Position numbers and translations under genes: made by a program
In this document: piece after piece, positions 1 through 64,000 of the stretch
Layout: the number at the start of each line of letters is the position of its first letter
How positions within the stretch are numbered: the stretch's first letter is position 1
Assembly: GCA_963675595.2 (NCBI GenBank)
Contig: CAXXLZ010000002.1
Span: 96,001 to 160,000, forward strand
Direction of reading: 5' to 3'
Length of the DNA stretch: 64,000 bases
DNA from: Thermodesulfobacteriota bacterium
Lineage (GTDB): Bacteria; Desulfobacterota; Desulfarculia; JACQYL01
The notes under the pieces: generated by a model
Database searches by the model: none
What the model was told of the DNA's origin: nothing
The model's input: the letters and a program-made list of their open reading frames with translations, nothing else

Positions 1-399
1 CGATTCCGTGATGCTGTACTCAAGCAGCTTGTCCTTCCTGTTCAAGGCCTGAAGCAATACGGAATACATCAGGTTATTGCGGCCCATCTTTCCCAACTCC
101 TTTTCGATATCCACGGAGTTGAGATCGTTCTTGATCGCCGGCTGGTTCGGGACCACCAGGTCCGGAACTATTTCGGAAATGGATTCCGAATGTCCCAAGT
201 GATTCTTGTGAGTCTTTTTCAAACTCATGGAGTCCGACCCGACCGCGGCCCTCAGCTTGTTCTCAAAGGAAATATCCTTGCTTCGATAACCCGGCGTGTT
301 GATGTTGGCGATGTTTCCCGCGATCAATCCGTGTCGCTGTAAACGGAAATCCAGGGCTTTTTCTACCAGCGCCTTCATGCGTTCATCGTTGATTTCCAT
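1..399 (-). CDS. flgB: Flagellar basal-body rod protein FlgB (3' end runs off the window)
   Basis: Manual translation MEINDERMKALVEKALDFRLQRHGLIAGNIANINTPGYRSKDISFE...NSVDIEKE...NNLMY; NIAN-TPGY rod motif. Not in ORF track because no stop lies inside the window. Confidence 0.93.
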   Translation of the reverse strand, partial: MEINDERMKALVEKALDFRLQRHGLIAGNIANINTPGYRSKDISFENKLRAAVGSDSMSLKKTHKNHLGHSESISEIVPDLVVPNQPAIKNDLNSVDIEKELGKMGRNNLMYSVLLQALNRKDKLLEYSITES

Positions 400-425
400 A
401 CCGAGAACCTCCTATCGCCGATGAA

Positions 426-441
426 AGCAATATCCGTGCCC
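426..441 (-). promoter_or_regulatory. sigma54 -24/-12 promoter for flgB operon
   Basis: Minus strand GGGCACGGATATTGCT fits TGGCAC-N5-TTGC (GG-N10-GC), just upstream of flgB. Confidence 0.8.
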
Positions 442-464
442 CGGCTTCAATCCGCTGGAAACAG

Positions 465-494
465 AAAAAAAGAAACCGGCCTCTCGGCCGGTTC
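465..494 (-). terminator. Rho-independent terminator after sigma54 regulator
   Basis: AACCGGCC-4 nt loop-GGCCGGTT stem followed on the minus strand by TCTTTTTTT. Confidence 0.8.
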
Positions 495-523
495 ATTGAA
501 GCGAAATCGTTTGATTCATAACG

Positions 524-1918
524 TCAGATATCGGGAATCTCTCCCTTCTCCCGGTATTCATTGATCTTATTGCGCAGAGTCCGAATGCTGATCCCGAGCA
601 TTTTGGCGGCGTGTGTCCGGTTGCCGTCCACCTTGCTCAAAGTATGCAGAATCATGCTCTTTTCCACCTCTCTCATTGTATGCCCGGCCTGAAATGTGAT
701 TACGTCTTCGGAAACCGTCCGGGTCGCCTGCACCGCGACGGGCTCGTCGAAAAGCAACAAATGCTCCCGGTCGATGGGCTCGTCCAAGGAAATCAGTACC
801 GCCCGTTCAATCGTGTTCTGAAGCTCCCTCACATTTCCGTTCCAATCGTGAGCGGCTAACGCCTCCATGGCACCTTTCGTCAATTCTTTGACCGCCTTGC
901 CGTTTCGCTCACAGGCCTCCTCGGTGAAGTGACGAATGAGGAGAGGAATATCTTCCGTTCGCTCCCGAAGCGGCGGAATCCGCAGTGGGATCACATTCAA
1001 CCGATAATACAAGTCCTCCCGAAACCTCCCCTCGCTCACTTCCTTCTTCAGATCCCGGTTGGTCGTGGCCACCACCCGTACATCCAGCCTCATGGACTTT
1101 CTGCCGCCCACCCGAGTAATTTCGTATTCCTGCAATACCCGGAGGAGCTTGGCTTGAAGGGGGACCGCCATTTCACTGATTTCGTCCAGCAGCAGGGTCC
1201 CACGGTCCGCCAATTCGAACTTTCCGACGCGCTGATAGACCGCACCCGTGAAGGCTCCCTTCTCGTGGCCGAATAATTCGCTTTCAAGCAGGTTGTCCGG
1301 AATGGCGGCACAATTGACTGCGACAAACAGACCGATGGAGCGATTTCCCGATTCGTGCAGAAGCTTGGCGAACAGTTCTTTGCCGGTGCCGCTTTCTCCT
1401 TGAATGAGAACGCACGCACGGCTTGAAGCCACGCTCCGTGTCAGTTCGATGAGACGCAGCATGGTGGGGTTCTGAGTGACTATGACCGGACCTTCCCGAG
1501 TCCCGGACACGGCCCGACTTCGCGTTCTTTCTTGCTTGCGCTCGGAAATGGCGCTCAACAGCGTTTCCACCTCTTCCGGAGGAAACGGTTTCTGCAAGAA
1601 ATCAAGCGCCCCGCTTTTCATGGCTTCAACGGCCGTCTCCACATCACGACGTCCGGACATGAGAATCACCGGCGGCTCTTCACCCACCTCGCGAATCTTC
1701 CTCAGAAGATATAGGCCGTCTTTCGCCGGCAGGTCGAAGTCGGCTATCACGAGGTCGAGGGCCCCCTCGTTCACTATCTTCAGAGCCTGACTTGCGTTCT
1801 CAGCGATTTCAACCGTGCAGCCCGCAAGATCAAGCACCTGCTTCAACGCGTTTCGCGTCTCCGGTCCGCTGTCCACCACCAGAACTCGGGCTTCCATCCG
1901 CACATTATCCTCGATCAT
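524..1918 (-). CDS. sigma54-dependent response regulator (REC-AAA-HTH), FleR/FlrC-like
   Basis: [35 protein letters not shown]-terminal Fis HTH; next to flgB. Confidence 0.9.
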   Translation of the reverse strand: MIEDNVRMEARVLVVDSGPETRNALKQVLDLAGCTVEIAENASQALKIVNEGALDLVIADFDLPAKDGLYLLRKIREVGEEPPVILMSGRRDVETAVEAMKSGALDFLQKPFPPEEVETLLSAISERKQERTRSRAVSGTREGPVIVTQNPTMLRLIELTRSVASSRACVLIQGESGTGKELFAKLLHESGNRSIGLFVAVNCAAIPDNLLESELFGHEKGAFTGAVYQRVGKFELADRGTLLLDEISEMAVPLQAKLLRVLQEYEITRVGGRKSMRLDVRVVATTNRDLKKEVSEGRFREDLYYRLNVIPLRIPPLRERTEDIPLLIRHFTEEACERNGKAVKELTKGAMEALAAHDWNGNVRELQNTIERAVLISLDEPIDREHLLLFDEPVAVQATRTVSEDVITFQAGHTMREVEKSMILHTLSKVDGNRTHAAKMLGISIRTLRNKINEYREKGEIPDI

Positions 1919-1929
1919 CCTCGAATTCT

Positions 1930-4827
1930 CTAAAGGGCTTCCAGCTCTCCCCTCAGTTTGGATGCTTGATCCATGGCCTGCGCAACCATGGGCCAGATAT
2001 CCGATTTCCCGAATTCGGAAAGTCGTTTCAACGAACTCTTGAACCCATCTTGATCACCCAGCTTCCGCTCCAGAAGAGCCGTTCGATAAGCGGCCCATGC
2101 CCGGTCCGACTCAGGTGCCTTTGATTCTATCACTTCAGAGTAAAGAGAACGAGCAACTTCGTCGGCGCCCTGTTTCGCTAGTTCATCCGCAAGAAACAGG
2201 TTGCAGTCCGTCAGGAACCGGGTGGCGTATTCCGGTTCCGAGTCTTCCGGAAGCAGGGTTCGCGCTCTGTTGACAAAGTGCACCGCATTGGAGGTCAGCC
2301 CGGTCTCTTTGTAGAGCTTTCCGAGATCAAAGGAGGCTTTGGCGGCCACAAGGTCGCCTCCGGCCTTCCCCGGGGGAATCAGCTCGGAAAAAGTCGCCGC
2401 GGCTGCAGGATAATCAAGCGCCCGCCACAAATGTTCAGCCAACTGCAATTGGAATTCCCGCCTATTCTTCCCATTGGGAAACCGCTCGATATAGGTTCGG
2501 AGCAGGCGGGCGGCGTCTTCGCTGTTGCCTCTGAGCGTTTCCCAACGAAACAGGTCCGACAACGCGGCCTGCTCCAAGTGGGGATTCGAAGTCGTCTCGA
2601 TCGCTTTTTCCCCGAGATTCACCGCTTCCTTAAGCAAGTCCAATGCGGCATAGCTCTCGGCTAGATTATAAAGCAGGAAATCGTCCTCGGTTGCAATACC
2701 CATGGGAAGAAAAACGGTTTCATAAGTCTTCACGACATCAAAATCGTCCTTGTCCCGTTTCATCAGCATAACCAACCGCCGGAATACGGGCGTCACTTCC
2801 TCCCTGGCTTTGACGCTCAAAGGGCTGTCCGGAAATTCCCTCAACAGTTCGGCATAAGTATCCAGGGATCGACGATACCGTGCCAGTTCCATCTGCCCCC
2901 GGGCGAGGGCGTAATATACCTCATCAAGTATTTCGAGCGGCGCTGTCTGAACCATTCGCCGGAGTACCTCTATAGGTTCCAGTATGGTGTCGATCTGACT
3001 CGGAGGAAGATCCGCGCGAATCGGCATCTTCGCAATGGCCATTTGAGCAAGGCGAATCCTTGCCCGATACGCCAACGGGGTTTCGGGAAAAAGCTCCGCC
3101 AAGAGCGCGTAGGTGGTGGCCGCTTTGTCCACTTCGCCAGCATTATCATAGGAACGCGCCAATTCCATCAGAGCTTCATTGGCCTCTTCGCTGTCGGGAT
3201 GAATGTTTACCGCCATCAGGAACAAATCCGTGGCGTCCCCTATCCGATTCTTGGCCCTCAGACTTCGGCCCATGGTAAGCAGCGTTCCCGCCGATAGTTG
3301 AACCAGAAGCTCGGGCCATTCCTTGAAAGCTCGTTCAAAAATGGTTTCGGCTTCATCGGGCTTCCCCAGAAACGCCAAGCATTCACCGTACCTAACCAGT
3401 GCACGCTTGTAAAGCTCGCTGTCCGGATACTTGTTCATCAGTCGGCTGTAAGCAGCCCGAGCCTCATCGTATCTCCGCACCTGGAAAGCCGCTTCTCCTT
3501 CCCAGAACAGGGCCTCTTCCGCCCGGGGACTCGTGGGAAAGCGATTGAGTACGCGCCGAAACTGTCCCAGTGCCTCGTAATAAAGGCCAAGTCTCATGTA
3601 GGCTTTTCCCGCCCGCAGAATGGCATCGGGCAACCATGGAGCATCGGGCACCTTAGCGGCTGCGTCCATGAACGCGTCCACTACGGCATCGAACTCAACC
3701 TTCCCTTCCTCTGCCAGGATTTCCAGCCAAAGGGCTCTCAAATAGAGCCCTTCCTCATGCACTTCTCTGGGCGGATTCTCACGGAGAGTTCTCTCCAGGG
3801 AACGAAGAGCCTCCTCAACCCTTCCCATCTCCACCAGCAATCGTTCCTTGCCGAAACTCACCTGCGATACCGGAAGCTTGGATTCCTCCGACTCCTCAGC
3901 CACGGGAACCCGCACTTTCTTCCTCAGTTCGTGTGTGCTTTGTGAGGGTACTTTTCCGGAATGGCGCTCCGGTTCCTGGGCGTTGGCGCGACGAACCTCC
4001 CAAAAGCCGGAGGAGGAGGTCGGCTCGCCCCCTTCCGCGTCGGATTCGGATGGACGTATGATCTGTGCGACTTCCCCGGACGGTGACGGAAACCCGGGCA
4101 GTCCACGAGTCGCGCCTTCCCGAGCTTCGCCTGCGATGCTTCCGGAGACGGCGGCCACGACCGGCTCTCCCGACGGCGGGCCGGTGTTCACAGGTCCCTC
4201 CGCCGCAGAGGGAGAAACCGGGTCATTGCTCCGCAGAGCATGAGCGGTCGAAGTCGACGAAGCGGTCGCCGGTTTGGCGCCTTCCGCCCCGGACACGGGA
4301 CCCTTCCCTTCCGCGTTGTTCGCTCTCCGCTCGGTTCGATCTTCCTGCCGTGCGTTCGAGCTCTTGGGTTCGGCGCTTTCCGAAGCCTTCACGGTACTGA
4401 AATCCATAAACAACCGCGGAGGATCGGGCAAAATGCCTTGGCCTGCCAGTCTTAAGTCCGAACGCACGTCCAGGATGCAGTCGAGGCGGTGATTCGATTT
4501 GGGATTCAGCTCAACCCGACCGACATCCTTCGGCAGAAGAATGTCTTTGGCCGTGACGCCCGATTCCACATCGAATAAGTGAACCCTGAATCGATTTGGA
4601 TTTCTGTGCGTCAATACATATTGGGGTTCCGCCGAAAAGTCCAATACGATCCGAACTCCGTCCGTCGTTTTCCCAAATCGTATGTTTTTCAGCATTCCCG
4701 TGGGTTTTTTTGCTCCCTTAGCCTCCTTTATGGGTGCAAACGTGCAGCACAACGCAAGGCATACAAGGAGGGTCACCCACATATCCCGAGCGCTTCTTCC
4801 CGCCTGACTTGTCCGTATTTCTTTCAT
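1930..4827 (-). CDS. Exported AMIN-like domain + low-complexity linker + TPR-repeat protein
   Basis: N-terminal hydrophobic segment, RIVLDFS...PPRLFMDF (AMIN-like), Ala/Ser/Pro/Gly linker, many TPR repeats (FPTSPRAEEA, YPDSELYKRA). Confidence 0.75.
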   Translation of the reverse strand: MKEIRTSQAGRSARDMWVTLLVCLALCCTFAPIKEAKGAKKPTGMLKNIRFGKTTDGVRIVLDFSAEPQYVLTHRNPNRFRVHLFDVESGVTAKDILLPKDVGRVELNPKSNHRLDCILDVRSDLRLAGQGILPDPPRLFMDFSTVKASESAEPKSSNARQEDRTERRANNAEGKGPVSGAEGAKPATASSTSTAHALRSNDPVSPSAAEGPVNTGPPSGEPVVAAVSGSIAGEAREGATRGLPGFPSPSGEVAQIIRPSESDAEGGEPTSSSGFWEVRRANAQEPERHSGKVPSQSTHELRKKVRVPVAEESEESKLPVSQVSFGKERLLVEMGRVEEALRSLERTLRENPPREVHEEGLYLRALWLEILAEEGKVEFDAVVDAFMDAAAKVPDAPWLPDAILRAGKAYMRLGLYYEALGQFRRVLNRFPTSPRAEEALFWEGEAAFQVRRYDEARAAYSRLMNKYPDSELYKRALVRYGECLAFLGKPDEAETIFERAFKEWPELLVQLSAGTLLTMGRSLRAKNRIGDATDLFLMAVNIHPDSEEANEALMELARSYDNAGEVDKAATTYALLAELFPETPLAYRARIRLAQMAIAKMPIRADLPPSQIDTILEPIEVLRRMVQTAPLEILDEVYYALARGQMELARYRRSLDTYAELLREFPDSPLSVKAREEVTPVFRRLVMLMKRDKDDFDVVKTYETVFLPMGIATEDDFLLYNLAESYAALDLLKEAVNLGEKAIETTSNPHLEQAALSDLFRWETLRGNSEDAARLLRTYIERFPNGKNRREFQLQLAEHLWRALDYPAAAATFSELIPPGKAGGDLVAAKASFDLGKLYKETGLTSNAVHFVNRARTLLPEDSEPEYATRFLTDCNLFLADELAKQGADEVARSLYSEVIESKAPESDRAWAAYRTALLERKLGDQDGFKSSLKRLSEFGKSDIWPMVAQAMDQASKLRGELEAL

Positions 4828-4907
4828 GGCATTGGGACTTCTTTGAAAAGGATGGATGTGGTTCGACGCCGCCGCCGGCGCATCTGCGGCTCACGAAGCA
4901 CATACCG

Positions 4908-4922
4908 GCAATTTCCATGCCA
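4908..4922 (-). promoter_or_regulatory. sigma54 promoter for TPR-regulator operon
   Basis: Minus strand TGGCATGGAAATTGC. Confidence 0.8.
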
Positions 4923-5101
4923 CACCGGCCGAGCCGGATGTTGTGGATCAAGCATCCAGAACCGTTTTCGCTTCAACACGCACGGTGCGGGAGAGTTGCG
5001 AATGAACGCCGCAGAACGACATGCGACAAGTCGGGTCGGAAAATGTAAGGATTGGGGCGATGAAAATATACGGCGGAGTAGGTCGTCAAAACATTGACGG
5101 A

Positions 5102-6511
5102 TCAGTTCTTGACCTGGGCGTCTTTTTCCAAATTGATCCGCTTCATCTTCTCAACAAGCGTGGTTCGCTTCATATCCAGAAGTTTTGCAGCCCGATTCTT
5201 CACCCAATTGGTTCGATCCAGCGCCTCCAGGATCAACTGGCGCTCGAAATTGGTGACGGCGGTGCTGAAATTCACCTCCCCCTGGTGAAACTGACCCCTA
5301 ACCTGCTCGGACACCTCGGGCACCAAAGATTCGTCGGTTTCGAAGGCTCCGAACGGGCCCTCCGGCAGGTCCTCGAGCCGCACCAGTCCTCCGTCCTTCA
5401 TAATGACGGCCCGCTCAATAATGTTTTCCAGTTCTCGAACGTTTCCCGGCCAGTGGTACTCCATGAATGCCGCCGTCACTTCTTCGGAAAAGCCCTCAAT
5501 ATCATGCTCCCTCTTGAAGCGGAACCGCTCCAGGATGGTTTGGGCCAACAATGGAATATCCGATTTTCGCTCGCGAAGGGGCGGGACCTCAATGGGAAAG
5601 ACGTTCAAACGGTAGTAAAGGTCCTCTCTGAATCTTTTCTCCTGAATGGCCGCCGGCAGGTCTTGGTGAGTAGCCGCGATGACCCGCACATCCACTCGGA
5701 TGGGTCCGCCGCCGCCCACACGATCGATGGTCCGTTCCTGGAGAACCCGTAACATCTTGACCTGTAAGGTCAGAGGCATGTCGCCGATCTCGTCGAGGAA
5801 GATGGTCCCCTTATCCGCCATCTCAAATCGACCGATCCGTGTCCGGTGGGCCCCTGTGAAAGCGCCCTTCTCAAACCCGAACAGCTCGCTCTCCAGAAGT
5901 TCCGGGGGAATGGCCCCGCAGTTGAGAGCCACGAGATTCCCTTCGTTACGAGCGCTCAGGTGATGAATCGCTTTGGCGATCAGTTCCTTTCCCGTACCGC
6001 TTTCTCCATGGATCAAGACGGTGCTGTCCGTGGGCGCCACGCGTCTGACCATGTTCAATACGCGCTGCATGCCCAGGGATTCGCCCACGATCGAGTCCAA
6101 ATCGAAGGCCGAGGAGTTCTTTTTGACCTGGTTTTCCACTCGTCTTTTCCGGAGAGCCTCGGAAAGAATGAGCGGAATTTTCTCCAATTCGGAACTCTTG
6201 TCCAAATAGTTCACTGCGCCGAGGCGCATGAATTCCACCGCCGCCTGCACAGAGGGAGTTGATGACCAAACAATTACCGTGGATTCCGGATCGGATCGCC
6301 TGATAAGTTTCAGCGTCTCCGTTCCCTCAAGGTCGGAAGGATTCGAATCGCACAAGATCAGATCGAAAGTCCGTCCCTGGAGAAGATTCAACGTTTCCGC
6401 GCAGCTCCGCGCGATTTCCACGCAACCTTCGGAGCTTTGAAGTCTGCCCGATAGTTCTTGGGCAAGACTTTCGTCGCTTTCCACGATCAGAATACTTGGA
6501 GATTTGGACAT
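5102..6511 (-). CDS. sigma54-dependent response regulator, FleQ/FlrA-like
   Basis: REC + [14 protein letters not shown] + HTH ending RTTLVEKM; start placed at ATG 6511 (MSKSPSILIV). Confidence 0.88.
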   Translation of the reverse strand: MSKSPSILIVESDESLAQELSGRLQSSEGCVEIARSCAETLNLLQGRTFDLILCDSNPSDLEGTETLKLIRRSDPESTVIVWSSTPSVQAAVEFMRLGAVNYLDKSSELEKIPLILSEALRKRRVENQVKKNSSAFDLDSIVGESLGMQRVLNMVRRVAPTDSTVLIHGESGTGKELIAKAIHHLSARNEGNLVALNCGAIPPELLESELFGFEKGAFTGAHRTRIGRFEMADKGTIFLDEIGDMPLTLQVKMLRVLQERTIDRVGGGGPIRVDVRVIAATHQDLPAAIQEKRFREDLYYRLNVFPIEVPPLRERKSDIPLLAQTILERFRFKREHDIEGFSEEVTAAFMEYHWPGNVRELENIIERAVIMKDGGLVRLEDLPEGPFGAFETDESLVPEVSEQVRGQFHQGEVNFSTAVTNFERQLILEALDRTNWVKNRAAKLLDMKRTTLVEKMKRINLEKDAQVKN

Positions 6512-6756
6512 GTGACGAAAAACCGCCTTGGAAGTGTACGGTCGAATCGGGGCCGCACCGACGACCACCGGCGCGTTCGTTCGGAAAATCCCGAGCCGAA
6601 GATCATGGAATTATAGAGAACCCTGCGACCACCTTCAAGGTTTTTAACATTCGGGGAAATCGTGGTATCGTGAGCCGTATGGAACAGGTAGGCGATGGTT
6701 TGCGCGGATCCGGAAGATTTGAAGATCATTCCGAAGACCCGAAGAGTATTAAGCAA

Positions 6757-7422
6757 TCATGCCTTGGTACTGAATTTCTTATCTTCGCGTTCCTGAGAGG
6801 TTCCGCTGATGATTTTGGACTCCTCTTCGGAAGACTTCCGAGGCAGCATGGGAGCGGAAGGACCCACCAGAAAGGGAAACTGCTGGAACAAGGCGCTTAG
6901 GTTTTCTTCGTGCTCCAACAACTTAGTCCGGGTCTCCTCCAATTCCAAGCGGAGTTCCTCGTTCCCCTTTTCCAGCTCATCCGTTCGCTTCCTGGCTTCC
7001 GACAATTCGGACTGTAATTGCTTGTTTGCCCGTTGAAGCTGAATTTTCTCTCGAACATTTTTGAGCAACAGCCTAAGCTCTTCGAGCTTAAAAGGCTTGG
7101 TCAAATAATCATAGGCGCCCATCCGGATAGCCTCAACCAGCGTCTCCATGCTGCCGAAACCGGCAATAATCACCACCAGGACGTCCGGTCGTTTGATCTT
7201 TGCCGCGCGCAGAAGATCCATACCGTTTCTGTGGGGAATCAGCAGGTCCGTAACGATCACGTCATAGTCGTTTTCGAGAATCATCCGGATGGCCTCAGAG
7301 CCGTCGCCACAGACGTCCACGGACATTTCCGCACTCGTCATGAGCTCGGCAATAATTTCCTGATGAATCTCGTCCCCTTCAGACAGAAGGGCTCTGATTT
7401 TTTCTTGGTCTTCCGTATTCAA
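6757..7422 (-). CDS. Response regulator with C-terminal coiled coil
   Basis: YDVIVTDL...GAYDYLTKPF receiver followed by heptad-rich tail. Confidence 0.8.
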   Translation of the reverse strand: MNTEDQEKIRALLSEGDEIHQEIIAELMTSAEMSVDVCGDGSEAIRMILENDYDVIVTDLLIPHRNGMDLLRAAKIKRPDVLVVIIAGFGSMETLVEAIRMGAYDYLTKPFKLEELRLLLKNVREKIQLQRANKQLQSELSEARKRTDELEKGNEELRLELEETRTKLLEHEENLSALFQQFPFLVGPSAPMLPRKSSEEESKIISGTSQEREDKKFSTKA

Positions 7423-7639
7423 TTGAAATCACTATGATTTTGTTCGAGAGCCAGAGTAGGGCCGGCAGGCCCGCTTTTTGCAAACCCATAAGACCGGCTT
7501 GCATACAAAACAATCGCAATGAACGAACACGAGTCGATCGGACGCAGGACAGGCCCCAGCGGAAGATGGGTGCAGCCGTCCCTTTCGTTCCTCGCATTCG
7601 TATATCGGAAAAACTTGCCCTTTTCTTTACCGCAAGGAG

Positions 7640-7666
7640 TCAAGTTTTCCAAATCAAATCCGATAT
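7640..7666 (+). promoter_or_regulatory. sigma28 (FliA) promoter for fliD operon
   Basis: TCAA-N15-TCCGATAT vs consensus TAAA-N15-GCCGATAA, upstream of fliD RBS. Confidence 0.75.
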
Positions 7667-7719
7667 CATAACCGACGCCCGATGAAGGGAGAGGTTTATC
7701 GGGAAGGAGGAGAGGAGCT

Positions 7720-10700
7720 ATGGCAATCCAGCTGGGTGGACTAGCGACCGGCATGGATACCCAAACCATCATCGAAACGCTGATGACTCAGGCCAAGCAG
7801 CCGCTTCTTCGCCTTGAGGACGAGAAGACGGCGATCCTCCTGAAGAAAAGCATTTTCGAGAGTGTGGAGGACGACTTGACCACCTTTCGTCGTTCCCTTC
7901 TCACGATGCGTCTGGAATCCACCTACAAGTCGAAGTTGACGTCCACTTCGGATTCGACGGCTCTTTCGGCGGATGCAACCGTTGAAGCTCAGGCCGGGAC
8001 CTACTCCCTCGAGATCGACCAGGTTGCTTCGCCCGCCATCGCCCGGAGTCTTTATACCAGGACTTCGCTGGCTACCGAGCCCGCCAACTCCATCGGAGTC
8101 GAGTCGGTTTCGGGAAGGCCCACGGACAACTTGGAAGGTACTCACGAAATCACAATTACCAACCAAGGAACCTATTACCGGGCCAGGTCGGAATTCGAAC
8201 CTTCGGGAGGAGGATCGATCCGAACCCTCAGCGGCACCACGGAAATGGAGAGTTCCCTGAACGAAGGGACCATAGGAACCACCATCGACAGCTCCAACAA
8301 CATACTCCGTGTAACCTTGGCCGGTGAAACGGTGGAAGTCACCCTCGACTCGGCCACCGCGGATGTGACCGCCACCGCCAGGGTGGCCGCGGATATAGAG
8401 GATAAGTTGAACGAAGCCCTCAACACCGCGAAAGATACCCAGGACGTCACCTACGTGGCTGTTCGGACTTCCAGAGATGCCTCTACGGATTCCGATCAAC
8501 TGATGATCTACGACCTTTCGGGCACCACCACCGCGCCCGTGATCGAAACCGTAGCCAACACCGCCGCCACGGCCTTGGGCTTCGGAGCGTCGTCGCCCTA
8601 CGGAATCTCAGGCACGGCAAGCCGCATTATCACGGACGTTACGGCCACTTCTCTGGAGAATCTGGCCATCGAAATCAACGAGGTCAACACCGGACTGATC
8701 CGTGGAGTGACCTTCTCCGTCGAAGATGACGGCCTCACCACCGGAAATGCTTACGTGCATACCAACGCCGGATTGAACGCTCTCGGAGCGGTCCCTTCCA
8801 TCGTCTACGGTGCGGAAGACGTATCTTCGGCGTCGGGAGGCTTGGACACCATGGTCGTGGGGCTGGAAAACGCAGGTTTCGACGAAACGCCTTCTTCGAG
8901 CACCAACGGAACTTTTACGATCAACGGCGCCGAGATCACCATCAACAACTACCAAAGTCTCAGCGTCGATGCGGTCCTCGGCCTCATCAACGGAAGCGCC
9001 GCCGGCGTCACGGCCACCTACGACGAAGACAACGATCGAATCCTCCTCACAAGCAATGAAGATACCGGCTCCGCCATCACCTTGGGAGACACGGCCGATA
9101 CCAGCGATTTCCTCACCATCGCCAAATTGACGTCCGTACAGGGCGCTTCTTCCAGCGTCGGCAGCTACGGGGGCGGTATCAGTACGTCCAGCGCCCTCGA
9201 CGAGGCCGGTTTGACGCTGACTCCCACCAGCGGGACCTTCACCATCAACGGGGTCACCTTGTTCGTCGAGTCCAGCAGCGACACGATCCAAGACCTGGTG
9301 GATCTCATCAACAACTCCAGTGCCGGAGTGACCGCATCCTACGATACGATAACGGACAAGTTCTCTCTGCGCTCCAAAATGGGGGGCGTAAGCACCAATG
9401 CGGACAAAATCGAGTTGGGCTCCGTCACGGACAGCAGCAACATTCTGAGAGCTCTGAACCTTGTGGACGACCTGACTCCTTCCTACACCAGCGCCTCCGT
9501 GGTCAACGGCGTACGTGCCGATCAGGACACCATATCCATCACCCGCACAGGCTATTCCACGCCCGTGGAAATTTACGTACCCGCCACACTGAGCACCGGG
9601 GCCTACCAGGAAACGGCGGGCACCATCAACTGGATCGACGGCATCGACGCCGGTTCCGTCTTCAATGTGCTGGCCGGAGACACGGGTACTTCAGGGGCCA
9701 CCTGGACAAACTCTCTAAGTTCCGCCATCACGGATATCGACACATTTGTGAGCGAGTGGAACGACAGCGGCAACTGGAGCACCGGATACGTGGAAGTGGG
9801 CGTCATCAAGGAGGGCGACGACCAACTCAGATTCTTCAACCGTTCCGACGGAGATGGGGCGAGCGGCGCGAGTTTTACCATCACGGCGCCCAACGCCTAC
9901 GACTTGTATGAGCTGGGCTTGGCCGCTCCGGGAGCCTCTTCGGCCGCCTTCACCAATACCGACTCCGGCGTGGACGCCGAGTATAACGCCTTGGTTCACG
10001 CCTTTGCCATCAATCAGGGAGGCAGCATCGCCAAGGCCCGAACGGACGATTCCGGGCACCTCATTCTTTATTCGAATACCGTCGGATATTATGGTGGTTT
10101 TACCGCTGCAGACAGTGCGTCGGGGGACTCGGTGGCGAGCTATTTTGGAACCTCCTCCGTCCAAGTGAGCGCAGACGAGGACGTGGAAAGCGGCACGAGA
10201 GGCCAAGACGCCGTGTTTACCGTCGACGGTGTCGGGTATACGAGGTCCACCAACACGGTGGACGACGTGATCGGAGGCGTGACTCTCAAGCTGCAAGCCC
10301 CCTCTTCGGGACCCGTGACGTTGACCATCGAAAACGATACGGAAAAGGCGGTTGATGCCTTGGTCGACTTCATCGTTCAATACAACGAGACTCTCCAACT
10401 GCTGAACCCGCCGATTTTGGACGACGACCAGAGGAAGTACCTCGATCCTCTGACCGACGACGAAAAACTGGACATGACGGTGAATGAGTACGAAGAGTAT
10501 ATGTACCACTATACCACTTACAACTCGTATCAATACATCCGGAAAGAGGGCTCCCTACGTTTGCTTTATTCCGACATGAGAAGCTATGTTTCAGGTGTCG
10601 TAGACGGCCTGGGAAGCTCACTCAACAGCCTGAGTCTGTTGGACATTACCGCGGGATCCATCGGAGGATTTGAGGACGCCAAAGACGGCTATCTGCTGCT

Positions 10701-11130
10701 CGCACCGACGGGTGAGGACGATTATGCGGATACGGTCCGGGATATACTGACCTCCAACTCAGCCCTGATGGAGGCTTTGGAGGAAGACGCCGACAGTGTT
10801 TACAAGCTCTTTGCACTCGAGGGCGACGACGACGAATCCACTGATGACGATGGAATCGCCCGCAGAATCGATACCCTGTTGGACAACTACGTCGGTTCGG
10901 ATGGTATTCTGACCGTACAGACCGAGAGCGGAGGAAGCTTCGAAGACCGGGTGACGGCCATTGGTGGTCTGAATGATCGGATCGACAATGTGGAACGGCG
11001 CCTGGAACTTCTGGAAGAGCGGCTTTGGACGAAATTTAATGCCATGGAAGAAACCGTGGCTAAGTTGCAGAAACAGCAGGAAAGCGCCAGCGCGGCTTTG
11101 GAGAGTGCGGGAAGCGCCAGCCTGCTTTAG
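7720..11130 (+). CDS. fliD: Flagellar filament cap protein FliD, unusually long (1136 aa)
   Basis: MAIQLGGLATGMDT N-terminus; GQDAVFTVDG...RSTNTVDDVIGGVTL and LWTKFNAME C-terminus; followed by fliS. Confidence 0.92.
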   Translation: MAIQLGGLATGMDTQTIIETLMTQAKQPLLRLEDEKTAILLKKSIFESVEDDLTTFRRSLLTMRLESTYKSKLTSTSDSTALSADATVEAQAGTYSLEIDQVASPAIARSLYTRTSLATEPANSIGVESVSGRPTDNLEGTHEITITNQGTYYRARSEFEPSGGGSIRTLSGTTEMESSLNEGTIGTTIDSSNNILRVTLAGETVEVTLDSATADVTATARVAADIEDKLNEALNTAKDTQDVTYVAVRTSRDASTDSDQLMIYDLSGTTTAPVIETVANTAATALGFGASSPYGISGTASRIITDVTATSLENLAIEINEVNTGLIRGVTFSVEDDGLTTGNAYVHTNAGLNALGAVPSIVYGAEDVSSASGGLDTMVVGLENAGFDETPSSSTNGTFTINGAEITINNYQSLSVDAVLGLINGSAAGVTATYDEDNDRILLTSNEDTGSAITLGDTADTSDFLTIAKLTSVQGASSSVGSYGGGISTSSALDEAGLTLTPTSGTFTINGVTLFVESSSDTIQDLVDLINNSSAGVTASYDTITDKFSLRSKMGGVSTNADKIELGSVTDSSNILRALNLVDDLTPSYTSASVVNGVRADQDTISITRTGYSTPVEIYVPATLSTGAYQETAGTINWIDGIDAGSVFNVLAGDTGTSGATWTNSLSSAITDIDTFVSEWNDSGNWSTGYVEVGVIKEGDDQLRFFNRSDGDGASGASFTITAPNAYDLYELGLAAPGASSAAFTNTDSGVDAEYNALVHAFAINQGGSIAKARTDDSGHLILYSNTVGYYGGFTAADSASGDSVASYFGTSSVQVSADEDVESGTRGQDAVFTVDGVGYTRSTNTVDDVIGGVTLKLQAPSSGPVTLTIENDTEKAVDALVDFIVQYNETLQLLNPPILDDDQRKYLDPLTDDEKLDMTVNEYEEYMYHYTTYNSYQYIRKEGSLRLLYSDMRSYVSGVVDGLGSSLNSLSLLDITAGSIGGFEDAKDGYLLLAPTGEDDYADTVRDILTSNSALMEALEEDADSVYKLFALEGDDDESTDDDGIARRIDTLLDNYVGSDGILTVQTESGGSFEDRVTAIGGLNDRIDNVERRLELLEERLWTKFNAMEETVAKLQKQQESASAALESAGSASLL

Positions 11131-11182
11131 ACCGCGACCAGCGGGACACCGGGAGGAGATCGGAAAGGAGCGAGGTTTTCGT

Positions 11183-11653
11183 ATGCAAGCCAAACAGCAC
11201 TTGAACCAGTACCTCAAACAGAGCGTCGAAGGCGTAGGTCAGGGTGAACTGATCCTATTGCTTTACGAAGCGGGTATTACCTTCTTAAATATGGGGAAGG
11301 TGAAGATTCAGGAGCGAGACATCGAAGGGGCTCACAACGCCCTGGTAAGAGCAATCAACGTGGTTCGCGAGCTCATGGCGAGTCTGAATACGGAACGGGG
11401 AGGAGAAATCGCCAGGAATTTGCTCAGCCTTTACGCCTTCATTAATCGACGTATTGTGGAAGCCAACTCCAAAAAGGAGTGCGCCGGAATCGAAGAGGCT
11501 CTGTTCCTGATGGAACAGCTCAAAGAGACCTGGGCAAAGGCGATAAAGATCCATCAGGAAAACTCCGCTTCCAAACCGGCCGCCACCGCCGGGCCGAAGA
11601 ACCTGAAAGGCGAAGACAAGTCCCAATTCAAGGGGATCAGCATTCGAAGTTGA
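11183..11653 (+). CDS. fliS: Flagellin chaperone FliS
   Basis: LILLLYEAGI...LMASLNTERGGEIARNLLSLY; ATG 11183 with upstream RBS. Confidence 0.93.
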   Translation: MQAKQHLNQYLKQSVEGVGQGELILLLYEAGITFLNMGKVKIQERDIEGAHNALVRAINVVRELMASLNTERGGEIARNLLSLYAFINRRIVEANSKKECAGIEEALFLMEQLKETWAKAIKIHQENSASKPAATAGPKNLKGEDKSQFKGISIRS

Positions 11654-11686
11654 CGCGTGCTTTGAGAGCAGCAAGGAGTTCAGGAA

Positions 11687-11992
11687 ATGGGTATCAATGA
11701 AATAGGAAATATCATCTATTTGAAGGACTTCGTACAACACGATCCCGACGGCAAGAAAGCGGTCGAAAAGAGAACGCAAGGGTCGGATCGAACGAACGCC
11801 GGCAACCGCTCCAAGGTTGAGGAGCGTGCGGCGGCGGTGGAGGAACAGAACCGGCTGGCATCATCCCCTTCCATCGGAGATTTTGAGGAAGCGGTCAAAG
11901 TGATGGGCAAGTTGGAAAAGATGATGTTGGAGGGCGGAGACTCCCTGCTGGCCGTCCATTCGGCCAAACCGGTGGATCCTTCTTCAATCTGA
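11687..11992 (+). CDS. Hypothetical protein with flagellin C-terminus-like tail
   Basis: RBS AAGGAG; in fliD-fliS operon; tail EEQNRLASSPSIGDFEEAVKVM...LLAVHS. Confidence 0.65.
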   Translation: MGINEIGNIIYLKDFVQHDPDGKKAVEKRTQGSDRTNAGNRSKVEERAAAVEEQNRLASSPSIGDFEEAVKVMGKLEKMMLEGGDSLLAVHSAKPVDPSSI

Positions 11993-12004
11993 CGGGAGCA
12001 TTCT

Positions 12005-12217
12005 ATGGACCTCACTTCCCTGTTGACCGGCATGTCCAGCCAGATGAGCGCCGTCACGACCGCATTGCACATGAGCACCGCGGTGGCTTCGAAGGCGTTG
12101 GACTCCCAGGAAAGTACGGGGCAGGCTGTGCTCGACCTTATTGAATCGGCTACCGCCGACCCCATGTATAAGGCCAAGGCCAGTGGAAAAGGACTGCGCT
12201 TGGATGTGGTCGCTTAG
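12005..12217 (+). CDS. YjfB-like putative motility protein
   Basis: 70 aa, VASKALDSQESTGQAVLDLIESA...KGLRLDVVA pattern; RBS GGGAG. Confidence 0.7.
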   Translation: MDLTSLLTGMSSQMSAVTTALHMSTAVASKALDSQESTGQAVLDLIESATADPMYKAKASGKGLRLDVVA

Positions 12218-12251
12218 GCGGGCGTCTCCTCACAACGGCGTTGCCCCGCCT
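12216..12251. terminator. Imperfect hairpin between convergent genes
   Basis: AGGCGGG...CCCGCCT stem, no clear U-tract. Confidence 0.35.
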
Positions 12252-12263
12252 GCGATCATGCTG

Positions 12264-12707
12264 TCAAACTTCCTTTTTGAACAATCGGTAGGAACTTGAT
12301 GGAGAGGTCCGCCCTTTCCCATAGACTTTGCTCATTCGGCGCGAAGCACGAGTTTTCCCTAATTCCTCGGCGATTTCGTCCCTCAGTTGCCTTCCGCTCT
12401 CCAGACAGTCGTCTTCCAGGCTGGAAAGCTCCTCCAGCGTTCGTTTCCTAAGCTCCAAGAGTTCGGTGAGACGCGGCGGAATCCCCGTTTCCGAGCCCAC
12501 TGCGGCGAGATTGTTCTTAATCTCTTTCTCCATGCCGATTGCTTGATTCAACAAGTCCTGGCGCATGTTCAGGGCCCGCTGAATGTCTTCGATGTCTTTG
12601 CTCGCCATTGCCTCCCGCAACCGATGCGTTTCATCAAGAAGGCGTTTGAGCAATACGTTCTGTCCGTCAAGAAGTCCGGCGGTTTCCATAGTCACATCTC
12701 GGTTCAT
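12264..12707 (-). CDS. FlgN/FliT-like flagellar export chaperone
   Basis: All-helical 147 aa, C-terminal KVYG...LFKKEV pattern, flagellar context. Confidence 0.6.
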   Translation of the reverse strand: MNRDVTMETAGLLDGQNVLLKRLLDETHRLREAMASKDIEDIQRALNMRQDLLNQAIGMEKEIKNNLAAVGSETGIPPRLTELLELRKRTLEELSSLEDDCLESGRQLRDEIAEELGKTRASRRMSKVYGKGRTSPSSSYRLFKKEV

Positions 12708-13336
12708 GCGCCTGCTTCTCTTCTTTCACATCGTTGAATCATCCAATCCAGGATCGGCCCCCATTTCTTGAAATACGGAATGAGCTTACCTTGGATCAAG
12801 TCGCCCATGGCGGTCCAATTTTGTTCTTCCTGGTACCTGGACAGTTTCTCGATAATTGATTGGAGCGCCTGATAGCATTCGAGGACGGTGGTTCCCTCTA
12901 CTTCGTCTTTGGCGTAGTCAACCGGAATGAAAACCTCTACGTTTTCGATCAAGGAACGGAATCCCTGGATTCCCTCCGTCGCCAATGCCAAGAGTCTCGA
13001 CCCCTCGCCGGCGTCTCCGGCTCGATAGTATTCCGCGACGGAAACCAATCCGGAAGTAAGGCGGTTCAGGTAGTCGGCCCCTTCCATAAGACTTTCCAGG
13101 GCGAGCCGCCTGGGATCTCGGGATTTGATTTCGAGCCTTCCGATTCCACCTACCGGATCGGTACCCCGTTCACGCTCTTCATCGACGTTCACCGGGGTTC
13201 CGTCCACCACGATCTCGAAAATCGCCTCTCCCGGAGGCATATGGTATGAAGCCGTCAATTCCAGAAGTCTGCGAAGGTTCATGTCTGGTTGAATCCATCC
13301 GGAATCGACCTGTTTTCCGTTGATCCACAATTCCAT
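12704..13336 (-). CDS. Hypothetical protein in flagellar region
   Basis: RBS AGAGGAG, protein-like 210 aa ORF, ATGA overlap with downstream gene. Confidence 0.7.
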   Translation of the reverse strand: MELWINGKQVDSGWIQPDMNLRRLLELTASYHMPPGEAIFEIVVDGTPVNVDEERERGTDPVGGIGRLEIKSRDPRRLALESLMEGADYLNRLTSGLVSVAEYYRAGDAGEGSRLLALATEGIQGFRSLIENVEVFIPVDYAKDEVEGTTVLECYQALQSIIEKLSRYQEEQNWTAMGDLIQGKLIPYFKKWGPILDWMIQRCERREAGA

Positions 13337-13935
13337 GATCGGACTCCTCTTTCCGCCCGGCGGATCGGCCTATGGTCCTCCTCGGTTTTGTTCGTGCAAA
13401 ACCGGTAGGTCGATCATTATCTAACTAATCGACAACTATATTATCTTAGAGTGTGTTGGGATAAGTTTCAAGAAAAAATATTCCGGACGACTCTCCTTAG
13501 CATAAACCATAGGCAAAATGCCCCAAAAAAAAGGATTGTGACTGCTGAATGCTTTAGCCTTCATTGGCATTGAAGCTAAAACGGAAAAGGGTTTGCGGAG
13601 ACGAGCTCACGATACCTCTATTTACAAAGCCAAGAACAAAGATTCACCATCCAACTTGATTTCAACAAAATGATATCTCCTTAACCTGAGCATCCAAATG
13701 TCCCGAAGAACTCCGAGCTTTTTGAGAAGAAGTCGGGTTCCATGGGAGGTTGTATGCTCCGGCAATTCCACGGATGAACTCGTCGAGAGCAGTTGACAAT
13801 CTGCCTACTTGCATGTACGTTAATTTCGGTGAACATTGAATATCCAAGGAAGGTCCAGGGGTAAGAAGGGCCGGATGCCAATCAACGTGAGGGGAAAGCC
13901 CCCGGCGCCAGACTTATGCGAGAAAGCGACTCAGG

Positions 13936-14874
13936 ATGAAACCTTACCTCACCACTGGAGAAGCTGCGGAGCTACTGGGGATTTCCAGGTCCACGGTTTC
14001 CAGAAAGTTCGATCAGGGGAGCCTTGAGGGTAAGAAAAATCCCCTAACCGGGGAACGCCTCATCAGCCTCAAGAGCGTCCGCGAACTCATGGAACGCTAC
14101 GATCTTCCCACTAAGACCGACGTGGCGGGGAGAAAGACCATCTTGGTGGGAACCAAGGACAAACGTTTTCTCAAGTCCGTCGAAAAAGCGCTCCAGTCCA
14201 ACGGCGCCGTAACCATCGAACACGTGCCTTACGGCACCGACGCTTTGGTTCGCTGTCTGAGAGAGCAGATCGACCTGTTGATCATCGACGGAGAGCTTCC
14301 CGATCTTCCAGGCGCCGAAGTCATCAAATCACTTCGCCGTACCCAAGACGCGCCCACTCTTAAGGTCCTCTATCGCCCATCCGACCAAGAACACGGAACG
14401 CTTCAGGACCTCGGAGCGGATGAATTGCTCGTGAAGGAGGAACGTGACGAGGAATCATTGAAAGCCAAGGTCGGTACATTGTTGAACCTCGTCGAGCACG
14501 GGGTTGCGGCCGATGCCTTTACAGGGGCGGACAGACGATCCTCGCCCCGCCTAAGGGTCAATCTCCCCGCGATCATAGAGGTGTTCTGCAGAGAAGACGC
14601 GGCAGCCCGCGACTTGGGACGGGCCGTTGTCAAAGACATCAGTGCGGGCGGGGCGTGCCTCGAGCAGATGCAGGTAGACGGGGGTCGGATTCCCGCCGGG
14701 CCCTTTTTCATGAAACTTACGGTGGATGACAGGCAACTGAAAGATTGGTCCGCCGAAGCCAAGGTGGTTCGTCTCCAACCCGACGGTTCCCTGGTTGCGG
14801 GAGTCCGTTTTACGCACCTGTCCGATCCCAACCGAGAGAAGATTGAATCGCTGTTGAGCGACTTCCAAGCATAA
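13936..14874 (+). CDS. Excisionase-type HTH + receiver + PilZ regulator
   Basis: YLTTGEAAELLGIS (HTH_17), DLLIIDGELPD (REC), RRSSPR and DISAGG (PilZ RxxxR / DxSxxG). Confidence 0.85.
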   Translation: MKPYLTTGEAAELLGISRSTVSRKFDQGSLEGKKNPLTGERLISLKSVRELMERYDLPTKTDVAGRKTILVGTKDKRFLKSVEKALQSNGAVTIEHVPYGTDALVRCLREQIDLLIIDGELPDLPGAEVIKSLRRTQDAPTLKVLYRPSDQEHGTLQDLGADELLVKEERDEESLKAKVGTLLNLVEHGVAADAFTGADRRSSPRLRVNLPAIIEVFCREDAAARDLGRAVVKDISAGGACLEQMQVDGGRIPAGPFFMKLTVDDRQLKDWSAEAKVVRLQPDGSLVAGVRFTHLSDPNREKIESLLSDFQA

Positions 14875-14960
14875 GCCGCCGGCGAAGGTCCGTTCACGCC
14901 CTCCGCCCGGACCTCACTCCCCTATTCGGCAATTGCGGCTTGATCGTGTTTACTTCCGCC

Positions 14961-15548
14961 TCAACTCATCACGGCCGCATAGAACTCCCGGCCCGCCTGA
15001 TAGGATTCTTCCAGGTAACGAGGATGCTTATCCACGTCACCCTCCAAATCCAGGCCCCGATACAGAAGACTGCGCCATAGTTCCGCATCCAAAGCATCAA
15101 GAAAATAGCGCACCGTCAGGAGGATTCCGTTGAACAACTGATTCCCATGGGTGGCTCCGGCCGAAATGAACAAGCCTTTCTTGGTGGGAATCCCTTCTCC
15201 AAATTTCACGCCGTCAATCCAATACTTCCGCACCCAAAGCGACTGGCAGCGATCCATCATCACCTTGGTAATCGCAGAAACCGAATAGAAGAAAACGGGG
15301 GATGCCAACATAACGCCCCGGCAACGATCAAAGGAATCGTGGAGTCTCTGAAAATCATCCCGGATTGCGCAGCGCCCGGACTCCCTACACGCATAGATCT
15401 CAAGGCACGGGGAAATTTTCAGGTCTCGTAATACGAATTCCTCCACTTCTCCTCCGGCGTCACGGACACCCCGGACCGCCTCTTTCAGCAAGGTCGAGGT
15501 GTTTCCCTTCCTGCGGGGACTCCCATACAACGCAACGATATTCGACAT
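14961..15548 (-). CDS. Flavodoxin-family / iron-sulfur flavoprotein (NADPH-dependent FMN reductase fold)
   Basis: GSPRRKGNT, PCLEIYAC...CAIRDD, ASPVFF. Confidence 0.88.
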   Translation of the reverse strand: MSNIVALYGSPRRKGNTSTLLKEAVRGVRDAGGEVEEFVLRDLKISPCLEIYACRESGRCAIRDDFQRLHDSFDRCRGVMLASPVFFYSVSAITKVMMDRCQSLWVRKYWIDGVKFGEGIPTKKGLFISAGATHGNQLFNGILLTVRYFLDALDAELWRSLLYRGLDLEGDVDKHPRYLEESYQAGREFYAAVMS

Positions 15549-15787
15549 GTGCGGTTATTCTCCCTTCGGCGAGCCGAACCGGCACGCCGGACGTTAGACG
15601 ATGAAAGCCGGAAACGTGTCCCGACGGGGTCTCGGTTGCATTCCCATGTTCGAACGAGTATTTTCAAGTATTATGTGAAAGAAAACGACGTTGCGAACGG
15701 CGTGAAGTCCGTCGCATTCCACCCGGTCGTGAAAGCCCCGGCGCATCCGGCGTCGCTGCTTTGTCGCGAGCAGAAAGACACTTTCGA

Positions 15788-18700
15788 ATGGTCGGTCCGC
15801 CTCCCCCGCCGAACAACCAAGATCGCGTTGCCGCAGCAGTGGAGGCCTCGGGCCCCACACGCGAACAACTCGTCGCCGAACTCGCGGAATTGAAGCGCCA
15901 AGTCTCGGAACACCAAGTCATAGATCGCCGTCGCAGGGAAACCGAAGAAGCTTTGCGGGAGAGTCAGCGCAAGCTTTTCACCCTCATGGGCAACCTGCCC
16001 GGCATGGTCTACCGATGCAGGAACGACAAAGATTGGACCATGGAGTTCGTGAGCGATGGTTGTCTGAACCTCACGGGCTACCCTCCCGACCATATTCTTT
16101 GGAACCGCAAGAAATCATACAACCAACTCATCCACCTCGAGGATCAGGACTACGTCTGGAATTGCATTCAGACCGCACTGAAGCGAAACGCACCATTTCG
16201 CCTTACTTACAGGATTACCAACAGCGGCGGCAACGTGCGATGGGTACTGGAGCGAGGCATCGGCATCTTCGATAAAGCGGGCCGTCTGATCGCCTTGGAG
16301 GGGTTCGTCACCGACGTCACCGAGCGCAAACTTTCCGAAGAAGCCCTTCGGAAGAGCGAAGAGAAGTACCGCATCATTACCGAAAACGCCACGGACATCA
16401 TCTGGATCGTGGATCTCTACGGTCGTTTCCAGGTGGTAAGCCCTTCTCTGGAACGCGTTCTGGGGTACACTCTCGAGGAAGCGGCCTCACTCACCTTAAG
16501 GCAGATCCTCACCCGAGACTCCTACAAACGCGCCATGATGGAAATCGAGAAACGGCTCTCTCACAGCTTCCTCACTCCCGGCCTGGACCAGGATCCGGCC
16601 GTTTTGGAACTGGAATATTTGAAAAAGGACGGATCCAAGGTCTGGTGTGAAGTCACCACCAAATTTCTTTCCGATTCCACCGGCAGAACGATGGGCATCA
16701 CGGGAATCACAAGAGATATCAGTCTCAGGAAGCAGGTCGAAGAAAACCTGATCCGTGAAAAAAACTTCTCGGAGACGGTCATCAACAGTCTCCCCGGCAT
16801 TTTTTACATTTTCGACGCCGACGGCAACCTGGTGCGCTGGAATGACAACCTGGAAACCGTAACGGACTACTCGTTCGATGAGATCTCCGCCATGACGGCC
16901 TTCGATCTTTTTTCACATGAAAATAAGCCCAAGGCCACCGAGCTCCTGTGGGACGCCTTCAGCAAGAACAAATTCTCCCTTGAGATCGACCTGCTGACCA
17001 AAAACGGAAGGAAAATTCCTTACTTCCTGACGGGGATTCGCAACCATATCGACGATTACAAATATATCCTCGGGGTCGGTATCGATATCACCAAGCGAAA
17101 ACGAACGGAAATCGCTCTGCGGGAAAGCGAGGAACGATACCGAAGCGTCTTCGAGAATACGGGTACGGCCACCATCATGGTCGAGGCGGACATGACGATT
17201 TCAATGGTGAATTCGGAGTGGGAGAAGCTCAGCGGATACACGGGTTCCGAGATCGAGCACAAGATGAAATGGACTCAATTCGCGGCTCCGGAAGACATAG
17301 ACCGCTTGAAGGACTATCACACCCGACGTCGGACCGGAGACGTGGGGGTGCCCATGGAGTTCGAGTTCCGATTCGTGAATCGAGCGGGAAACGTGAGGGA
17401 TGTGCTGAACAAAGTATTCATGGTTCCCGGAACAGAGAAGAGCATCTCGTCCATGCTGGACATCACTGAGCGAAAGCGGGTGGAAGAAAATTTCAGGCGG
17501 ACTTCGGAGCAGCTTTCCGTTCTCCTGGAATCCCTGCCCATTGTTCCATATACGTGCAGGGCCGACGGAGATTTCGCAACCACCTATGTGGGAAACACGG
17601 TCGTGGAAATGACGGGCTACACACCGGAACAGTTTCTTGAACGCCCCACTTTCTGGGCCGCTCACATCCATCCCGACGACCGCAAGAAGGTCTTCGCCGA
17701 GCTCCCCGAACTGACCAAGCACGGTAAATGGCAATACGAATACCGGTTTCGAACGGAGGACGGCCGGTACAAATGGTTCCGAGACATCCGACGAATGGTG
17801 GGGCTTCCCGATGGATCGATCAGCCACATTGTGGGTACTTGGCAGGATATCACCGAAGAGAAGAAATTGCGGCAGGAAGCCGAGTACCGCCTCCAGCAGG
17901 TAATTCAGGCGGATAAGCTCGCCTCCCTGGGGGAGGTGGTGGCCGGCGTGGCTCATGAAATCAACAATCCCAACAATTTCATTACTTCCAACATTCCTTT
18001 GATGGAGGAGACATGGGTGATGCTGGAGCCCATTCTGTGCCGGTACGCAACGGCGAATCCGGACTGGACTCGTGGTGGATTCGGGATGGCGGAGCTCTGC
18101 CAGGACATGCACGAAATGATCGAGGCCGTGAAGGCCGGATCCGACCGAATCAACCGGGTGGTGAACAATCTTAAGGACTTCGCCCGCGTGGATGAGGCGG
18201 GCCACCCGGAACCGGTGGATGTGAACGAAGTCATTGAAAAGACCTTCAACATTGTCGGAGCCCAGGTGCGCAAACTGGTCGGACGTATTGAGATCGACCT
18301 GAGTCCGAGTTTGCCTGAAATATCGGGGCATTTTCAAAAGCTCGAGCAGGTGGCGGCCAACCTTCTGGTCAACGGAGCCCAAGCGATCCCGGAGAAGTCC
18401 AAAGGGCTGCTCCGCATCACCACAAAATACCTTCCTCATCTCAACTCTGTGCTCCTGTCGGTGGAAGACAACGGCATCGGAATGGAACCCTCGGTCAGGG
18501 AACAGATATTCGAGCCTTTTTTCACCACCAAACGCACGACCGGCGGGACCGGTTTAGGCCTCTCGGTTTCCTACGGCTTGGTGCGGGAACACAGGGGGAT
18601 CATCGGGGTCTTGTCCAAGCCCGGAATCGGCACTCGATTCGCCGTGCTTTTGCCCGTGAACCAGGTAGAACCCTTGGACGTACGCCCTGTGATACTGTGC

Positions 18701-19054
18701 GTGGACGACGACGCCCGGTTCCTTGCCGAATTGAGATCCTACATGACGGGAGACAATCCCATTGCCGTCGAAACCCTTTCACGCCCCGACCTTGTCGTCG
18801 ATTATCTGCACGAGCATCCCGAAACGGATGTGGTGGTTTCCGAGATTATGACCGTCGGCGTATCCGGATGGAGTCTGTTGGAGCGCGTTAAACGTGAGTT
18901 CCCTCTGGTCTCCGTAATGCTTTACTCGGGAAACCCAATCTGTTTGAACAAACAGCCGGGAATCGCCGCGGATCCCGACCTGATTCTGCAGAAACCGTTT
19001 AAAATGAGAGAATTCATAGACGCTCTAACCACCCTGGATCGGCAGATATTATGA
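15788..19054 (+). CDS. Soluble hybrid sensor histidine kinase (about five PAS domains, HisKA, HATPase, receiver)
   Basis: Repeated DITERK-type PAS ends, VAHEINNP H-box, DNGIG, FFTTK, GTGLGL; start uncertain (15761 or 15788). Confidence 0.9.
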   Translation: MVGPPPPPNNQDRVAAAVEASGPTREQLVAELAELKRQVSEHQVIDRRRRETEEALRESQRKLFTLMGNLPGMVYRCRNDKDWTMEFVSDGCLNLTGYPPDHILWNRKKSYNQLIHLEDQDYVWNCIQTALKRNAPFRLTYRITNSGGNVRWVLERGIGIFDKAGRLIALEGFVTDVTERKLSEEALRKSEEKYRIITENATDIIWIVDLYGRFQVVSPSLERVLGYTLEEAASLTLRQILTRDSYKRAMMEIEKRLSHSFLTPGLDQDPAVLELEYLKKDGSKVWCEVTTKFLSDSTGRTMGITGITRDISLRKQVEENLIREKNFSETVINSLPGIFYIFDADGNLVRWNDNLETVTDYSFDEISAMTAFDLFSHENKPKATELLWDAFSKNKFSLEIDLLTKNGRKIPYFLTGIRNHIDDYKYILGVGIDITKRKRTEIALRESEERYRSVFENTGTATIMVEADMTISMVNSEWEKLSGYTGSEIEHKMKWTQFAAPEDIDRLKDYHTRRRTGDVGVPMEFEFRFVNRAGNVRDVLNKVFMVPGTEKSISSMLDITERKRVEENFRRTSEQLSVLLESLPIVPYTCRADGDFATTYVGNTVVEMTGYTPEQFLERPTFWAAHIHPDDRKKVFAELPELTKHGKWQYEYRFRTEDGRYKWFRDIRRMVGLPDGSISHIVGTWQDITEEKKLRQEAEYRLQQVIQADKLASLGEVVAGVAHEINNPNNFITSNIPLMEETWVMLEPILCRYATANPDWTRGGFGMAELCQDMHEMIEAVKAGSDRINRVVNNLKDFARVDEAGHPEPVDVNEVIEKTFNIVGAQVRKLVGRIEIDLSPSLPEISGHFQKLEQVAANLLVNGAQAIPEKSKGLLRITTKYLPHLNSVLLSVEDNGIGMEPSVREQIFEPFFTTKRTTGGTGLGLSVSYGLVREHRGIIGVLSKPGIGTRFAVLLPVNQVEPLDVRPVILCVDDDARFLAELRSYMTGDNPIAVETLSRPDLVVDYLHEHPETDVVVSEIMTVGVSGWSLLERVKREFPLVSVMLYSGNPICLNKQPGIAADPDLILQKPFKMREFIDALTTLDRQIL

Positions 19055-20421
19055 GCATACTCGTTGTCGACGACGAACAAGTGGCCCTCACATCCTACCG
19101 AAGACTCCTGAAGCGGCGGGGCTTTAAAGACGTGGATATCTGCGCCGACGGTAACGAAGCCATTGGGCTGATCAGAAACAACGACTACGACGTCGTTCTC
19201 TTGGACATTCTTATGCCGGGAGTGGATGGTCTCCAGGTTCTTGAAGCGACCAAACCCCACAAGCCGCGTACGGAATTCATAATTCTGACCGCGGTGGACG
19301 ACATCGCCACGGCGGTTAAGACGGTTCGACTGGGTGCTTACGATTATCTGGCCAAACCTCTGGATAACGAAAGACTGCTCCTATCCATCGAAAGAGCCTT
19401 CGAACGAAAAGGACTACGAGCGGCGCATACGGAAGCTTTTTCCAGGACCGCTCCCTCCAATGCTCTGGGACCCTTCCATGATATCGTCACCCAGTGTTCC
19501 AGGATCAAGGAACTGCTTTCCTTCGCCCAGGTGATGGCGAGAAGCGGCAATCCCATTCTCATCACGGGGGAATCGGGTACGGGCAAAGAACTTCTAGCGC
19601 GCGGAATCCACCGAGCCGGACCTTCTCCCGAAGGCCCCTTCGTCGCGGTGAACCTCTCGTCCATTCCGGACTCTCTCTTCGAAAGCCAGATTTTCGGTCA
19701 TGCCAAAGGAGCGTTTACGGGGGCGGACAGAGCCCACCCCGGCTTCTTCGAGCAGGCCGACGGAGGAACCCTGTTTCTGGACGAAATCGGTGAACTCCCC
19801 ATGAACCTTCAGGTCAAACTACTCCGAGTGCTCGAAGAAAAGACCGTCATAAGGCTTGGTGAAACCACCCCGATTTCCACGGACGTCCGCATCGTGTCCG
19901 CAACCAACCGGAACCTGGAAGAGGCCTGCCGCGTCGGCCGTTTCCGGCTGGACCTGATGTACAGACTGAATTCGGCACACATCTATCTTCCGCCTCTTCG
20001 AGAACGCCTCCCCGATATTCCGCTCCTTGCCGATCATTTCCTGGAGAAGTCCTGCGAACGTTTCGGCAAGGTTGTCACCGGGTTCACCCCCGAGGCTATG
20101 GATATCCTTCGAGGCAAGTCTTTTGAGGGAAACATTCGCGAACTCGGCCAACTCGTGGAAAAGGCGGTGCTCATGAGCCAGACAGGCAAGATCACTCCCG
20201 AGGATTTAGGTGAAAAATGCCCCCCGACCCATGACTTCCAACGACGGCTCTCCACCCTCAAAGAAAACACGGAGTCACACATCCTTTTCGTGCTGCGCAA
20301 CACGGGAGGGAATCGCAAAGAAACCGCCCGGATCCTGGATATCTCCTTGAGGCAGCTTCAGCGCAAACTGGCTGAAATGAGAGAAAAGGCCCCATGGAGC
20401 GAACTCATGGGCGACATTTAG
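19051..20421 (+). CDS. sigma54-dependent response regulator (NtrC family), cognate of upstream kinase
   Basis: [20 protein letters not shown]; ATGA overlap with kinase. Confidence 0.92.
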
Positions 20422-20447
20422 GTCGCCGCCGCATGTCAAAAATGACA
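20410..20447. promoter_or_regulatory. Two palindromes, candidate enhancer (UAS) sites
   Basis: GGCGAC-N6-GTCGCC (20410-20427) and TGTCA-N4-TGACA (20434-20447), about 270-300 bp upstream of a sigma54 promoter. Confidence 0.45.
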
Positions 20448-20712
20448 CCCATCCCTTTTCCTTAATAAATCAAGCAGGTTATTCGACCGACTCCCGCGCC
20501 CGCCCGCCCCTGTCGTGTTTGACCAAAAGCGCATGATCCTCAAAGCGCAGCGCGATCCCGCATCCATTCCCGGACGCGGGCCCTTCCTCATTTCTCTTTC
20601 GTCTGTGGACGTCATTTTCGTCACCCCCTCTCCTCCCACCCAACGTCGTTCGTTTCCCTGATTCATGCGTAATTTTAGATAGTTCCAACTATGTCACTCT
20701 CCGTCCTCTCCA

Positions 20713-20728
20713 CGGCACATCGCTTGCT
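20713..20728 (+). promoter_or_regulatory. sigma54 promoter of methylamine operon
   Basis: CGGCACATCGCTTGCT (GG-N10-GC) between activator gene and mttC. Confidence 0.72.
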
Positions 20729-20847
20729 CTTACAGTGATGATGGGATGCCGTCGATGGATTCGAATTTCAACCTTCAATTACTCGGGGAGGTGATTTCTC
20801 AGATTAGAGCCCCAAGTCCGAAAATCAGATGAAAGGAGGGTAACCTT

Positions 20848-21492
20848 TTGAGCAAAGAAGCATTGATTGAGAAGGCCAAACAGGTGGTCATCGAAGGCGA
20901 CGAAGACGGCGCCGTGGAATTGGCCAACAAGGTGATCGAAGAGGGCGTCAACCCCGTCGAAATCATCAACGAAGGGTTGACGCCGGGAATGACGACCATC
21001 GGCGACATGTTCGGGAATGAGGAAATTCCTCTACCCGGCGTGTTGGTCGCCGCGGAAGCGATGACCAAGGCCATCGAAATCCTGGAGCCTCACATTCCCA
21101 AGGACAGCTCTTCCAAGAAGATCGGTACGGTGGTCATTGGAACCATCGAAGGGGACATCCACGACATCGGTAAACGGATCGTGGCCACGATGATGCGCGT
21201 GTACGGCTTCGACGTGCACGACCTCGGCCGAGACGTACCCATCGGCGACTTCGTGAACACGGCCAAAGAAGTCGGGGCGGATATCGTGGGGTCTTCCACT
21301 CTGATGACCACCACCATGGCCGGTCAGAAGACTCTGGAGGAAGAGCTGAACAAAGCGGGGATCCGGGACAAGGTCAAGACCATGATCGGTGGAGCGGCGA
21401 CGACTCAGGAATGGGCCAACAAAATCGGCGCGGACTGTTACGCCGAAGACTCCACGGACGCCGTGAGAAAGGCCAAAGAGCTCATTAGTTAA
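20848..21492 (+). CDS. mttC: Trimethylamine corrinoid protein
   Basis: B12-binding EGDIHDIGK motif; TTG start with AAGGAGG; directly before mttB. Confidence 0.85.
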   Translation: MSKEALIEKAKQVVIEGDEDGAVELANKVIEEGVNPVEIINEGLTPGMTTIGDMFGNEEIPLPGVLVAAEAMTKAIEILEPHIPKDSSSKKIGTVVIGTIEGDIHDIGKRIVATMMRVYGFDVHDLGRDVPIGDFVNTAKEVGADIVGSSTLMTTTMAGQKTLEEELNKAGIRDKVKTMIGGAATTQEWANKIGADCYAEDSTDAVRKAKELIS

Positions 21493-21563
21493 GGGAGGTG
21501 CACAGGTGATCCCAAGGCGACCGGAAATGGAAACACCAGACTTAGCGGAAAGGAGGTGAAAGG

Positions 21564-23027
21564 ATGATTCGAGGACTGAAAGCCGGAGTCATGAATCTGG
21601 AAGGCTTCGGTTTGAACATGTTCAGTCGTGATCAATTAGATGAACTCCACTATGCAACCCTCGACGTCCTTCAGAACTACGGCGTCCAGGTGTATTGCGA
21701 CGAAGCCCTGGATATTTTCGACGGAGCCGGGGCCTTTGTCGACCGAAAGACCAATCAGGTGCGCATCCCCGCCAATTTGGTGGAAGATGCCATTATATCG
21801 GCACCCAGTACGATTCTGCTGGCGGGACGTACGCCGGAATACGACGTCACCATCCAGCCTCGTCGACTCGGTTTTACCTGTTTCGGCGCGGGCGTCATGG
21901 TTGTGGACCCCTTCAACGGCGAATTCCGGGAGTCCAACAAGACCGACGTGGGTCACACGGCATTGGCTTGCGACGCCATGGATAACGTGGACATTTATTC
22001 CAGCGCCGTGGTGGCCAGGGATATTTCGGGCCCCGCCACCGACCTTCACGAAGCGGAAGCGTTTCTAAGCAACACCATGAAACACTGTCAGCACATCGAT
22101 TTGACGGGCGGCCCGGGAGCCAAGAAGTTCTTTGAAATGGCCGCGGCCGTCGTCGGTGGGCTGGACAAGCTGCGGGAGCGGCCCTTGGTATCCGCTCTGG
22201 TTTGCCCTACGAGCCCCCTGCAGCTCCACACCCATACCGCCGAGATCATCATTGAGTGCGCACGGTACGGGGTGCCCGTGAACGTTCTTTCCATGGCCAT
22301 GTCGGGAGCCTCTTCCCCGGTCACTCTGGCGGGAACCCTGGTGACGCACAACGCGGAAGTGCTCAGCGGCATCGTGTTGCACCAGCTCACCGCCAAGGGA
22401 GCGCCGGTCATTTACGGCAGCTCGACCACGACCTTCGACATGAATTACACCACCGCTCCCGTTGGTTCGCCTGAATTGGGAATGATCAGCGCCGGCGTGG
22501 TGGAACTGGCTCGTTACTACATGCTTCCGAGCTACGTCGCGGGAACATAGGCTGACAGCAAACTGTCCGACGCTCAGGCCGGGCATGAAAAGACCATCAC
22601 CTCTTTGCTTCCGGCGTTGGCGGGCGCCAACTTGATCTACGGGATGGGAATGCTGGAGTTAGGAGTGACTTTCAGCTTCGCTCAACTCCTGATCGATAAC
22701 GAAATCGCCGGGATGGTCAAAAGAGTGGTCCAGGGCATTCATATATCGGACGCGACCCTCGGGGTCGAGCTGATCAAAAAGGTCGGAGCCGGGAAGGACT
22801 TTCTCGCTGAAAAACACACCAGAGAGTGGATGGGATGCGAGCAGTCCAAGGTGAAGTTGATCGACCGCAGAATGCGAGGAAACTGGACGCGAAGAGGGGC
22901 CAAGGATCTGGGGCAGGCCGCCACGGAAAAGGCCAGGGAGCTTCTGGAAACCCATAAGGTGCCGGCGCTTCCGGACAACGTGCTGTCCACGTTTAGATCC
23001 ATCATTGAGGACGTTGAGAACGAATAA
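21564..23027 (+). CDS. mttB: Pyrrolysine-containing trimethylamine:corrinoid methyltransferase (487 aa, Pyl329)
   Basis: ORFs 21564-22550 and 22605-23027 are in one frame separated only by TAG 22548-22550; read-through YVAGT-O-ADSKLSDAQAGHEKT matches the MttB Pyl site. Confidence 0.95.
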
Positions 23028-23443
23028 CGTCCTTTCGGCATAGACACCGATCGGAGGCAAAGCGGAGAACGGAACCCTTAACTCGATGAAACCTTTCGTC
23101 CGGATTGCAGAGTCTCTCCGGGTGAAGCGAATTCGACGAGAACCGGGGCCGTACCGCGTGCCGACGTCACTTACGGGCTTGGGAATCGGGCCGAAGGCCC
23201 GTTTCCCGGTCCTTTTCACCCGGTCCGGTTTCGGGTGCCGGGTTTCGCAGTCTCCCTTACGTCCACCGTCCGGCATATGCTGCGAGCCCGAAAAACAACG
23301 AGGTTCAAACCATATCCGAGTCGTTGGCTCGGTACGGGGCTTCAAGCTTCTCGGAGTAACCAACGATGCCACGCGTGTGATCGATACGACCGTCGGATGG
23401 GTGTACCGCGCGATCTAGACAAAACGAGTTGGAGGAGGACTGA

Positions 23444-24511
23444 ATGCAGACATTAGAACAAGCGAGAGTTCAGTACCGGAACCGTTCGGTGAAATGGGGG
23501 TTCATCTGGGCGCTCTGGTGCGCCATCCTCTGGGGCGCTTGGTACGTCCCCGGCACCGCGGTTTGGTACGAAGCTCCCTTCGTCGACATGGCCTTCGAAA
23601 CCCCGGGAGAAACTTTGCTCGCGGCGGCGATCATCACCACGCTGAATGCGGTCGCCGTCCTGCTTTTCCTGTTCATTTGGGTGGGGACCCTCGGGAAGCT
23701 GTCCGATTATGGACGAACCATACGGCAAATGAAGAAGATATCCTTCTGGTATTTCTTCGCCGCGATTTTCGGAGGGCCGTGCGCCATTTACGGATCTTAC
23801 CTGGCCATCGCCTATGTAGGGCCCGTTTTCGCGGCCATCGCCGCTCTCCTTTATCCCGTAGTCGGGGCCACCATCGCCCGCCTCTGGTATAATGAAAAAA
23901 TAACGACTCGGGCCGCTCTTGGGATATTCATCATTATCTCCGGCGGCGTGGTCGTCTACGGTCCGGGAATTTTCGGTGAGATGTCCGGTGCCTCGGACGC
24001 CTCCTGGATCGGCTACCTTGGGGGAGCCATGGCGGCTCTCGGCTGGGGGATCGAAGGAGCCATCGCGGGTCGTGCCCTGGACGTTACTGATCCCGACGTG
24101 GGCATCACCGTCCGATTCACCGCGGAAACCGCTTATTGGGTGTTCATTATCCTTCCGCTGGTCGCTCTGTTCAGCGACGCGCCCGTGTGGTCTCTCGTGG
24201 GACGGACGCTGACTTCCATGGGAGTGGTGTGGCTCCTGCTGGCCGGCATCACCTTCGCTTTCTGTTACGTGTCCTGGTACAAATCCTTCCCCCTCATCGG
24301 CGTGGGTCGAGGCCAGGCCATCGCGGACCTTTACGGCGTCTTCGCCGTGTTATGGCTCCTTATCTTCACTCTGGACGTTCCCCAATGGAATTTCGTGATC
24401 GGATTATTGCTCACGATCTTCGGCGGTTTCGTCATGTACACCGAAAAATCCGAAGTCATCGAAGTCGTCCGCGCCGTGGGCAAGGGCGATGAAACTGCGG
24501 AGGCATGCTGA
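23444..24511 (+). CDS. mttP: DMT/EamA-family transporter, MttP-like methylamine permease
   Basis: About 10 TM helices with two EamA-like halves; RBS GGAGGAGG; follows mttB. Confidence 0.75.
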   Translation: MQTLEQARVQYRNRSVKWGFIWALWCAILWGAWYVPGTAVWYEAPFVDMAFETPGETLLAAAIITTLNAVAVLLFLFIWVGTLGKLSDYGRTIRQMKKISFWYFFAAIFGGPCAIYGSYLAIAYVGPVFAAIAALLYPVVGATIARLWYNEKITTRAALGIFIIISGGVVVYGPGIFGEMSGASDASWIGYLGGAMAALGWGIEGAIAGRALDVTDPDVGITVRFTAETAYWVFIILPLVALFSDAPVWSLVGRTLTSMGVVWLLLAGITFAFCYVSWYKSFPLIGVGRGQAIADLYGVFAVLWLLIFTLDVPQWNFVIGLLLTIFGGFVMYTEKSEVIEVVRAVGKGDETAEAC

Positions 24512-24801
24512 TGGGACAGGTTCATATGAAAGGTTTCATCCTCCAGCTTCTGGCCAAGAACCCCGACGGATTGTGGGACCACGAGATATCCAAGGAAACT
24601 CTGGCGCAATATGATTGCACCGGAGACTATTGGAAGTCCACGGTTCGTGTAACCCTGACGGACCTTTATTCCGGCGGACTTGTGGAAGAGCTTGAGGATA
24701 GACTCGACCAGGGAGAACATTTTGGACCGGGCAAGGTATTGGTGAAATTCAGACTAAGCGACTTCGGTCGTTCCCGTATGCAGGATACCGGTCTCTTGTA
24801 A
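24511..24801 (+). CDS. Small hypothetical protein (winged-helix-like) coupled to mttP
   Basis: TGATG overlap with mttP, RBS GGAGG; ILQLL...WDHEI...LTDLYSGGLVE...FRLSDFG. Confidence 0.7.
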   Translation: MGQVHMKGFILQLLAKNPDGLWDHEISKETLAQYDCTGDYWKSTVRVTLTDLYSGGLVEELEDRLDQGEHFGPGKVLVKFRLSDFGRSRMQDTGLL

Positions 24802-24833
24802 CGTCACCATGATATCATCGGAGGGAATGCATC

Positions 24834-24944
24834 ATGTCGTCTTTTTGGGGTTATACCGGAGCGGACATTTTAGCAATCGTCCTCATCACGGCTTTGAGCC
24901 TGGTGTGCCTGTACCAAGCGCGCACCTTTGTAAAGAAATTATAG
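24834..24944 (+). CDS. 36-aa single-pass membrane peptide
   Basis: GGAGG 9 nt upstream; MSSFWGYTGADILAIVLITALSLVCLYQARTFVKKL-TAG; below ORF track cutoff. Confidence 0.65.
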   Translation: MSSFWGYTGADILAIVLITALSLVCLYQARTFVKKL

Positions 24945-25116
24945 TCGGGAACCGTTGGGCTGAGTAGAACTTTATAACCTGTCGGCATTATTCGACATAC
25001 CGCCCATCATTGTCAATTGTGGAGACCCATCGGGTCCTAATGTCCCATTGAACCTTTCCCGAACTCTGGTTTGATGATATAAACATGCATAAATAGAAGG
25101 GAGGTGAAAGCAAGAC

Positions 25117-25764
25117 ATGGATAAGAAAGAATGGTTCGAGAAAGCGGCCAAGACCGTGCTTGACGCGGATCAGGAAGCAGCCGTTAAGGTGGCTGAGGAG
25201 GCCGTTGCAGCCGGTATCAACCCCTTGGAAATGCTTAACCAGGGTTTTTCGGAAGGGATCATGCGTATTGGTGATCTTTTCGACCGAGGAGAAGTTTTTC
25301 TCCCCGAACTGATCATCGCTTCCGAAGCAATGGTCGCCGCCGTCAAGGTGCTGGAAGCGGCGTTGCCCGCTGAAGAACACAAGGAGAAGCTGGGCAAAGT
25401 CGTCATCGGAAGCATCGAAGGAGACGTTCACGACATCGGCAAAGGAATCATGGTCACCATGCTTCGCGTGTACGGGTTCGAGGTCTACGATCTCGGAAGA
25501 GACGTTCCCATCAAGTCCTTCGTTGACAAGGCGAAGGAGGTGGACGCGGACTTTGTGGGTTCTTCGGCCTTGATGACCACCACACAGGTGGGCCAGAAAG
25601 CGCTCGAGGCAGCACTGAGTGAAGCGGGACTCCGCGACAAGGTAAAAACCATGGTGGGCGGTGCTGTGGCTACCCAGCACTGGGCCAACAAAATCGGCGC
25701 CGATCTTTACGCCGAAACCGCGACGGAAGCCGTTATGAAGCTCAAGGAGCTTGCAGGCGGCTGA
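25117..25764 (+). CDS. mtbC: Dimethylamine corrinoid protein
   Basis: EGDVHDIGK motif; RBS GGAGGTG; directly before mtbB. Confidence 0.85.
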
Positions 25765-25780
25765 GAAGGGAGGTGAGTCC

Positions 25781-27181
25781 ATGAAGAAATACCTCACCCG
25801 TCGGGGTGACGGAGTCCGCATCGAGATGACGGATGACGAACTCAGAGCCGACTTTGAGTCGGGCATCCAGGATGCGGCGGAAAGAGGGAAGATCGACCCC
25901 CTTTCCAACGAGGACCTCGACCGGCTGATGGACATTTTCACTGATCCCAATCGAATCGTCGGTGTGGAACCCGGGAACGAAGTTCCCTTGACCCACGATA
26001 TCGGTACGCTTCGTTTGATGGGCGATCAGGGAAACAGCGGCGTGGGAATACCGCTGAGCAGGGTCCACGGGATCCAGGTGCATGAACGGGCTTTCTGTTC
26101 CGACTCCATGGAGCTTGGACACATTGATTACAGCTTCAAGCCCATTAAACCCGTGATCGCCATGGAACAGCAGGAGTACGAGAATGCACAAATGTGCACG
26201 ATCATTCCTCTGTTGTACGGCGCCATGCCCAATCTGGGCCTTTATTACGCCCCGGACGGCCCCTTCGGGAACCCGTCCGATCTCTTGCCCGCGGGCAAAG
26301 TCAAAGAGGCGCTGGAAGCCCAGGAACAAGCGGTGGAACACGCCACCAAAGACATGATCTATATCTCCGAGAAGCTCGCAAATGTGGGCTGCGACGGGAT
26401 CAACTTCGACACCACCGGAGCCGCGGGCGACACGGATTTCGCCGCCACGCTCAAGGCGGTGGAACATCTGAAAAAGACCACCAACCTGGCCGTCCAGGTG
26501 GGCATGGCGGGCGAGTTCGTTCTGGGAATGCACGGCAGCCTCAAGTACAACGGAACCAGGCTGGCCGGGCTCTATCCCCACAAGCAACTCGAATTGGTGG
26601 AACAAGCGGGGGCGGACATCTTCGGACCCGTGGTAAACACCAAGCCGAGCAAGTCCATGGCTTGGAATCTGGCCCGGGCGGTTACCTTCGTCAAGGCGTG
26701 TACGGCCGTCGCCAAGATTCCCATCCATGTGAATATGGGAATGGGCGTGGGCGGCTCCCCCGTTTTCGAGACTCCGCCCATCGACAGCGTGACCCGCGCA
26801 TCCAAGGCCATGGTGGAAATCGGCCGCGCGGACGGGTTGTAGATAGGCGTGGGGGACCCCCTTGGGATGCCGATAGCTCACGGCATGGCAGCAGGCATGG
26901 GCGGAATCAGGACGGCCGGAGATCTGGTGGTCCGAATGCAACTGAGCCGCAAGATGCGGATTCAGGAAGCGAAAGCCTATGTGGCCGACAAGCTGAAAGT
27001 ATCCCCGGTAGACCTGTCGGACGAGAACGTGATGAGAGAAGTCCGCGAGGAGCTGGACATCGGAGTCATCACTTCGGTCCCGGGTTGTGCCAAAGGAATG
27101 GAAGCGAAAGCGAAAATCGCCGACTTGCTCGGCATTGAAATCAACAGTGTCAGCCGTTTCAAACGGAAGCTCGGTCTATAG
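25781..27181 (+). CDS. mtbB: Pyrrolysine-containing dimethylamine:corrinoid methyltransferase (466 aa, Pyl354)
   Basis: [11 protein letters not shown] start with GGAGGTG; in-frame TAG 26840-26842 in [15 protein letters not shown]; GIRTAGDLV motif downstream; ends at TAG 27179-27181. Confidence 0.95.
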
Positions 27182-27191
27182 ACCGGAACAA

Positions 27192-27215
27192 GCGGGCTTC
27201 CCTCGGGAAGCCCGC
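27192..27215 (+). terminator. Strong hairpin after mtbB (terminator or transcript-stabilising)
   Basis: GCGGGCTTCC-CTCG-GGAAGCCCGC followed by a short CCTTT. Confidence 0.55.
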
Positions 27216-27275
27216 CCTTTCAGGCGCCCGCTGGAGAGCACCAGACTCCCGGACGCCAATACAAGGAATCATTTG

Positions 27276-27866
27276 GTGAGCCGAAAAAACACACCCGACC
27301 TTCAGTCAGCGTTCCATTCCGCCGACCCCTCTTTGGAAGAAGCGTTCGAAGCGGTCTCCCGGGAGCACGGCGTTCGCGTGTATCCTCTTGAATTGGAGAG
27401 CATCAAGCCTTCGTACAGCATCCGTCTCAAGTGTCAGGTGCCCTTGTGCGAATATTACGGTGTGTCCAAAGTATGCCCGCCGAACATCCCGGATGTCCCC
27501 GAATTCCGTGAAGCGATGAAGGATTATCGGATGGCGTTTCTGGTGGTGTACACGGAACGCATCGACAACATTCAGCACTATCGAAAGGACTTCACCGCGG
27601 AGCGAAAGCTCGCCGACGCGGTCTCCGCCTTGGAGGCGGCGGCTTATCGGCACGGTTGGTATCGGGCGTTGGGACTGTGCGTGGGGGGTTGCAAGCTGTG
27701 CCCAAGCTGTGCGGGGGCCGACGAGCCATGTCGGCATCCCTTTAAGGCCCGCCCCAGTCCGGAAGGGTTCGGCATCGACGTAACCGAACTCGCCCGCAAT
27801 CTGGGAGTGGCGGTCGAATGGCCTCCCCGCGACCAAGTCAACTTCTTGGGCCTTCTGTTCCTCTGA
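27276..27866 (+). CDS. DUF2284-type Cys-rich putative metal-binding protein
   Basis: RLKCQVPLCEYYG..CPP, GCKLCPSC...CRHPFKARPSPEGFGIDV; start at TTG/GTG 27273/27276 after AAGGA. Confidence 0.82.
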   Translation: MSRKNTPDLQSAFHSADPSLEEAFEAVSREHGVRVYPLELESIKPSYSIRLKCQVPLCEYYGVSKVCPPNIPDVPEFREAMKDYRMAFLVVYTERIDNIQHYRKDFTAERKLADAVSALEAAAYRHGWYRALGLCVGGCKLCPSCAGADEPCRHPFKARPSPEGFGIDVTELARNLGVAVEWPPRDQVNFLGLLFL

Positions 27867-27968
27867 TTCGCGACCAGGCACGGTATGAAACCGCCGTTTC
27901 TTTTTCTTCTTCAGGAATCATCGTCTCGAGAATCATGATCGAGGCGAGATGGAGTTTGAGGATATATA

Positions 27969-28937
27969 ATGTTCAGCATGCTCAGCTGTTATGATCGGGT
28001 CCGCAAGGAAGTCGTCGGCAGGGAAGTGGAAGCCAAATCCATTCTCGTGGCCATGGATGCGGGAAAACACATACTTCTCGAAGGACCTCCGGGAACCTCC
28101 AAGTCCACTCTTTTAAGAATCATCGCGAAGGAAAGCGGCATCCCCTTGTATATCATCGAAGGCAACATCGATCTGACCCCGGCCAAGCTCGTGGGGCATT
28201 TCAATCCCTCCAAGGTGATGTCCGACAGCTATCAGCCCGAATATTTCGAAAAGGGTCCCCTGACGAACGCCATGGAAGTAGGAGGGATACTGTACATCGA
28301 GGAATTTAACCGGATGCCCGCCGACGTAGCCAATGTACTCATCTCCCCCATGGAAGAAGGCGAAATGACCATTCCCAGGTACGGCAAGATCAAGGCCGTA
28401 CGCCCCTTCACCGTGATCGCGGCCCAGAACCCTTACGATGATGTGGGCACCGTGAGGGTGAGCAGGGCCTTTATGGATCGGATTTGCCTGATCCGCATGA
28501 CGTATCAGAGTGAAGAAGAAGAGATGGAGATCGTACGGAAAAGATCCACGTCCGAGGATCTCGAAGCGATCGCTTTGGCGGTGGCCATGGCGAGAAAGAC
28601 CAGGGAGCACGAGGACATCAAGCTGGGAGCGTCCGTGCGTGCCGCCATCGATCTGGCGGACATCTATTGGGGACTGCAGAAACTGGCCCGGGACCCGGTC
28701 CGGAACTTCCTCATCGCCGCAAGAATGGCCATGTCCAATAAAATATGGCTCAATGAGATGGCCGCCGACACGGCGGATACGATCATTGAACAGATTTTCG
28801 CCTCCCTGCGCAGCAAATACGGCCGCTTTTTGTACAGGAAGGAAGGCGACGAGGCCGGCGACGGCGTGGAGACGTCGGGCCAAGAATCCCTCGAAGCGGA
28901 CTTGGATATCGAAGAAAAAAAAAAGATCGCTATGTAG
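27969..28937 (+). CDS. MoxR-family AAA+ ATPase (short, 0-frame product)
   Basis: LLEGPPGTSKS Walker A, LYIEEFNR Walker B, AAQNP, AFMDR; acidic tail. Confidence 0.9.
   Translation: MFSMLSCYDRVRKEVVGREVEAKSILVAMDAGKHILLEGPPGTSKSTLLRIIAKESGIPLYIIEGNIDLTPAKLVGHFNPSKVMSDSYQPEYFEKGPLTNAMEVGGILYIEEFNRMPADVANVLISPMEEGEMTIPRYGKIKAVRPFTVIAAQNPYDDVGTVRVSRAFMDRICLIRMTYQSEEEEMEIVRKRSTSEDLEAIALAVAMARKTREHEDIKLGASVRAAIDLADIYWGLQKLARDPVRNFLIAARMAMSNKIWLNEMAADTADTIIEQIFASLRSKYGRFLYRKEGDEAGDGVETSGQESLEADLDIEEKKKIAM
28915..28925 (+). other. A10G slippery site, candidate -1 frameshift / transcriptional slippage
   Basis: GAA GAA AAA AAA AAG puts A_AAA_AAG in the correct phase; -1 frame is open and continuous with the vWA ORF. 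Confidence 0.7.
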
Positions 28938-28960
28938 GGGATAAGTTCCTCGATCGGATT

Positions 28961-29791
28961 ATGACGGGGTCGTCCTATTATTACCGGGTGGCCACGCACC
29001 TGAACAACAACCCGGACGATCTGGTCCCTTTTTTTGAGAAGCAGGACTCCCTGGAAGTATTCGCCAACATTCTGGGGATGCTGAAAAAGGACGTGAGGGA
29101 GATGGCGGCCCAGATCGCCGGCCGCATCATCATCAAGATCGCCAAACAAATCGCGGACACGGGGACGCGTTCCGGCAAGCTCAAGTTGGTCAGAGGGTGG
29201 GTGGACGGCGCGGAACTTGAGCTCGATCTGAGCCTTGAACAATACACCGAAGCGCCCGAGTTGGGCATCGTGGAAAACCTGGTTTCCTATATCAGAAAGC
29301 GGGAGAAGGAAGCCTTCATCATGTTCCTGGACCACAGCTACTCCATGAAGGGGCTCAAGATCGTTTTAGCGGCCATCACCGCGGCTTCCATCGCTCAGCA
29401 CTTCAAGCGGGACTATGCCATCATGGCGTTCAGCAATTCGGTCACCATGCTCAAAGCCATCGACGAATCCACCGGACCCGAGGAGATTCTGCAAAGGCTC
29501 TTCGCTCTGGAACTTTATGGCGACACGGATTTTCAGCGGGCGTTGGAGGCCGGCCTTTACCACCTGAGAAACTTCGACCGGAAGAGAGGGCTGATTCTAA
29601 CGGACGGAGCCTGGAACCAGGGTGGAGATCCACTGGACGCGGCCGCTCGTTTCGACAAGCTCAGCGCCATAGGCTTTCCCCCGTCCAAACACGAAAAAAT
29701 CAGGATTCTGGCGCTCAAAGGCAAAGGGGAATGCGCCTTCGTGGAAAACCAGCATGAGATATCTCGAGCCATCATCCGTTGCCTGAACTGA
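28961..29791 (+). CDS. von Willebrand A domain protein (probably C-terminal part of an AAA-vWA fusion 27969-29791)
   Basis: MIDAS DHSYSM, GDTD, ILTDG; weak RBS; frame open upstream through the poly-A site (KKKDRYVGDKFLDRIMTG). Confidence 0.88.
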   Translation: MTGSSYYYRVATHLNNNPDDLVPFFEKQDSLEVFANILGMLKKDVREMAAQIAGRIIIKIAKQIADTGTRSGKLKLVRGWVDGAELELDLSLEQYTEAPELGIVENLVSYIRKREKEAFIMFLDHSYSMKGLKIVLAAITAASIAQHFKRDYAIMAFSNSVTMLKAIDESTGPEEILQRLFALELYGDTDFQRALEAGLYHLRNFDRKRGLILTDGAWNQGGDPLDAAARFDKLSAIGFPPSKHEKIRILALKGKGECAFVENQHEISRAIIRCLN

Positions 29792-29846
29792 CTCCACGAC
29801 GGAACGCGAATCCATCATGACCGAAAGCGTAAGAACGAAATCCAAA

Positions 29847-29918
29847 GGAGGGTTGATCGGCAAGATCATGAAGACTCTAAATCTTCACAGCCGGGTTGAA
29901 CTCCCGGACCCTCCTCCA
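29847..29918 (+). tRNA. pylT: tRNA-Pyl (anticodon CUA)
   Basis: Acceptor GGAGGGT/ACCCTCC, 1-nt linker, D arm GATC-GGCAA-GATC, 6-bp anticodon stem TGAAGA/TCTTCA with loop CTCTAAA, 3-nt variable CAG, T arm CCGGG-TTGAACT-CCCGG, T73, CCA; directly before pylSn. Confidence 0.96.
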
Positions 29919-29961
29919 ATTTTCGTATCCGTTTGCCGACGGTGCATGAAGGCGTAGACTT

Positions 29962-30288
29962 ATGGGCATGCCTCAACGAAAAGCACCAGCGGCGACGAAG
30001 AAGGCGAAGAAGACTTTCTTTCGCAAAAGAGAAGACTTGGGAATGGTGCTTCAAAAGGTGAAGCTCTGGCCTTCGCGGAACGGGACCCTGCATGGAGTGC
30101 GCACCATCGTGGTGAAGGGAGCTTTCATTGATTTCACCACCCATTGCGGCCAGAAGCTACGCATCAAGAATTCGAAGAGCAGCAGGGTGTCCCGGTGGCT
30201 CAGGAACAAGTGGTACGTCAGACCTTGTTCCGGGTGTCGGGTCCCTACATGGAAACTTGAGAAATACTCCCAAACGTCTTTTCGATAA
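29962..30288 (+). CDS. pylSn: Pyrrolysyl-tRNA synthetase N-terminal subunit
   Basis: KLWPSRNGTLHG...THCG...NSKSSRVSRWLRNKW...CSGCRVPTWKLEKY signature. Confidence 0.95.
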   Translation: MGMPQRKAPAATKKAKKTFFRKREDLGMVLQKVKLWPSRNGTLHGVRTIVVKGAFIDFTTHCGQKLRIKNSKSSRVSRWLRNKWYVRPCSGCRVPTWKLEKYSQTSFR

Positions 30289-30343
30289 CCGACGAGTTCG
30301 ATCCTTCGCCGATCGATCTCCACGATGGAAGGTGAAAGTGCCC

Positions 30344-31516
30344 ATGACCGGACGAGACAATCGTCTCACAGCTGTTTTGGACGGAGTGCTGCAAGGAGGC
30401 GCCCTATCCCGCCGAGACGCGGAAACCCTGCTTTCCGCTTCAGACCCTCAGGATGTGGACAGAATTACCCAAGCGGCCCGGATCATGAGGGCGCGGCTTT
30501 TCGCCGACTCCGTTTTTCTTTACGGTTTCGTCTATTTTTCGACCTATTGCAGGAATTCCTGTACGTTTTGTTTCTACCGCAGGGGCAACAAGCAAAGCCC
30601 CAGGTACCGAAAGACCGAAACGGAGGTCAAGGACATCGCCCTCGGACTTGCCGCGTCCGGGGTTCATCTGGTGGATTTGACCATGGGTGAGGACCCATGG
30701 ATCTACGAGCGGCAGGATTACGGCGTACTCTACCGGATAGTGGGAGGCATCCGAGACGCCACGTCGGTTCCCCTCATGATTTCGCCCGGAGCCGTGCCCG
30801 ACGAGGTGCTCCGGACCTTGGCGGCTCAAGGTGTGGACTGGCTGGCCCTGTACCAGGAAACCCACAACCGAAGTCTATACGGGAAGCTCAGAGTCGGACA
30901 GAGTTACGACGAACGGGTGGAAAAGCGGAATCTGGGCGCACGGCTGGGAATGCTCGTGGAAGACGGGATTCTGCTGGGCGTGGGAGAATCCGTGCGGGAC
31001 CGGGCGGATTCCATCATGAACATGCGCTCCGGCGGATCGGACCAGGTCCGCGTCATGAGCTTTGTTCCGCAACCGGATACCCCCCTCGCCGATCGACAAA
31101 CGCCTCCCAGGCGACTCGAGCGCCTTTGCATCGCGGTCATGCGCCTCGCCATGCCGGATCGGCTGATCCCGGCTTCTCTGGACGTGGACGGCATCAACGG
31201 GCTGCGGATGCGTCTCGAAGCGGGAGCCAACGTGGTCACTTCCATCATACCGCCCCGAAGTCGCCTCGCGGGAGTTTCCCAGAGCAGTTTGGATATAGAG
31301 CCCGGTCACAGAACCGTGGCGGAGGTACGGAAGATTCTCGACGATATGGGCATGAAAGCGGCTTCCTTGTCTGAGTATGAATCATGGATGAAACAAAGAA
31401 AGCTGTTGAAAACCGGCCGGTCGGAACAAATCCAAATCGGTCTTTCCGCACTTCCCGACACGCACGCCGGCGACGTACCGAGCCATCCCCTCGGTCTGCA
31501 TCACACATATCCTTGA
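30344..31516 (+). CDS. pylB: 3-methylornithine synthase (radical SAM)
   Basis: FLYGFVYFSTYCRNSCTFC, DLTMGEDP, IPASLDVDG, AGANVVTSIIP; start ATG 30344. Confidence 0.93.
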   Translation: MTGRDNRLTAVLDGVLQGGALSRRDAETLLSASDPQDVDRITQAARIMRARLFADSVFLYGFVYFSTYCRNSCTFCFYRRGNKQSPRYRKTETEVKDIALGLAASGVHLVDLTMGEDPWIYERQDYGVLYRIVGGIRDATSVPLMISPGAVPDEVLRTLAAQGVDWLALYQETHNRSLYGKLRVGQSYDERVEKRNLGARLGMLVEDGILLGVGESVRDRADSIMNMRSGGSDQVRVMSFVPQPDTPLADRQTPPRRLERLCIAVMRLAMPDRLIPASLDVDGINGLRMRLEAGANVVTSIIPPRSRLAGVSQSSLDIEPGHRTVAEVRKILDDMGMKAASLSEYESWMKQRKLLKTGRSEQIQIGLSALPDTHAGDVPSHPLGLHHTYP

Positions 31517-31653
31517 GCCCGAAAGCCGTGAGCCCTGAGACCCCTCGGGGCCCGGAGGAACGCCGACGAGGCAAGACGGCACCCCCTTTCGGCGTCGGCG
31601 GAATCGCAGCAACTGCTGATCCAGCCATAACGCAAAACCTGGAGGTAACCTAA

Positions 31654-32655
31654 ATGACAGCCAAAGAACGAGTCATGGCCGTCCTGAACCACGAGAAACC
31701 GGATCAAATGCCCGTTTTTGGGGCAAATTCCACGGTCACCTATGATCAAATGGAAAAGGTATCCGCTTTCTGGCCTAAAGGTCACGAGGACGGCGAGACC
31801 ATGGCCAAGCAGGCCATGGCCGCTTACACCATGCTGGGATTCGATGCGGTCCGGGTCCCTTTCTGCCAGACCTTCGAAGCGGAAGCTTTGGGATGCAAAG
31901 TCAAGTCGGGCGGCGACAAGGGTATTCCCGGCATTGATCATCCCCCGCCGTACAAGCTCGAGGACACCCCGGCCTTCCCCTCGGACTTCCTTTCCAGAGG
32001 GCGGATTCCCGAGTTGCTCAAGGCCGTCCGAATCCTGAAGAAGGAACTCGGCGACGACGTGCCTATTGTCGGCGGGATCATCGGGCCTTTTACCATCACC
32101 GGGTCCCTCATCGACACGGTTCCTTTGTTGAAGGCCACCTTCAAGACACCGGAAAAGATCCGCCCGTTCATGGAAGTGGCGGAAAAAGCGGGCACCGAAC
32201 TGGCAAAAGCTCTTATCGACGCGGGAGCGGACATCATCGCGGTCGAGGATATGACCGCCTCTCCGGAGCTCATCGCTCCCCAGACCTACGGAGATTACGA
32301 GGTCGAATACCAGAGCAGACAGTTCAAGGCCATCTCAGTGCCCAAGATTCTCCACATCTGTGGAAACGTGGACAAGATCGTGCACTGGATGGGCGAGACC
32401 GGTCCGGATGTCCTCAGCCTCGAGCCTAAGGCAAGTGCCAAACTCGCCCGGGAAAAATGTGGACCGGATATGATTCTCATGGGAGGAGTGGACACGGCCA
32501 CCACGCTGTTCATGGAATCGCCCGAGACGGTGAAAAAAGGGTGCGAAGCCTCCATCGCCGACGGAATCCAGATATTGGCTCCCGGATGCGCCGTGGCTCC
32601 GGGAACGCCCCTTGATAACCTGTTGGCCATGGTGGAAGTGGCTCGGAGCCGTTAA
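31654..32655 (+). CDS. mtbA: MtaA/MtbA/CmuA-family methylcobamide:thiol methyltransferase (UroD fold)
   Basis: GFDAVRVPFCQTFEAEALG, Zn motif LHICG and APGC. Confidence 0.85.
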   Translation: MTAKERVMAVLNHEKPDQMPVFGANSTVTYDQMEKVSAFWPKGHEDGETMAKQAMAAYTMLGFDAVRVPFCQTFEAEALGCKVKSGGDKGIPGIDHPPPYKLEDTPAFPSDFLSRGRIPELLKAVRILKKELGDDVPIVGGIIGPFTITGSLIDTVPLLKATFKTPEKIRPFMEVAEKAGTELAKALIDAGADIIAVEDMTASPELIAPQTYGDYEVEYQSRQFKAISVPKILHICGNVDKIVHWMGETGPDVLSLEPKASAKLAREKCGPDMILMGGVDTATTLFMESPETVKKGCEASIADGIQILAPGCAVAPGTPLDNLLAMVEVARSR

Positions 32656-32688
32656 GTTTTCCGGAATCAAGGCATCCGAAAGGCGTTT

Positions 32689-32898
32689 ATGGAAACAACC
32701 AAGGCCTGCACTCGTTGCGGCAATAAACATACGGACGCGGAGAAAGTCGCAGGGAAGCGTTTGTCCTGTACCGAAACCAAAGAGTTTTGGGCCGACATCA
32801 GTAGAAGACATCTCGAGCTTTACGGTCACCGGGCTCATGCCACGACCAACGAAGCCGGAGAATGGATTTGCTGGGAGTGTAAACGCAGGCTTTGCTGA
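32689..32898 (+). CDS. Small Cys-rich protein (CxxC...CxxC)
   Basis: CTRC and CWEC, 69 aa, co-oriented between mtbA and ramA. Confidence 0.55.
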   Translation: METTKACTRCGNKHTDAEKVAGKRLSCTETKEFWADISRRHLELYGHRAHATTNEAGEWICWECKRRLC

Positions 32899-33143
32899 TT
32901 TAAGCAACTCACCATGAAGAACGGATCGGACCCGGGGGAAGCCCTCTCACTTTTCACCACTCGAAAGAAGGGCATTCCTCGGGCGTGATGAATCCGGCAG
33001 TTCATCGAAAATGTCGGATTCTTGCAGGCGGACCCGACCGTCGCACCCATCCGGATGCACCGGGTTCGCCTCTTTTCTTGCGTTTTGTCGCGGAACACCC
33101 TTGCCGAAATGCACTTTCCACCCGTTTCCCATAGGAAGTGATC

Positions 33144-34820
33144 ATGACCCGCATCGGTATTGCGATAGACCTGGGAACCAGCGGCTTCAGAGGACAGGCC
33201 CTGGATTTGGACCGGACCGGCCGTGTGCTCTCCACGGCGGTAACCGCGAGACATCCCCTGCCCGGAGCCAACGTGATGGATCATCTTCATTGCGCTCTCG
33301 AACTTGGAGTCGAGTGGGCGCAACAGGTGATTGTTTTCTCCGTCAACCGAATAGTCGCCGCTCTCGGCATCGATCCCCAACACGTGGTTCGCTTGGCCGT
33401 GTGCGGGAACCCGATCCAGTTGTCGATCTTTCAAGGGATCGAAATCCGAGACCTGGCCTACGCGGGTAAACGAAAACTCGAGGCATTGGGCGTGGTTCCA
33501 CCGGATCGCGACGCCCGGAAGATCAAGGCACGGGAAATCCCGGGGCTGGCGCTTCCGGGTGAGGCGGAGGTGCTCATTCCTCCGGCGGTCCGACACGAGA
33601 TAGGCGCCGACGCTCTAGCCATGATGATTCGGACGGGCATGCTGGAGAAAGACGAAATCGCCATCGCCACGGATTACGGCACGAACGCCGAAATGGCCCT
33701 CGTGGTGAACGGCACGGTCTACACCGGTTCCACCGCCGCCGGGCCGGCCCTGGAAGGCCAACAGATCGAAGATGGATTGCTGGCCCTGCCCGGAGCGATC
33801 TGCGAGGCCTCCTATCTGCGCGGTAACGCAGCTCCAGGCACCCAAGACGACTGCGGTCGCTTCGGAGTCCGGGTTCTGGACGAAGAGATGACGGCTCGCA
33901 CGGGGAGTACGGTCGATCCCTGTTCGGGAGAAACCCTGGAGCGCGGAGACGTGTCGGCCGTGGGCATAACCGGCACCGGGGTCGTTGCGCTCATCAGTGA
34001 GGGCATCAAGAGCGGACTCATCCAACCTCCGAAAATCAAGACCCCCGACGCCGCGATCCATCTGGCGGACGGAGTGAAGTTCTCGGAGAAGGACCTTTTG
34101 GAGGCCGGAAAAGCCATCGGTTCCGTCCGCGCCGGCCATTTCACACTCTGTCAAGAGGCGGGCATCAACCTCGAAGATGTTGAGGCGGCCTACATGTCGG
34201 GAGCCTCCGGTACGTATGTCAATGCCCTCAAAGCCCAACATCTGGGCATGATCCCTCCTGCCGTGAAGAAGATATATCAGGTGGGCAACACCTCCCTGGC
34301 CATGGCCCGAGAGCTGGTCTTGGATGCGGATGCCCTCTGGAAGATGAAGGAGGTCGCCGACGCCCTCAGACAACACCACTGCATGTTCGCCGTTTCCAAG
34401 ACGTTCGAGAAGGTCTATGTGCTTGAATTGTCCGTTTGGTCCGACGGTCTGACCATTGAGCAATACCGGATGTTCCTCAAGAAGTACAAACTCCCCACCC
34501 TTCCGGAAATCTCCGGCTCGGCCGAGGTCGTGAAAACGGAGGAGAAAGATATCGCCGAAGTGGGGGAATTGGGCCTGACAATCCTTACCGACGCGGGCAT
34601 GAAAAGGACTCTCGTATTCAGTGGCTGTGCCGGGGATTCTCTCTGTGTGGCGGAATGTCCGGAAAATGCACTCCGCATCCACGAAGCGGGAGAGGAGTTC
34701 GCCGTCACCATCGATCTCGCCCTCTGCAACGGTATGGCTTGCCGGAGATGCGAAACGATCTGCAACGAGCGGGCCTTTGACTGGGTGCGTCTGATCACCA
34801 TCGGAACCGGCTCTGCGTAA
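33144..34820 (+). CDS. ramA: Methylamine methyltransferase corrinoid reductive activase
   Basis: AIDLGTSGFR, RHPLPGANVMDHL, TDYGTNAEM, GSTAAGPALEG (ASKHA) plus C-terminal ferredoxin-like domain. Confidence 0.93.
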   Translation: MTRIGIAIDLGTSGFRGQALDLDRTGRVLSTAVTARHPLPGANVMDHLHCALELGVEWAQQVIVFSVNRIVAALGIDPQHVVRLAVCGNPIQLSIFQGIEIRDLAYAGKRKLEALGVVPPDRDARKIKAREIPGLALPGEAEVLIPPAVRHEIGADALAMMIRTGMLEKDEIAIATDYGTNAEMALVVNGTVYTGSTAAGPALEGQQIEDGLLALPGAICEASYLRGNAAPGTQDDCGRFGVRVLDEEMTARTGSTVDPCSGETLERGDVSAVGITGTGVVALISEGIKSGLIQPPKIKTPDAAIHLADGVKFSEKDLLEAGKAIGSVRAGHFTLCQEAGINLEDVEAAYMSGASGTYVNALKAQHLGMIPPAVKKIYQVGNTSLAMARELVLDADALWKMKEVADALRQHHCMFAVSKTFEKVYVLELSVWSDGLTIEQYRMFLKKYKLPTLPEISGSAEVVKTEEKDIAEVGELGLTILTDAGMKRTLVFSGCAGDSLCVAECPENALRIHEAGEEFAVTIDLALCNGMACRRCETICNERAFDWVRLITIGTGSA

Positions 34821-34835
34821 CCCCGGAGGCGAGTC

Positions 34836-35468
34836 ATGATCCAAGAAACCATTATCAGAGCCCTGGTCGTCGCTTTGAAGCGTGTACGAGGCATCAGCGA
34901 GGTCTTGCCCTTGGACGATCAGGATCGTCTGCGTATCCAAGAAGTCGAGAACGAGGCTCAGGAACGTTCTCTCATGGGACTGGGCAAAGTAGTGAACGAC
35001 GGAGTCATCGAGGTTCTGAGTCGCCCCCTCGTTCTGGCGGCTCTTACAACGATGGAGTTCGACTGGGGGCTTCGTCCGAGTTTGGTGCTCAAGAAAGGCC
35101 CCGTCCTGGTGGGCGAGGAGGTTCGAGACCCCGACCGTTTGTCGGAGCTGGGCCGCAATGAAGACGCTTGGTTTATGCACGAGAATTTTGTAATCTACAA
35201 AAGCCGCATGTCCTTCCCGAGAGACCTGCTCACCAAGGACTGCTTCTTCGAGATTCCGTGGTATCCGGCGGAATGGGACGAACTCCAGGGCTTGGGATCG
35301 GGGGCGCCACCCATGATCTACGGCTTTGTGTCTCCCCCCGCGGATGCCTTTCTGAAGGAGAAATATTTCCCCACGGCTGAGGAAAAAGGAATGGGGACCA
35401 TCCTCATTGGAGTGGGCCTCCAACCCGGAGAAACCGACGGCAATCCCGCGTCGCCCGAAGCTGCGTAA
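34836..35468 (+). CDS. Hypothetical protein in methylamine operon
   Basis: RBS GGAGG, 210 aa, directly after ramA. Confidence 0.75.
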   Translation: MIQETIIRALVVALKRVRGISEVLPLDDQDRLRIQEVENEAQERSLMGLGKVVNDGVIEVLSRPLVLAALTTMEFDWGLRPSLVLKKGPVLVGEEVRDPDRLSELGRNEDAWFMHENFVIYKSRMSFPRDLLTKDCFFEIPWYPAEWDELQGLGSGAPPMIYGFVSPPADAFLKEKYFPTAEEKGMGTILIGVGLQPGETDGNPASPEAA

Positions 35469-35502
35469 CTTCCGTGACGCCGTCAATCAGTGAGGTCGCA
35501 CA

Positions 35503-36222
35503 TTGCGAATCGCCATACTACAGCACGATCCCGCCGACGGACCCGGCACTCTCGGCGCTTTTCTGAATGAGGCCGGAACGGATGTGTTCACCGTCAAATT
35601 GGATGCCGGGGAGTCGATTCCCCGGCCTGAAGACTTCGACGTTCTCATCTCAATGGGAGGTCCCATGCATGCATGGGACGAGAACGAGTATCCCTTCCTG
35701 GACGACGAGCTGATCCTCCTCCGGAAGGTCATTCCCGCCGGAGTACCGGTTTTCGGATTCTGCCTGGGCGGGCAACTCATGGCCAAAGCCCTGGGCGCCG
35801 AAGTGCGTCCCGCCGCCAAAACGGAAATCGGATGGAGAAACGTTGGGTTGACGGAGGCGGGACGAAGCCTCTCTCTATTCGACGGCCTGCCCGATGAAGT
35901 CCAGGTGTTCCAGTATCACTATGATACCTTCCAGATACCTTCGGGCGGAGAACTCCTGGCCTCTTCTCCGGACTGCCGAAACCAGGCTTTCCACCGTTTC
36001 AATGCGGTGGGTTTTCAATTTCACGTGGAAGTGGATCGAGCCATGTTGGAAGAATGGTTCAAAGACCGCGAGGATCGAGACGCGGTGCTCGAGGAATTGG
36101 CGCTGCGTTGGCCCACCTTTTCCGCTCAGATGCAGCGTTTCTACACCAACCTGGTGAAACTCGCCGAAGGAATGCTCCGCAAAACGACCACGGAAGAGAA
36201 CGGCCTGCGGAGGGCGTGCTGA
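35503..36222 (+). CDS. Type 1 glutamine amidotransferase-like protein
   Basis: MGGPM, GFCLGGQL (Cys), QFHVE (His-Glu). Confidence 0.88.
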   Translation: MRIAILQHDPADGPGTLGAFLNEAGTDVFTVKLDAGESIPRPEDFDVLISMGGPMHAWDENEYPFLDDELILLRKVIPAGVPVFGFCLGGQLMAKALGAEVRPAAKTEIGWRNVGLTEAGRSLSLFDGLPDEVQVFQYHYDTFQIPSGGELLASSPDCRNQAFHRFNAVGFQFHVEVDRAMLEEWFKDREDRDAVLEELALRWPTFSAQMQRFYTNLVKLAEGMLRKTTTEENGLRRAC

Positions 36223-36300
36223 TCCCTCCACGAACCGATGGGCCTGCTCTGCGGGTCGGCCGATTTTGCGACCCGCTTCGTCATAGGTGACCCCGGAATT

Positions 36301-37770
36301 CTAAAGGGCGCGATTCCGGAATTCGGCATACTGAACCAGGGCCTGCGCCGCCCTCGCCGCGCGATCGGGTTCCGGAAACACCGGGATGCCCTCCTTGAGC
36401 ATGGCCTGCATGGCGTACTCTTCCATACTGCTGAACGTATACCCCACCACCGGTTTGTTCGCCGTCTTCATCAGATCCTTCATGGACACGGCAAGACTCC
36501 CCAGCAGCTTCTTGGTGTGTTCTTCGACCTCCGATTCGGGGATTCCCAACAACTTGACGGATTCGGCCACCAATCGAGAGGGTACTAGGAAGTACATGAG
36601 AAGAATATCCCCGTTTTCGTCTTCAATGAGAGCCTTGGGGATATCGGAAAAGTACTGGAATGGATTCTTGAAGAACGTAATGTCCACGGGATTGTTTACG
36701 CTGGCGGTTGGGGGAATGAACGACCGCAGCTGTTCCACCGTGGAAGTGGAAAGCAGGGGAAGATCGAGTCCAGCGCGGCCGCAGGAGTCCGCCGCAGCGG
36801 CGCCGGGGCCGCCGGAGTGCGTTTGGATGACCACACGGTTTCCCCGCGGGCAAGGCAAGGCTCCCAGCACGGAGCAGAAGTCAAAAAGCTCGGTGACCGT
36901 TCGGGCCCGAATCACCCCGGCCTGTTTGAAGGCGCCGTCGTAAAGGCGGTCCGGGCCGGCCAATGAACCGGTGTGTGAAAAACCCGCCCGCCTGCCCGAT
37001 TCGGACCCCCCGACATACAACGCCACGATGGGTTTGTGGGGAACGATTTCACGAGCCAGCCGGACGAACTCGGCTCCTCTCTTGATTCCCTCGATGTAGA
37101 GGGCGATAACCCGCGTATTGGGACACACTCCCAAATATTCAAGGCAGTCCACGATATCGACATTCGCCTCGTTTCCCACGCTGAAGGCCGTACTGAAGCC
37201 GATCTCCTGCCTCGAAAGGAATCCGAACATCTGGGTGACGAAACTCCCGCTCTGAGAAGCCATTCCGATGAAACCCGGCTTGCCTTCGAAAGGGAGAAAT
37301 GTCGTGTTCAGGCGGTGGTGAGGATTGGCGATACCGATGCAATTGGGGCCTATAAATCGAATTCCATGCTTCTTCGCGGTATCCACCAACTCCTTTTCCA
37401 GGTCTTTTCCTTCTCCGCCCACCTCTCGGAACCCGCCTGAAACCACGATGGCACGTCGGATGCCTTTCTCACCACACTCATCAAGCACTTGCGATACGGC
37501 TCCGGTGGGGATCACCACAACGGCCAGGTCCGGAACCTCGGGCAAATCCGCGACACGACGATAGGCTTTGAGCCCTTGGACCGTTTCGTCTTTGGGATGC
37601 ACGGGATAGATTCTACCGCCGTAGTTCAGGCCGAGTACGGACGATATCAGGCTGGTGCCCATGGAGTTGGGATTGTTGGAGGCACCGAAGAACACAATAC
37701 TCTCCGGATGGGTCATACGGTGGAGGGGACTTTCTTCAGGCGACCGAATCATGGAGTCCTTCCCGTTCAA
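36301..37770 (-). CDS. ADP-forming acyl-CoA ligase alpha-type subunit
   Basis: CoA-binding FGAS, IGPNCIG, SQSG, SHTGSLAG, NNPVD. Confidence 0.88.
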   Translation of the reverse strand: MNGKDSMIRSPEESPLHRMTHPESIVFFGASNNPNSMGTSLISSVLGLNYGGRIYPVHPKDETVQGLKAYRRVADLPEVPDLAVVVIPTGAVSQVLDECGEKGIRRAIVVSGGFREVGGEGKDLEKELVDTAKKHGIRFIGPNCIGIANPHHRLNTTFLPFEGKPGFIGMASQSGSFVTQMFGFLSRQEIGFSTAFSVGNEANVDIVDCLEYLGVCPNTRVIALYIEGIKRGAEFVRLAREIVPHKPIVALYVGGSESGRRAGFSHTGSLAGPDRLYDGAFKQAGVIRARTVTELFDFCSVLGALPCPRGNRVVIQTHSGGPGAAAADSCGRAGLDLPLLSTSTVEQLRSFIPPTASVNNPVDITFFKNPFQYFSDIPKALIEDENGDILLMYFLVPSRLVAESVKLLGIPESEVEEHTKKLLGSLAVSMKDLMKTANKPVVGYTFSSMEEYAMQAMLKEGIPVFPEPDRAARAAQALVQYAEFRNRAL

Positions 37771-37880
37771 TAGCGACGGGGGCGCCTTGAAGAAGCCCCC
37801 GTGCGTGGTTCATTTGCTTTAACCGTTGAGCCCGGAGTCCGGAGAAACCCACGGCCGTGCTCTCTCCAAGCGGTTTTTCC

Positions 37881-38315
37881 TCACAACTCCAGGTCTCGAA
37901 CAGTTGTGAGCATCTCAAGAAAAGAGCGAAGTTCCGGGCCTCCGATGGCCGATTCAAGCTCGGTCTCGAGGGCTCTCACTTCCGAGGTAATCGCCTGGGC
38001 CAGCTCCCGCGTCTTGTCGGTCAGCCGGATCACAATCAGCCGAGCGTCCGTGGGGTCGGGATCTCGCGTAACGTATCCCATACTCTCCAAGCGTTTAATC
38101 ATGGCCACCGCCGCAGCCTTGCCGACACCGGCTTGTTTCGCGAACCGCCCCAGGCTCAGTTCCTGTTCCCGGGCGATGATGCCCAGAGCCATGGCCTGCT
38201 GAACGGTGAGCCCGAAGGGCACAAGAATGCGATTGTACAGGGCCGTGATCTTTTTCATGGCCTGCATCATGGACGTGCAAAGAAAATAGCGAGGCATGGG
38301 GAGATCTGAACGCAT
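37881..38315 (-). CDS. MarR-family regulator
   Basis: GLTVQQ, KRLESMGYVTRDPDPTDAR; start uncertain (38297-38333). Confidence 0.88.
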   Translation of the reverse strand: MRSDLPMPRYFLCTSMMQAMKKITALYNRILVPFGLTVQQAMALGIIAREQELSLGRFAKQAGVGKAAAVAMIKRLESMGYVTRDPDPTDARLIVIRLTDKTRELAQAITSEVRALETELESAIGGPELRSFLEMLTTVRDLEL

Positions 38316-38320
38316 ACAAA

Positions 38321-38336
38321 CGTTTGTTATCAAACG
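38321..38336. promoter_or_regulatory. Palindromic candidate MarR operator
   Basis: CGTTTG-TTAT-CAAACG immediately upstream of marR. Confidence 0.5.
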
Positions 38337-38441
38337 GCCGATGGACGGTCAAGGTATTCTTCCGATGCCGGGGACATCAAAAAGAATCTCATGTTCTTGC
38401 ACATCTTCCGTGCTATAGGTACATTTCGTTCATAAGCACGG

Positions 38442-39878
38442 ATGGTTGCCAAGACCCTCATGACGGCGTCCGCTGAGCTTCCATCCGAAACCTTTCCGCC
38501 TAGTCAACCATCGCTCGGAACCCGGTCCTCCACCGGGACACCACCAGGAGTCGCCATGGAGACATCTCCAGGCACCATCCGGCCCTCGTCCGAAGAAGGT
38601 TCGGAAAACCGGCCTTCCCTCTCTTCCAAGACTTCACCCACGAAACAGCAATTGGCTCAAGCCGCTCTCCTGGCCGGGGGTGAGCAGTATCGGACCCTGT
38701 TGGAAGCTTCCCCGGATCCCATCGCCGTCTATGACCTGGACGGCGCGGTGGTTTACCTCAATAAATCCTTTCAGACGACTTTCGGGTGGTCCCTGGAAGA
38801 GTTGCTCGCCAAGCGAATCCCATTCGTGCCCCCGGAAGCCGAACCGGAAACCCGCGAAGCCATCGGTCGAATCATGTCCGGCGAGGAGGTCGTCAACTTC
38901 GAAACCCGGAGACTCACCCGATACGGCGGAATCCTGGAGGTCCAGATCAGCTCCGCGCTCTTCAAGGACGCTTCCGGCCGTCCGGTGGGCGGCATTGTCA
39001 TCCTCAGGGACATCACGGAACGCAAACATATGTACCGGGCTTTGTTTCAATCCGAGTCCAAATACCGGGCCATTTTCGAGAACACGGTCACGGCGACCGC
39101 CCTTCTGGACCGCCAAGGTCGGATCACCCTGGCTAATTCCGAGTTCGAACGGCTGCTCCGCATCGATCGAACCGAGCTCCAAGGAACCCGGCAATGGCTT
39201 GAGTGTTTCTTTGATAAGGAACCGGAGCAATGGCTTGCCCCGGAGGGTGAATTTGCCCCTCACAAGAGGCGTGCCCCGCTCAAGTTCGAGACTCGGGTCA
39301 GAAACCGGCATGGGCACGAAAAATTCGTCTTGGGACAGATCGCCGAGGTTCCCGGCACGCCGGACCGGATTCTATCTCTGTTGGACATGACGGAACGAAT
39401 TACGGCCGAACGGGAATTAAAGAAGCGGGACGAAGAGTTGCAGGCGCAATGTGCCCATCTCGAAGAAGCCCACGCAGCCCTGAAAGTGCTCCTTCGGCAC
39501 AGGGAGAATGATCGCAGGGAGATCGAGAACGATCTGCAGTTCAATGTGGCCAGGCTGGTCCTGCCTTTGCTGCAGGCGATGAGAAGCCGGGTACATCAAC
39601 CGGAAGCCGTGTCTTTGCTCGAGGTCATCGAGAGCAACCTGCGAAACATCGTCTCCCCTCTCCTGAGACGAATCTCTTCGGAATATTTCGGATTGACCCC
39701 CATGGAGGTCAAGATCGCGGGCTTGGTCAAAGAGGGCAAGACTACCAAAGAAATCTCAGTGTTACTTCACGTCTCCGACAATACGGTCATTTTCCATCGG
39801 AACAACATACGTCGCAAGCTCGGGCTCAGAAACCGAAAGACGAGTCTGAAAAGTTTTCTGACCTCCCTGGAAGACTGA
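38442..39878 (+). CDS. PAS-PAS-LuxR HTH regulator
   Basis: Two PAS domains, LTPMEVKIAGLVKEGKTTKEIS...HRNNIRRKLG; start uncertain. Confidence 0.88.
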   Translation: MVAKTLMTASAELPSETFPPSQPSLGTRSSTGTPPGVAMETSPGTIRPSSEEGSENRPSLSSKTSPTKQQLAQAALLAGGEQYRTLLEASPDPIAVYDLDGAVVYLNKSFQTTFGWSLEELLAKRIPFVPPEAEPETREAIGRIMSGEEVVNFETRRLTRYGGILEVQISSALFKDASGRPVGGIVILRDITERKHMYRALFQSESKYRAIFENTVTATALLDRQGRITLANSEFERLLRIDRTELQGTRQWLECFFDKEPEQWLAPEGEFAPHKRRAPLKFETRVRNRHGHEKFVLGQIAEVPGTPDRILSLLDMTERITAERELKKRDEELQAQCAHLEEAHAALKVLLRHRENDRREIENDLQFNVARLVLPLLQAMRSRVHQPEAVSLLEVIESNLRNIVSPLLRRISSEYFGLTPMEVKIAGLVKEGKTTKEISVLLHVSDNTVIFHRNNIRRKLGLRNRKTSLKSFLTSLED

Positions 39879-40322
39879 GGCACACCCCCGTCCGACCAAG
39901 ATCGGCCGGCGATGTTGCGCCGACACCTAGTGGTTTTCCCCCCTATTTCCCCACCAGATTCCCATTGTTCCCTTGCACTCACGAGTGTGCTAACTTGATA
40001 GCCAACGTGGGTGAAACCCGTGCAGTCGCTCCTCCCTTCAGGTAACCGGTCCTTCGCTTCAACAGATGGGCGGGCGCCCAGCCGACACAAGTCCCTGCCC
40101 GGATTTGAGTATCGCCCACCGGGGTGCCCCGCCCGTCTTCTCTTTCGCCTCGATCGGACCGTTGGAACGGTTGTCGGCGAAGGCCCGTTGTGCCGCCCGA
40201 CCGTACCCTTTCATCAGATCACCCACCCGGCTCACAGGGTCGAGAACCGGCCATGCCGGCGGCCCCGGAGGAAAGCGCCGCCCCATGGAGAGAACCAAGC
40301 ACGCCTTCAAAGGAGGTGGACC

Positions 40323-40646
40323 ATGATTAGAGCAACAACCCTGATCGCATTGGCCGTCCTGTTTTCGACGGTTGCGGCGTCGTGGGCCTTTCAGGAGTGC
40401 CCCAAAGAGTATTACGATCAGTGCGTGGACGAAATGATCAACAAATGCCGGCGACAATCGGAAATGACCGGCAGCTGGAGCGATCGCCTTCGCATGGACG
40501 CCGCGTTGGAGGGGCGCAAGCTCAATTTCTATTCGGATCGACGGCAGGATTTGGTGGAAGCCTTGAAGGAACAAGAAATCGAGTGCAGGCCTCACCCGGT
40601 GGAACACTTTCTCATCAAGACGTACTACCGGGTCGAAGGACGTTGA
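40323..40646 (+). CDS. Exported hypothetical protein (107 aa)
   Basis: RBS AGGAGGTG, signal peptide MIRATTLIALAVLFSTVAASWA. Confidence 0.7.
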   Translation: MIRATTLIALAVLFSTVAASWAFQECPKEYYDQCVDEMINKCRRQSEMTGSWSDRLRMDAALEGRKLNFYSDRRQDLVEALKEQEIECRPHPVEHFLIKTYYRVEGR

Positions 40647-40808
40647 CACGGGTTTGTCGTTCGGGACGCTCTCCAGGAGAAGGGAATCCCGACTGATCTA
40701 AGAAGGCGAAGCGTTGCCGCCGCTTGTGTACCACGGAATGCTCCAATCTCCCGGATCAAGTTCAATCAAACGTCCCGAAGGCTGGGGAGCAAAACAGAGA
40801 CCTTTTCA

Positions 40809-40843
40809 AAGAAATAGGGGGAACTTCTTTGGGAAGCTCCCCC
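40809..40843 (-). terminator. Terminator of ppdK
   Basis: Minus strand GGGGGAGCTTC..GAAGTTCCCCC followed by TATTTCTT. Confidence 0.65.
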
Positions 40844-40871
40844 CGATCTCACGGATTCATGCCGTCGAGCA

Positions 40872-43664
40872 TTAGTCCATGCGCGACTTGCCTTCCGACT
40901 TCAATGCCGCATGCGCCGCCGCCAGCCGAGCGATGGGCACACGGGGCGCCGAGCAGGAAACGTAATTCAAGCCGATCCGGCTGCAGAACGCGATGGCCTT
41001 GGGATGGCCGGCATGCTCCCCGCAAATCCCGATAATGATATCCTTACGGACCTTGCGCCCGCTGTCCACCGCGATCTTCATCAATTTGCCCACACCGTCC
41101 TCATCCAGTACCTCAAAGGGATTGTCCCTTAGAATCAGCTGCTCACTGTAAAGCGGCAGGAATTTGTTCTCCGCGTCCTCTCGCGAAAATGAGAAGGTAG
41201 CCTGGGTCAGGTCGTTGGTGCCGAAAGAGAAAAATTCCGCCAGGCCCGCCAAGTTGTCCGCCTGCATGCAGGCCCTTACCACCTCGATCATGGTGCCGTA
41301 CTTGAAATGGACGTCAACGCCGAATTTCTTCTTTACGTCGGCGTACACCTGCTTGACGCTCTTGTGGACCATCTGCAGTTCTTCGAGGGTGCAAACCTGG
41401 GGCACCATGATCTCCGGATGGACATCCACCCCTTCTTTGGTCACCTCGGCGGCCGCCTCCAGAATGGAGCGAATCTGCATTTCGTAAATTTCAGGGTGGG
41501 ATATGCCTAAACGAACCCCCCGATGCCCGAGCATGGGGTTTACTTCCGACAGGTTCTTCACTTTCTTATACAGCTCTTCCCGTTGGGTCCAAAGTTTCTC
41601 GTTAAGCCTGTTTTCCCTGAGAGCGGTAAGCTCCTTCACCGCCGACTCAACCACCGGAAGATACTCTTCGACGGACGATCCCAACATCTTCATCGTGTTG
41701 GGCAGTTCTTCCACGGCGCCCACGGCCTGGTTGAAGGCCTTGATCTGGTTGATCTCGAAAAGAATCTCTTCCATGGTGGGCAGGAACTCGTGCAGCGGGG
41801 GATCCAAGAGCCGTACCGTGCAGGGCAGACCGTCCATGATCCGGAAAATGGATTTGAAGTCTTCGAGCTGGAAGGGAATCAGTCGTTCGATGGCTTTCAT
41901 GCGGGCTTCCTTGCTTTCCGCAAGGATCATCTCCTGCACGATGGGGAGCCGGTCTTGAGCGTTGAACATCCTTTCCGTTCGACACAAACCGATTCCACGG
42001 GCGCCATAGTCCCGAGCTTTTTTTGCCGCTTCCGGCGTATCCGCGTTGGCCCACACTCGAATCTCGGCATACTCGTCCGCCCAATCCAACAAGACAAGCA
42101 GGTCGTCCACGAATTCCGGGTCCACCAAGGGAACCTCGCCGAGATACACATGGCCTCCGGTACCGTCGATGGTGATCACGTCTCCCTCTCGAAGCACGTT
42201 GCCGTCGACCCGAAGCTCACCGATGTTCGTATCGATTTCCAGGGCCTCACACCCGGAAACACAGGGTTTGCCCATTCCTCGGGCCACCACCGCGGCGTGG
42301 GAGGTGCGCCCGCCCCTGCTGGTGAGGACTCCCTGGGCGGCGAAAAATCCGTGGATGTCGTCGGGTTTGGTCTCCTCCCTGACCAGGATGACCTTTTCGC
42401 CCATCTTGCCCAGATGTTCGGCGCGATCCGCGGTGAACACCATCTTGCCGGACGCCGCGCCCGGTGAAGCCGCGAGGCCCGACGCCACCGGGGGATCGGT
42501 GAAATCCGGGTCCACTCGTCGGTGCAGAAGCTGTTCCAGCATGTCCGGCGGGATTCGGAGGATGGCTTCTTTTTCCGAAATCAGGCCCTCGTTGACCATG
42601 TCGCTGGACGTTCGAATCAAGGCCCACGCATTCATCTTCCCGTTACGGGTCTGCAGGGAGTAGAGCTTGCCCCGCTCGATGGTAAACTCAAAATCCTGAA
42701 CTTCCCGATAATGCTTCTCCAGCGTGTGCCTCAACTCCTCGAGTTGCGGATAGACGTCGGGCATATCGATCCGCATGTCCTTGAGTTGCTTGGGCGTGCG
42801 AACACCCGCCACCACATCCTCACCTTGGGCGTTGACCAGGTATTCCCCATACAATCGGTTCTCACCCGTTCCGGGATTTCGGGTGAAGCCCACGCCCGTT
42901 GCCGAATCGTCGCCCATGTTGCCGAACACCATGGTACAGATATTCACGGCGGTGCCGTTGGCCATTTCCGGCGTGATCTTGAACTGCCTTCGGTAGTCCA
43001 CGGCCCGCTTGCCCATCCAGGAAGAAAAAACCGCTTCCACGGCGACCTTGAGCTGTTCTTTGGGATCTTGGGGGAACTCCTTGCCCGTGTGGTCCTTGAT
43101 GGTCTTCTTGAATTCGTTGACGATCTTTTTCAGACTTTCGGGTTTGAGGTCCTTATCCTGCGGCGCCTTGGCCCTCTTCTTTTCCGCCTCGAACACTGCG
43201 TCGAAATGTTCGTCGTTGACTCTCAATGCCACCTTCCCGAAGAGCTGCAGAAGTCGTCGATAGGAGTCATAGGCGAAGCGTTCGTTATCCGTCAGTTTGG
43301 CCAGCCCCACGACGGTTTCGTCGTTGAGGCCCAGGTTCAGGATCGTATCCATCATCCCGGGCATACTCATGGCGGCTCCACTTCGCACGGAAACCAACAG
43401 GGGATTTTTGGGGTCTCCCAAACCTTTGGCCGTCTTCTTCTCCAGGTCCTTCATGGACTTCTCGACCTCATCCAGGAGCCCGTCGGGTAACCGATTGTCG
43501 GCTTCGAAGTACGCAAGACAAGCTTCCGTGGTAATCACGAATCCCGGGGGAACAGGCAGTCCGATTTGGGTCATTTCGCACAGGTTTGCACCCTTGCCTC
43601 CCAGCAATTGTTTGTTCTTGCCGTCACCTTCTTCAAACGCGTATACGAATCTTTTCTTTGCCAT
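40872..43664 (-). CDS. ppdK: Pyruvate, phosphate dikinase
   Basis: LGGKGANL, VSVRSGA, GRTSHAAV, GLCRTE, NPMLGHRG, ICGE; start MAKKRFVY. Confidence 0.96.
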   Translation of the reverse strand: MAKKRFVYAFEEGDGKNKQLLGGKGANLCEMTQIGLPVPPGFVITTEACLAYFEADNRLPDGLLDEVEKSMKDLEKKTAKGLGDPKNPLLVSVRSGAAMSMPGMMDTILNLGLNDETVVGLAKLTDNERFAYDSYRRLLQLFGKVALRVNDEHFDAVFEAEKKRAKAPQDKDLKPESLKKIVNEFKKTIKDHTGKEFPQDPKEQLKVAVEAVFSSWMGKRAVDYRRQFKITPEMANGTAVNICTMVFGNMGDDSATGVGFTRNPGTGENRLYGEYLVNAQGEDVVAGVRTPKQLKDMRIDMPDVYPQLEELRHTLEKHYREVQDFEFTIERGKLYSLQTRNGKMNAWALIRTSSDMVNEGLISEKEAILRIPPDMLEQLLHRRVDPDFTDPPVASGLAASPGAASGKMVFTADRAEHLGKMGEKVILVREETKPDDIHGFFAAQGVLTSRGGRTSHAAVVARGMGKPCVSGCEALEIDTNIGELRVDGNVLREGDVITIDGTGGHVYLGEVPLVDPEFVDDLLVLLDWADEYAEIRVWANADTPEAAKKARDYGARGIGLCRTERMFNAQDRLPIVQEMILAESKEARMKAIERLIPFQLEDFKSIFRIMDGLPCTVRLLDPPLHEFLPTMEEILFEINQIKAFNQAVGAVEELPNTMKMLGSSVEEYLPVVESAVKELTALRENRLNEKLWTQREELYKKVKNLSEVNPMLGHRGVRLGISHPEIYEMQIRSILEAAAEVTKEGVDVHPEIMVPQVCTLEELQMVHKSVKQVYADVKKKFGVDVHFKYGTMIEVVRACMQADNLAGLAEFFSFGTNDLTQATFSFSREDAENKFLPLYSEQLILRDNPFEVLDEDGVGKLMKIAVDSGRKVRKDIIIGICGEHAGHPKAIAFCSRIGLNYVSCSAPRVPIARLAAAHAALKSEGKSRMD

Positions 43665-43814
43665 GGTTTCCTCGGCCTCCTTGAAATGATCCTGTTGCCC
43701 TTGTTCCCTGCGCCGTTCTCGACGCTTTGTCCTCACGTGTCACCGCATAAAAAGAGATATCCCGTCAGTCTAACCCTTCTTCCGTCCACCTTTCAACAAA
43801 CAATAACGTCAAAG

Positions 43815-45692
43815 TCAAGCCTTGTCGCCGCTTTCGGCCGATGGACGGGCTTCCCCCTCCCTTTTCTCCATTGCCGCCTTGGTGACCGCTCGAGCCACCC
43901 GCCTGTCGGTCGCCCGCGCAAGTTCTTCCTCCGACGCCGTCCAAACCCCGTCCAGACTCCCGAAATGTGTCAGCAGCCGTGCGGCGGTTCGGGCCCCCAC
44001 TCCGGGGATATCCTCCAAGACGGATCGGAAGTCCTTCTTTTTTTTCACCTTTCTGTGAAAGGTTACGGCGAATCGGTGCGCTTCATCTCTGAGACGCTGA
44101 AATAGAGTTAGAATCTCGGAATAGTCGGGCAAGATCACGGGATTCTTGCGGTTGGGCAGAAAGAACCGTTCATGGGATTGTTCCTCTCCGCGTCCCGCGT
44201 GAATCTTCGCCATACCCACCGCATCCACATCTTCGAGCCCCAGTTCGTGGAGCACCTTCAAAGCCACGTTCAGTTGCCCTTTACCGCCGTCCACCACCAG
44301 AAGATCGGGCAGATACTCCTCCTCAATGCCGCGTTGAAACCGCCGCTTCAGCACCTCATACATCATGGCGTAATCGTCCGCACCCTCCACGGACCGAATC
44401 TTGTACCTGCGGTAGGCGTCCTTCTCGGGTTTTCCGTCCCGGAACACGACCTTGGAGCCCACCGCCTCTCGACCTTGCAGGTTCGAGATATCAAAACACT
44501 CCATGATCTTGGGCGCGCGCCTGAGATGCAGTCTTTGCCGGGCCTCCAGGAGGATTTCCTCGGACGTTCGAGTTCTCTTCTTGCGCTCCTCCCGGAACTT
44601 CTCGGCGTTGGCCTCGGCCATGAGCAGAAGCTTTCTCTTCTCTCCCCGGACCGGAACCAAAATCGAGAATTTCCCCCCTCTTCTTTCCCCCAGGACCTGC
44701 TCCAGCGCTTCCGCATCCTCCAAGGGAAAGGGCGCCAGGACTTGCTTGGGAATGAGTTTCTCCTCACCATAGAACTGCATCAGGAAGGAACTCAGGGTTT
44801 CGGAATCGGTCAGCCCCGTTCGGCGCAGCAGGAAACCTTGGGTACCCGTGAGCCTTCCGCTTCGAATGAAGAGCACCACCAGGGCCACCGGACCCGAATC
44901 CTCGCGTGACCAACCCACGACGTCCCGATCCGCAAAGTCCATGGAAATGATCTTCTGCTTCTCCAGCACCCCATCGAGATAGTGTATCTGGTCCCGAAAT
45001 CGGGCCGCCCGTTCAAATTCCAGATTTTCGGAAGCCTTCGCCATGCGAAGCTTCAAATCGTCGATGAGGGATCGGTCGCGTCCTTCCAGAAAACGTTTCA
45101 CGTCCTTTACCACGTACCGGTATTCGGCAGGATCGGTCAACTCGCCGCAGGAACAGGAACCCATCTGGAAATACAGGCAAGGCCGGCGCAGGTCTCGGTC
45201 CGGCCGACAACGCCGCAAAGGAAAGTACCTGTGGAGAAGACGCCAGGTTTCCCGCACGCCCTTGGCCGAAGTATAGGGCCCGAAATACAGCCCCTGGTCT
45301 TTTTTCACCTTGCGGACCAGCGTCAACCTGGGGAACTGCTCCTGCATGTTGAACTTCAGGTAAAGGTAATGTTTGTCGTCCCGCAGGTCCACGTTGAATC
45401 GGGGTTTGTGCTTTTTGATAAGCATGTCTTCCAGGAGAAGGGCTTCCTTTTCCGAGTCGGTGACGATGGTCTCGATGTCCCGAATCCTGGAAACCAGCAA
45501 CTTGATGCGAGGGCCGCGCCCCTGCACGTCGGAACGGAAATAGGAGCCCACCCTGGCTTTGAGATTCTTGGCTTTCCCCACATACAGGATGGTTCCGGAC
45601 GAATTCTTCATCTGATACACGCCGGGAAGCGCGGGGATGGACGCCAACCTTTCCTTGAGTTCGGACTTGATCGGTGTGGACGAATCGTTCAT
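43815..45692 (-). CDS. uvrC: Excinuclease ABC subunit C
   Basis: GIY-YIG PGVY/YVGKAKNL, ECFDISN, VDGGKGQL, RDEAHRFA, HhH. Confidence 0.96.
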   Translation of the reverse strand: MNDSSTPIKSELKERLASIPALPGVYQMKNSSGTILYVGKAKNLKARVGSYFRSDVQGRGPRIKLLVSRIRDIETIVTDSEKEALLLEDMLIKKHKPRFNVDLRDDKHYLYLKFNMQEQFPRLTLVRKVKKDQGLYFGPYTSAKGVRETWRLLHRYFPLRRCRPDRDLRRPCLYFQMGSCSCGELTDPAEYRYVVKDVKRFLEGRDRSLIDDLKLRMAKASENLEFERAARFRDQIHYLDGVLEKQKIISMDFADRDVVGWSREDSGPVALVVLFIRSGRLTGTQGFLLRRTGLTDSETLSSFLMQFYGEEKLIPKQVLAPFPLEDAEALEQVLGERRGGKFSILVPVRGEKRKLLLMAEANAEKFREERKKRTRTSEEILLEARQRLHLRRAPKIMECFDISNLQGREAVGSKVVFRDGKPEKDAYRRYKIRSVEGADDYAMMYEVLKRRFQRGIEEEYLPDLLVVDGGKGQLNVALKVLHELGLEDVDAVGMAKIHAGRGEEQSHERFFLPNRKNPVILPDYSEILTLFQRLRDEAHRFAVTFHRKVKKKKDFRSVLEDIPGVGARTAARLLTHFGSLDGVWTASEEELARATDRRVARAVTKAAMEKREGEARPSAESGDKA

Positions 45693-45935
45693 ACAGCTAA
45701 AATAATCGTTGCGGGTACGCGGTGAAAGGATTTTTTCGAGGATTGACGAGCTTGCCCTCGCTTCGGCGTCCAACGCCGTTCCCCCTTCCGGAGGACGCGA
45801 GAAGCGGAAGGAGGGTGAGGGGATCCGAGCGCCTTCCCCCCGCATGCCCCTCCCAGGAATCGGAAACGAATGAGATCATTTTACCCTTGCAGTCCTGAGG
45901 GTTCTTTTAGTATAGAAGGCTTCATTCTATTTCAA

Positions 45936-46011
45936 GGCGGCATAGCCAAGTGGCTAAGGCAGCGGTCTGCAAAACCGTTATTCACCGGTTCGAATCCGGT
46001 TGCCGCCTCCA
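45936..46011 (+). tRNA. tRNA-Cys (GCA)
   Basis: GGCGGCA/TGCCGCC acceptor, anticodon loop CTGCAAA, GTTCGAATC, encoded CCA. Confidence 0.95.
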
Positions 46012-46185
46012 GAGAAATCAAAGGGTTACGTCAAACGGCGTGACCCTTTAAATTTTTTGGGGTTCGGATGGATGCGGGCGGGAAGCCCTTCCGCCAAGCA
46101 GGAAGATGTTTGAAGCAGGTTAGATACCGGAAACCAACGGGTCGAGCCGGATAATAATCCAAGGTCTCGACCGGGCGCCTTCCCC

Positions 46186-47151
46186 CTACCCGACCCCGTG
46201 GAGAAAAACCTCCGGCCACAGGTGGTGACAGACGGCGATAAAACAGGGAATGGTGAGCAAGCTCGCCAGAGTGGTCAGAGAAATCACGGCCGCCGCTTCT
46301 TTCTCGAAGAACCGGTAGTTGCCCGCATAAATGAACATCGACTTGGCCGTGGGCACCGACGAAAAAATGACCAGCGCCACCGAATAAAAGGGGCTCAGTT
46401 CCAGCAACAAGGCAATCAGGATGGCAAGAGCGGGACGGATGAGCAGGTTGAACAGGGTGATCACGAAGGCCCCGGCAAGGTTGCCGGATACCTTGAAAAA
46501 GCGGAGTTCCACCCCGATGCTGAACAGGGCGCACGGAATGATGGAAGCCCCCAGGTAACGAAAAAAAGTGACAAGAAACGTGGGGAGCTTGATTTCAAAC
46601 AGGGAAAAGATCACCCCGAGTGCCGCGGATATTATAAGAGGGTTCTTGACCGTGCTCAGCAAGGCGGCCCGAACAACGGCCCGCCCCTCCGTCAAGGTTT
46701 CCTTTTTGGCGTGCAGCTCAAAGATGAACAGGATGCCGGGCACCACCAGGCAGTTGGCAATGATCACGGTCATGGCCATGGGCACCGTCGCATGCTTGCC
46801 GGCAATGCCCATGAGGACCGGAAACCCCAGCATGATGGTGTTGGCCAGCGCCGAACAAAACCCGGCAATTGCGGAAGTGTAAACATCCCTCCTGAAGAAG
46901 TACCGGAAAACCGCAAAGGCAGAGATTACCGTGACAAAGATCGAAAGCGGGTATGCGATCCAGAAACGCCAGACTAGGAGTTTTTCGATCTCGTAGGAAC
47001 TGATGGTCAGGAAGATGATGGCGGGACAGGCCGCGTAAAAGACATACTGCATCAGCCCCGCAGCCACCTTTTCGGGAATCAGATCAAAATACGCCAGAAG
47101 CCATCCGGCAATCACGATCAGGAAGATCGGCAGAACAATGTCGACCAGCAT
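46186..47151 (-). CDS. AEC (auxin efflux carrier)-family transporter
   Basis: About 10 TM, NTIMLGFP, KNPLI, VPTA. Confidence 0.88.
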   Translation of the reverse strand: MLVDIVLPIFLIVIAGWLLAYFDLIPEKVAAGLMQYVFYAACPAIIFLTISSYEIEKLLVWRFWIAYPLSIFVTVISAFAVFRYFFRRDVYTSAIAGFCSALANTIMLGFPVLMGIAGKHATVPMAMTVIIANCLVVPGILFIFELHAKKETLTEGRAVVRAALLSTVKNPLIISAALGVIFSLFEIKLPTFLVTFFRYLGASIIPCALFSIGVELRFFKVSGNLAGAFVITLFNLLIRPALAILIALLLELSPFYSVALVIFSSVPTAKSMFIYAGNYRFFEKEAAAVISLTTLASLLTIPCFIAVCHHLWPEVFLHGVG

Positions 47152-47168
47152 GGTCTACCTTTATTATG

Positions 47169-47194
47169 GGGACGTTGTTGACTAACGTGACAAA
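47169..47194 (+). repeat. Left inverted repeat of Y1 element
   Basis: 26-bp perfect reverse complement of 48232-48257; internal ACGTT-N7-AACGT mini-hairpin. Confidence 0.9.
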
Positions 47195-47206
47195 TTCAAT
47201 CTGCAG

Positions 47207-48175
47207 TCATTTATTCCTTTCAAATATCCTTGAGATGGCTGAAGTCGTTACGCCTAATTGCCGTGCCGTTTCGGCCATGGTAAGGCCGAGACTTTCGACC
47301 AGTTCTTTGGCCAATTGCGCCCTTAGCCCGGGAAGCACACCCCGGCGACTTCCCCCTCTTAACGCTTCAACGGAAACTCCGCCTTTTTCGCACGCAGCAA
47401 GAATGATCTTTCCCGCCTCGATTACCCGCTCATTGATTGATATCTGTGCACTGATATTCTTATCCGCTTCAGCAAGGATACGCTCTACAAATTCATCCTG
47501 TCCTAATATACGTTCATCGCAAAGAACCTTTTCTTTGCTTTTTCGCGAAGTCAAAACCTGCGACCAACCTCCCAAGGTCCGAATCAGCCCTCCCCCTCCA
47601 AGGTCTTCCCTATGGCCTTCATCTATTCCATCCTCCAAATATCGGCGGTAAACCTTCCGGGCCGTGGGAATATCCTGAGCGAACCAGGAAAGTACATAAT
47701 CGGTATCCTGCCATTTCGCTTTCCTCTTGCCCATGATCGCGCTGTGACCGCACCAGGGATAGCGATCAAGCTCGGACATATTTTTTACTATTTTGGCCCT
47801 TAATGGGTTCAAGTGTATGTATCTAACCAACTCCTGAAAATAAACATCTTCATCGCAGATGATGGATTTGTATCTGTTTTGAAAAACATGTCCATGTCTC
47901 TTATGACGGATATTATAGGTTACGGCATATCCGGTAAGAAGCCTTCTCATGAACCGAGATAGTCCTACAAGGCCGCTCTTGACGAGGATATGGATGTGAT
48001 TCGACATCAGAACCCAGGCATAAACACTGGTTCTCGTTTCCTCGGCAAGGTCCCCAAGGCGCGAAACCATATTCTCCCGATCATATTGATCGGTTACGAT
48101 ATCTCTCTTTTCCATCCCCCGGACAATAACATGATGCAGGGTACCCGGAGCATCTAATCTGGCCTGCCTGGGCAT
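47207..48175 (-). CDS. HUH Y1 (REP-associated tyrosine-type) transposase with C-terminal HTH
   Basis: MPRQAR, HHVIVRG, MSNHIHIL (HUH), GHVFQNRY, RYIHLNP. Confidence 0.92.
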   Translation of the reverse strand: MPRQARLDAPGTLHHVIVRGMEKRDIVTDQYDRENMVSRLGDLAEETRTSVYAWVLMSNHIHILVKSGLVGLSRFMRRLLTGYAVTYNIRHKRHGHVFQNRYKSIICDEDVYFQELVRYIHLNPLRAKIVKNMSELDRYPWCGHSAIMGKRKAKWQDTDYVLSWFAQDIPTARKVYRRYLEDGIDEGHREDLGGGGLIRTLGGWSQVLTSRKSKEKVLCDERILGQDEFVERILAEADKNISAQISINERVIEAGKIILAACEKGGVSVEALRGGSRRGVLPGLRAQLAKELVESLGLTMAETARQLGVTTSAISRIFERNK

Positions 48176-48231
48176 GACATCTTACCGCCTTGGTCTCATC
48201 TATTTCACCAACTCCAAAGCGACTACCTTGT

Positions 48232-48257
48232 TTTGTCACGTTAGTCAACAACGTCCC
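48232..48257 (-). repeat. Right inverted repeat of Y1 element
   Basis: TTTGTCACGTTAGTCAACAACGTCCC. Confidence 0.9.
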
Positions 48258-48263
48258 GTAACT

Positions 48264-49016
48264 TCATTCCCGATCCAAAGGCGAAAACAGCGCACTCTCG
48301 CGCAGGCCCCACCGATGAAGGCGATACGCCGCGGACACCCTCAGGACCCCCAGGCCGTAATCCACCGACTTGGCCAATCCGATGGAGGAGGAATCCGGGG
48401 CATAGCGCGTGGGACAGGACACTTCTCCGATTCGGTAGCCGGCGTAAATCACCTGGGCGAGGATTTGATTATCGAACAGGAACCCGTTGTCGTTGTCTTC
48501 CAGGGGCAGGCGTTCCAGCACTTCCCGGGCGAATGCCCGGTAACCCGTGTGGTACTCCGACAATTTCTGGCCCACCAGCAGATTCTGGACAAACGTCAGC
48601 ACACGGTTGAAGTAGTACTTGTAGAGGGGCATGCCACCCTCAAGGGCCTGTTTTCCCAGTATGCGGGATCCGAGCACGCAATGGTACACGCCTTGGGCGA
48701 CCAGAGACGCCATGCTGGGGATCAGCGCCGGCGTATACTGATAATCCGGATGCACCATGATGATCACATCGACGCCCAAGCGCAGCGCCTCGCGGTAGCA
48801 GGTCTTCTGGTTCCCCCCATAACCGGTATTTCGCGTGTGCCGGATGGGCGTCATGCCCAGCGACCGCGCGACTTCAAAGGTACGGTCCGTGCTTTGATCG
48901 TCCACCAGCACGATCTCGTCCACAATGTCCCTGGGAATTTCCGAAAACGTTTTCGCTACCGTAGCCTGAGCGTTGTACGCCGGCATGATCACGGCGATTC
49001 GCTTACCGTGCATCAT
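48264..49016 (-). CDS. GT2 glycosyltransferase (polyprenol-phosphate glycosyltransferase-like)
   Basis: MPAYNA, VDDQSTD, GYGGNQK, HPDYQY. Confidence 0.9.
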   Translation of the reverse strand: MMHGKRIAVIMPAYNAQATVAKTFSEIPRDIVDEIVLVDDQSTDRTFEVARSLGMTPIRHTRNTGYGGNQKTCYREALRLGVDVIIMVHPDYQYTPALIPSMASLVAQGVYHCVLGSRILGKQALEGGMPLYKYYFNRVLTFVQNLLVGQKLSEYHTGYRAFAREVLERLPLEDNDNGFLFDNQILAQVIYAGYRIGEVSCPTRYAPDSSSIGLAKSVDYGLGVLRVSAAYRLHRWGLRESALFSPLDRE

Positions 49017-49352
49017 GAGATGTCTCTCTCCCTCTATTCGGCCTCCGACGAGTCGGCGGGGAAATACGTGAGTGCGCGATAATCAAGCACTCCCCACAGT
49101 TTCCGTCGCGACTGATCATGTGTTGCAGAAGCCCCGTGAGCCGGTTCTTTGTTCCACGTCGACGTTCGGTGTTACAGCAGCCGGCGCATCCGAGGCAAAC
49201 GGGTTTCTTGTCGGCGTCTTATCGCCGATTCCATTCAATCAATTGTGTCGGGAGGCATCGTGTTTGTTGGAGGCCGGAAAACACGTTCGGCACGGCCCCG
49301 TTCTCCGTCTCGATCACAGACGGAGACAACAGGGCCGACACCCTAAACTCGA

Positions 49353-49396
49353 AATGAGGTTGAGGGGAGCACGCACGGCTTCCCTCAACCTTTATT
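49353..49396. terminator. Long hairpin terminator after RRM gene
   Basis: AGGTTGAGGGGAGC / GCTTCCCTCAACCT with A/T-rich flanks. Confidence 0.7.
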
Positions 49397-49424
49397 GAAC
49401 GACGATTACTTCTTGATCGGGTGA

Positions 49425-49778
49425 TTAGTAGCGGGGTCGACCGCCACCGCCGCCGCCTCGTCCGCCTCCGCCGCCTCCGCCGCCTCTCGGACCGCGTCCG
49501 CCGCCACCCCCGCCGTGCCCGCCTCGCGGGGCGTCGGTACGGGGCCGCGCTTCGTTCACGTTGAGAGCCCTACCCTTGACATCCTTACCGTTCAGGCCTT
49601 CGATCGCGGACCGGGCTTCGGCGTCGGAGGGCATTTCCACGAATCCGAATCCTTTAGACTGGCCGGTGTATTTGTCCTTAATGATGGTGGCTGATTCGAC
49701 CTGTCCGAATGACTCGAATGCGTTCCGCAAATCTTCTTCGGTGGCTTGGTACGACAAATTCCCTACGTAAATGTTCAT
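49425..49778 (-). CDS. RRM RNA-binding protein with Gly-rich tail
   Basis: IYVGNL (RNP2), KGFGFVEM (RNP1), VNEARPR. Confidence 0.95.
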   Translation of the reverse strand: MNIYVGNLSYQATEEDLRNAFESFGQVESATIIKDKYTGQSKGFGFVEMPSDAEARSAIEGLNGKDVKGRALNVNEARPRTDAPRGGHGGGGGGRGPRGGGGGGGGRGGGGGGRPRY

Positions 49779-50151
49779 TCCGATGCCCTTTGTCCTTTTG
49801 TAATGAGTTCCGCCCTGCTACCTAACGGGTCGTCCACGCGGTCCCGATTTGGAACCGGCGGGATCCTTCTTTCCCTCGAGCCCCAAAAACGCACTGTTTC
49901 CTTCCCGAGGTTCCCGGCCCCGTTGACGCCGGGAACAGACCAAGCCGCCATCTCGAGGCGAACTTACACGATCCATAGAGGCGAGTATAAGGCTTTTGGT
50001 CACACTTGGCAATTTCTCAGAGCAAGAATTCCGTTATTTAAACGAAGAAAAGATTCTTCCCCGAACAAGCAACGGAGTCTCGAAAAATCGTGGTGAATGC
50101 CGATTCGCCCAAGCCGTGCGACACTGCGCCGCAGAGCGAACCGCTCTCTGT

Positions 50152-50517
50152 TCAGACTCGCCGGTCCCGATAGCGATCCATTTCGGCGGCCAGGGCCCTC
50201 GCCAAGTCCTCGAAACCCTGATCCTCGGCTGTTTTCACGGCTTCCTCCATCGTCGCTTTCCAGTCTTCCCCGTGGTAGCCGGAAGAGAGGGCATGTGCGG
50301 TTTCGTGGATCAACAACACCAGGAGCAACGTTCCCCGGACCCCTTCGAGAACGGCAATCGCGGCTTCTTCCCGGTTTCACGAAGCGGCGGCGCCGTACAT
50401 CCCTTCGAACCTCCGGTAGGTCCAATGATCGAGATCGGTTCGGTCCGGGAAGAATACGTCTCGAACGGTCCGGACGGCGGCCTCGAAAGCGTCCCATCCC
50501 GCCGATTCCTCCGGCAC
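50152..50517 (-). CDS. SprT-like HExxH zinc metalloprotein with in-frame TGA (candidate selenoprotein, or pseudogene)
   Basis: ...GMYGAAAS-[TGA 50379-50377]-NREEAAIAV...LLIHETAHALSSGYHGEDWKATM...RRV-stop 50152; start GTG 50517 or ATG 50607. Confidence 0.7.
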
Positions 50518-50603
50518 GGGGGAGTTCCCTCGGGACGACGCCGAACAAATGCTCGGTTTCGGAGTATCATCAACCCGTCCGGTTCGCCAATCCTTTGCCG
50601 CCT

Positions 50604-51116
50604 TCATTTCAACTCCCTGACCTCCAGAGGGGTTCCGTCATGAGGATCAAAGTTGTAGTCCGGGGGATAGGTGCGGCCGGTTCGGGGATTCACCTTGATG
50701 GTCCCGCCCTCGTGATCCAGGACCACCTGTTCGACTTCTCTCGCAAGGTGTTCCCCGATTTCGGTCTCGCCGGATATCTCGTCGTAATATACATAGTTGA
50801 TTCGCGCCGAATAGGAATCATAGGCATCGAAAAGAGATACGATGTATCCCTCCACTTTGAGGACGGCACCGTCCACCTTCTCCACCGTCAGCTTCTGGAA
50901 CCCCGCCGCGGCAACCTTTTTGACGACTTTCATGGGAATTTGGACGTCTTTTCCACGATAACTGCATCGTAGAACCGGTTGCAGGTTAATGAATTCCCGA
51001 ACCACGATTTTGATTCCATCGTCGGTGATGAAATAACCTCCCATGGCGCCGTAGGCCTGTGTGGCCAAGCTCAGGAAACAAACAAAGAAAAAGGATCGTT
51101 TCATCAGTCCATTCAT
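50604..51116 (-). CDS. Exported hypothetical protein
   Basis: Signal peptide; C-terminal NPRTGRTYPPDYNFDPHDGTPL resembles a Cys-less zinc ribbon. Confidence 0.7.
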   Translation of the reverse strand: MNGLMKRSFFFVCFLSLATQAYGAMGGYFITDDGIKIVVREFINLQPVLRCSYRGKDVQIPMKVVKKVAAAGFQKLTVEKVDGAVLKVEGYIVSLFDAYDSYSARINYVYYDEISGETEIGEHLAREVEQVVLDHEGGTIKVNPRTGRTYPPDYNFDPHDGTPLEVRELK

Positions 51117-51308
51117 GATCGGGCTCCAGTCTCTCGGCCGTCCGGGGGTTCAAATACCGCAACACGCCAACCCCGGCCACGCCCTCTTTCACATAGATCG
51201 TTCCTTCCGGGCTGCTCCGCTCAAATCTTCAATCCGGTGATCCACGTAAACTCTTCTCGACGGCGTTTCGTCATTAAATAGAAAAAGCCCCCAAAAGGAG
51301 GTTGCGCC

Positions 51309-51503
51309 ATGATTCGAAAACCCATACGTCTGATCTTGTCTTCCGTTCTGCTGCTTTCCCTGACGGCGGTGTCTTCATGCGCGGTATACATACCGCCGCC
51401 GCATCACGGGGCCGGAATACACGGGGCGCCCCCCGGACCCGTCCGGGTGCCCGGCCGCATCCATCATCGGGGACATTATATCCCCGGACACTGGAGATGG
51501 TAA
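51309..51503 (+). CDS. Small His/Pro/Gly-rich lipoprotein
   Basis: RBS AGGAGG, lipobox-like VSSC, YIPGHWRW. Confidence 0.65.
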   Translation: MIRKPIRLILSSVLLLSLTAVSSCAVYIPPPHHGAGIHGAPPGPVRVPGRIHHRGHYIPGHWRW

Positions 51504-51857
51504 CACGTATTCGTTGGACGGGGAACGACATGAATGGTGTCCTCCTCGCGTCCAACTCTGCGGGGCATGCCAAATCTGCAAGGGGTGCCGCTTACGCCGG
51601 TTTGACAACAAAGATGGCAGCTCAAGCGGGATGAAAAGTGTCCGAGAATCAGACGGCTTAGAGACAGGATACCATACCGCGGCGCGGTTGGTTGGATGAA
51701 GGGGGGCGGATGCGGTGTCTTGTTTCTGCGGAACGTGTACGCACCCATTCGTGGTTCGGAGGGAGCGGCGTCCCGGTGAACGGAAACCCACTCTTACCGT
51801 CGGCGGGTTCCGGCGTCTCCTTGTCGAAAAACCGGTGGATTTCGCACGGACTCCGTT

Positions 51858-52679
51858 TCAGGCGAGCAAATCCACCAACGATCCCGTGGACCTGCCTCCG
51901 GCTCCGACGACGCCTCTTTGCGCAACAAGACTCTTACCATACAAGGTTGATCGGTCGGCGGCGGAGGTCCCGCCGCCCGCACGGACGTCCTGCGTTTCCC
52001 CCGTGCCTTGTTGCATGAGCTCCTTTCGAGCTTTGACTTCCTTACGGCTCGCTTTGGCGGCCACCGCACGGTCTTGTGAGGACGGATCCGCGGGAGCCAG
52101 CGCCGCCCTCCGCACTTGTTGCATCTTCGCGATGGTGGCTTCGGGATCGTCCTTCACCTCCGAAGCATCGATACCCACCTCTCCGGCCACCGCGTACATC
52201 TTTCCGTCCGGCCCCCGTTCGAGTTCGAAGTGAGCGCCGGAAGTGACGTATTGTCCGCCCGCCGCTATGTGAGCCTGCTCGTGTGCTCGAACCTTACGGT
52301 CGTCTGCAGCCAGTTCCTTTACTTCCGCCCGCTCCTCCTCCGAAAGCTCGTCCTTCGCGAGCCCTCGAGCGTTTTCACCGGCCTCTTCAACGTCCTCTCC
52401 GTGTTTGCCGTCCGGTGAAGCGTCTTCAGCATTCGATTCCCTGGAACCGGACCCGGAGGACCGCGGACGTTCACCCTCGGCCGACGCTTCCTGCGAGAGC
52501 GTCACCCGATCCTCCGCCACCTCCGTTTCGGCGGGCGCCTTCGCGGGAGAGCTCTCACCCGAATTCTTCAAACGGGCATCAATGGAACGTTCATCGGAAC
52601 CACGGTTGCGAACTTCGGCCGTATCGGGCAACTTTTCCGAGCTGACCAGACTTTGAAGTTGGACGGATTCCATCATCAC
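51858..52679 (-). CDS. SprA/SrpA-related putative metalloprotease
   Basis: [44 protein letters not shown]. Confidence 0.9.
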
Positions 52680-52721
52680 GAGTTCACCATGTGGATGAAA
52701 GAGAAAAAAATGCTGATATCT

Positions 52722-52748
52722 TTATCGGATGATCCGGGTGAATCTTGA
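52722..52748 (-). promoter_or_regulatory. sigma28 (FliA) promoter for SprA-related gene
   Basis: Minus strand TCAA-N15-TCCGATAA, nearly identical to the fliD promoter. Confidence 0.72.
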
Positions 52749-52936
52749 GCTCTGATTCGTCCGGAATTCGGATTTCTCCCGCCGGCGACTCGGGGCCGCA
52801 CCCCTGAACGATTTTCATTCCATGTCCGTGAATGAGCAGCCGATGCACAGCATTTGGATCCGTCCCGGCAGAGATGATAGAATGAATCGGTAAGTTGTCG
52901 GAAACCGAAGACTTCAGCCCACAGGGAGGGCCGTTT

Positions 52937-53458
52937 ATGGAACTCAAAGGAAAAAAAGCCGTGATCCTGGCCGAAGAGCTCTACAACGAATTCGAGCTGT
53001 GGTACCCCTATTACCGGCTCATGGAAGCCGGTTGTCAGGTTACTTTGGTGGGATCGGGGAGCTCATCCACTTACAAAAGCAAGGTCGGATTGCCGGTGAC
53101 CGTGAGCAAGAGCGCGGACCAGGTGTCCGTCGCAGACTTCGACGCCCTGATTATTCCCGGAGGATACGCACCGGATCACATGAGACGACATTCGTCCATG
53201 GTCCAACTGGTCAAAGACTTCGTGGATGGGGGAAAGGTAGTGGCCGCCATCTGCCACGCGGGCTGGATGCTGGCTTCGGCGGAGGTACTCCGGGGAAAGA
53301 CGGTGACCTGCTTTTTCGCCATCAAAGACGATGTGGTTCACGCCGGGGCCAAGTATGTGGACCAGGAGGTGGTCGTGGATGGAAAGCTGGTGACCTCGAG
53401 GAAACCGGACGATCTGCCCGCTTTCATGAGGGAGGTCATCGGCCTGCTTAAGAGCTGA
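52937..53458 (+). CDS. PfpI/DJ-1 family protease/deglycase
   Basis: IPGGYAPD, AICHAG, TSRKPDDL; ATG 52937 after GGGAGG. Confidence 0.92.
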   Translation: MELKGKKAVILAEELYNEFELWYPYYRLMEAGCQVTLVGSGSSSTYKSKVGLPVTVSKSADQVSVADFDALIIPGGYAPDHMRRHSSMVQLVKDFVDGGKVVAAICHAGWMLASAEVLRGKTVTCFFAIKDDVVHAGAKYVDQEVVVDGKLVTSRKPDDLPAFMREVIGLLKS

Positions 53459-53548
53459 CGCCGCGGCAAAGTCGGGAATTTTCCGGGAAAGGGTTTTTCT
53501 CGACCTTTCCCGCTTCGATGAAGAGCGGGAGTTCGGAGATTCGGCGAA

Positions 53549-54745
53549 TCAGAACACCCGGCAGATGACGCCTTTCAGGTAATTCGACTCGGGAAAAGAC
53601 AGCAAAACGGGGTGGTCCGGTGCATTGGAGAGCCGTTCGATGATCTGGACGGGTCGTCCGGCATCCGTGGCCGCCGCGGCGAGGATGTCCTCGAAGAATC
53701 CCGAGGACACGGCTCCCGAACAGGAAAACGTGGCCAGAACCCCCCCGGGGTTCAACAGCTTGAGAGACAAAAGATTGATGTCTTTGTACCCGCGGGCCGC
53801 ACGCTCCAGTGCGGAACGGGTGTGAGCGAATTTCGGAGGATCCAGCAGGATCAGATCGAACTTCCTCCCCCGGTCCCGTAGTTCGCGCAAGACCTCAAAA
53901 GCGTCGCCCAATACGGAATCCCGGTCGAGGTGCTCCAAACCGTTCAGTTTGAGGTTCTCCAGTCCCAGTACGTGAGCGTCCTCCGAGACCTCCACTCTCA
54001 TAACGGACTCGGCGCCTCCTCCCCCCGAGTAGACAGAAAAGGCCCCCGTGTGGGCAAAGCAGTCCAGCACGGACCTGCCGGCGGCATACCGCGCCACGGC
54101 CCGCCGATTCACTCGCTGGTCGAGAAAGAAACCGGTCTTCTGGCCGCCTTTGAGGTTGACCAAAAACCGGAAGCCGCCCTCCTTGATTTCAACCAGCAGG
54201 GGAGGCTCCGTCCCGTACAAGATTCCCGACGAAGTCTGAAGTCCTTCGAGTTTGAGTGCCCTGGCTTCGCTTCTTTCAAAGATCCCTTTGGGCCGAAGTG
54301 ATGCGACGAGGTGGTCGACCAGGACGGGTTTGATCTTTTGGGCGCCCGCAGTGAGGGCCTGGATCACCAAGTATTCTCCGTACCGATCCACGATCAACCC
54401 CGGCAACAGGTCGGCCTCGGCGTTGACGAGCCGGAAGGCGGAAGTTTCCCGGTCCAGATCCAATGAAGTCCTTCGGGCCACGGCCTCATCAAGCCGCTTT
54501 CCCCACCAGGAGTCATCCACCCGCTCTCCTTCGTCCCACGTCAGCAGTCGCACCTGAATCTGGGAATGAGCGTTGAAATAGCCCCTGGCGACGAATCCGC
54601 CTTTGGAATCCAGAACCACGGCGATCGCACCGGGTTCGGGAGCCCCGTTCACCCGCGCGATGGCCCCGGAGAATATCCAGGGGTGAAATCGCTTGGCCGA
54701 CTTGTCTCGACCCGGTTTAAGCCTGACTGTGATTTCTTTGGTCAT
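53549..54745 (-). CDS. rlmI: 23S rRNA m5C1962 methyltransferase RlmI-like
   Basis: HPWIFSGAI PUA domain, GQKTGFFLDQR, LDPPKF, FSCS. Confidence 0.9.
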   Translation of the reverse strand: MTKEITVRLKPGRDKSAKRFHPWIFSGAIARVNGAPEPGAIAVVLDSKGGFVARGYFNAHSQIQVRLLTWDEGERVDDSWWGKRLDEAVARRTSLDLDRETSAFRLVNAEADLLPGLIVDRYGEYLVIQALTAGAQKIKPVLVDHLVASLRPKGIFERSEARALKLEGLQTSSGILYGTEPPLLVEIKEGGFRFLVNLKGGQKTGFFLDQRVNRRAVARYAAGRSVLDCFAHTGAFSVYSGGGGAESVMRVEVSEDAHVLGLENLKLNGLEHLDRDSVLGDAFEVLRELRDRGRKFDLILLDPPKFAHTRSALERAARGYKDINLLSLKLLNPGGVLATFSCSGAVSSGFFEDILAAAATDAGRPVQIIERLSNAPDHPVLLSFPESNYLKGVICRVF

Positions 54746-55036
54746 TACGGATGAATGGGGGGACACGGAGGAGCAATGAAACAAACGAAGGTTTCAGAAG
54801 GCGAACCTCTCCGTCCGTTTCGCCCGCCCCTGCCTCGCCGGCAAAGTGGTGAGTGAAAGATACGCCGATGGGCGGTCAAGTTGTTTCTGGAATCGGGTGC
54901 CGGGGACTCGACCGTGCGCCCCGCGTCGTCGATCCCGTTAATGGGCGATGTCGGATGGGGTGGGTTTGATCCCGGCAAAGGGCCGGGGCTCAAGTGCTTT
55001 TGTCTCTCTCGGAGAGTCCTTGAGCTCGCCCGGACT

Positions 55037-55150
55037 TTAGGCTCTTTTCCCTTTGCCGGCCGCCTCGACTTTCCTCTTCCTCCGCCTGGAGTTGCCATGG
55101 GAGCCTCTCCAGATTTTTCCGCGCCTAGTTTTTCGATCGCCTTTTCCCAT
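55037..55150 (-). CDS. thx: 30S ribosomal protein bTHX (Thx)
   Basis: MGKGDRKTRRGKIWRGSHG signature; RBS GGAGG; 37 aa. Confidence 0.9.
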   Translation of the reverse strand: MGKGDRKTRRGKIWRGSHGNSRRRKRKVEAAGKGKRA

Positions 55151-55324
55151 ATTGCCTCCGCTGGAATAGAGCCGATAAGCATGTTGCCGTGGGCCCGAAC
55201 TTATTGATTGATGAACCAGATCAACGCTTTTAGCTCCGCCCTCCTCCATTGTCAAACATTATCACTCGACGACCCGCCCACAGAGATTCAAACTCCCCGG
55301 CTCCGGACGACGAACGTTCTCGAC

Positions 55325-55816
55325 TTATTCATCAGCCCTCATGGGTACGCCGGAACACATGAAGCTGATCCCTTGCTGACTCATGGTTCCCACCATGATG
55401 CTCTGAATCACCGGAGCGGTGACTTCCGCCTTCGAGGACCACTTCACAACAACCGCCGGGTTGGTGCCCGCCTGCTCCTTCTTGGTTGTTCCGGGGACCT
55501 CCACCAGAAGCTGCGCCCCGGCCAACGGCCCGAGTTCCATCGGTTTTTGAAGAAGCTCCGCCACGGCTTTTCCCTCCCCGTTGTGCACTTTCGCCGAATG
55601 AACCACGATGGAATGACGTGGATCCGTATTCCGAACGCTCACGGTAGCGGTCAGTTCGGCCCCGTACCCCCTTCTGGAAGAAAAGATCTGGAAATACACC
55701 GGAACGTAAACCCGGCTTCCCTTGAGCAGCGATTGGGCAACCGCGTCCCATGCCGGGCACAGAAGCAATACGATTCCGAACCAAAGCACGATTTTCATTT
55801 TTGACGATGGGTTCAT
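55325..55816 (-). CDS. DUF3124-like exported protein
   Basis: VYVPVY..I, LTATVSVRNTD, PVIQSIMVG...GISF. Confidence 0.8.
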   Translation of the reverse strand: MNPSSKMKIVLWFGIVLLLCPAWDAVAQSLLKGSRVYVPVYFQIFSSRRGYGAELTATVSVRNTDPRHSIVVHSAKVHNGEGKAVAELLQKPMELGPLAGAQLLVEVPGTTKKEQAGTNPAVVVKWSSKAEVTAPVIQSIMVGTMSQQGISFMCSGVPMRADE

Positions 55817-55819
55817 GAT

Positions 55820-57019
55820 TCACTTTCCTTCCATGCGGGCCTCAACCCTGCTCGTGCTCTCCCGAGCAGGCCTTGAGCTCGCGGGTCCGTTTTCACCGGG
55901 CTCGGAGCTTGCCGGAACCCTGCCCGACAGCCCTTTCAGGTTCTTCCATTCTTCAAGCAACGCCTTGACCGACAGCCAAGCACTTCCGCCGGTCACGGCA
56001 CGCAGCGCACCCGTCACGTCGCCCCGCCCAAAACAGGCCGCCGAATCCCCGAGAGATACCACGAAGTTCAGCAGCACACTGGAATCTCTATAACAGTCGC
56101 TCATGCACAAGGTGCATCCGTCACGAACAAATGGTGTTTCCGGGAACTCTCCCACGGAGCACATCTTGGAAGGCCACATGTCGCACCGCCACACATCCAT
56201 ATTCCAATCCAGATAAAAATACTTGTACCCGCCAAAGCAAGGGAAGCGTTGCTCGCGCCCTTGGAGAAATCGGATCATGTCACGGATGGATTCGGAAGGA
56301 TTCAGCACCGGAAACCGGGATTTGAGGTCCAGCACGGACTGGAAAAAGCCGATCAACTCTTCCCGGTCAAAATCCAACAGCGGGGAGGACTCGGAAAAAA
56401 CCATGGAAGACGATCCGGTGGACTTTTTGGGATACGAGAAAGTGACGGTTCCAAATCCCAGATTCTTCAGAAAACCGGCCAGGACATTCGGATCGGCGAC
56501 CAATTTGCTCATGGTGACGGACGCCACGGTCTCAACGCCCAGAGACGAGGCCCATCGGTTCGCCTCCCGGATTTTCGCGCACACGCCCGGCAACCCACGA
56601 TTGGACTCATGAGCTTCCACCGAAGGCGCATCGATGGAAATAATCAGCGTCCTCAAGCCCCGTTCCCAAAGTCCGGCAACGGAGTCCCACGTCAGCCGCG
56701 ACCCGTTGGTGCATACGGAAGGACGCATCCCTTTCTTCACCGCGTATTGCACCAAATCGGGAAGCCCCGGATGAAGAAACGGCTCCCCGCCCGAAAATGT
56801 AAGATAACGGACTCCCCGATCATAAAAGGCGTCGAGCGCCTCACACGTTTCGGAAACACCGATGAACACGCCGGCACCCGTCCGCTGTTTGTCACGAGCA
56901 TAGCCGCAGAAATCGCAGCGGGCGTTGCACACATTGGTTACGGCCACGTTGCAAATCGCCGGACCTCCTTGAACCAACGTCTCCTTAATCCGATGCCAGC
57001 GATTCATCAGTCCGCTCAT
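55820..57019 (-). CDS. Radical SAM protein with C-terminal SPASM/twitch-like cysteines
   Basis: CNARCDFC, SGGEPF, CFGG...C...CTLCMSDC; ATGA overlap at 57016-57019. Confidence 0.88.
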   Translation of the reverse strand: MSGLMNRWHRIKETLVQGGPAICNVAVTNVCNARCDFCGYARDKQRTGAGVFIGVSETCEALDAFYDRGVRYLTFSGGEPFLHPGLPDLVQYAVKKGMRPSVCTNGSRLTWDSVAGLWERGLRTLIISIDAPSVEAHESNRGLPGVCAKIREANRWASSLGVETVASVTMSKLVADPNVLAGFLKNLGFGTVTFSYPKKSTGSSSMVFSESSPLLDFDREELIGFFQSVLDLKSRFPVLNPSESIRDMIRFLQGREQRFPCFGGYKYFYLDWNMDVWRCDMWPSKMCSVGEFPETPFVRDGCTLCMSDCYRDSSVLLNFVVSLGDSAACFGRGDVTGALRAVTGGSAWLSVKALLEEWKNLKGLSGRVPASSEPGENGPASSRPARESTSRVEARMEGK

Positions 57020-57888
57020 GGAAGTCCAACCCGCCCCTCTCCGTCCGTTCGAGCGTGACGTTGGATGAAGTCGACGCAAGCCCGAGACACTTCCACCGGG
57101 GACCCGTGATCGATCAGCGATATGCCCGGTACCCACTGAAAGCGCTGGTAGAAGAGCTTCCCCGGGTGCGGAGCGATGGAATAGTCGTAGGATGCCAACG
57201 GCCGGAAAACCTCTTTTTCAATTCGCACGTACTTCAGGTTAATCCTTTCCGAAAGGTAAAGAGACAAAGCGGCCCGCTTTGCGTGCCGTTCGGACGAGTC
57301 CAGCACCAAGGTTTGCTCGTTTCCTCGGGGGAACGGAAATTCCTGGCCGTGCACGCTGCCGCCCACATAATTGTACTCACTGAATTCCCACACGTCCGCC
57401 TTCTCACGGATAGTGGACGCAAGGGCGTTGACTGCGTCGTGATCCCGATGTCCGCCTTCATAGGCGGGAGTCCACACCTGATCGATACCCCATTGGTCCA
57501 TAGCCTGCAAAATTTCCTCTCGACAGTCTTCCAGATGAGACTTGAGAGTGCGACTGGGGCGCTCCTGGAAAAAGACCGGGTGAACGTTGAGAAACTCCGC
57601 CGCCCGAAGGGCCTCGCTTCTTCGTCGTTGGACTCTCCGCTCGTAGCGACGGTGCCCACGGAGTCGGAAGGCGTCCGGGCCGCGCACTCCGGTCGTGAGA
57701 AACGCCCCATGGATTTCGGCTCCCCGGTTTCCGGCCCGACGAATCGCCGCGGCACATCCCACCACTTCATCGTCGGGGTGAGGAATCAAAATGAGTATGC
57801 GCTTGCCGTACAGCACGTTCCTTGGCCTTATCGTGAATTCGCAGGTATCAAGCCCACCAGCCCCCGGAGGGAACCCAGCCGGCCGCAC
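57016..57888 (-). CDS. PIG-L family deacetylase
   Basis: PHPDDE, GGHRDHD; start uncertain. Confidence 0.88.
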   Translation of the reverse strand: MRPAGFPPGAGGLDTCEFTIRPRNVLYGKRILILIPHPDDEVVGCAAAIRRAGNRGAEIHGAFLTTGVRGPDAFRLRGHRRYERRVQRRRSEALRAAEFLNVHPVFFQERPSRTLKSHLEDCREEILQAMDQWGIDQVWTPAYEGGHRDHDAVNALASTIREKADVWEFSEYNYVGGSVHGQEFPFPRGNEQTLVLDSSERHAKRAALSLYLSERINLKYVRIEKEVFRPLASYDYSIAPHPGKLFYQRFQWVPGISLIDHGSPVEVSRACVDFIQRHARTDGEGRVGLP

Positions 57889-59209
57889 GCCGCCAAAAGG
57901 GAAGCAGGTCCTCCCTCAGCACGTCGCTCCAGGTCGGCCACTCCTCCTCCATCATCCGTCGAGCATTTCGGCCGATTCGTTTCGCCCCGGCCTCATCGCT
58001 CATAAGGTTCTCCAAAGCGCGAGCCCACGTTTCGGGCTCCTGGTCGTCTACCAGAATCCCGTCGCCGCCGGGTTCTTTAACGAGCCGGGCCGCAGCGCCA
58101 CGTGCCGGAAGAAGCACCGGAAGTCCGGAGGACTTGGCCTCGAGCACCGCATTGGGCATGACCTCCACTGTGGAAGGAAAGACAAAGGCGTCCGCCCCCG
58201 CATAACATTCGGCCAAAGCCGGATGAGAAACCACGCCCGGACAGGTGGCCCGGGGTCCTAAGAGCTCCTTCAAAGCATCACGCTGTGCACCTTCTCCCAA
58301 AGCCAGCACGTGCACGGGCAAACCCCGCGCGATCAGAATTTCAGCCGCCCGACCCAGCACCATGACGTTCTTACCCTCATCCACACGCCCCACAAACAAA
58401 ATCACGAATCGGTCGTGGTCGATTCCGTAATCGGATGCCAGCCGGTCGCGGTCTCTATGAACGGGGTTAAAGATACGGACGTCCACGCCGCGCCGTAGGA
58501 ATGAAACGCGGCGACGGGGAACCAACCGCCGTGCCCATTCAAGATCGTCGGCATTGGAGACGAACACCCACCGGCATCTCCCGAGAAATCGTTTCAGCCT
58601 CCATTTCATCAAGTCGGCGCATCGATCGTCCATTCTCAGCTTGCGCAGAAGCAGTCTCGCCATGGGACCGTCATGGAAAATTCTGCGAATGACCTGCCCC
58701 GAATAAATTCGGGTGTAGCTGGGGGTATCCGTATGAATGGAGTTCACCAACGGGACACCCCATCTCCTGGCGACCCAACCTGCGGTGCGTGCATAAGCGA
58801 AAAACGCGTCCGTGGTGTGAATCACGTCGAATCGTCGCAGATACGTAAGGAGATTGGGATGAAGGGGGGATAGGTCGGCGTGATCGGCGACCTGGTCCAT
58901 GAAATGAAACCGAGCCGTACTGAAGACCGGAGGCAATGTAACGTAACGGACATTACGGGAAAGGGTGAAGATCCCTTCCCTGTCCCCCTGGAAATGAACC
59001 GTCAAATCCAACTCGTCCGAAACGGACCGAGCCGCTTCCGCAAATCGTTCCCAACACTTGACTTGTCCCCCCGAGCCGTCTCCCCATCTGAGGTCCACCA
59101 AGACTCCGACGGACACGCGGCGGTTCTCTCCCCCGATCCCCACGGAGGAGCCTCGACTGGGGGGGAATTTGCGATTCAACCCGATTCGGCTTTTCATAAA
59201 CCGTTCCAT
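57848..59209 (-). CDS. GT4 glycosyltransferase
   Basis: IHTDTPSY, FVGRVDEGKN, FPSTVEVMPNAVLEAKSSGLP. Confidence 0.88.
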   Translation of the reverse strand: MERFMKSRIGLNRKFPPSRGSSVGIGGENRRVSVGVLVDLRWGDGSGGQVKCWERFAEAARSVSDELDLTVHFQGDREGIFTLSRNVRYVTLPPVFSTARFHFMDQVADHADLSPLHPNLLTYLRRFDVIHTTDAFFAYARTAGWVARRWGVPLVNSIHTDTPSYTRIYSGQVIRRIFHDGPMARLLLRKLRMDDRCADLMKWRLKRFLGRCRWVFVSNADDLEWARRLVPRRRVSFLRRGVDVRIFNPVHRDRDRLASDYGIDHDRFVILFVGRVDEGKNVMVLGRAAEILIARGLPVHVLALGEGAQRDALKELLGPRATCPGVVSHPALAECYAGADAFVFPSTVEVMPNAVLEAKSSGLPVLLPARGAAARLVKEPGGDGILVDDQEPETWARALENLMSDEAGAKRIGRNARRMMEEEWPTWSDVLREDLLPFWRRAAGWVPSGGWWA

Positions 59210-59437
59210 TACGCTTTGGTTCTACTTCGCGGGTGCGGACCCGCGGAAACAAGAAACGGGGAACTTCTTTTCAGCGAAAGTCGCGAAGAAAACAGCATTC
59301 TAGCCCAGGATGTTCGTGAGTTGCAAGATTTACACGAATCGACTCGCGGTTTCCCGAGTCCAAATCCTTGAACCGGGGGACCATAGGACTTATAATGAAA
59401 GATTCTTGACCATGGGATTAAACATACGGAACCCGCG

Positions 59438-60526
59438 ATGTTCACGGACTTGAAAAACCTCTCTTTGCCCGAACTCCAGGAATGGGCGGCTCAACTGGGC
59501 GAACCCCGATACCGGGCTCTCCAGCTGGTGCAATGGATGTATTCCAAAGGTGTGGACGCCCCGGACCAAATGACCAATATCCCCAAGTCCTTTCGGGAGA
59601 AAATCGCCGACAATGCGCACATAGGCTTCTTGGAACCTTTCCGTGTGCTTGAATCCGAAGAAGACGAAACCCGAAAATTCGTTTTCGTACTCGACGACGG
59701 AGAATGTGTCGAGAGCGTCCTTATTCCTGAACGCGGTCATTCGACCTTGTGTGTCTCAACCCAGGTGGGCTGCGCCATGGGTTGCGCGTTTTGCCGCACG
59801 GGCCGCTCGGGCCTTACCAGAAACCTAAGCTCCGGAGAAATCCTCAATCAGATTCTCGCGGTTCGAAGGTCTCTGAAGCCCGGAGAAAACCTCACCAATC
59901 TGGTCTTCATGGGAATGGGAGAACCCTTGGCCAATTTTGACCAGTGCGTGCGGGCCCTCGGAATCATTACCGACAATCGGGCCATGGCCTTCGGTCTGCG
60001 ACGGGTGACGGTCTCCACCTGCGGAATCGCGGACCGAATTCCCCGGCTGGGCGCCCTCGTCAACGTGGGCTTGGCCGTTTCCCTCAACGCGGCGGACGAC
60101 GACGTCCGGTCTGCTATCATGCCCGTCAACCGGAAATACCCCATGGATGTTCTCCTGAAGGCATGTCGTGAATATCCGCTCCGCAGAGGCCGACGAGTCA
60201 CTTACGAATATGTGCTGATTCGGGATGTCAACGATCGTCCGCAGGACGCGCAACGGCTCGCCCGCATTCTCGTTCCGGCCGAGGCCAAGATCAACCTGAT
60301 CCCCTTGAACGCTCATGACGGGAGCCCGTTTCAGCCGCCCGACCCCGACAGGGTGGAAGCATTTCAGAATATTCTCATCGACCGTCATTACACGGCCATC
60401 ATCCGAAAAAGCAAAGGAAGGGATATCCTCGCGGCCTGCGGTCAACTGGCGGGCACCGTCCGCGAAAAAAACTTGACGCGGCTTGCCCCGCAGCCTAACG
60501 AGCAGCAGTGGGCGAACCGCCCCTGA
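59438..60526 (+). CDS. rlmN: Dual-specificity RNA methyltransferase RlmN
   Basis: CVSTQVGCAMGCAFC, MGMGEP, AACGQL. Confidence 0.96.
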   Translation: MFTDLKNLSLPELQEWAAQLGEPRYRALQLVQWMYSKGVDAPDQMTNIPKSFREKIADNAHIGFLEPFRVLESEEDETRKFVFVLDDGECVESVLIPERGHSTLCVSTQVGCAMGCAFCRTGRSGLTRNLSSGEILNQILAVRRSLKPGENLTNLVFMGMGEPLANFDQCVRALGIITDNRAMAFGLRRVTVSTCGIADRIPRLGALVNVGLAVSLNAADDDVRSAIMPVNRKYPMDVLLKACREYPLRRGRRVTYEYVLIRDVNDRPQDAQRLARILVPAEAKINLIPLNAHDGSPFQPPDPDRVEAFQNILIDRHYTAIIRKSKGRDILAACGQLAGTVREKNLTRLAPQPNEQQWANRP

Positions 60527-60616
60527 CGTTTTCCGGAACCCGTCTCGACAACCGAGCCGGAAAGCGCCACAAGCCCCAACTCAGCTATGGGAAATCGACC
60601 CAGGAGGTGTCACTCA

Positions 60617-60988
60617 ATGCTCGATTTCGAAAAAGGCAACGGACTGATCCCGGCCGTCACCCAGGATCAGGAAAGCGGCGAGGTACTCATGCTCGCCTAC
60701 ATCAACAAGGAATCCTGGGAAAGGACGCTCGAAACCGGGGAAGTGCACTACTGGAGCCGAAGCCGACAAGAGATTTGGCACAAGGGAGGCACATCCGGAC
60801 ATGTGCAAAAAGTGAAGGAAATTCGGATCGATTGCGACCGAGACACCGTGCTTTTCAAAGTGGAACAGGTCGGCGGAGCCGCCTGCCATACGGGATATCG
60901 AAGCTGCTTCTTCAACTTGGTGACCCCGGAAGGAATCCGGGAATCGGGAGTGAAAGTGTTCGATCCAGCGGAGGTGTATAAAAAGTGA
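60617..60988 (+). CDS. hisI: Phosphoribosyl-AMP cyclohydrolase
   Basis: [27 protein letters not shown]; ATG 60617 after AGGAGG. Confidence 0.95.
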
Positions 60989-61857
60989 GTATTCTCAAAC
61001 TGGGCATACCCAAAGGGAGTCTGCAGGACGCCACCATTGAGATTTTCCGAAAATGCGGATGGAAGATCGAAGTCAACCACAGAAGCTATTTCCCGGAAAT
61101 CAACGACGAAACGATCCAATGCTCCATTTGCCGCGCTCAAGAAATGAGCCGATACGTGGAAAACGGCACCCTGGACGCGGGCCTGACCGGATTGGATTGG
61201 ATCTGTGAAAACGACTCTACGGTTCATGTGGTGACGGACCTGTTCTATTCCAAAGTAAGCCAACGGCCCGCCCGATGGGTGCTCGCCGTGCCTTATGATT
61301 CGGACATCAAGACCATCGAGGACTGCAAAGGGAAGAAAATCGCCACCGAACTGGTGAATTTCACCCGAAAATATTTCCTGGAACGAGGCATCGAGGTGGA
61401 AGTGGAATTTTCGTGGGGCGCCACGGAAGCCAAGGTGGTTTCCGGACTGGCGGACGCCATTGTGGAAGTCACGGAAACCGGGAGCACCATTAAGGCCCAC
61501 GGACTCAAGATCATCCATGAACTGATGCAGTCCAACACCCAGTTGATCGCCAACACGGAAAGTTGGAAGGACGAGTGGAAACGCGAAAAGGTTTTGCAGA
61601 TCGCCCAGTTGATGCAGGGAGCGCTCCAAGCGGAGAAAATGGTAGGTCTGAAAATGAACGTTCACAAAGAAAAAGTGGAAGGGATCGTGGGGATCCTGCC
61701 CAGTTTGAACGCGCCCACCATCGCACATCTGTATAACAGCGACTGGCTGTCCGTGGAAACCGTGGTGGCCAAGACCGTGGTCAGAGACCTCGTTCCGCGA
61801 TTGATCGGCGAAGGAGCCGAAGGAATCATCGAGTATCCCCTCAACAAAGTGATATGA
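60985..61857 (+). CDS. hisG: ATP phosphoribosyltransferase (long form)
   Basis: IPKGSL, GATE, ETGST, C-terminal regulatory domain. Confidence 0.95.
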
Positions 61858-63002
61858 AGACCATGATTTCAAAACGCGCCCTCGACATTCCCCCCTTCAT
61901 CGTTATGGACGTCCTGGAACGCGCCCACGCCATGGAGCGGTCCGGCGTGGGCATCATCCATTTGGAGGTGGGCGAACCGGACTTCGACACACCGTCCTGC
62001 ATCAAGGCGGCGGCCTGTCGGGCTATGGACGACAATCACACGCACTATACCCACTCTCTCGGCCTGGTCGAGTTGCGTGAAGCCGTGGCGGAGTACTATT
62101 TCGATCATTACGGAGTCTCCTTCTCTCCGGAGCGGGTCCTCGTCACTTCCGGGACTTCTCCCGCCATGCTGCTGCTGTTTTCCGCGCTGCTCGAAGAAGG
62201 AGAGGAAGTCATCATCTCCAACCCGTATTACGCCTGCTATCCCAATTTCGTGAGATATCTCAAGGCGGAACCGGTTTTCGTCAATGTTTACGAGGAAGAC
62301 GGTTTTCAGTACCGGGTATCGGCCATCCGAGAGAAAATCACTCCGCGCTGCAAGGCCATTGTGGTCAATTCCCCGTCCAATCCCACAGGCAACCTGCTTT
62401 CTCGGGATCGCATGGAACGAATCACCGATCTGGGCCCCTGCGTGGTTTCCGATGAGATTTATCACGGGCTGGTATACGAAGGTAAGGAACATTCCATTCT
62501 GGAATTCACCGACGAGGCCTTCGTGCTTAACGGTTTCTCCAAGCTGTTCGCCATGACCGGCTGGCGTCTCGGGTACATCATCGCTCCGGAACGCTTCATA
62601 CGCCCCATGCAGAAGATGCAGCAGAATTTTTTCATTTCGGCCAACGCTTTCGTGCAGTGGGCCGGCATCGCCGCGCTTCGTGAGGCCGGCGAAGACGTGA
62701 AGCGAATGAAGGAGACGTTCAATCAAAGACGGGTCTTTATGATTTCCCGATTGCGCGAATTGGGCTTTGGAATCACCGTGGAACCCACGGGAGCTTTCTA
62801 TGTGCTGGCCAACGCCAAGCACCTGGACTCCGACTCCTATCGCCTCGCATTCGATATTCTGGAAAAAGCCCACGTAGGAGTCGCGCCGGGAATCGATTTC
62901 GGTTCCAACGCCGAAGGGTATCTGCGTTTCTGTTACGCCAATTCGTTGGAGAATATCCGGGAAGGCATGGACCGAATCGAGCGGTATCTGAAAGACCGAT
63001 AA
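61854..63002 (+). CDS. PLP-dependent class I/II aminotransferase (AspC-like)
   Basis: [31 protein letters not shown]. Confidence 0.92.
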
Positions 63003-63132
63003 GGGCCTGCGGCGACGGCGCTTTTTCAACGGACCGACAACATCGTCGCCGTAAAGGCTTCAGGCGACCCAACTCATCGAAAGGCGGGAGCAGGCCGCTG
63101 TCCATCAAAAACGCCGGTCGTCCCGAAACAGA

Positions 63133-63780
63133 GTGTCCGACTCCCGAATCGTCATCAAGTCCGCGGAGTTCCTGAAGAGCGCCGCGAACTTCCGGCACTG
63201 GCCGGAACACGCTCTGCCCGAAGCGGCCTTTGCGGGCCGTTCCAATGTGGGCAAGTCCTCCCTGATCAACTGCCTGCTCAACCGCAAGAAACTCGTGCGC
63301 ACCAGTTCCACTCCGGGTAGAACGCAACTCCTCAATTTCTTCACGGTCAACGACGCTCTTTGTTTCGTGGACCTTCCGGGATACGGCTTCGCCAAAGCGC
63401 CCGCAAAGGTAAGAGACGGTTGGAAGGTCATGGTGGAGGAATACCTGTCCGGCCGTCGGATACTGAAGACCGTGGTTTTGATTCTGGACATTCGACGGGA
63501 TCCAGGCCCCGAAGACCTCTCTCTCCTGAAGAAACTCCGTGACTTGGAACTCGAAGTCATCCCGGTGGCCACCAAGATGGACAAGCTGAAAAGAAGCGCG
63601 CGCGCCTCCCGCCTCAAGGAGCTGCAGAGCGGCCTCAACAACCTGGCCCCACGTCCCATTCCGTTTTCCGCCGAGACCAGAGAAGGCAAAGAGCTCGTAT
63701 GGAAGGCCCTGCTTCAGTGCCTGGAGCCCGGCTCCCGGGAATCATCCTCGTCCGACGCGGATCCCGAACCCCAGGCATGA
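63133..63780 (+). CDS. engB: GTP-binding protein EngB/YihA
   Basis: GRSNVGKSS, STPGRT, DLPGYG, TKMDK. Confidence 0.95.
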   Translation: MSDSRIVIKSAEFLKSAANFRHWPEHALPEAAFAGRSNVGKSSLINCLLNRKKLVRTSSTPGRTQLLNFFTVNDALCFVDLPGYGFAKAPAKVRDGWKVMVEEYLSGRRILKTVVLILDIRRDPGPEDLSLLKKLRDLELEVIPVATKMDKLKRSARASRLKELQSGLNNLAPRPIPFSAETREGKELVWKALLQCLEPGSRESSSSDADPEPQA

Positions 63781-64000
63781 AAACGGCGAGCGACCGCTCT
63801 CGACAATGCGAATGCGTTGGACTTTTTGCGAGATTTCCGGCAAGATTTTAGGTTGAATGGCGGATGAAGTAACGCAACGGTTGGATGCCGTGATGACGGC
63901 TCTTCCGAGCGGTTCAGGGGCTCCGGGAGTGTTCAAAGGCACACCGCCCCTTCCACGTCCGCCCCACCACACCCGGCGGCATTTTTTCGCCTCAAAGCGG

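Follow-up and report, generated by a model that had tools for sequence, protein, structure and literature searches.

Pyrrolysine (Pyl)-dependent methyltransferase systems for trimethylamine (TMA) and dimethylamine (DMA) have been described in marine Deltaproteobacteria (Kivenson et al. 2021, PMC8318568), and an earlier paper treats the same kind of system (Zhang & Gladyshev 2007, PMC1976440). We analyzed a 64,000-nucleotide stretch of DNA (the window) from a Thermodesulfobacteriota bacterium. Pfam, NCBIfam, and ARAGORN analyses place a bacterial Pyl-based TMA/DMA demethylation gene set in its 20848–35468 region (Table 1). The host is a sulfate reducer: it carries dsrA (585.6 bits) and the CODH/ACS gene cdhC/acsB (432.6 bits), and a genome search found no mcrA. 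The initial annotation, made from the letters alone, had proposed a methylamine-using deltaproteobacterium with such an island, which our results support; the core pathway is already published for Deltaproteobacteria (PMC8318568) and is therefore not new.

The systems of PMC8318568 resemble this locus in that their host is a sulfate reducer with RamA and a complete Pyl machinery, that both MttB (Pyl at 327 of 485 there vs 329 of 487 here) and MtbB contain Pyl, that there is a cognate corrinoid protein, and that a link to the Wood-Ljungdahl pathway is proposed. No MtbA was reported for those genomes, and a MetH-family second methyltransferase was proposed, whereas the island here holds an MtaA/CmuA-family gene. 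The accessible part of that paper makes no mention of the accessory trio or the recoding described below (“DUF2284” has 0 occurrences). With the Methanosarcina mtt/mtb/ramA/pyl genes, the island shares MttB/MttC, MtbB/MtbC, an MttP-like permease, RamA, and a second methyltransferase of MtaA/MtbA type, and MttB, MtbB, and RamA satisfy the Methanosarcina-based TIGR equivalog models. Unlike Methanosarcina, the host lacks mcrA and MtmB, its PylS consists of separate PylSn and PylSc proteins, its corrinoid proteins and second methyltransferase do not reach the equivalog cut-offs based on Methanosarcina, and its methyl acceptor is probably not CoM. The absence of mtmB, previously noted for the window, extends to the whole 98%-complete genome.

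Table 1. Features of the methylamine island and its surroundings (window positions unless stated otherwise).
Feature	Position	Strand	Evidence or remark
PAS-rich hybrid histidine kinase, candidate island sensor	15761..19054	+	Pfam PAS x4, HisKA, HATPase_c, Response_reg
Sigma-54-dependent response regulator	19051..20421	+	Pfam Response_reg, Sigma54_activat, HTH_8
Candidate -24/-12 sigma-54 promoter	20713..20727	+	cGGCAC-N5-TTGCt; one-mismatch match, 121 nt before mttC
mttC, corrinoid protein	20848..21492	+	TIGR02370 253.7 bits (cut-off 215.3); B12-binding, B12-binding_2
mttB, TMA:corrinoid methyltransferase	21564..23027	+	TIGR02369 725.7 bits (cut-off 525)
EamA/DMT-type permease, MttP-like by context	23444..24511	+	Pfam EamA 44 bits
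orf98, small conserved protein	24505..24801	+	follows permease
mtbC, corrinoid protein	25117..25764	+	TIGR02370 244.2 bits
mtbB, DMA:corrinoid methyltransferase	25781..27181	+	TIGR02368 655.3 bits (cut-off 369.1)
DUF2284 protein, seven invariant Cys	27273..27866	+	PF10050 137 bits; predicted nitroreductase-like fold
MoxR-class AAA+ ATPase, short ChlI-like product	27969..28937	+	AAA_5 80.7 bits; ends at TAG 28935-28937
A10 slippery run	28915..28924	+	GAA GAA AAA AAA AAG; heptamer A_AAA_AAG
vWA (MIDAS) frame, -1 vs MoxR, open across A-run	28790..29791 (from ATG 28961: 28961-29791)	+	VWA_CoxE 32.9 bits
tRNA-Pyl, anticodon CUA	29847..29918	+	ARAGORN
pylSn, small N-terminal subunit of Pyl-tRNA ligase	29962..30288	+	TIGR03912 109.9 bits (cut-off 51.15)
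pylB, methylornithine synthase	30344..31516	+	TIGR03910 449.4 bits (cut-off 348.2); start ATG 30344
MtaA/CmuA-family URO-D-fold methylcorrinoid methyltransferase, candidate second methyltransferase	31654..32655	+	TIGR01463 282 bits (cut-off 235.4)
RamA corrinoid reductive activase	33138..34820	+	TIGR04270 738.3 bits (cut-off 500); RACo_C_ter, Raco_middle, C-terminal Fer4
orf210, 210 aa, rare family without Pfam model	34836..35468	+	follows RamA; predicted nitroreductase-like fold
Class-I glutamine amidotransferase (GATase)	35503..36222	+	PF00117 66 bits
pylSc	C2:161682-162401 (outside window)		297.6 bits, above curated cut-off

Each of the two methylamine methyltransferase genes contains a single in-frame TAG. 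In mttB (22548–22550, residue 329 of 487) it aligns with an in-frame stop in 52/54 MttB relatives at at least 45% identity, and in mtbB (26840–26842, residue 354 of 466) in 92/92 MtbB relatives. The Rfam elements PYLIS_3 (22548–22647, 80.1 bits) and PYLIS_2 (26840–26939, 80.6 bits) begin exactly at the respective codons. For mtbB, ATG 25781 with its ribosome-binding site is the preferred start, and the terminal stop of the gene is also TAG. TIGR scores, TAGs at conserved positions, and PYLIS matches thus bear out the earlier calls of mttC, mttB(Pyl), mtbC, and mtbB(Pyl); those of pylT, pylSn, pylB, ramA, mttP (an EamA-type permease), and an “mtbA-like” gene (an MtaA/CmuA-family URO-D protein) likewise agree with the models in Table 1.

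The genome also holds pylSc, pylC, and pylD, whose absence the initial annotation had named as evidence against its reading. The first lies ∼33 kb from pylB, and pylC (364.2 bits) and pylD (180.5 bits), both above curated cut-offs, are on another contig, leaving the pyl genes dispersed over three genomic sites, unlike in the systems of PMC8318568. Because TAG terminates 22.7% of 2,957 long ORFs in the genome, UAG decoding should be conditional; and since pylT, pylSn, and pylB sit inside the island behind a sensor and a sigma-54 activator, decoding is probably induced together with the methylamine pathway. The hybrid histidine kinase is on the same strand immediately upstream of the island, a position that suggests a tie to it, and is conserved in 0/80 related loci. 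The response regulator, whose start overlaps the kinase stop, has weak relatives (35–43% identity) in Thermincola-type and methanol loci. The sigma-54 pattern occurs 49 times in the window against 51.2 expected, so it shows no enrichment, and the match before mttC is a candidate promoter by its position.

In the pathway that we consider very likely, TMA and DMA would be imported via the EamA-type permease, relatives of which (41–64% identity) adjoin mttB/mtbB in 7/80 loci, archaeal ones among these. MttB and MtbB, with one pyrrolysine each, would then methylate the Co(I) corrinoid proteins MttC and MtbC, and RamA would return accidentally oxidized corrinoid to Co(I). The MtaA-like zinc-motif enzyme would transfer the methyl group further for its oxidation, with tetrahydrofolate as the most likely acceptor. 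This protein scores below the equivalog cut-offs for MtaA (324.9 vs 400) and MtbA (240.7 vs 600), carries H-x-C at 234–236 with a further Cys downstream, and has relatives (69–78% identity) in methanol clusters as well as in methylamine clusters of Desulfobacterales. The choice of tetrahydrofolate is an assumption, because an H-x-C...C motif is the thiol-activating zinc site of the CoM methylases. The host would combine this catabolic island with its Wood-Ljungdahl pathway.

The island appears to have been acquired horizontally. MtbB occurs in 1/5 genomes of the host's order and 12/95 of its class, and the window's MtbB falls within a 16-row clade (SH-aLRT 95) in which Desulfobacterota and Bacillota are mixed, with 77–82% identity across the two phyla.

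Besides the core genes, DUF2284, MoxR/vWA, orf210, and orf98 are conserved with methylamine clusters, as judged from gene neighborhoods. The other accessory calls fared differently. The GATase gene is real, yet it is present in 0/80 related loci and probably lies outside the system. The “Cys-rich ORF” (32612–32917) encodes 2 Cys, lacks a ribosome-binding site, and has relatives in 0/80 loci. One of “two small ORFs” is orf98, while the other (24809–24967) is conserved in 0/80 loci; ORF 23086–23418 was likewise classed as not conserved or not credible. Within the 16-row clade, DUF2284 is present in 15/16 rows, and of the 14 rows that extend at least 3.5 kb downstream, 13 have MoxR and vWA after mtbB. 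In archaeal locus L075 the set is reordered and accompanied by ramA and orf210.

MoxR (Walker A GPPGTSKS; relatives among PDB sequences are midasin AAA domains, MoxR 2r44, NorQ, and CbbQ) and vWA (MIDAS motif DHSYS...TDG) had been recorded as AAA/vWA. Both domains are present, but not as two plain genes, since they quite probably form one recoded unit. Slippage at the A10 run would yield two products, a ChlI-like short ATPase and a ChlD-like long form in which MoxR is joined to vWA as an ATPase-MIDAS fusion. RNA polymerase would most likely be what slips; otherwise the cause would be a -1 ribosomal shift on A_AAA_AAG. Only four A/T runs of length 10 occur in the 6.79 Mb genome, and an A9–A11 run precedes the MoxR stop in 16/16 cases. 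The vWA frame relative to MoxR is -1 in 12/15 cases (+1 in one, in frame in two), and vWA has no start codon in 10/16. In-frame MoxR-vWA fusions are found in L022, L027, and L098; 41 of the best 150 vWA relatives have at least 500 aa, and AAA_5 is present in 7/8 of these long relatives scanned. Conserved RNA structure downstream of the A-run was looked for and not found.

Homopolymers are error-prone, the run varies from 9 to 11, three frame arrangements occur, and one assembly (X7) breaks at the run, all of which would fit an unprogrammed break caused by sequencing error, gene decay, or DNA-level phase variation. We regard this as highly improbable. The -1 arrangement spans three bacterial phyla and one archaeon, the 0-frame MoxR tail is short and uniform among the compared cases, and a peptide upstream of ATG 28961 (KKK-D-R-Y-V-G-D-x-F-L) is conserved in the -1 frame. 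The Walker A and MIDAS motifs are intact in both halves, and contigs of two other samples (a second sample and a ∼97%-identical relative) show no indel in the run. Experiments on related genes have validated this design: in “Mg chelatase” genes, poly-A runs give -1 shifts with 10–63% efficiency (Antonov 2013, PMC3711429). These genes share with ours an AAA+ gene followed by a -1 ORF and joined to it at poly-A, and have fused versions in other organisms.

DUF2284, for which the start TTG 27273 is preferred, has invariant cysteines C54/C59/C68 and C140/C143/C146/C153, with TGA (Sec) at the C143 position in a relative (L025). The best 50 VIA matches of its AF2 model (pLDDT 79.5) are all nitroreductase-like (Z 5.5–7.7), including QueG (7.1), NpRdhA (6.6), BluB (7.2), and MMACHC (5.5), and the best match of the orf210 model (pLDDT 85.9), which finds only nitroreductase-like folds, is a BluB-like flavoprotein (Z 7.6); all these Z-scores are <8, a grey zone by the tool's own warning. 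A search of 5.8 billion proteins gave 21 relatives of orf210, the conserved 210-aa product of what had been listed as a hypothetical gene after ramA; each is either unnamed or labeled “hypothetical”. The orf210 gene comes after ramA in L010, L024, L095, L099, and L100, and in L075 its neighbor is DUF2284. orf98 immediately follows the permease in L016, L018, and L019 (43–55% identity); Atlas clusters of ∼97-aa hypothetical proteins score 0.95–0.97, and the nearest named family, at 0.88, is a PadR-type winged helix, a lead only. Elsewhere in the host, an orf210 paralogue directly follows a CobW gene, and a gene between ThiC-family and B12-binding radical SAM genes encodes a DUF2284 paralogue fused with an O-methyltransferase. 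DUF2284 also occurs beside a thioredoxin-domain gene and in Bacteroides thetaiotaomicron.

The nitroreductase-like fold binds B12 in CblC, QueG, and reductive dehalogenases. We tentatively propose that the accessory set is a corrinoid-protein servicing module, in which the chelatase-like MoxR-vWA motor, acting with seven-Cys DUF2284 and orf210, would load, exchange, or repair corrinoid on MtbC-type proteins alongside RamA. No published description of the DUF2284/MoxR-vWA trio was found in the literature. The initial annotation had instead envisaged an undescribed maturation module. In a sharper version of that idea, a trio specific to MtbB or to PylB, clearing adducts from the Pyl imine, for example, or supplying electrons to radical-SAM PylB, would explain why most rows of the 16-row clade have DUF2284 right after mtbB and why pylB comes immediately after vWA in L022, L025, L026, L027, and L029. 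In Thermincola-type loci, however, the set is not adjacent to pylB, and it also occurs with MtaB, RACo, and CobO/CobW groups, including methanol and RACo clusters without a Pyl enzyme. The trio is absent from a second MtbB clade (45 rows), whose mtbB genes also bear the Pyl codon, and searches of the 11 other genomes with MtbB in the host's class did not find it, so MtbB works without it. By these neighborhoods the set is not Pyl-specific, and a dedicated Pyl or PylB role seems improbable.

Its absence from that clade, the mobility of the cassette (seen in the MtbB identities), and MoxR-vWA pairs without a nearby methyltransferase gene in L097, L101 (truncated at a contig edge), and G001 would also suit mere passengers, a general MoxR chaperone set with no specific role in methyl transfer. 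We consider this unlikely, if less so than a Pyl-specific role, given where the set recurs. Reordered and at 27–42% identity, it stands beside methanol MtaB, RACo, and CobO/CobW. A vWA search of 401 Desulfobacterales genomes, not selected via MtbB, gave 14 matches in 13 genomes, 12 of them beside corrinoid-related genes: five mtbB, one mtbB remnant, two MtaB-MtaC-CobW-RamA-orf210, three RACo-DUF2284, and one CobO with two CobW and URO-D. The remnant locus, L095, keeps the set with mtbC, ramA, and an MtaA-like gene although mtbB has decayed to 127 aa, which also argues against a Pyl-specific function. The helper set seems to serve vitamin-B12-type methyltransferases generally. For the explanation as a whole, combining the core pathway, recoding, and corrinoid servicing, we estimate a probability of roughly 0.6.

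With the class I chelatase motors BchI/BchD, ChlI/ChlD, and CobS/CobT the proposed motor shares an I-like (AAA+) and a D-like (AAA+, linker, VWA/MIDAS) product. Unlike them, the island has no H/CobN-type substrate subunit (Pfam finds no CobN/BchH-type partner in it), the motor would be partnered by a small DUF2284 protein with seven Cys, and the context is corrinoid-dependent methyl transfer rather than tetrapyrrole synthesis. QueG and the reductive dehalogenases combine a nitroreductase-like fold with Cys-ligated Fe-S clusters. The predicted DUF2284 fold resembles CblC/MMACHC, QueG, reductive dehalogenases, and BluB at grey-zone scores (Z 5.5–7.2), FMN nitroreductases match it at least as well (Z up to 7.7), and a sequence search detected no relation between DUF2284 and the B12-binding nitroreductase-fold proteins. 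With CbbQ/CbbO, NorQ/NorD, and CoxD/CoxE the locus shares a MoxR-class AAA+ protein (NorQ E 4.7e-11, CbbQ 6.4e-10) paired with a MIDAS-bearing VWA adaptor (VWA_CoxE), although here the pair would be joined by recoding, and both CbbO and NorD are far larger than this VWA protein. As in these MoxR-VWA activases, the pair is encoded beside the metalloenzyme system of its putative client.

Family scans and a tRNA search recovered most genes of the island where the initial annotation had placed them, with corrected starts for mtbB, the DUF2284 gene, and pylB (table below). MttB and MtbB were observed above their equivalog cut-offs, with exactly one in-frame TAG apiece. In alignments, the MttB codon (nt 22548–22550, residue 329 of 487) is matched by an in-frame stop in 52 of 54 hits at ≥ 45% identity, and the MtbB codon (nt 26840–26842, residue 354 of 466) in 92 of 92 matches; Rfam families PYLIS_3 (80.1 bits) and PYLIS_2 (80.6 bits) begin exactly at the MttB and MtbB TAG, respectively. 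RamA also exceeds its cut-off and contains the RACo_C_ter, Raco_middle, and Fer4_7 domains. Three predicted ORFs (23086–23418, 24809–24967, and 32612–32917) lack a ribosome-binding site and find no counterpart among the 80 related loci, and were therefore taken as spurious; the last had been described as Cys-rich, a description that its mere two cysteines do not bear out.

Features of the island and its upstream regulatory region (window coordinates)
Feature	Position	Family, score, or remark
PAS hybrid kinase	15761–19054	directly upstream of island
Sigma-54 response regulator	19051–20421	directly upstream of island
Candidate −24/−12 site	20713–20727	
Corrinoid protein MttC	20848–21492	
MttB	21564–23027	TIGR02369, 725.7 bits (equivalog cut-off 525)
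EamA-type permease	23444–24511	
orf98	24505–24801	
Corrinoid protein MtbC	25117–25764	
MtbB	start ATG 25781 (corrected)	TIGR02368, 655.3 bits (equivalog cut-off 369.1)
DUF2284 protein	start TTG 27273 (corrected)	PF10050, 137.1 bits (gathering cut-off 25)
MoxR-class AAA+ ATPase	27969–28937	
vWA protein	28961–29791 (annotated)	
tRNA-Pyl	29847–29918	
PylSn	29962–30288	
PylB	start ATG 30344 (corrected)	
MtaA/CmuA-family URO-D protein (MtaA-like)	31654–32655	
RamA	33138–34820	TIGR04270, 738.3 bits (cut-off 500)
210-aa ORF (orf210)	34836–35468	
Class-I glutamine amidotransferase (GATase)	35503–36222	

No Rfam family was found in the ORF-free gaps at 23028–23443 and 32656–33137, even at E ≤ 0.1. A strong GC-rich hairpin (arms gcgggcttcc and ggaagcccgc, loop ctcg) lies at 27190–27215, directly 3′ of the mtbB TAG stop, and could raise mtbCB over the helper genes, either by partial termination or by stabilising the mRNA.

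All five pyrrolysine functions (pylT, pylS, pylB, pylC, and pylD) are encoded in the genome, at three separate sites. PylSc (297.6 bits, over cut-off) maps to 161682–162401 of contig C2, ∼1.7 kb beyond the window end and ∼33 kb from pylB, and PylC (364.2 bits) and PylD (180.5 bits), both over cut-off, adjoin each other on contig C1. The initial annotation had staked the island on the genome carrying pylSc, pylC, and pylD, and with all three present it stands; its remark that the window lacks mtmB extends to the genome (98% complete), where no MtmB was found. An AIPR-CSD gene and an rve integrase just past pylD suggest that a rearrangement split the pyl cluster. The surroundings of pylC-pylD (G000:C1:122000–141999, region L088, minus strand, ∼7633–19867) hold, before these two genes, a thiolase-like gene, a 766-aa VWA protein, a CbbQ/NorQ-type AAA+ ATPase, a URO-D methyltransferase, a 173-aa hypothetical ORF, CobW, and a sigma-54 activator, and thus a second AAA/VWA pair adjoining a URO-D methyltransferase in the host genome.

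TAG terminates 22.7% of 2957 long ORFs in the genome and is therefore not avoided; the island is an example of Pyl machinery distributed over three loci in a genome with TAG as a common stop. Since pylT, pylSn, and pylB lie inside the island, behind the PAS hybrid kinase and the sigma-54 response regulator, UAG decoding may be induced together with the pathway, as is reportedly the case in Acetohalobium. The −24/−12 pattern occurs 49 times in the window against 51.2 expected, which is no enrichment, so the candidate promoter is weak evidence when taken alone.

The host genome encodes DsrA (585.6 bits) and CODH/ACS (432.6 bits), and no mcrA was found in it, which identifies the host as a sulfate reducer with the Wood–Ljungdahl pathway. 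The cdhC/acsB match (G000:C2:3051948–3053297) contains two TGA and one TAG within the open frame read; these could reflect recoding, gene boundaries, or errors. MtbB occurs in one of five species of the host's GTDB order and in 12 of 95 genomes of its class. A quick-search IQ-TREE phylogeny of 79 MtbB sequences places the window protein inside a 16-row clade (SH-aLRT 95) that, going by record titles, comprises nine Desulfobacterota, four Bacillota, one Pseudomonadota (L009), and one Myxococcota (L023, under the title "Deltaproteobacteria bacterium") besides the window itself. Seven Actinomycetota rows are sister to this clade, and 11 archaeal rows branch next. A further 11 genomes of the host's class also bear MtbB; they lie outside the tree, their MtbB scores are 425–495 bits, vs 652 bits here, and they probably belong to the second large clade. 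This distribution and placement indicate that the island was probably acquired horizontally.

Island composition is unremarkable (GC 0.55–0.59). Flagellar fliD and fliS (7720–11653) lie upstream, and a tRNA-Cys (45936–46011) and an IS200-like transposase (47207–48175) downstream. At the contig ends, C2 ∼4 657 000–4 669 000 and C1 ∼8000–22 000 give identical protein matches at a constant offset of 4 649 345, and the DUF2284 copies in the two stretches score equally. The final ∼81 kb of C2 and the first ∼81 kb of C1 thus seem to coincide, whether through an assembly overlap or because of a large repeat.

The URO-D protein of the island falls below the equivalog cut-offs for MtbA (240.7 vs 600 bits, NF041608) and MtaA (324.9 vs 400 bits, NF040654), and above that of the broader MtaA/CmuA subfamily (282 vs 235.4 bits, TIGR01463). 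Because only the last cut-off is reached, we label it MtaA-like rather than MtaA or MtbA. It carries HIC at residues 234–236 and a later cysteine in APGCA, an H-x-C plus distal Cys arrangement that we take to be the zinc-site motif of MtbA and MtaA. The protein is ∼75% identical between methylamine and methanol clusters (76% for the copy in methanol clusters L099 and L100 against that of the window), which suggests that the two kinds of cluster share a single second methyltransferase. According to PMC5770442, enzymes of the MtaA type in bacteria are taken to pass the methyl group to tetrahydrofolate; for Desulfofundulus kuznetsovii, the same paper describes "B12 biosynthesis" genes induced along with the methanol methyltransferase operon. 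Kivenson et al. (PMC8318568) describe the second methyltransferase step as uncharacterised in bacteria. The MtaA-like gene is a candidate for this missing enzyme of the bacterial methylamine pathway.

All island proteins were searched against 80 loci around MtbB relatives, many of them short metagenome contigs, with related genomes that do not count as independent samples. Relatives were found for the MtaA-like protein in 18 loci, RamA in 17, DUF2284 and vWA in 15 each, MoxR in 14, the permease in seven, and orf98 and orf210 in three each, and for the GATase in 0 of 80. The proposal that the accessory genes are conserved with methylamine clusters thus holds for DUF2284, MoxR/vWA, orf98, and orf210, and fails for the GATase, the supposed Cys-rich ORF, and the ORF at 24809–24967. 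Synteny was observed in the 16-row clade: MoxR and vWA lie 3′ of mtbB in 13 of the 14 rows with at least 3.5 kb downstream (all except L009; L020 and L023 end just after DUF2284), and DUF2284 is present in 15 of the 16 rows (all except L024). The archaeal locus L075 carries every member of the set, arranged differently (mtbC, mtbB, MoxR, vWA, orf210, DUF2284, ramA), and in the Actinomycetota loci L012 and L014 the MoxR-vWA pair is encoded on the other strand. The set is absent from all 45 rows of the second MtbB clade. Where orf98 occurs (L016, L018, and L019), it is always directly 3′ of the permease.

Judged by their nucleotide sequences, MoxR and vWA are probably one recoded gene. The junction contains an A10 run (28915–28924; GAA GAA AAA AAA AAG) four codons before the MoxR stop, one of only four A/T runs of that length in the host genome. 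The vWA frame is at −1 and open from 28790. Read through the run and beyond, it gives KKKDRYVGDKFL before the annotated ATG at 28961 is reached, and related loci conserve, in this frame, the peptide that follows the run. Among 15 cases with both genes (14 loci and the window), the vWA frame is −1 in 12, +1 in one (L026), and an in-frame fusion in two (L022, 618 aa; L027, 610 aa). The 0-frame stops 2–14 codons past the run, at 4–5 codons in 10 of the 13 out-of-frame cases. With L012 included, an A9–A11 run is kept in all 16 cases, fusions among them, and vWA is without an ATG, GTG, or TTG start in 10 of 16; no Shine–Dalgarno motif was seen in the 14 nt before any of the six vWA ATGs. Indels in the run are absent both from second-sample contigs, which are identical, and from a ∼97%-identical relative of another study (19 substitutions), and the Walker A motif of MoxR (GPPGTSKS) and the MIDAS of vWA (DHSYS...TDG) are both intact.

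The 0-frame usually ends in a TAG embedded in conserved GTA GGN codons. We considered the MoxR TAG as a pyrrolysine read-through site, by which the frame would end at the ATGA overlapping the vWA ATG, and rejected it, as in nearly all loci this TAG arises from conserved Val-Gly codons of the −1 frame.

At E ≤ 0.001 the wider vWA family comprises 1300 representative clusters, and at E ≤ 1e-30 it comprises 68. Among the best 150 relatives, 41 are ≥ 500 aa and match through their C-terminal end; a Walker-A-like motif lies close to the N-terminus in 36 of these 41, and AAA_5 was detected in seven of the eight long relatives scanned. The junction therefore combines the features expected of an Antonov-type site, namely poly-A at the junction, a −1 ORF without its own start, and fused homologues elsewhere. 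Antonov et al. 2013 (PMC3711429) measured 10–63% shifting at 7–11 A in similarly built "Mg chelatase" AAA+ genes, so the device itself is already known for related AAA+ genes. Regarding the slip, ribosomal −1 shifting would also join the two frames; no conserved RNA structure was detected after the run (−0.04 kcal/mol, 0 compensatory pairs in 13 sequences), and the in-frame fusions keep the run, where a shift would yield a short form. On both counts we tentatively favour transcriptional slippage.

DUF2284 has seven invariant cysteines, arranged as C-x4-C-x8-C-P-P and C-x2-C-x2-C-x6-C. In one orthologue (L025:11475–12041), the codon for the second Cys of the invariant C-K-L-C is replaced by an in-frame TGA, probably a selenocysteine variant, which points to a redox-active or metal-binding site. 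AF2 models of DUF2284 (pLDDT 79.5) and orf210 (pLDDT 85.9) suggest a nitroreductase-like fold for both. All 50 best VIA-align matches of DUF2284 are nitroreductase-like (Z 5.5–7.7, including BluB 7.2, QueG 7.1, NpRdhA 6.6, PceA 5.7, and MMACHC 5.5), and orf210 matches this fold only (best Z 7.6); such values, below 8 and in the tool's grey zone, support the fold assignment and not a function. Foldseek gave no PDB match at E ≤ 1e-3 for either model, and a PDB sequence search returned nothing useful for DUF2284 or vWA. orf210 has 21 relatives among 5.8 billion proteins. A distant sequence relationship between DUF2284 and orf210 was rejected (hhalign probability 0.2%), and complex prediction for vWA with DUF2284 scored 0.00, which bears neither for nor against binding.

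We further searched 401 Desulfobacterales genomes with a vWA profile, not conditioned on MtbB, and found 14 places in 13 genomes; four of the 13 fetched regions were contigs already sampled as L010, L024, L025, and L026. Five of the 14 are beside an intact mtbB (L013, L092, L093, L094, and L096), and one (L095) is beside a 127-aa MtbB remnant with mtbC, MtaA-like, ramA, and orf210 intact. Two are in methanol clusters (L099 and L100) with MtaA-like, a corrinoid protein, CobW, a sigma-54 activator, MtaB (674 bits), RamA, and orf210, and three (L102–L104) show the order RACo (2Fe-2S type), DUF2284, MoxR, vWA at 27–42% identity. The others are a 611-aa fusion by a CobO adenosyltransferase, two CobW, and URO-D (L098), one place at a contig edge (L101), and one with no informative neighbour (L097). 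The initial annotation had tied the accessory module to the methylamine/Pyl enzymes; its presence in methanol, RACo, and CobO/CobW contexts speaks against a tie to these enzymes alone. In L095 (genome G237), the N-terminal MtbB remnant (11589–11972) sits between mtbC and MoxR, with DUF2284 gone and MoxR-vWA intact.

A genome of the host's order, G001, has a MoxR/vWA pair without MtbB, in an error-rich assembly. There (region L090, G001:C6:294001–313999), MoxR is 76–87% identical in pieces, vWA is present, and every gene is fragmented. Decay after mtbB loss was considered for these fragments and rejected because neighbouring genes are fragmented too, which probably reflects an error-rich long-read assembly rather than pseudogenes.

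Host paralogues give mixed support for a corrinoid link. An orf210 paralogue is directly 3′ of a CobW gene, one DUF2284 copy is near CbiM, URO-D, and corrinoid-protein genes, and another adjoins a thioredoxin-domain gene. A 548-aa O-methyltransferase-DUF2284 fusion (L109:9691–11337; G000:C2 ∼654.7–656.3 kb) is flanked by two radical SAM genes, one of the ThiC family and one B12-binding, a neighbourhood that presumably resembles the anaerobic benzimidazole (cobamide lower-ligand) bza genes.

We propose that TMA and DMA would be demethylated onto MttC and MtbC, that the MtaA-like enzyme would hand the methyl group on, probably to tetrahydrofolate, for oxidation via the Wood–Ljungdahl pathway coupled to sulfate reduction, and that RamA would re-reduce Co(II). 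A chelatase-like motor, with an I-like short and a D-like long form, might act with DUF2284 and orf210 on the carrier proteins, loading, exchanging, or repairing their corrinoid. From gene context and predicted fold, we give such a role of the accessory set a probability of roughly 40%. It is less probable still, and at present doubtful, that the recoded AAA+/MIDAS machine, the Fe-S-type DUF2284, and orf210 constitute a general, previously unrecognised system for corrinoid-protein loading or repair. If they did, they would be a "B12-protein activase" beside RamA/RACo for methylamine, methanol, and other anaerobic methyltransferases, spread horizontally among Desulfobacterota, Bacillota, Actinomycetota, and archaea.

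To our knowledge, cofactor acquisition and upkeep by corrinoid proteins in anaerobic methyltransferase systems is poorly understood beyond RamA/RACo, and a helper set with a recoded ATPase, found beside several corrinoid systems, offers concrete candidates for cofactor servicing. In the literature searched, which includes few subscription journals, no paper was found linking DUF2284, MoxR-vWA, or orf210 to corrinoid methyltransferase clusters; DUF2284 appeared in table rows only, no paper paired dimethylamine methyltransferase with MoxR or joined corrinoid reductive activation with von Willebrand and AAA, and among the papers listed for RamA with MoxR none looked relevant by title. For sulfate-reducing Deltaproteobacteria, TMA and DMA methyltransferases that depend on Pyl are already in print (PMC8318568), with earlier work on Pyl in Deltaproteobacteria by Zhang & Gladyshev 2007 (PMC1976440). 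The core island adds another lineage, in a small class with few MtbB-bearing genomes, to the known sulfate reducers that use Pyl and compete for methylamines with methanogens, and the helper genes are the more useful result.

A close known counterpart of the recoded pair is the class I chelatase motor (BchI/BchD, CobS/CobT). The two differ in that the ORFs scanned within and around the island include no BchH/CobN-type partner, and for this reason we call the set motor-like rather than a chelatase. They are alike in pairing a Walker A AAA+ protein with a D-type AAA+/linker/VWA protein that has a MIDAS, here the predicted long form, and fused AAA+/VWA forms occur in L022, L027, and L098.

Follow-up and report, generated by a model that had tools for sequence, protein, structure and literature searches.

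MoxR-class AAA+ ATPases and their VWA-domain partners are usually encoded by separate genes, as in NorQ/NorD and CbbQ/CbbO. These pairs are ATP-driven remodellers that enable cofactor insertion into, or activation of, a neighbouring enzyme, and the NorQ hexamer takes a finger of the VWA domain into its pore (PMC13036017). Eukaryotic midasin (Rea1) carries AAA+ modules and a MIDAS domain in one polypeptide, its AAA modules all lying in a single chain, and involves no recoding. Pairs of AAA+ products can also arise from one gene. The tau and gamma isoforms of dnaX share an N terminus and are made at an A-run, with the alternative frames closing nearby. Escherichia coli uses programmed -1 ribosomal frameshifting on A_AAA_AAG and Thermus thermophilus uses polymerase slippage on A9; depending on the layout of the gene, the long form is made by standard decoding or only after slippage (PMC3711429, PMC1088944). 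Genes of the fs-chlD type (frameshifted chlD of Mg/Co chelatases) encode an AAA+ module, a linker and a VWA domain, with a poly-A stretch (A_AAA_AAR) at which a -1 shift is needed for the long subunit; the short product serves as an AAA-only subunit, single-ORF fusions occur elsewhere, and both bacteria and archaea have such genes (PMC3711429, PMC9227772, PMC5009743). Their frameshifting is described as ribosomal (PMC9227772, PMC5009743), and poly-A frameshifting of chlD genes, measured in E. coli, reached 63, 40 and 10% for A11, A9 and A7 respectively (PMC3711429).

We analysed 64,000 nt of DNA (the window) from Thermodesulfobacteriota bacterium (GCA_963675595.2, contig CAXXLZ010000002.1, forward-strand positions 96,001-160,000), containing a gene that resembles each of these systems in part. 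Its closest precedent is fs-chlD, with which it shares the module order, the poly-A site, the -1 offset of the VWA frame, a short product that would serve as the AAA-only subunit, single-ORF fusions in other species, and occurrence in bacteria and archaea alike, but it belongs to another protein family and lies among corrinoid methyltransferase genes, not tetrapyrrole-synthesis genes. Its predicted products, like tau and gamma, would have a common N terminus and part at an A-run close to which the alternative frames end, and both dnaX layouts are found in its family; unlike E. coli dnaX it has no conserved 3′ hairpin, its function is unrelated, and what the long form gains is an entire VWA domain. 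Whereas NorQ/NorD and CbbQ/CbbO are separate genes without recoding, here a fraction of the ATPase chains would carry the VWA domain covalently. Very probably this one gene gives rise to two proteins, AAA+ and AAA+-VWA, through programmed slippage on an A10 run in a disordered linker; we infer slippage itself from comparative anatomy, and a ratio between the isoforms is a further prediction. With it, poly-A slippage within a single gene would account for both an AAA+ motor and a VWA-bearing version of that motor in a second, independent protein family, which suggests that MoxR/VWA machines may generally set their motor:adaptor ratio in this way.

Two reading frames at one A-run

Features of the locus are collected in Table 1. 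The earlier note had described an A10G sequence with A_AAA_AAG in phase, a 0 frame that ends soon afterwards at TAG after 322 aa, and an acidic linker ahead of the run, and all of these were found as described. Read from ATG 27969, the codons at the junction are GAA GAA AAA AAA AAG ATC GCT ATG TAG. The -1 frame is open from 28790, contains KKKDRYVGDKFLDRIMTG (KKKDRYVGDKF at the junction) and ends at TGA 29789-29791, so that the fusion of about 607 aa which the note had predicted comes to 319 + 288 = 607 aa. Standard decoding would yield the 322-aa MoxR-class AAA+ ATPase, stopping four codons past the run, and a -1 change within the run would yield the AAA+-linker-VWA protein. The change could arise in transcription, if RNA polymerase puts one extra A into the mRNA, or in translation, if the ribosome slips back one base on A_AAA_AAG; the protein would be the same. 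The second ATG (27978), in line with the 'MLEIY' starts of orthologues in the alignment, could instead be the true start; both products would then be three residues shorter.

Table 1. Positions of features in the window
Feature	Position	Strand	Remarks
Corrinoid protein, mtbC-like	25117..25764	+	
Dimethylamine methyltransferase, mtbB	25751..27181	+	In-frame TAG (Pyl) at 26840-26842
DUF2284 protein	27087..27866	+	Cys-rich predicted metal-binding protein (6e-40); start codon uncertain
0-frame ORF, short product	27969..28937	+	MoxR-class AAA+ ATPase and acidic linker, 322 aa, ending KKKIAM before TAG
Walker A motif	28083..28109	+	GPPGTSKST; nearly invariant in orthologue alignment
Walker B region	28290..28307	+	LYIEEF; conserved in orthologue alignment
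TGA closing -1 frame upstream	28787..28789	+	-1 frame open from 28790, without ATG/GTG/TTG ahead of the run
Acidic linker between AAA+ and VWA	28836..28916	+	RKEGDEAGDGVETSGQESLEADLDIEE; sequence variable
A10 slippery run	28915..28924	+	Site of frame change; G at 28925; in-phase heptamer A_AAA_AAG at 28919-28925
-1-frame part of long product	28925..29791	+	Conserved DRYVGDKF, helical region, conserved loop or hairpin, VWA domain; 288 aa and TGA
0-frame stop TAG	28935..28937	+	Within conserved GTA-GGN (Val-Gly) codons of the -1 frame
MIDAS DxSxS	29330..29344	+	DHSYS
MIDAS Thr	29519..29533	+	Within GDTDF
MIDAS Asp	29597..29617	+	Within LTDGAWN
pylT, tRNA-Pyl (CUA)	29847..29918	+	56 nt past VWA stop
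pylSn	29962..30288		Downstream of pylT
pylB ORF	30128..31516		
URO-D-family methyltransferase	31654..32655		

The A10 run is the only homopolymer of at least nine nt in the window (GC 56%), the next longest being one A8 and one T8. It is known from one assembly of the organism, and the nearest database relative is 75% identical. In a model of the orthologue P0004 the equivalent of the linker (residues 293-325) has a pLDDT below 50. The linker is GAG/GGA-rich, so chance Shine-Dalgarno-like matches are likely upstream of the run. Reading the 0-frame TAG through as Pyl was considered as a way of joining the two parts and rejected, as it gives eight codons and then TGA. A scan of 27000-30400 for promoters and terminators gave counts no higher than those in shuffled sequence.

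The 0-frame product matched the families AAA_5 (1.3e-22) and AAA_3 (2.1e-16), and the -1-frame part matched VWA_CoxE (6e-08) and VWA (1.7e-05). The MIDAS residues D136, S138, S140, T201 and D227 were invariant in 24/24 sequences, making the motif (DxSxS-T-D) complete. The closest structural matches to both halves came from the MoxR/VWA systems: the AAA part resembled MoxR 2r44 (E 4.4e-12), NorQ (5.7e-12) and CbbQ (8.9e-10), and in a fold search the VWA model (pLDDT 85) was most similar to the VWA domain of NorD (E 8.6e-11), with the MIDAS domain of MDN1 also close. The top sequence matches of the AAA part were Midasin/Rea1 chains of 4,700-4,900 residues (E 4.7e-26), and a PDB sequence search with the VWA part gave no useful match (best E 0.11). 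By ATPase type, Walker motifs, fold and complete MIDAS the predicted long product is a MoxR-class AAA+ protein with a VWA adaptor, the class of NorQD, CbbQO and RavA-ViaA. Residues 404-451 of P0004, conserved and modelled with low confidence, are a candidate for the VWA pore finger.

Membership of the ChlD/BchD or cobaltochelatase families was ruled out by the family cutoffs together with the lack of a cobN/chlH neighbour. The AAA product scored 24.7 bits against BchD-ChlD (TIGR02031, cutoff 499.55) and 30.9 bits against the putative cobaltochelatase model (TIGR02442, cutoff 779.45), P0004 scored 18.7 bits against CobS (TIGR01650, cutoff 558.55), and distant family members likewise fell below the chelatase cutoffs. 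The VWA part had no match in NCBIfam, and no CobN/ChlH protein (CobN/Mg-chelatase H domain) was present among the 45 ORFs of the window or 49 neighbouring ORFs of nine loci.

Conservation of the junction in related loci

A single-ORF orthologue was compared by tblastn with the window and 38 related loci, almost all from metagenome-assembled genomes, in which the length of a homopolymer may be miscounted. In 27/38 loci, as in the window, the frame changed by -1 at an uninterrupted run of A9-A12, so the poly-A and the -1 offset for which the earlier note had proposed a check are indeed conserved. The taxa concerned are Thermodesulfobacteriota, Bacillota, a Thermodesulfovibrionales, Actinomycetota and the archaeon Ca. 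Hydrothermarchaeum. The 28 unbroken -1 sites, window included, comprise 12 A9, nine A10, six A11 and one A12, with none shorter than nine. Counting all frame states, A9-A12 occurs at the junction in 36 of the 39 loci, at genome GC contents of 41-67%: 28 are -1, two are +1 and six are in frame. Even where no frame has to be restored the run persists: the six in-frame orthologues have A9-A10 at this position. In six Actinomycetota loci (GC 64-67%) AAA is a minority codon for Lys in the AAA+ domain (8 of 57), and yet the junction reads AAA AAA AAA in 6/6, which argues for selection at the nucleotide level.

The loci that need +1, L004 (A11) and L023 (A9), are each one A away from a close relative (L027 and L026 respectively), a difference that could be error, mutation or real variation; L023 has a second frame break. 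In L037 the run is interrupted (AAAAGAAAA), and polymerase slippage on it is unlikely. L011 is a plain in-frame fusion without a long run at the junction, and two isoforms are therefore not indispensable. In-frame loci with the run would make mostly the long form, which is hard to reconcile with one fixed short:long ratio.

The frames around the run are constrained as well. In 25/28 loci the 0 frame closes 6-13 nt past the run, the stop often arising through rare xTA codons of the overlapping frame. The 322-aa and 288-aa parts encoded in the window are colinear with 40 single-ORF fusions (523-628 aa), and the segment that directly follows the run (xDRYVGDxF) is conserved and lines up without a break with those fusions. 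From its opening to the end of the run, the VWA frame contains no ATG, GTG or TTG in 30/30 shifted loci, and in 11 of these 30 it opens solely at a TAA overlapping the first two A residues of the run. With no start codon ahead of the conserved residues, the VWA frame cannot start independently; separate orthologous genes with their own VWA starts and no slippery site, the arrangement that the earlier note had named as evidence against its proposal, are not what was found. Homologues of the short product form 2688 protein clusters (177-564 aa, E<=1e-60); among the best 120 of these, the last 16 residues include a K-run in 108, and 68 end exactly four residues after it.

In a tree of 37 AAA+ domains, from which L019 and L030 were left out (AAA+ part truncated), the -1 state occupied all deep branches and in-frame states were nested. 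The state changed seven times between -1 and others, at least three of these changes being forced by well-supported branches. Distant homologues in Pseudonocardiaceae have T_TTT_TTC in phase at the same domain boundary, followed by 6 nt of spacer and a 7-bp GC hairpin that is invariant across 17 loci. In Chloroflexota and Rubrobacter, AAA-only and AAA-VWA genes lie in tandem, and Desulfospira and one Pseudonocardia possibly have an in-frame TGA.

Routes to the long product and alternative explanations

If recoding is real, RNA-polymerase slippage is on balance the main route that we favour, because no conserved 3′ hairpin was found and every unbroken run is at least nine nt long. No conserved RNA structure was detected in the 60 nt past the run (mean z -0.41 over 36 loci; window MFE -12.6, z +0.55); z was -2 or lower in 7/36 loci, with structures unrelated to each other. 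Uninterrupted A-runs of this length are also a feature of transcriptional slippage sites such as those of Thermus dnaX, IS elements and mxiE; the Thermus site is A9, and selection against A/T runs appears at length nine in many bacteria (PMC1088944). Ribosomal -1 shifting, again supposing that recoding occurs, is the less probable route but one to be taken seriously. In its pure, dnaX-like form, with a faithful A10 copy in the mRNA and a pair of tRNA-Lys slipping back on A_AAA_AAG, it seems to us possible but rather doubtful. The heptamer is in phase in the window and seven other loci, at least A_AAA_AAA is in phase in every -1 locus, the interrupted run of L037 could permit a one-tRNA slip where polymerase slippage hardly could operate, the Pseudonocardiaceae arrangement looks like a canonical ribosomal cassette, and chlD offers a precedent. 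Against this stand the missing hairpin, the 20 of 28 sites without an in-phase AAG after the run, runs that never fall below nine although seven nt are enough for a ribosome, the retention of a long run in in-frame loci, and +1-requiring variants that a -1 slip could not rescue. The dnaX-style shift of the earlier note therefore stands as regards the in-phase heptamer of the window, but a dnaX-like 3′ hairpin is lacking and the heptamer occurs at 8/28 sites.

Explanations without recoding fare worse, and we take the frame change to be neither an assembly slip nor the mark of a pseudogene. Replication slippage that toggles the VWA fusion (phase variation), or gene decay, is very unlikely. Long A-runs are hypermutable (PMC1088944, PMC3711429), the frame state has changed repeatedly on the tree, and close relatives differ by one A; a random switch, however, should fill both off-frames, and the observed states are heavily skewed towards -1, a state that spans phylum-level divergence. 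Both halves are moreover conserved as protein, with Walker and MIDAS motifs intact, and the genes of this family are found in metabolic operons of free-living anaerobes instead of in the company of surface-antigen genes. It is more improbable still that a homopolymer error in sequencing or assembly conceals a plain in-frame AAA-VWA fusion (A11 or A8), even though A10 is the longest homopolymer of the window, in-frame fusions exist among the relatives, and the 4.73-Mb contig may derive from long reads. The -1 state recurs in 27 independently assembled loci and at four run lengths, most of the 120 best homologues of the short product (108) end shortly after a K-run, and the conserved 0-frame stop and the upstream stop in the -1 frame are not products of error. 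Elsewhere in the 64 kb, no Pfam-supported gene is split across frames (mttB and mtbB are interrupted by an in-frame TAG read as Pyl), and uvrC, which holds the T8 run at 44038, is intact. We give least credence to a pair of ordinary neighbouring genes, one for an AAA+ ATPase and one for a self-initiated VWA protein (for example from ATG 28961), perhaps translationally coupled. Annotation does call stand-alone VWA proteins (264-288 aa) and short 'MoxR-like ATPase' entries, in line with the usual separation of such partners. Inspection by eye, however, found no Shine-Dalgarno-like sequence upstream of ATG 28961, in agreement with the earlier note's remark on a poor ribosome-binding site; the Met is not conserved, and the 12 -1-frame codons before it are protein-conserved and colinear with the fusions.

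Gene neighbourhood and a possible role

The conserved neighbours of the gene are corrinoid methyltransferase genes (mtbC-mtbB-DUF2284, MttB, MtaB, CobW). Among the 38 related loci, mtbB was found in 20 and DUF2284 in 17, directly upstream of the AAA-VWA gene in 12. The earlier note had stressed a position directly upstream of pylT; this holds in the window but is incidental, as pylT lies within 8 kb in 3/38 related loci, and a specific link to pylT was ruled out. A clade without Pyl genes adjoins genes for CobW, corrinoid adenosyltransferase, MtaB, RACo and URO-D proteins. Since a RACo-type activase is encoded near the gene in L022, the AAA-VWA machine is not simply a RACo replacement.

By analogy with NorQ/NorD, CbbQ/CbbO and midasin, the AAA+ parts may assemble as a hexamer with the VWA/MIDAS adaptor on a minority of its subunits. 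Gene neighbourhood suggests a target and a role in corrinoid metabolism: the machine might remodel a protein of the adjacent corrinoid-dependent methyltransferase system, for instance by loading or exchanging a corrinoid or metal. The idea in the earlier note of a chaperone for maturation of corrinoid or Pyl methyltransferases, with the DUF2284 protein as its partner, would fit the synteny. Tentatively, all of this can be read together as a widespread, unnamed MoxR-VWA machine in which recoding sets the number of VWA subunits at about one per hexamer (as in NorQD and midasin). It might be a missing accessory factor of corrinoid-dependent methyltransferases (dimethylamine, trimethylamine, methanol) and, with DUF2284 and/or CobW proteins, load, exchange or re-metallate the corrinoid. 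An old need for two isoforms would then have been solved independently by lineage, through A-run slippage, the U_UUU_UUC and hairpin ribosomal cassette (Pseudonocardiaceae), the tandem genes of Chloroflexota and Rubrobacter, or possibly the in-frame TGA of Desulfospira and one Pseudonocardia.

Maturation and repair of corrinoid proteins in such methyl-transfer systems are only partly understood, and the gene flags a conserved, uncharacterised ATP-dependent factor in dimethylamine, trimethylamine and methanol methyl-transfer operons of anaerobic bacteria and some archaea. The AAA-VWA gene was not found in literature on MoxR/VWA frameshifting, DUF2284 and dimethylamine methyltransferases, or in passages of PMC8318568; it might be among the 146 GeneTack recoding clusters of PMC3711429. 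In hundreds of genomes, annotation pipelines currently render the gene as a 'MoxR-like ATPase' plus an orphan VWA protein, so that for most species protein databases lack the 607-aa product.

Junction of the AAA+ and VWA frames

Re-reading of the sequence reproduced what the earlier note had described at the junction, an A10 run followed by G with A_AAA_AAG in phase and a 0-frame TAG after 322 aa. Read from the ATG, the 0-frame codons here are GAA GAA AAA AAA AAG ATC GCT ATG TAG. A slip at the run is expected to join 319 and 288 residues into a product of 607, in agreement with the fusion of about 607 aa that had been claimed to read straight into the VWA domain. The 0-frame product matched Pfam AAA_5 (1.3e-22) and AAA_3 (2.1e-16), and the −1 part matched VWA_CoxE (6e-08) and VWA (1.7e-05). 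No other homopolymer of nine or more occurs in the 64-kb window (G+C 56%).

Features of the AAA-VWA gene and its surroundings, in window coordinates
Feature	Position	Strand	Remark
Corrinoid protein gene	25117-25764		upstream of the AAA-VWA gene
mtbB, dimethylamine methyltransferase	25751-27181		Pyl-containing; in-frame TAG 26840-26842
DUF2284 protein gene			between mtbB and the AAA-VWA gene
0-frame ORF	ATG 27969 to TAG 28935-28937	+	322 aa
−1 frame, open and stop-free	28790 to TGA 29789-29791	+	contains KKKDRYVGDKFLDRIMTG
A10 run	28915-28924	+	then G at 28925
Slippery heptamer A_AAA_AAG	28919-28925	+	in phase with the 0 frame
tRNA-Pyl (pylT)	29847-29918		3′ of the AAA-VWA gene
pylSn and pylB	29962-31516		PylS N-terminal domain, 5.5e-32; PylB, 6.7e-135

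Among 41 longer relatives of the VWA part, 40 were single-ORF AAA-VWA fusions (523–628 aa, 50–70% identical) that ran uninterrupted across the junction when aligned with both window pieces; in the orthologue P0004, '...KAKKK-KDDRYVGDWFL...' aligned to the window's '...IEEKKK' plus 'DRYVGDKFL...'. Taken alone, this alignment fits a broken fusion gene, a reading contradicted by the DNA of the relatives. Eighty related loci were fetched, one genome per species, the 38 closest were set against a full-length orthologue by tblastn, and each junction was then read. The VWA part lay in the −1 frame, with the change at an unbroken A-run, in the window and in 27 of the 38 loci, whose hosts were Thermodesulfobacteriota, Bacillota (including Thermincola and Peptococcaceae), a Thermodesulfovibrionales, six Actinomycetota and the archaeon Ca. 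Hydrothermarchaeum. Run lengths at these 28 sites, the window counted, were A9 (12), A10 (nine), A11 (six) and A12 (one). The 0-frame stop fell 6–13 nt past the run in 25 of the 28. In none of the 30 loci shifted at an unbroken run did an ATG, GTG or TTG occur from the opening of the VWA frame up to the last A, and in 11 of them that frame opened solely at a TAA whose two A's are the first pair of the run. Retention of the run and offset in these relatives, with no independent VWA start ahead of the run end, supports the core of the earlier interpretation, programmed −1 recoding that yields AAA and AAA-VWA products.

The other 11 loci were varied. At L037 the VWA part was −1 with an interrupted run (AAAAGAAAA), and +1 was needed at L004 (A11) and L023 (A9), each one A short of a close relative; L023 carried a second frame break besides. 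Six loci (L001, L003, L005, L008, L012, L015) were in frame yet retained A9–A10 at the same spot, L011 was an in-frame fusion without a long run at the junction, and in L013 an in-frame TGA separated the two parts. The close pairs that differ by one A, and by +1 versus −1, are L004:6753-6763 with L027:1641-1652 and L023:8927-8935 with L026:8927-8936, the latter two being contigs of one MAG. These differences could stem from an error of assembly, from variation between strains, or from slippage during replication.

The 0-frame stop past the run was TAG at 26 of the 28 −1 sites and TAA at two; the 33 Pfam-supported ORFs of the window use TGA 22, TAG six and TAA five times. Across several sequence contexts this TAG arises from an xTA-G of the frame that it overlaps; in high-GC Actinomycetota these include rare xTA codons. 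Read-through extensions beyond it ran from 2 to 119 codons, without conservation.

Origin of the frame change

An assembly slip in the window could also create an apparent frame change, and no relative more than 75% identical was present in the protein collection. The same pattern recurs, however, across the relatives' loci and among homologues of the short, AAA-only product. These formed 2688 protein clusters (177–564 aa, E ≤ 1e-60); in the best 120, which were inspected and had a median of 320 aa with the window's own sequence among them, 108 carried a K-run within the last 16 residues and 68 ended exactly four residues past it. With this recurrence in the loci and in the wider sample, an assembly slip in the window cannot explain the pattern. 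The window has no other Pfam-supported gene divided between frames; the sole interruption of mttB and of mtbB is an in-frame TAG decoded as Pyl. A random on/off switch or decay of the gene at the run would not be expected to give the observed frame states, which are strongly skewed among loci with an unbroken run (28 −1, two +1, six in frame).

In a maximum-likelihood tree of 37 AAA+ domains (L019 and L030, with incomplete domains, were left out) the −1 state occupied every deep branch, and in-frame states were nested inside Thermodesulfobacteriota. The tree required seven switches into or out of the −1 state, of which well-supported branches forced at least three; the frame has thus flipped repeatedly while the run was retained. 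In the six A9 Actinomycetota loci (64–67% G+C), AAA made up 8 of 57 lysine codons of the AAA+ domain, yet the junction was AAA AAA AAA in all six, which points to selection at the nucleotide level on the run; for the window the share was 6 of 17.

Both polymerase and ribosomal slippage yield the identical protein, so sequence alone cannot decide which machine slips. If the recoding is real, slippage by RNA polymerase is, by a modest measure, the probable route. No unbroken −1 run was shorter than 9 nt, although seven bases are enough for a ribosomal slip; no conserved structure was found in the 60 nt 3′ of the run (mean z −0.41 over 36 loci, window +0.55; the seven loci with z ≤ −2 had unrelated folds); the run ended in an in-phase AAG at only 8 of 28 sites; and in-frame genes retain the run. 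Each of these observations favours RNA polymerase. At L001, L003, L005 and L008 both alternative frames close a few codons past the run, and a slip there would therefore give the short form. A ribosomal −1 slip, again given real recoding, is possible but rather doubtful: a heptamer, at least A_AAA_AAA, is in phase at all −1 sites, slippage of one tRNA could still occur on the broken run of L037, and a ribosomal cassette is apparently in use among distant homologues. The two kinds of slippage may also be combined. Selection against A/T runs is reported to emerge at length nine in many bacteria, and the Thermus dnaX slip site is A9 (PMC1088944).

Related layouts and predicted assembly

[quoted passage not shown] The MoxR-VWA family appears to operate alike. 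Membership of the chlD/cobaltochelatase family was rejected: scores were 24.7 bits against the BchD-ChlD model (cutoff 499.55) and 30.9 against the putative cobaltochelatase model (cutoff 779.45), more distant homologues also failed these models, and the cobN context is absent around the gene, with no CobN or ChlH gene seen among the window ORFs or those around nine related loci. In the literature searched, no publication on recoding in the MoxR-VWA family was found.

Other layouts occur at the same domain boundary. In 17 Pseudonocardiaceae-type loci from Pseudonocardia and Actinomycetospora (L055-L058, L061, L063, L064, L066, L067, L070, L072-L074, L076-L079; e.g. L055:8828-8880), with AAA+ parts of about 45% identity, CAT TTT TTC places U_UUU_UUC in phase, followed after 6 nt by a 7-bp GC hairpin of invariant sequence (CCCGGCG-N5-CGCCGGG); the VWA part is −1 and the 0-frame stop lies about 40 nt on. 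This arrangement resembles a canonical cassette for ribosomal −1 frameshifting, with no covariation in the hairpin since the stem never varies. Distant A-runs were A9 (L075) and A7 (L046, L049). Chloroflexota, Rubrobacter, Sphaerobacter and Ktedonobacterales carry tandem genes (L040:8001-10903, L044:8001-10903, L048:1347-4250, L071:7020-9957) for AAA-only (291–297 aa, counted from match start) and AAA-VWA (652–667 aa) proteins, a pair like chlI/chlD and the duplicated counterpart of the two isoforms. A single in-frame TGA separates the parts at L013:8905-8915 (Desulfospira joergensenii, isolate genome) and L080:8900-8910 (Pseudonocardia MAG), and could be read through or merely divide two genes. 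As leads rather than proof, these several layouts suggest that the family requires both chains.

The ATPase is of the MoxR class; its best solved-structure sequence matches were midasin AAA modules (4.7e-26), MoxR protein 2r44, NorQ and CbbQ, and a fold search with the P0004 model (mean pLDDT 70.8) returned the same top matches. The slip site falls within disordered residues 293–325 of that model. For the window VWA model (pLDDT 85.4) the closest fold was the NorD VWA domain of NorQD complexes (E 8.6e-11), then MDN1/Rea1 MIDAS domains, and the five MIDAS residues were invariant in 24 of 24 sequences. In NorQD a VWA-domain finger inserts into the NorQ hexamer pore (PMC13036017), which leaves space for one VWA per ring; by analogy, many AAA-only chains with few AAA-VWA chains would give a one-VWA-per-ring assembly. 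A strongly conserved segment, ADTGxRSGKLKLVxGxxDGAEIELD (P0004 residues 404–451, window ~29150-29260), separates the helical region from the VWA fold, is modelled at low confidence, and may be the counterpart of the pore-inserting finger of NorD and midasin VWA domains.

Gene neighbourhood

Downstream of the gene the order is pylT, pylSn, pylB and a URO-D-family methyltransferase gene; pylSc, pylC and pylD were not located in the window. The earlier note had proposed a role in corrinoid or Pyl methyltransferase maturation with DUF2284 as partner. Corrinoid methyltransferase neighbours did recur (mtbB in 20 of 38 loci, MttB, the trimethylamine methyltransferase, in many), but the pyrrolysine link did not, pylT lying within 8 kb in only 3 of 38. 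DUF2284 was present in 17 loci, immediately upstream in 12. A Pyl-free subclade adjoins genes for CobW-type GTPases (L012, L015, L022, L026), a corrinoid adenosyltransferase and a URO-D-family methyltransferase (L012), MtaB methanol methyltransferase (L022, L026), a RACo-type reductive activase (L022) and DUF1638 (L011); the association of the family is therefore with corrinoid methyltransferases at large. The common denominator of the neighbourhoods is corrinoid-dependent methyl transfer, not pyrrolysine.

Two long minus-strand ORFs (32838-33596, 33618-35486) lack Pfam or NCBIfam matches. An mttB-like gene (21564-23080) has, like mtbB, the expected in-frame TAG (pyrrolysine), here directly after 22547, and a corrinoid protein gene precedes each methylamine methyltransferase gene, at 20848-21489 for the mttB-like gene and 25117-25764 for mtbB.

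Follow-up and report, generated by a model that had tools for sequence, protein, structure and literature searches.

A pyrrolysine tRNA with discriminator U73 in a Desulfarculia genome belongs to a U8/U73 clade and was probably acquired with its Pyl module

To our knowledge, older reviews called the G73 discriminator of tRNA-Pyl universal. The 64,000-nt stretch of DNA analysed here (the window) encodes a tRNA-Pyl in which this base reads as U. Is the base real, does the tRNA serve a working pyrrolysine system, and how would a pyrrolysyl-tRNA synthetase (PylRS) come to accept it?

ARAGORN called two tRNA genes within the 64 kb window, one of them a tRNA-Pyl with anticodon cta at 29847-29918 on the + strand. 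The parts of this gene on which the argument turns are as follows.

29847..29918, + strand: pylT, the tRNA-Pyl gene, anticodon CUA (ARAGORN, cloverleaf fold, covariation, and 72/72 identity with the gene at locus L153)
29854..29854, + strand: the single linker base U8 (sequence; found together with U73 in 11/11 members of the clade described below)
29915..29915, + strand: the discriminator U73, T in the DNA (CCA register, contigs of 4 runs from 2 studies, 11/11 clade members)
29916-29918, + strand: CCA encoded at the 3' end of pylT (sequence)

The acceptor stem has 7 bp (29847-53 with 29908-14) and opens with the pair G1:C72 (G29847 with C29914), which is GC in 106/106 tRNA-Pyl sequences. The D stem (GATC/GATC) closes a 5-nt loop, GGCAA; the anticodon stem has 6 bp (29869-74 with 29882-87) and carries the loop CTCTAAA, with CTA at 29877-79; the variable loop is CAG (3 nt); and the T loop, TTGAACT, is without TTC. 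The earlier note on this DNA had recognized the hallmarks of tRNA-Pyl from the letters, and all are present: the CUA anticodon, the 6-bp anticodon stem, the 3-nt variable loop, the one-base linker, the small D loop and the missing T-psi-C. The exception is G73. With T at 29915 the gene instead falls into the subtype termed pylTU, defined by U at position 73 in bacterial pylT.

The predicted cloverleaf is stable and is preserved by evolution. The 72 nt fold with a minimum free energy of -30.5 kcal/mol (z = -3.66), and only 1 of 200 shuffled sequences folded as well. Across 106 distinct tRNA-Pyl sequences, 99.3% of cells were paired and 12 of 22 pairs had changed on both sides, with the D stem and three T-stem pairs uninformative in this test as they were fixed by the search pattern; the covariation score was reached by none of 500 shuffles. 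On the other hand, no Rfam model scored pylT at its gathering threshold, and the miss of the general tRNA model RF00005, which stayed below its gathering score, counts against the gene call. A scan of 29500-30500 for promoters and terminators returned no sites and is not informative.

The register of the 3' end follows from the genome's own usage. An encoded CCA ends 50 of its 51 tRNA genes, which makes 29915 position 73 and bears out the earlier assignment of its T as the discriminator. We also considered an 8-bp acceptor stem, in which A29846 would pair with T29915 and leave C as the discriminator. This was rejected because the base at -1 varies from relative to relative (a, t, c, t, c, c in six clade members).

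One possibility is that the unusual base is an assembly error. In Logan contigs of runs X1, X3 and X4 (study P1) and X5 (study P2), 29915 is T and never another letter, although X1 may be the source sample and is then not independent for this base. The earlier note had made its reading hinge on the absence of G here, and none appeared in the contigs of the 4 runs and 2 studies. The pylT gene and its U73 are real, neither a sequencing error nor a private mutation. Run X1 also contains short contigs with near-identical tRNA-Pyl genes in other flanks, one of them at a depth of about 5 and with two differences over 29847-29915 (including T>C at 29885), which points to a second organism in the X1 sample that has this type of tRNA.

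To ask what this tRNA would serve, we turned to the genes around it and elsewhere in the genome.

20848..21492, + strand: corrinoid protein upstream of mttB (Pfam B12-binding, B12-binding_2)
21564..23027, + strand: mttB, trimethylamine methyltransferase, with an in-frame TAG at 22548-22550 (Pfam MTTB, Rfam PYLIS_3)
25117..25764, + strand: corrinoid protein upstream of mtbB (Pfam B12-binding, B12-binding_2)
25751..27181, + strand: mtbB, dimethylamine methyltransferase, with an in-frame TAG at 26840-26842 (Pfam Dimeth_Pyl, Rfam PYLIS_2)
29962..30288, + strand: pylSn, small subunit (N-terminal domain) of the split pyrrolysyl-tRNA synthetase (TIGR03912, 109.9 bits against a cut-off of 51.15)
30344..31516, + strand: pylB, methylornithine synthase, a radical SAM enzyme (TIGR03910, 449.4 bits against a cut-off of 348.2)
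31654..32655, + strand: MtaA/MtbA-type methylcobamide methyltransferase (NF004889, 328.9 bits against a cut-off of 244; Pfam URO-D)
33138..34820, + strand: RACo/RamA-type reductive activase of corrinoid proteins (Pfam RACo_C_ter, Raco_middle)
G000:C2:161682-162401 (locus L004 5679-6566), - strand: pylSc (TIGR02367, 297.6 bits against a cut-off of 178.15)
C1:129884-131847, on another contig: pylC and pylD, one each

The pylSn gene starts 43 nt downstream of pylT, and pylB follows 55 nt after pylSn (its start at 30344 is our reading of the ORF and its translation), with no pylSc between the two. The TAG-containing methyltransferase genes lie a short distance upstream of pylT, so that it has the linkage to pyl genes and their targets that is looked for in a tRNA-Pyl gene. 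Genes for a DUF2284 metal-binding protein, a MoxR-type AAA ATPase and a VWA-domain protein occupy 27087-29791, between mtbB and pylT. When mttB is read through its TAG, the Pfam MTTB match spans residues 17-481 of 487 with one TAG inside it, and the Rfam element PYLIS_3 (80.1 bits) begins on that TAG. The corresponding match of Dimeth_Pyl to mtbB (749.9 bits) covers residues 13-472 of 477, again with one TAG inside, and PYLIS_2 matches at the gene with 80.6 bits.

The missing synthetase gene, pylSc, lies 1.7 kb past the window end and 36 kb from pylT (C2:125847-125918), between a thioredoxin-like and a protein-kinase-like ORF, labels that were read from the translations with no family search. 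The synthetase is split, with separate PylSn and PylSc that each score above their curated cut-offs, and its two genes are not adjacent in one cluster. The genome is 98% complete and has 51 tRNA genes, among them one tRNA-Pyl, and one PylSc above the family cut-off. Its Pyl-type methyltransferase genes are exactly two, mttB and mtbB, both in the window and with one TAG each; mtmB was not found in this 98% complete genome. With a single pylT, a single pylSc and two such target genes, the U73 tRNA would be the only route to full-length MttB and MtbB. A tRNA-Sec gene is present at G000:C1:971408-971505 (- strand), so the genome appears to encode both selenocysteine and pyrrolysine.

It could be speculated that this genome has given up decoding UAG as pyrrolysine and that pylT is a relic in decay. 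The pyl genes do lie in three separate places, which could suggest decay, and the missing score from the Rfam tRNA model points the same way. However, the five pyl proteins are all above curated cut-offs and have no internal stops, the homology of mttB and mtbB is full-length past the single TAG of each, and the T at 29915 recurs both in the contigs of 4 runs from 2 studies and at ten other loci. We consider a relic, like an assembly error, very improbable. The Pyl system is evidently complete in its gene content, and its use is predicted.

The ten other loci came from searches for relatives of the tRNA. A structural pattern scan of a species-genome collection found at least 120 loci, and all of the 121 matches listed had 7/7 acceptor pairs. 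Of these listed matches, 114 had G as the discriminator, 5 had U and 2 had A, frequencies that describe a sample drawn from at least 120 loci. The D stem and some of the T stem were prescribed by the scan pattern. Among the five U73 genes in the matches listed, three were near copies of the window tRNA: all three have U8, the same D loop (GGCAA) and a T loop beginning with TT. They carry the labels Firmicutes bacterium UBA2595 (L047), Peptococcaceae bacterium CROMO_A_245 (L117) and Firmicutes bacterium HGW-Firmicutes-14 (L131). Scanning metagenomes with the D-loop pattern of this group gave only two loci, both of which were added to it, and a search of HGW-Firmicutes-14 and 60 relatives gave five more. 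In that last set, eight genomes had a tRNA-Pyl, seven with U8/U73 and one with G8/G73.

The resulting group, clade I, consists of the window and L047, L117, L131, L151, L152, L153, L155, L156, L157 and L158. U8 and U73 occur together in 11/11 of these loci, which are not 11 independent events, as kin share labels. The anticodon stem varies within the clade by paired changes (GAAGA/TCTTC, GGAGA/TCTCC, CGCAGA/TCTGCG). At L153 (1493-1564, + strand; G077:C53) the tRNA-Pyl is identical to that of the window in 72/72 positions, and the adjoining PylSc and PylSn are 64% and 68% identical to the window proteins. As far as the DNA reaches, the gene order is pylT-pylSn-pylSc-pylB in 10/10 of the other clade I loci. 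The fixation of U8 together with U73 across one clade of 11 loci is new here.

Other discriminator states were also seen. A second, unrelated U73 group, clade II, comprises L062 and L080 (each 1993-2062, + strand), with the labels Desulfobacterales and Deltaproteobacteria; its tRNAs have C8 or G8, its gene order is pylT-pylSc-pylB, and its PylSc has K150 and D151. Bacterial tRNA-Pyl genes with A73 are found at L033 (1993-2063, + strand) and L058 (1991-2061, - strand), whose MAGs bear the labels Candidatus Aminicenantes and Desulfobacterales HyVt-363; the motif-2 loop of the PylSc next to L033 is of full length. Paired copies of pylT, all with G73, occur at L085 (1991-2059 and 2526-2594, - strand, 535 nt apart) and at L043/L044 (about 2.5 kb apart).

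The relatives of the window's own host present a different picture. When its genome and 60 relatives were searched by BLAST, the tRNA-Pyl genes of class relatives had G8 and G73 in 7/7 cases; since L011 and L093 are one and the same contig stretch, these relatives include a Candidatus Adiutrix MAG. Two genomes of the same family (95% and 99% complete) were searched by tRNA BLAST and gave no match. The window PylSc is 60-65% identical to core clade I PylSc and 40-48% to PylSc of its own class. PylSn is 67-78% identical to that of nine core clade I loci and 48% to that of L145, and PylB is 42-60% identical to clade I where comparable. In a tree of 57 PylSc rows the window sequence is sister to eight clade I sequences (SH-aLRT 93), while the class relatives are placed elsewhere. 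A tree that forced it together with five class relatives, a group named by kinship labels though after the first tree had been seen, was rejected (delta lnL 295.6, p-AU 3.1e-41). This grouping of the window PylSc with the U8/U73 clade and not with class relatives is also new here.

These data suggest that the Pyl module was probably acquired horizontally. We infer the direction of transfer only from the class relatives, and the donor is unsampled: the window sequence is sister to the other clade I sequences, not nested within them. The other clade I loci keep pylSc between pylSn and pylB, which implies that the window pylSc has left that place.

How, then, would the enzyme read U73? G73 is a documented identity element, as the earlier note had stated: in Desulfitobacterium hafniense the change G73U costs 30-fold in kcat/Km, and G8U costs 4.6-fold (Herring 2007, PMC1851642). 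The same note proposed altered motif-2 recognition in the cognate PylSc and pointed to this gene as the place to look. The gene was found, outside the window, and its motif 2 turned out to be unremarkable. The motif-2 stretch, R170-F182 (RKESKGSRHLSEF), has 13 residues, the length found in 12/12 U73-linked and 44/44 G73-linked enzymes among all PylSc that could be paired with a tRNA. Every residue of the window loop also occurs in the 44 G73 enzymes (K174 in 8, S176 in 10, R177 in 9 and S180 in 4), and comparison of the 12 U73-linked with the 44 G73-linked PylSc found neither a motif-2 indel nor a U73-specific residue. The proposal of altered motif-2 recognition is not supported by these counts.

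The idea behind it nevertheless deserves weighing. In the archaeon HMET1 (Candidatus Methanohalarchaeum thermophilum) the PylRS2/tRNA-Pyl2 pair with A73 depends on a one-residue deletion in motif 2 (Zhang et al. 2022, PMC9071458), and a remodelled loop might likewise let the window PylSc read U73. The loop adjoins N73, and its length decides the use of A73 in HMET1 (PMC9071458). K174 and S180 are present in 9/9 core clade I enzymes, and the commonest residues at these positions in G73 enzymes are Q (17/44) and N (18/44). Against this, with 13 residues the window loop is not shortened and has no counterpart of the HMET1 deletion, K174 and S180 are not exclusive to U73 enzymes, and clade II (L143, L144) has S174 and G180, so that no motif-2 residue is common to all U73 enzymes. 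We regard a remodelled motif-2 loop as quite improbable.

Differences between the core of clade I and the G73 enzymes were instead found outside the loop.

PylSc residue 150: G in 9/9 core clade I; no G in the 44 G73 enzymes (R 21, K 10)
PylSc residue 151: H or R in 9/9 core clade I; D in 28 of the 44 G73 enzymes
PylSc residue 135: T or S in 9/9 core clade I; R or K in 33 of the 44 G73 enzymes
PylSc residue 253: N or D in 9/9 core clade I; G in 36 of the 44 G73 enzymes
PylSc residue 286: I or M in 9/9 core clade I; S or T in 31 of the 44 G73 enzymes

G150 of the window PylSc aligns with Arg140 of the D. hafniense enzyme. According to a review, Arg140, Arg144 and Glu145 of that enzyme contact G8 (PMC7609411); in chain 3dsq_A, index positions 140 and 144 are Arg and position 145 is Leu, so the Glu145 of the review is not matched. 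We considered G150 as a simple partner of U8 and rejected this as a rule: L145, a member of the U8/U73 clade, has R at this position, and so do 7 of 8 archaeal U8/G73 pairs. It follows that U73 does not require G150 and that G150 does not go with U8 alone; the residue may mark shared descent only. The lineage appears to have changed two known identity positions (8 and 73) together with one or more residues in contact with one of these positions, which is a lead, not proof. Of 4706 homologues of the window PylSc, the best 120 include 88 with G at position 150, which indicates that the enzyme type is common in metagenomes. Gly150-type PylSc among these best 120 come from MAGs labelled with several phyla, and the homologues also include a Thermoleophilia-labelled PylSc (55% identity).

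Another possibility is that position 73 is not read at all. PylSc, held on the tRNA by PylSn, would ignore the base; U73 would have drifted in, and the pair would not be orthogonal to G73 systems. The 30-fold effect of G73U in D. hafniense is only moderate, lies mostly in kcat and was measured without PylSn (PMC1851642). No motif-2 change accompanies U73, and the discriminator states on the tree require a minimum of three changes, two to U and one to A; in the bacterial PylSc lineages there were thus two or more origins of U73 and one or more of A73. An unread base would, however, be expected to vary. U73 is invariant in 11/11 clade tRNAs while the neighboring proteins diverge to about 60% identity and other positions of the same tRNAs change, by compensatory changes. 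Neutral tolerance of this kind is thus unlikely in our view.

The reading that we favor, with a probability of roughly 80%, is that pylT encodes the single functional pyrrolysine tRNA of this genome, that its U73 is a fixed trait of the lineage, that the module was acquired horizontally and that U73 is accepted via residues outside motif 2. By the established pathway, PylB from the window together with PylC and PylD from contig C1 would make pyrrolysine, and the split synthetase, PylSn from beside pylT and PylSc from 36 kb away, would charge the tRNA with it. The charged tRNA would then read one in-frame UAG each in mttB and mtbB, a few kb upstream. U73 would be a fixed trait of a distinct bacterial Pyl-module lineage, in which a U8 and U73 tRNA travels with its own PylSn, PylSc and PylB. 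The host class, otherwise G8/G73, would have gained this module from a lineage seen mostly in Bacillota-labelled genomes, and pylSc would have moved out of the cluster after acquisition. Acceptance of U73 would require no shortened motif-2 loop, and the clade-specific substitutions outside the loop are the candidate determinants.

A wider generalization is possible, if rather doubtful: U8/U73 tRNAs and Gly150-type PylSc, in pylSn-first clusters, might form a large unrecognised bacterial class whose identity set has shifted at positions 8 and 73 and is read outside the motif-2 loop. In such a class recognition would fall to position 135, the C-terminal tail and the helix that follows LAPNLY. 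If this is true, its pairs would be naturally orthogonal to G73 PylRS by a mechanism unlike the archaeal A73 case, and they would also move between phyla as complete modules. Genetic code expansion relies mainly on PylRS/tRNA-Pyl pairs, and there is demand for pairs that are naturally orthogonal. The present case adds a U8-linked U73 clade with co-travelling synthetase genes and a synthetase without a motif-2 indel, and so offers a concrete pair and concrete residues. It also appears to record the passage of a Pyl module into another bacterial class, followed by a rearrangement in which every part was kept.

The suspicion in the earlier note that non-G73 variants might already be catalogued was well founded. 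Guo et al. (2022, PMC9630628) described U73 tRNA-Pyl ("pylTU") in three bacteria, a Phycisphaeraceae bacterium, Guaymas Basin Sediment 11 and Halarsenatibacter silvermanii, with no biochemistry in the passages on these genes; a 2023 review repeats the report (PMC9976931). The tRNA-Pyl family has thus been known to include U73 and A73 members since that study, whose account of A73 names only two archaea (PMC9630628), and a 2024 review, in its treatment of discriminators, gives the A73 case only. In the literature after Guo et al. we found neither RNA data nor a charging assay for a U73 pair. In the part of that paper that deals with it, the change in H. silvermanii is treated as an isolated event and U8 is unmentioned (PMC9630628). 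That U73 tRNA-Pyl exists was therefore already known; added here are the U8/U73 linkage, the clade, the transfer, which is probable, and the displaced pylSc.

Where that study had three U73 bacteria, we find U8/U73 in 11 loci, and the host class of the window, which also holds Candidatus Adiutrix, differs from those of the three species. The PylSc of H. silvermanii and of the Phycisphaeraceae bacterium (Guo supplement) have a full-length motif-2 stretch, like the window PylSc. Judged by eye, with no tool alignment, the H. silvermanii enzyme has G then R after LAPNLYSLL, W-N-I, DSWAG and SLIY, which are marks of clade I, so that the published case and clade I may be parts of one broad group. 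The motif-2 strings of the PylSc from the window and from UBA2595 and HGW-Firmicutes-14 are absent from the two spreadsheets of that study.

The A73 pair of HMET1 resembles the window system in that a natural non-G discriminator is inherited with its own synthetase. It differs in the base itself, in its archaeal enzyme, which is without PylSn whereas PylSn is present in the window, and in having two pairs in one cell as opposed to the single pair of the window genome.

The D. hafniense system (PylSc and PylSn; PDB 2zni and 3dsq) shares with the window the split synthetase and the compact tRNA architecture, and the window PylSc aligns with its PylSc over residues 24-295 (273 bits). Its tRNA has G8 and G73 where the window has U8 and U73, its PylSc has Arg140 where the window has Gly, and the window cluster is unlike it in having pylSn first and pylSc displaced. 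The tRNA-Pyl of Methanosarcina (L027, L034 and other rows) is like that of the window in its U8, which a review also gives for M. barkeri (PMC7609411), its 5-nt D loop and its T loop starting with TT; in contrast to the window, it has G73, is served by a fused PylRS and belongs to an archaeal host.

Follow-up and report, generated by a model that had tools for sequence, protein, structure and literature searches.

A small SprT-like metallopeptidase gene on the minus strand of the window, the 64,000-nucleotide stretch of DNA analyzed here, is broken at codon 77 by a single in-frame TGA, which falls exactly on a conserved Cys column of its family. We conclude that this TGA probably stems from a recent TGC-to-TGA nonsense mutation that turned a gene of the SprT-like/minigluzincin type into a young pseudogene. 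In the sequence of events that we propose, one transversion would have converted the conserved TGC codon of Cys77 to TGA in the lineage of this organism. The UGA is most likely read as a stop, and we infer that translation ends there; the product would be only an N-terminal fragment of 76 residues or fewer without the catalytic helix, and the gene would thus be a very young pseudogene. The initial annotation had preferred a new selenoprotein and had named a TGY-to-TGA nonsense mutation as the alternative; it is this alternative that is now better supported, the nearest relative having TGC at the same codon.

The read-through frame (50152..50607, minus strand) encodes a small SprT-like/minigluzincin HExxH protein; it runs from an ATG at 50607 to a TGA at 50154-50152 and comprises 151 codons plus this terminal TGA, with the TGA at codon 77 (50377..50379, read as 50379-50377 on the minus strand) as its only break. 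A gene caller sees the N-terminal ORF of 76 amino acids (50377..50607, minus strand), whose end at 50377 includes the stop. The remaining 74 codons plus stop (50152..50376, minus strand) continue in the same frame, as had been noted at the outset, and carry LLIHETAHAL and HGEDW, with HETAH at 50307-50293, the third His (His112) at 50274-50272, and Trp116; the zincin motif thus reads H101-E102-T-A-H105 plus H112. By codon-usage log odds, this frame is the best of the six in both halves, with +12.7 and +30.0 bits, on a scale on which real 75-codon stretches of the same genome average +20 with a standard deviation of 10. Neither a frameshift nor another internal stop is present, and the family residues downstream of the TGA that are invariant or nearly so are all there. 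Its sole departure from the conserved residues is Ala75, where the homologs have Gly in 87 of 101 cases and Ala in 10. Judging from sequence, the TGA at 50154-50152 is the natural stop; read-through of this second TGA was considered and dropped, as a profile alignment found no real similarity past 50152. The gene lacks a C-terminal domain, like several short homologs.

At its 5′ end, the annotated ATG overlaps (ATGA) the TGA stop of an upstream 170-amino-acid ORF (50604..51116, minus strand), which has no Pfam match and was not found as a conserved partner in the fetched homolog loci. Residues 1 to 40 have no counterpart in the homologs. Across the first 30 codons from the ATG (50515-50607), changes relative to the nearest relative are almost all nonsynonymous, 7 to 1, and codons 5 to 32 contain seven nonsynonymous and one synonymous differing codons. 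The ATG and its overlap may not mark the true start; an in-frame GTG at codon 31 (50515..50517, read as 50517-50515, minus strand), preceded by GAGGG 10 to 14 nucleotides (nt) upstream, is a candidate. A SprA-related family protein (PF12118, 110 bits; 51858-52679, minus strand) is encoded about 1 kb upstream of the candidate, and an RRM_1 RNA-binding protein with a Gly/Arg-rich tail (49425-49778, minus strand) is encoded directly downstream.

An exhaustive HMMER search recovered 105 proteins at E ≤ 1e-3. Two of these are the candidate's own fragments (P0002, the 76-amino-acid N-terminal half, and P0011, its last 32 amino acids); most of the others are proteins of 100 to 230 amino acids that align unbroken from about residue 41 to residue 149, across the TGA. 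A profile built from 37 homologs, with the query left out, also matched the candidate frame across the TGA (109 bits, E 6e-35). Thus, the two halves are one gene. The family consensus, FFPRWD...W...GAxGxCxxxxKTIxI...LLIHEIAHAV...HGxxW...RMEKAA, contains the motifs FFPxWD, GAxGxC, KTIxI, LLIHEIAHAV, and HGxxW. The TGA occupies the position of the C in GAxGxCxxxxKTIxI, in agreement with the G-x-C-x6-I pattern that the initial annotation had named for SprT-like proteins. In a 38-sequence alignment, H101, H105, and W116 never vary, and conservation is at least 90% for E102 and H112.

An AlphaFold model computed from a 38-row alignment is a single confident domain (mean pLDDT, 84.8), with block means of 87 to 98 over residues 41 to 150 and values of 52 to 68 for residues 1 to 40. 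The modeled elements are a helix, strands 63-67, 75-78, and 83-87, the active-site helix at 92-107, and two further helices, and this combination of a sheet with an active-site helix predicts a zincin fold. Foldseek matched the model to proabylysin (4jiu), the SprT domain of SPRTN (6mdx_A), IrrE, selecase, and Wss1. The best structural matches are minigluzincins (proabylysin 4JIU, projannalysin 4JIX, and selecase 4QHF-J), with 4jiu at E 9.6e-4 and a TM score of 0.64 on the target's length. Like the candidate, minigluzincins consist of about 100 to 110 residues with a three-strand sheet and an active-site helix, but they share only 12 to 16% identity with it and no sequence match at E < 0.1 (proabylysin, E 0.69), and the known ones are archaeal. 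A sequence search of the PDB likewise gave only weak hits (best E, 0.096). With the SprT-like family (PF10263), which includes SPRTN (PDB 6MDX), the candidate shares the HExxH helix, the third His, and the G-x-C...I-x-I strand pair before the helix, and the SPRTN SprT domain matches the model at E 2.2e-3 (TM 0.50, rmsd 3.1); the candidate is, however, much smaller, lacks the DNA-binding/Zn-ribbon part, and has an N-terminal FFPxWD helix of its own. Its match to PF10263 covers residues 94 to 126 only and, at 16.5 bits (E 0.0078), is below the gathering cutoff of 25.6, whereas 31 of the 38 aligned family members match PF10263 at E ≤ 0.01 (best, 8.8e-9). The DUF6782 putative metallopeptidase family (PF20573) is matched at E ≤ 0.01 by 15 of the 38 members and by the candidate at E 0.051; with this family and with IrrE/PprI (M78), whose structures appeared in the fold search, the likeness is weak and partial. 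By sequence, the candidate belongs to a sparsely distributed, uncharacterized family of small (about 100 to 230 amino acids) SprT-like/minigluzincin zinc metallopeptidases, for which zinc binding and peptidase activity are predicted.

The distribution of this family is patchy. A word-indexed protein search found no close homologs, and a metagenome scan with a single protein query returned no match. Among 60 relatives searched, there were two weak matches, G028 and G008 (E 0.0017), of which G028 was dropped as a homolog because the match sits in an ORF without HExxH, presumably a Dus-type protein by its resemblance. A phylum sample of 401 genomes (400 others) added one strong homolog (G299, with Cys) and 13 further matches at E 7e-6 to 8e-4 in frames of 267 to 315 amino acids, and in a related class, 15 of the 122 genomes searched had family copies. 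Three of seven examined neighborhoods contain mobile-element genes (D5_N/DUF5906, serine recombinase, and PcfJ). Four of the 23 metagenomic or viral loci (L066 to L069, of which L068 and L069 read alike) have a frame that is cut near HExxH; these cuts, just before or soon after the motif in L066, L067, and L068/L069, may mark decayed copies or assembly errors. Decay elsewhere in the family and the mobile-element neighbors favor the nonsense reading.

The residue replaced by the TGA is Cys in most homologs. Among 101 representative homologous proteins, column 77 is C in 92, A in 5, S in 2, V in 1, and H in 1; none has a TGA, which is weak evidence in a set of this kind since a TGA-bearing copy would be called truncated. 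Copies read directly from DNA gave C in 15, L in 3, and I in 2 (n = 20, from the 122 genomes of the related class and the genome carrying L041), metagenomic and viral loci inspected by eye gave C in 18, A in 2, V in 1, and Y/I in 1 (n = 22), and seven genome loci had Cys, or Y/I in three; no TGA was present in any of these sets. The Cys is therefore replaceable (non-Cys in 9 of 101 proteins and L or I in 5 of 20 DNA-read copies), which again favors a nonsense mutation. A column that tolerates A, S, V, H, L, and I suggests, from sequence, a small residue with a packing role and not a Cys that serves in redox chemistry or as a metal ligand. In the usual zincin topology, strand 75-78 would lie along the cleft's upper rim, and by this analogy, it is plausible that residue 77 lies near the zinc site.

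The TGA itself was seen only in X1 and X3, two samples of one study, both labeled as the candidate's organism, and the 76-amino-acid product P0002 is a singleton cluster from one contig in a collection of 15 billion proteins. The initial annotation had named a TGA private to this assembly as a refutation of selenocysteine (Sec), and the TGA is essentially that. The possibility that the TGA is a sequencing or assembly error and that the true codon is TGC or TGT is very improbable: TGA and TGC are one base apart, but the contigs of X1 and of X3 (depth, 14.6; piece 50228-50688) agree with the window letter for letter at and around codon 77.

Only one close relative was found, in run X4, which comes from a different study and carries a different organism label (organism B), at a depth of 2. 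Its three pieces (49900-50197, 50231-50479, and 50481-50857) differ from the window by 12, 18, and 28 letters, with no indels, giving 58 differences over 924 bases or about 94% identity. At 50377, X4 has G for T on the plus strand, and codon 77 is accordingly TGC, Cys. The closest relative thus has a sense codon one step away from the TGA, and neither X4 nor any other family copy examined has a UGA at this position; both observations favor the nonsense reading.

In the core of the candidate, the codons that differ from X4 are 63, 71, 75, 76, 77, 83, 85, and 86 (nonsynonymous) and 66, 90, 95, 100, and 148 (synonymous), among the differences listed (9, 14, and 17 of the 12, 18, and 28 in the three pieces, with up to about 7 more in the C-terminal half). 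The nonsynonymous differences sit at columns that vary in the family, with the exception of codon 75, where the candidate has Ala (10 of 101 homologs) and X4 has Gly (87 of 101). When the eight nonsynonymous differences at codons 63 to 86 were polarized by the family columns, every candidate state was found to occur in the family, so that these codons give no sign of decay or of adaptation. Past codon 86, all four visible differences are synonymous. This pattern mildly favors continued selection on the downstream half, but it is weakened by the unlisted differences and because selection in the X4 lineage, or in this lineage before a recent mutation, would give the same result. Ten of the listed differences are bunched in 47 nt around the TGA (50350-50396, codons 71 to 86), with few elsewhere in that piece; this cluster could reflect a variable loop, a recombination patch, or a template-switch event.

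Further decay, in the form of frameshifts, extra stops, or lost conserved residues, was not seen in the candidate, and this is one of several points against a nonsense mutation. A random stop would rarely land on codon 77: 14 codons lie a single base change away from TGA, this being one of them, and it offers one of the 54 single-base changes that would create a stop of any kind. Elsewhere the gene is undamaged, its read-through product gives a confident single-domain model, the differences past codon 86 are synonymous, and the genome is rich in selenoproteins and has the full machinery. These features, together with the agreement of X1 and X3 on the TGA, speak for a newly born selenoprotein, in which the same TGC-to-TGA change would be decoded as Sec by SelB through an imperfect hairpin 24 to 48 nt downstream (loop +31 to +38), yielding a full-length metallopeptidase with Sec in the strand before the active-site helix. 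We consider this outcome unlikely, if by no means far-fetched. The two hypotheses share the TGC-to-TGA event and differ only in decoding by SelB.

The genome can make selenoproteins. It encodes a tRNA-Sec (77 bits; ARAGORN anticodon tca), selA (621 bits), selB (404 bits), and a Sec-type selD (386 bits) that itself has one in-frame TGA, so that all the genes for which the initial annotation had advised a search are there. For a reference set, we compared in-frame TGA sites flanked on either side by a coding signal with the ORFs of the same genome. Ten genes were taken as known selenoprotein genes (nine with Cys in paralogs, plus selD), and a hairpin filter over +15..+42 gave seven more candidates. 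Of 16 sent to Pfam, 13 have a domain across the TGA (URO-D, FlpD, two FdhA, two HdrA-like, HesB-like, AhpC, CMD, DsrE, UGSC, Peripla_BP_2, and OsmC; the HesB-like case is just below its Pfam cutoff), and three (c876, c972, and c841) have none; with selD, this makes 14 verified selenoprotein genes. Among their products are a URO-D-family protein (...FAPGU...), a Peripla_BP_2 binding protein (...GGSHU...), a UGSC-family protein, and an OsmC-like protein. The SECIS elements of these selenoprotein genes, of which there are at least 14 (genome G000; loci L070-L076, L079-L084, and L018), are very uniform. All 14 verified genes have a perfect stem of 6 to 9 bp with a GG loop of 3 to 7 nt, mostly GGU, that starts at +18 to +26.

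The candidate has no SECIS of this type in +15..+42, and the absence favors a stop. The stem CGUUCUC/GGGAACG proposed by the initial annotation does exist: the hairpin (50329..50353, minus strand) pairs CGUUCUC at 50353-50347 with GGGAACG at 50335-50329 over 7 bp. The initial annotation had taken it as compatible with a bacterial SECIS; both position and loop size are outside those of the 14 verified elements. The loop, GAAGGGGUCCG (50346-50336), has 11 nt and begins 31 nt past the UGA. A GGU, the motif seen most often in the loops of the genome's SECIS elements, is present at +36..+38 and counts for Sec, but it too lies outside the +18..+26 range. The free energy of the 7-bp hairpin is -7.3 kcal/mol, or -7.1 kcal/mol with a 2-bp top around the GGU, and the 81 nt that follow the UGA fold no better than expected by chance (z = -0.36; 68 of 200 shuffles fold as well). 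Rfam over 50100-50650 returned nothing beyond a chance snoRNA match (E 1.5).

More permissive definitions are kinder to the hairpin. A filter tuned to the genome accepts 9 of the 10 known genes, 6.8% of 2,185 ordinary TGA stops, and 8.6% of 4,386 coding controls and rejects the candidate. A relaxed, bSECIS-like filter (stem ≥7 bp, loop of 3 to 14 nt with G first, +16..+37) again accepts 9 of 10 known genes and passes the candidate, a result in favor of Sec, together with 8.3% of the ordinary stops and 6.7% of the coding controls. The bacterial SECIS consensus, as given in the legend to Fig. 2 of PMC13188914, has a loop of 3 to 9 nt, an upper stem of 4 to 16 bp, G in the first two loop positions, a spacing of 16 to 37 nt, and a minimum free energy (MFE) of -7.5 kcal/mol or lower. 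The candidate is a borderline case by these rules. The 11-nt loop of the 7-bp stem exceeds this legend's limit. The MFE fold, a structure with internal loops in which a 3-bp top stem carries a GAAG loop at +31, is G-first at a spacing of 30 nt and reaches -10.4 kcal/mol locally; the region may therefore pass the generic rules of that legend on a lenient reading, a point that counts against the nonsense reading.

A hairpin at this place does not depend on the TGA. The Cys version in X4 forms a local stem of 8 bp that closes a 4-nt loop (-10.8 kcal/mol), slightly further downstream, and since this Cys-bearing sequence folds as well or better, such hairpins evidently occur at the locus without Sec. 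Five of the X4 differences, at 50350-50360, lie in or beside the 5′ arm of the hairpin; the idea that substitutions there built the hairpin for the TGA form was rejected because the Cys form folds at least equally well. That the hairpin is independent of the TGA favors a nonsense mutation.

Formate dehydrogenase, FdhA, shows what an established case in the same genome looks like. FdhA has Sec at a metal site and, as in the candidate, its UGA is on a Cys column (...HCARxU...), but it has a canonical SECIS, with the GG loop at +19, and a UGA common to many species, both of which the candidate lacks. The text of PMC1976440 that deals with this question treats single TGA sequences as "candidates" and accepts a new family only when two or more sequences carry the TGA; by that standard, the gene is below the bar for a new selenoprotein. 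Nor did the literature searched offer a precedent. A search on selenoproteins with SprT found no Sec-containing SprT protein, as judged by the listing. The main texts of the 2026 review of the prokaryotic selenoproteome (PMC13188914), of BSepDB (PMC13326102), and of deep-Sep (PMC12013277), whose supplementary tables could list such a family, contain none of the words metalloprotease, peptidase, and SprT; the one mention of zinc in the review concerns an efflux transporter. As far as the literature was searched, a Sec-bearing zincin would be new.

A rough weighing brings these lines together. The position of the TGA on the Cys column gives a factor of about 14 to 54 for Sec, and the intact downstream half adds a small factor on the same side. 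A SECIS outside the range of 14 of 14 of the genome's own genes gives a factor of 10 or more for a stop, and the lack of another Sec form in the family or sister lineage gives 10 or more again, these two factors being partly correlated. What stood of the selenoprotein proposal is that the two halves are one gene, that the column is Cys, and that the machinery is complete; a SECIS of the genome's own type and a TGA shared with the family copies examined were not found.

Whether the genome contains comparable nonsense mutations bears on the same question, and here the evidence is against the nonsense reading: no TGA nonsense pseudogene was clearly demonstrated elsewhere in the genome among 20 non-Cys TGA cases sent to Pfam. 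All 20, in which the TGA aligned to W, R, or G in paralogs, matched no Pfam family and resembled antisense shadow frames. Four TGA/non-Cys, four TAA, and three TAG cases remained after a stricter frame filter. One TAA case (C2, minus strand), with Gln in a 76%-identical paralog, looks from its sequence like a real nonsense pseudogene. Genome-wide in G000, a strict true-frame filter gave 63 TGA-, 38 TAG-, and 35 TAA-interrupted ORF pairs.

The UGA might also be a stop that still permits some useful product. UGA is the leakiest of the stop codons, and here, where an A follows it, a near-cognate tRNA might partly read it to give a little full-length enzyme with Trp, Cys, or Arg at position 77; alternatively, the halves could be made separately, with a restart at the TTG at 50328, where a 58-amino-acid ORF begins. 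The frame is intact on both sides of the UGA, as either version would have it. A product restarted at 50328, however, would have its N terminus within the active-site helix and would lack all three modeled strands, and we found no evidence of programmed read-through. We regard leaky reading or functional truncation as improbable, and a recent nonsense mutation remains our preferred explanation.

If the UGA is only a stop, the gene is a young pseudogene of an ordinary kind, from an accessory family, and it warns that in a genome that uses Sec, a TGA at a conserved Cys position is insufficient for calling a selenoprotein. If Sec is inserted after all, selenoproteins would extend to the zincin metallopeptidases, with this protein as the first Sec-containing zincin peptidase. 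It would then be a selenoprotein caught at birth, whose sister lineage keeps the Cys form and a stronger hairpin at the same place; together with the TGC sister, it would form a natural before-and-after pair for the conversion of a Cys codon and a chance hairpin into a Sec site, and it would bear on the distance from the UGA at which a bacterial SECIS can still function.

The window also holds signs of a second expanded codon. A tRNA-Pyl gene (anticodon cta) at 29847-29918 on the plus strand adjoins radical-SAM, URO-D-family methyltransferase-like, and RACo corrinoid activase genes (ORFs 30128-34820), and some of the TAG-interrupted ORF pairs could be pyrrolysine sites. From these genes, the organism probably uses pyrrolysine besides selenocysteine.
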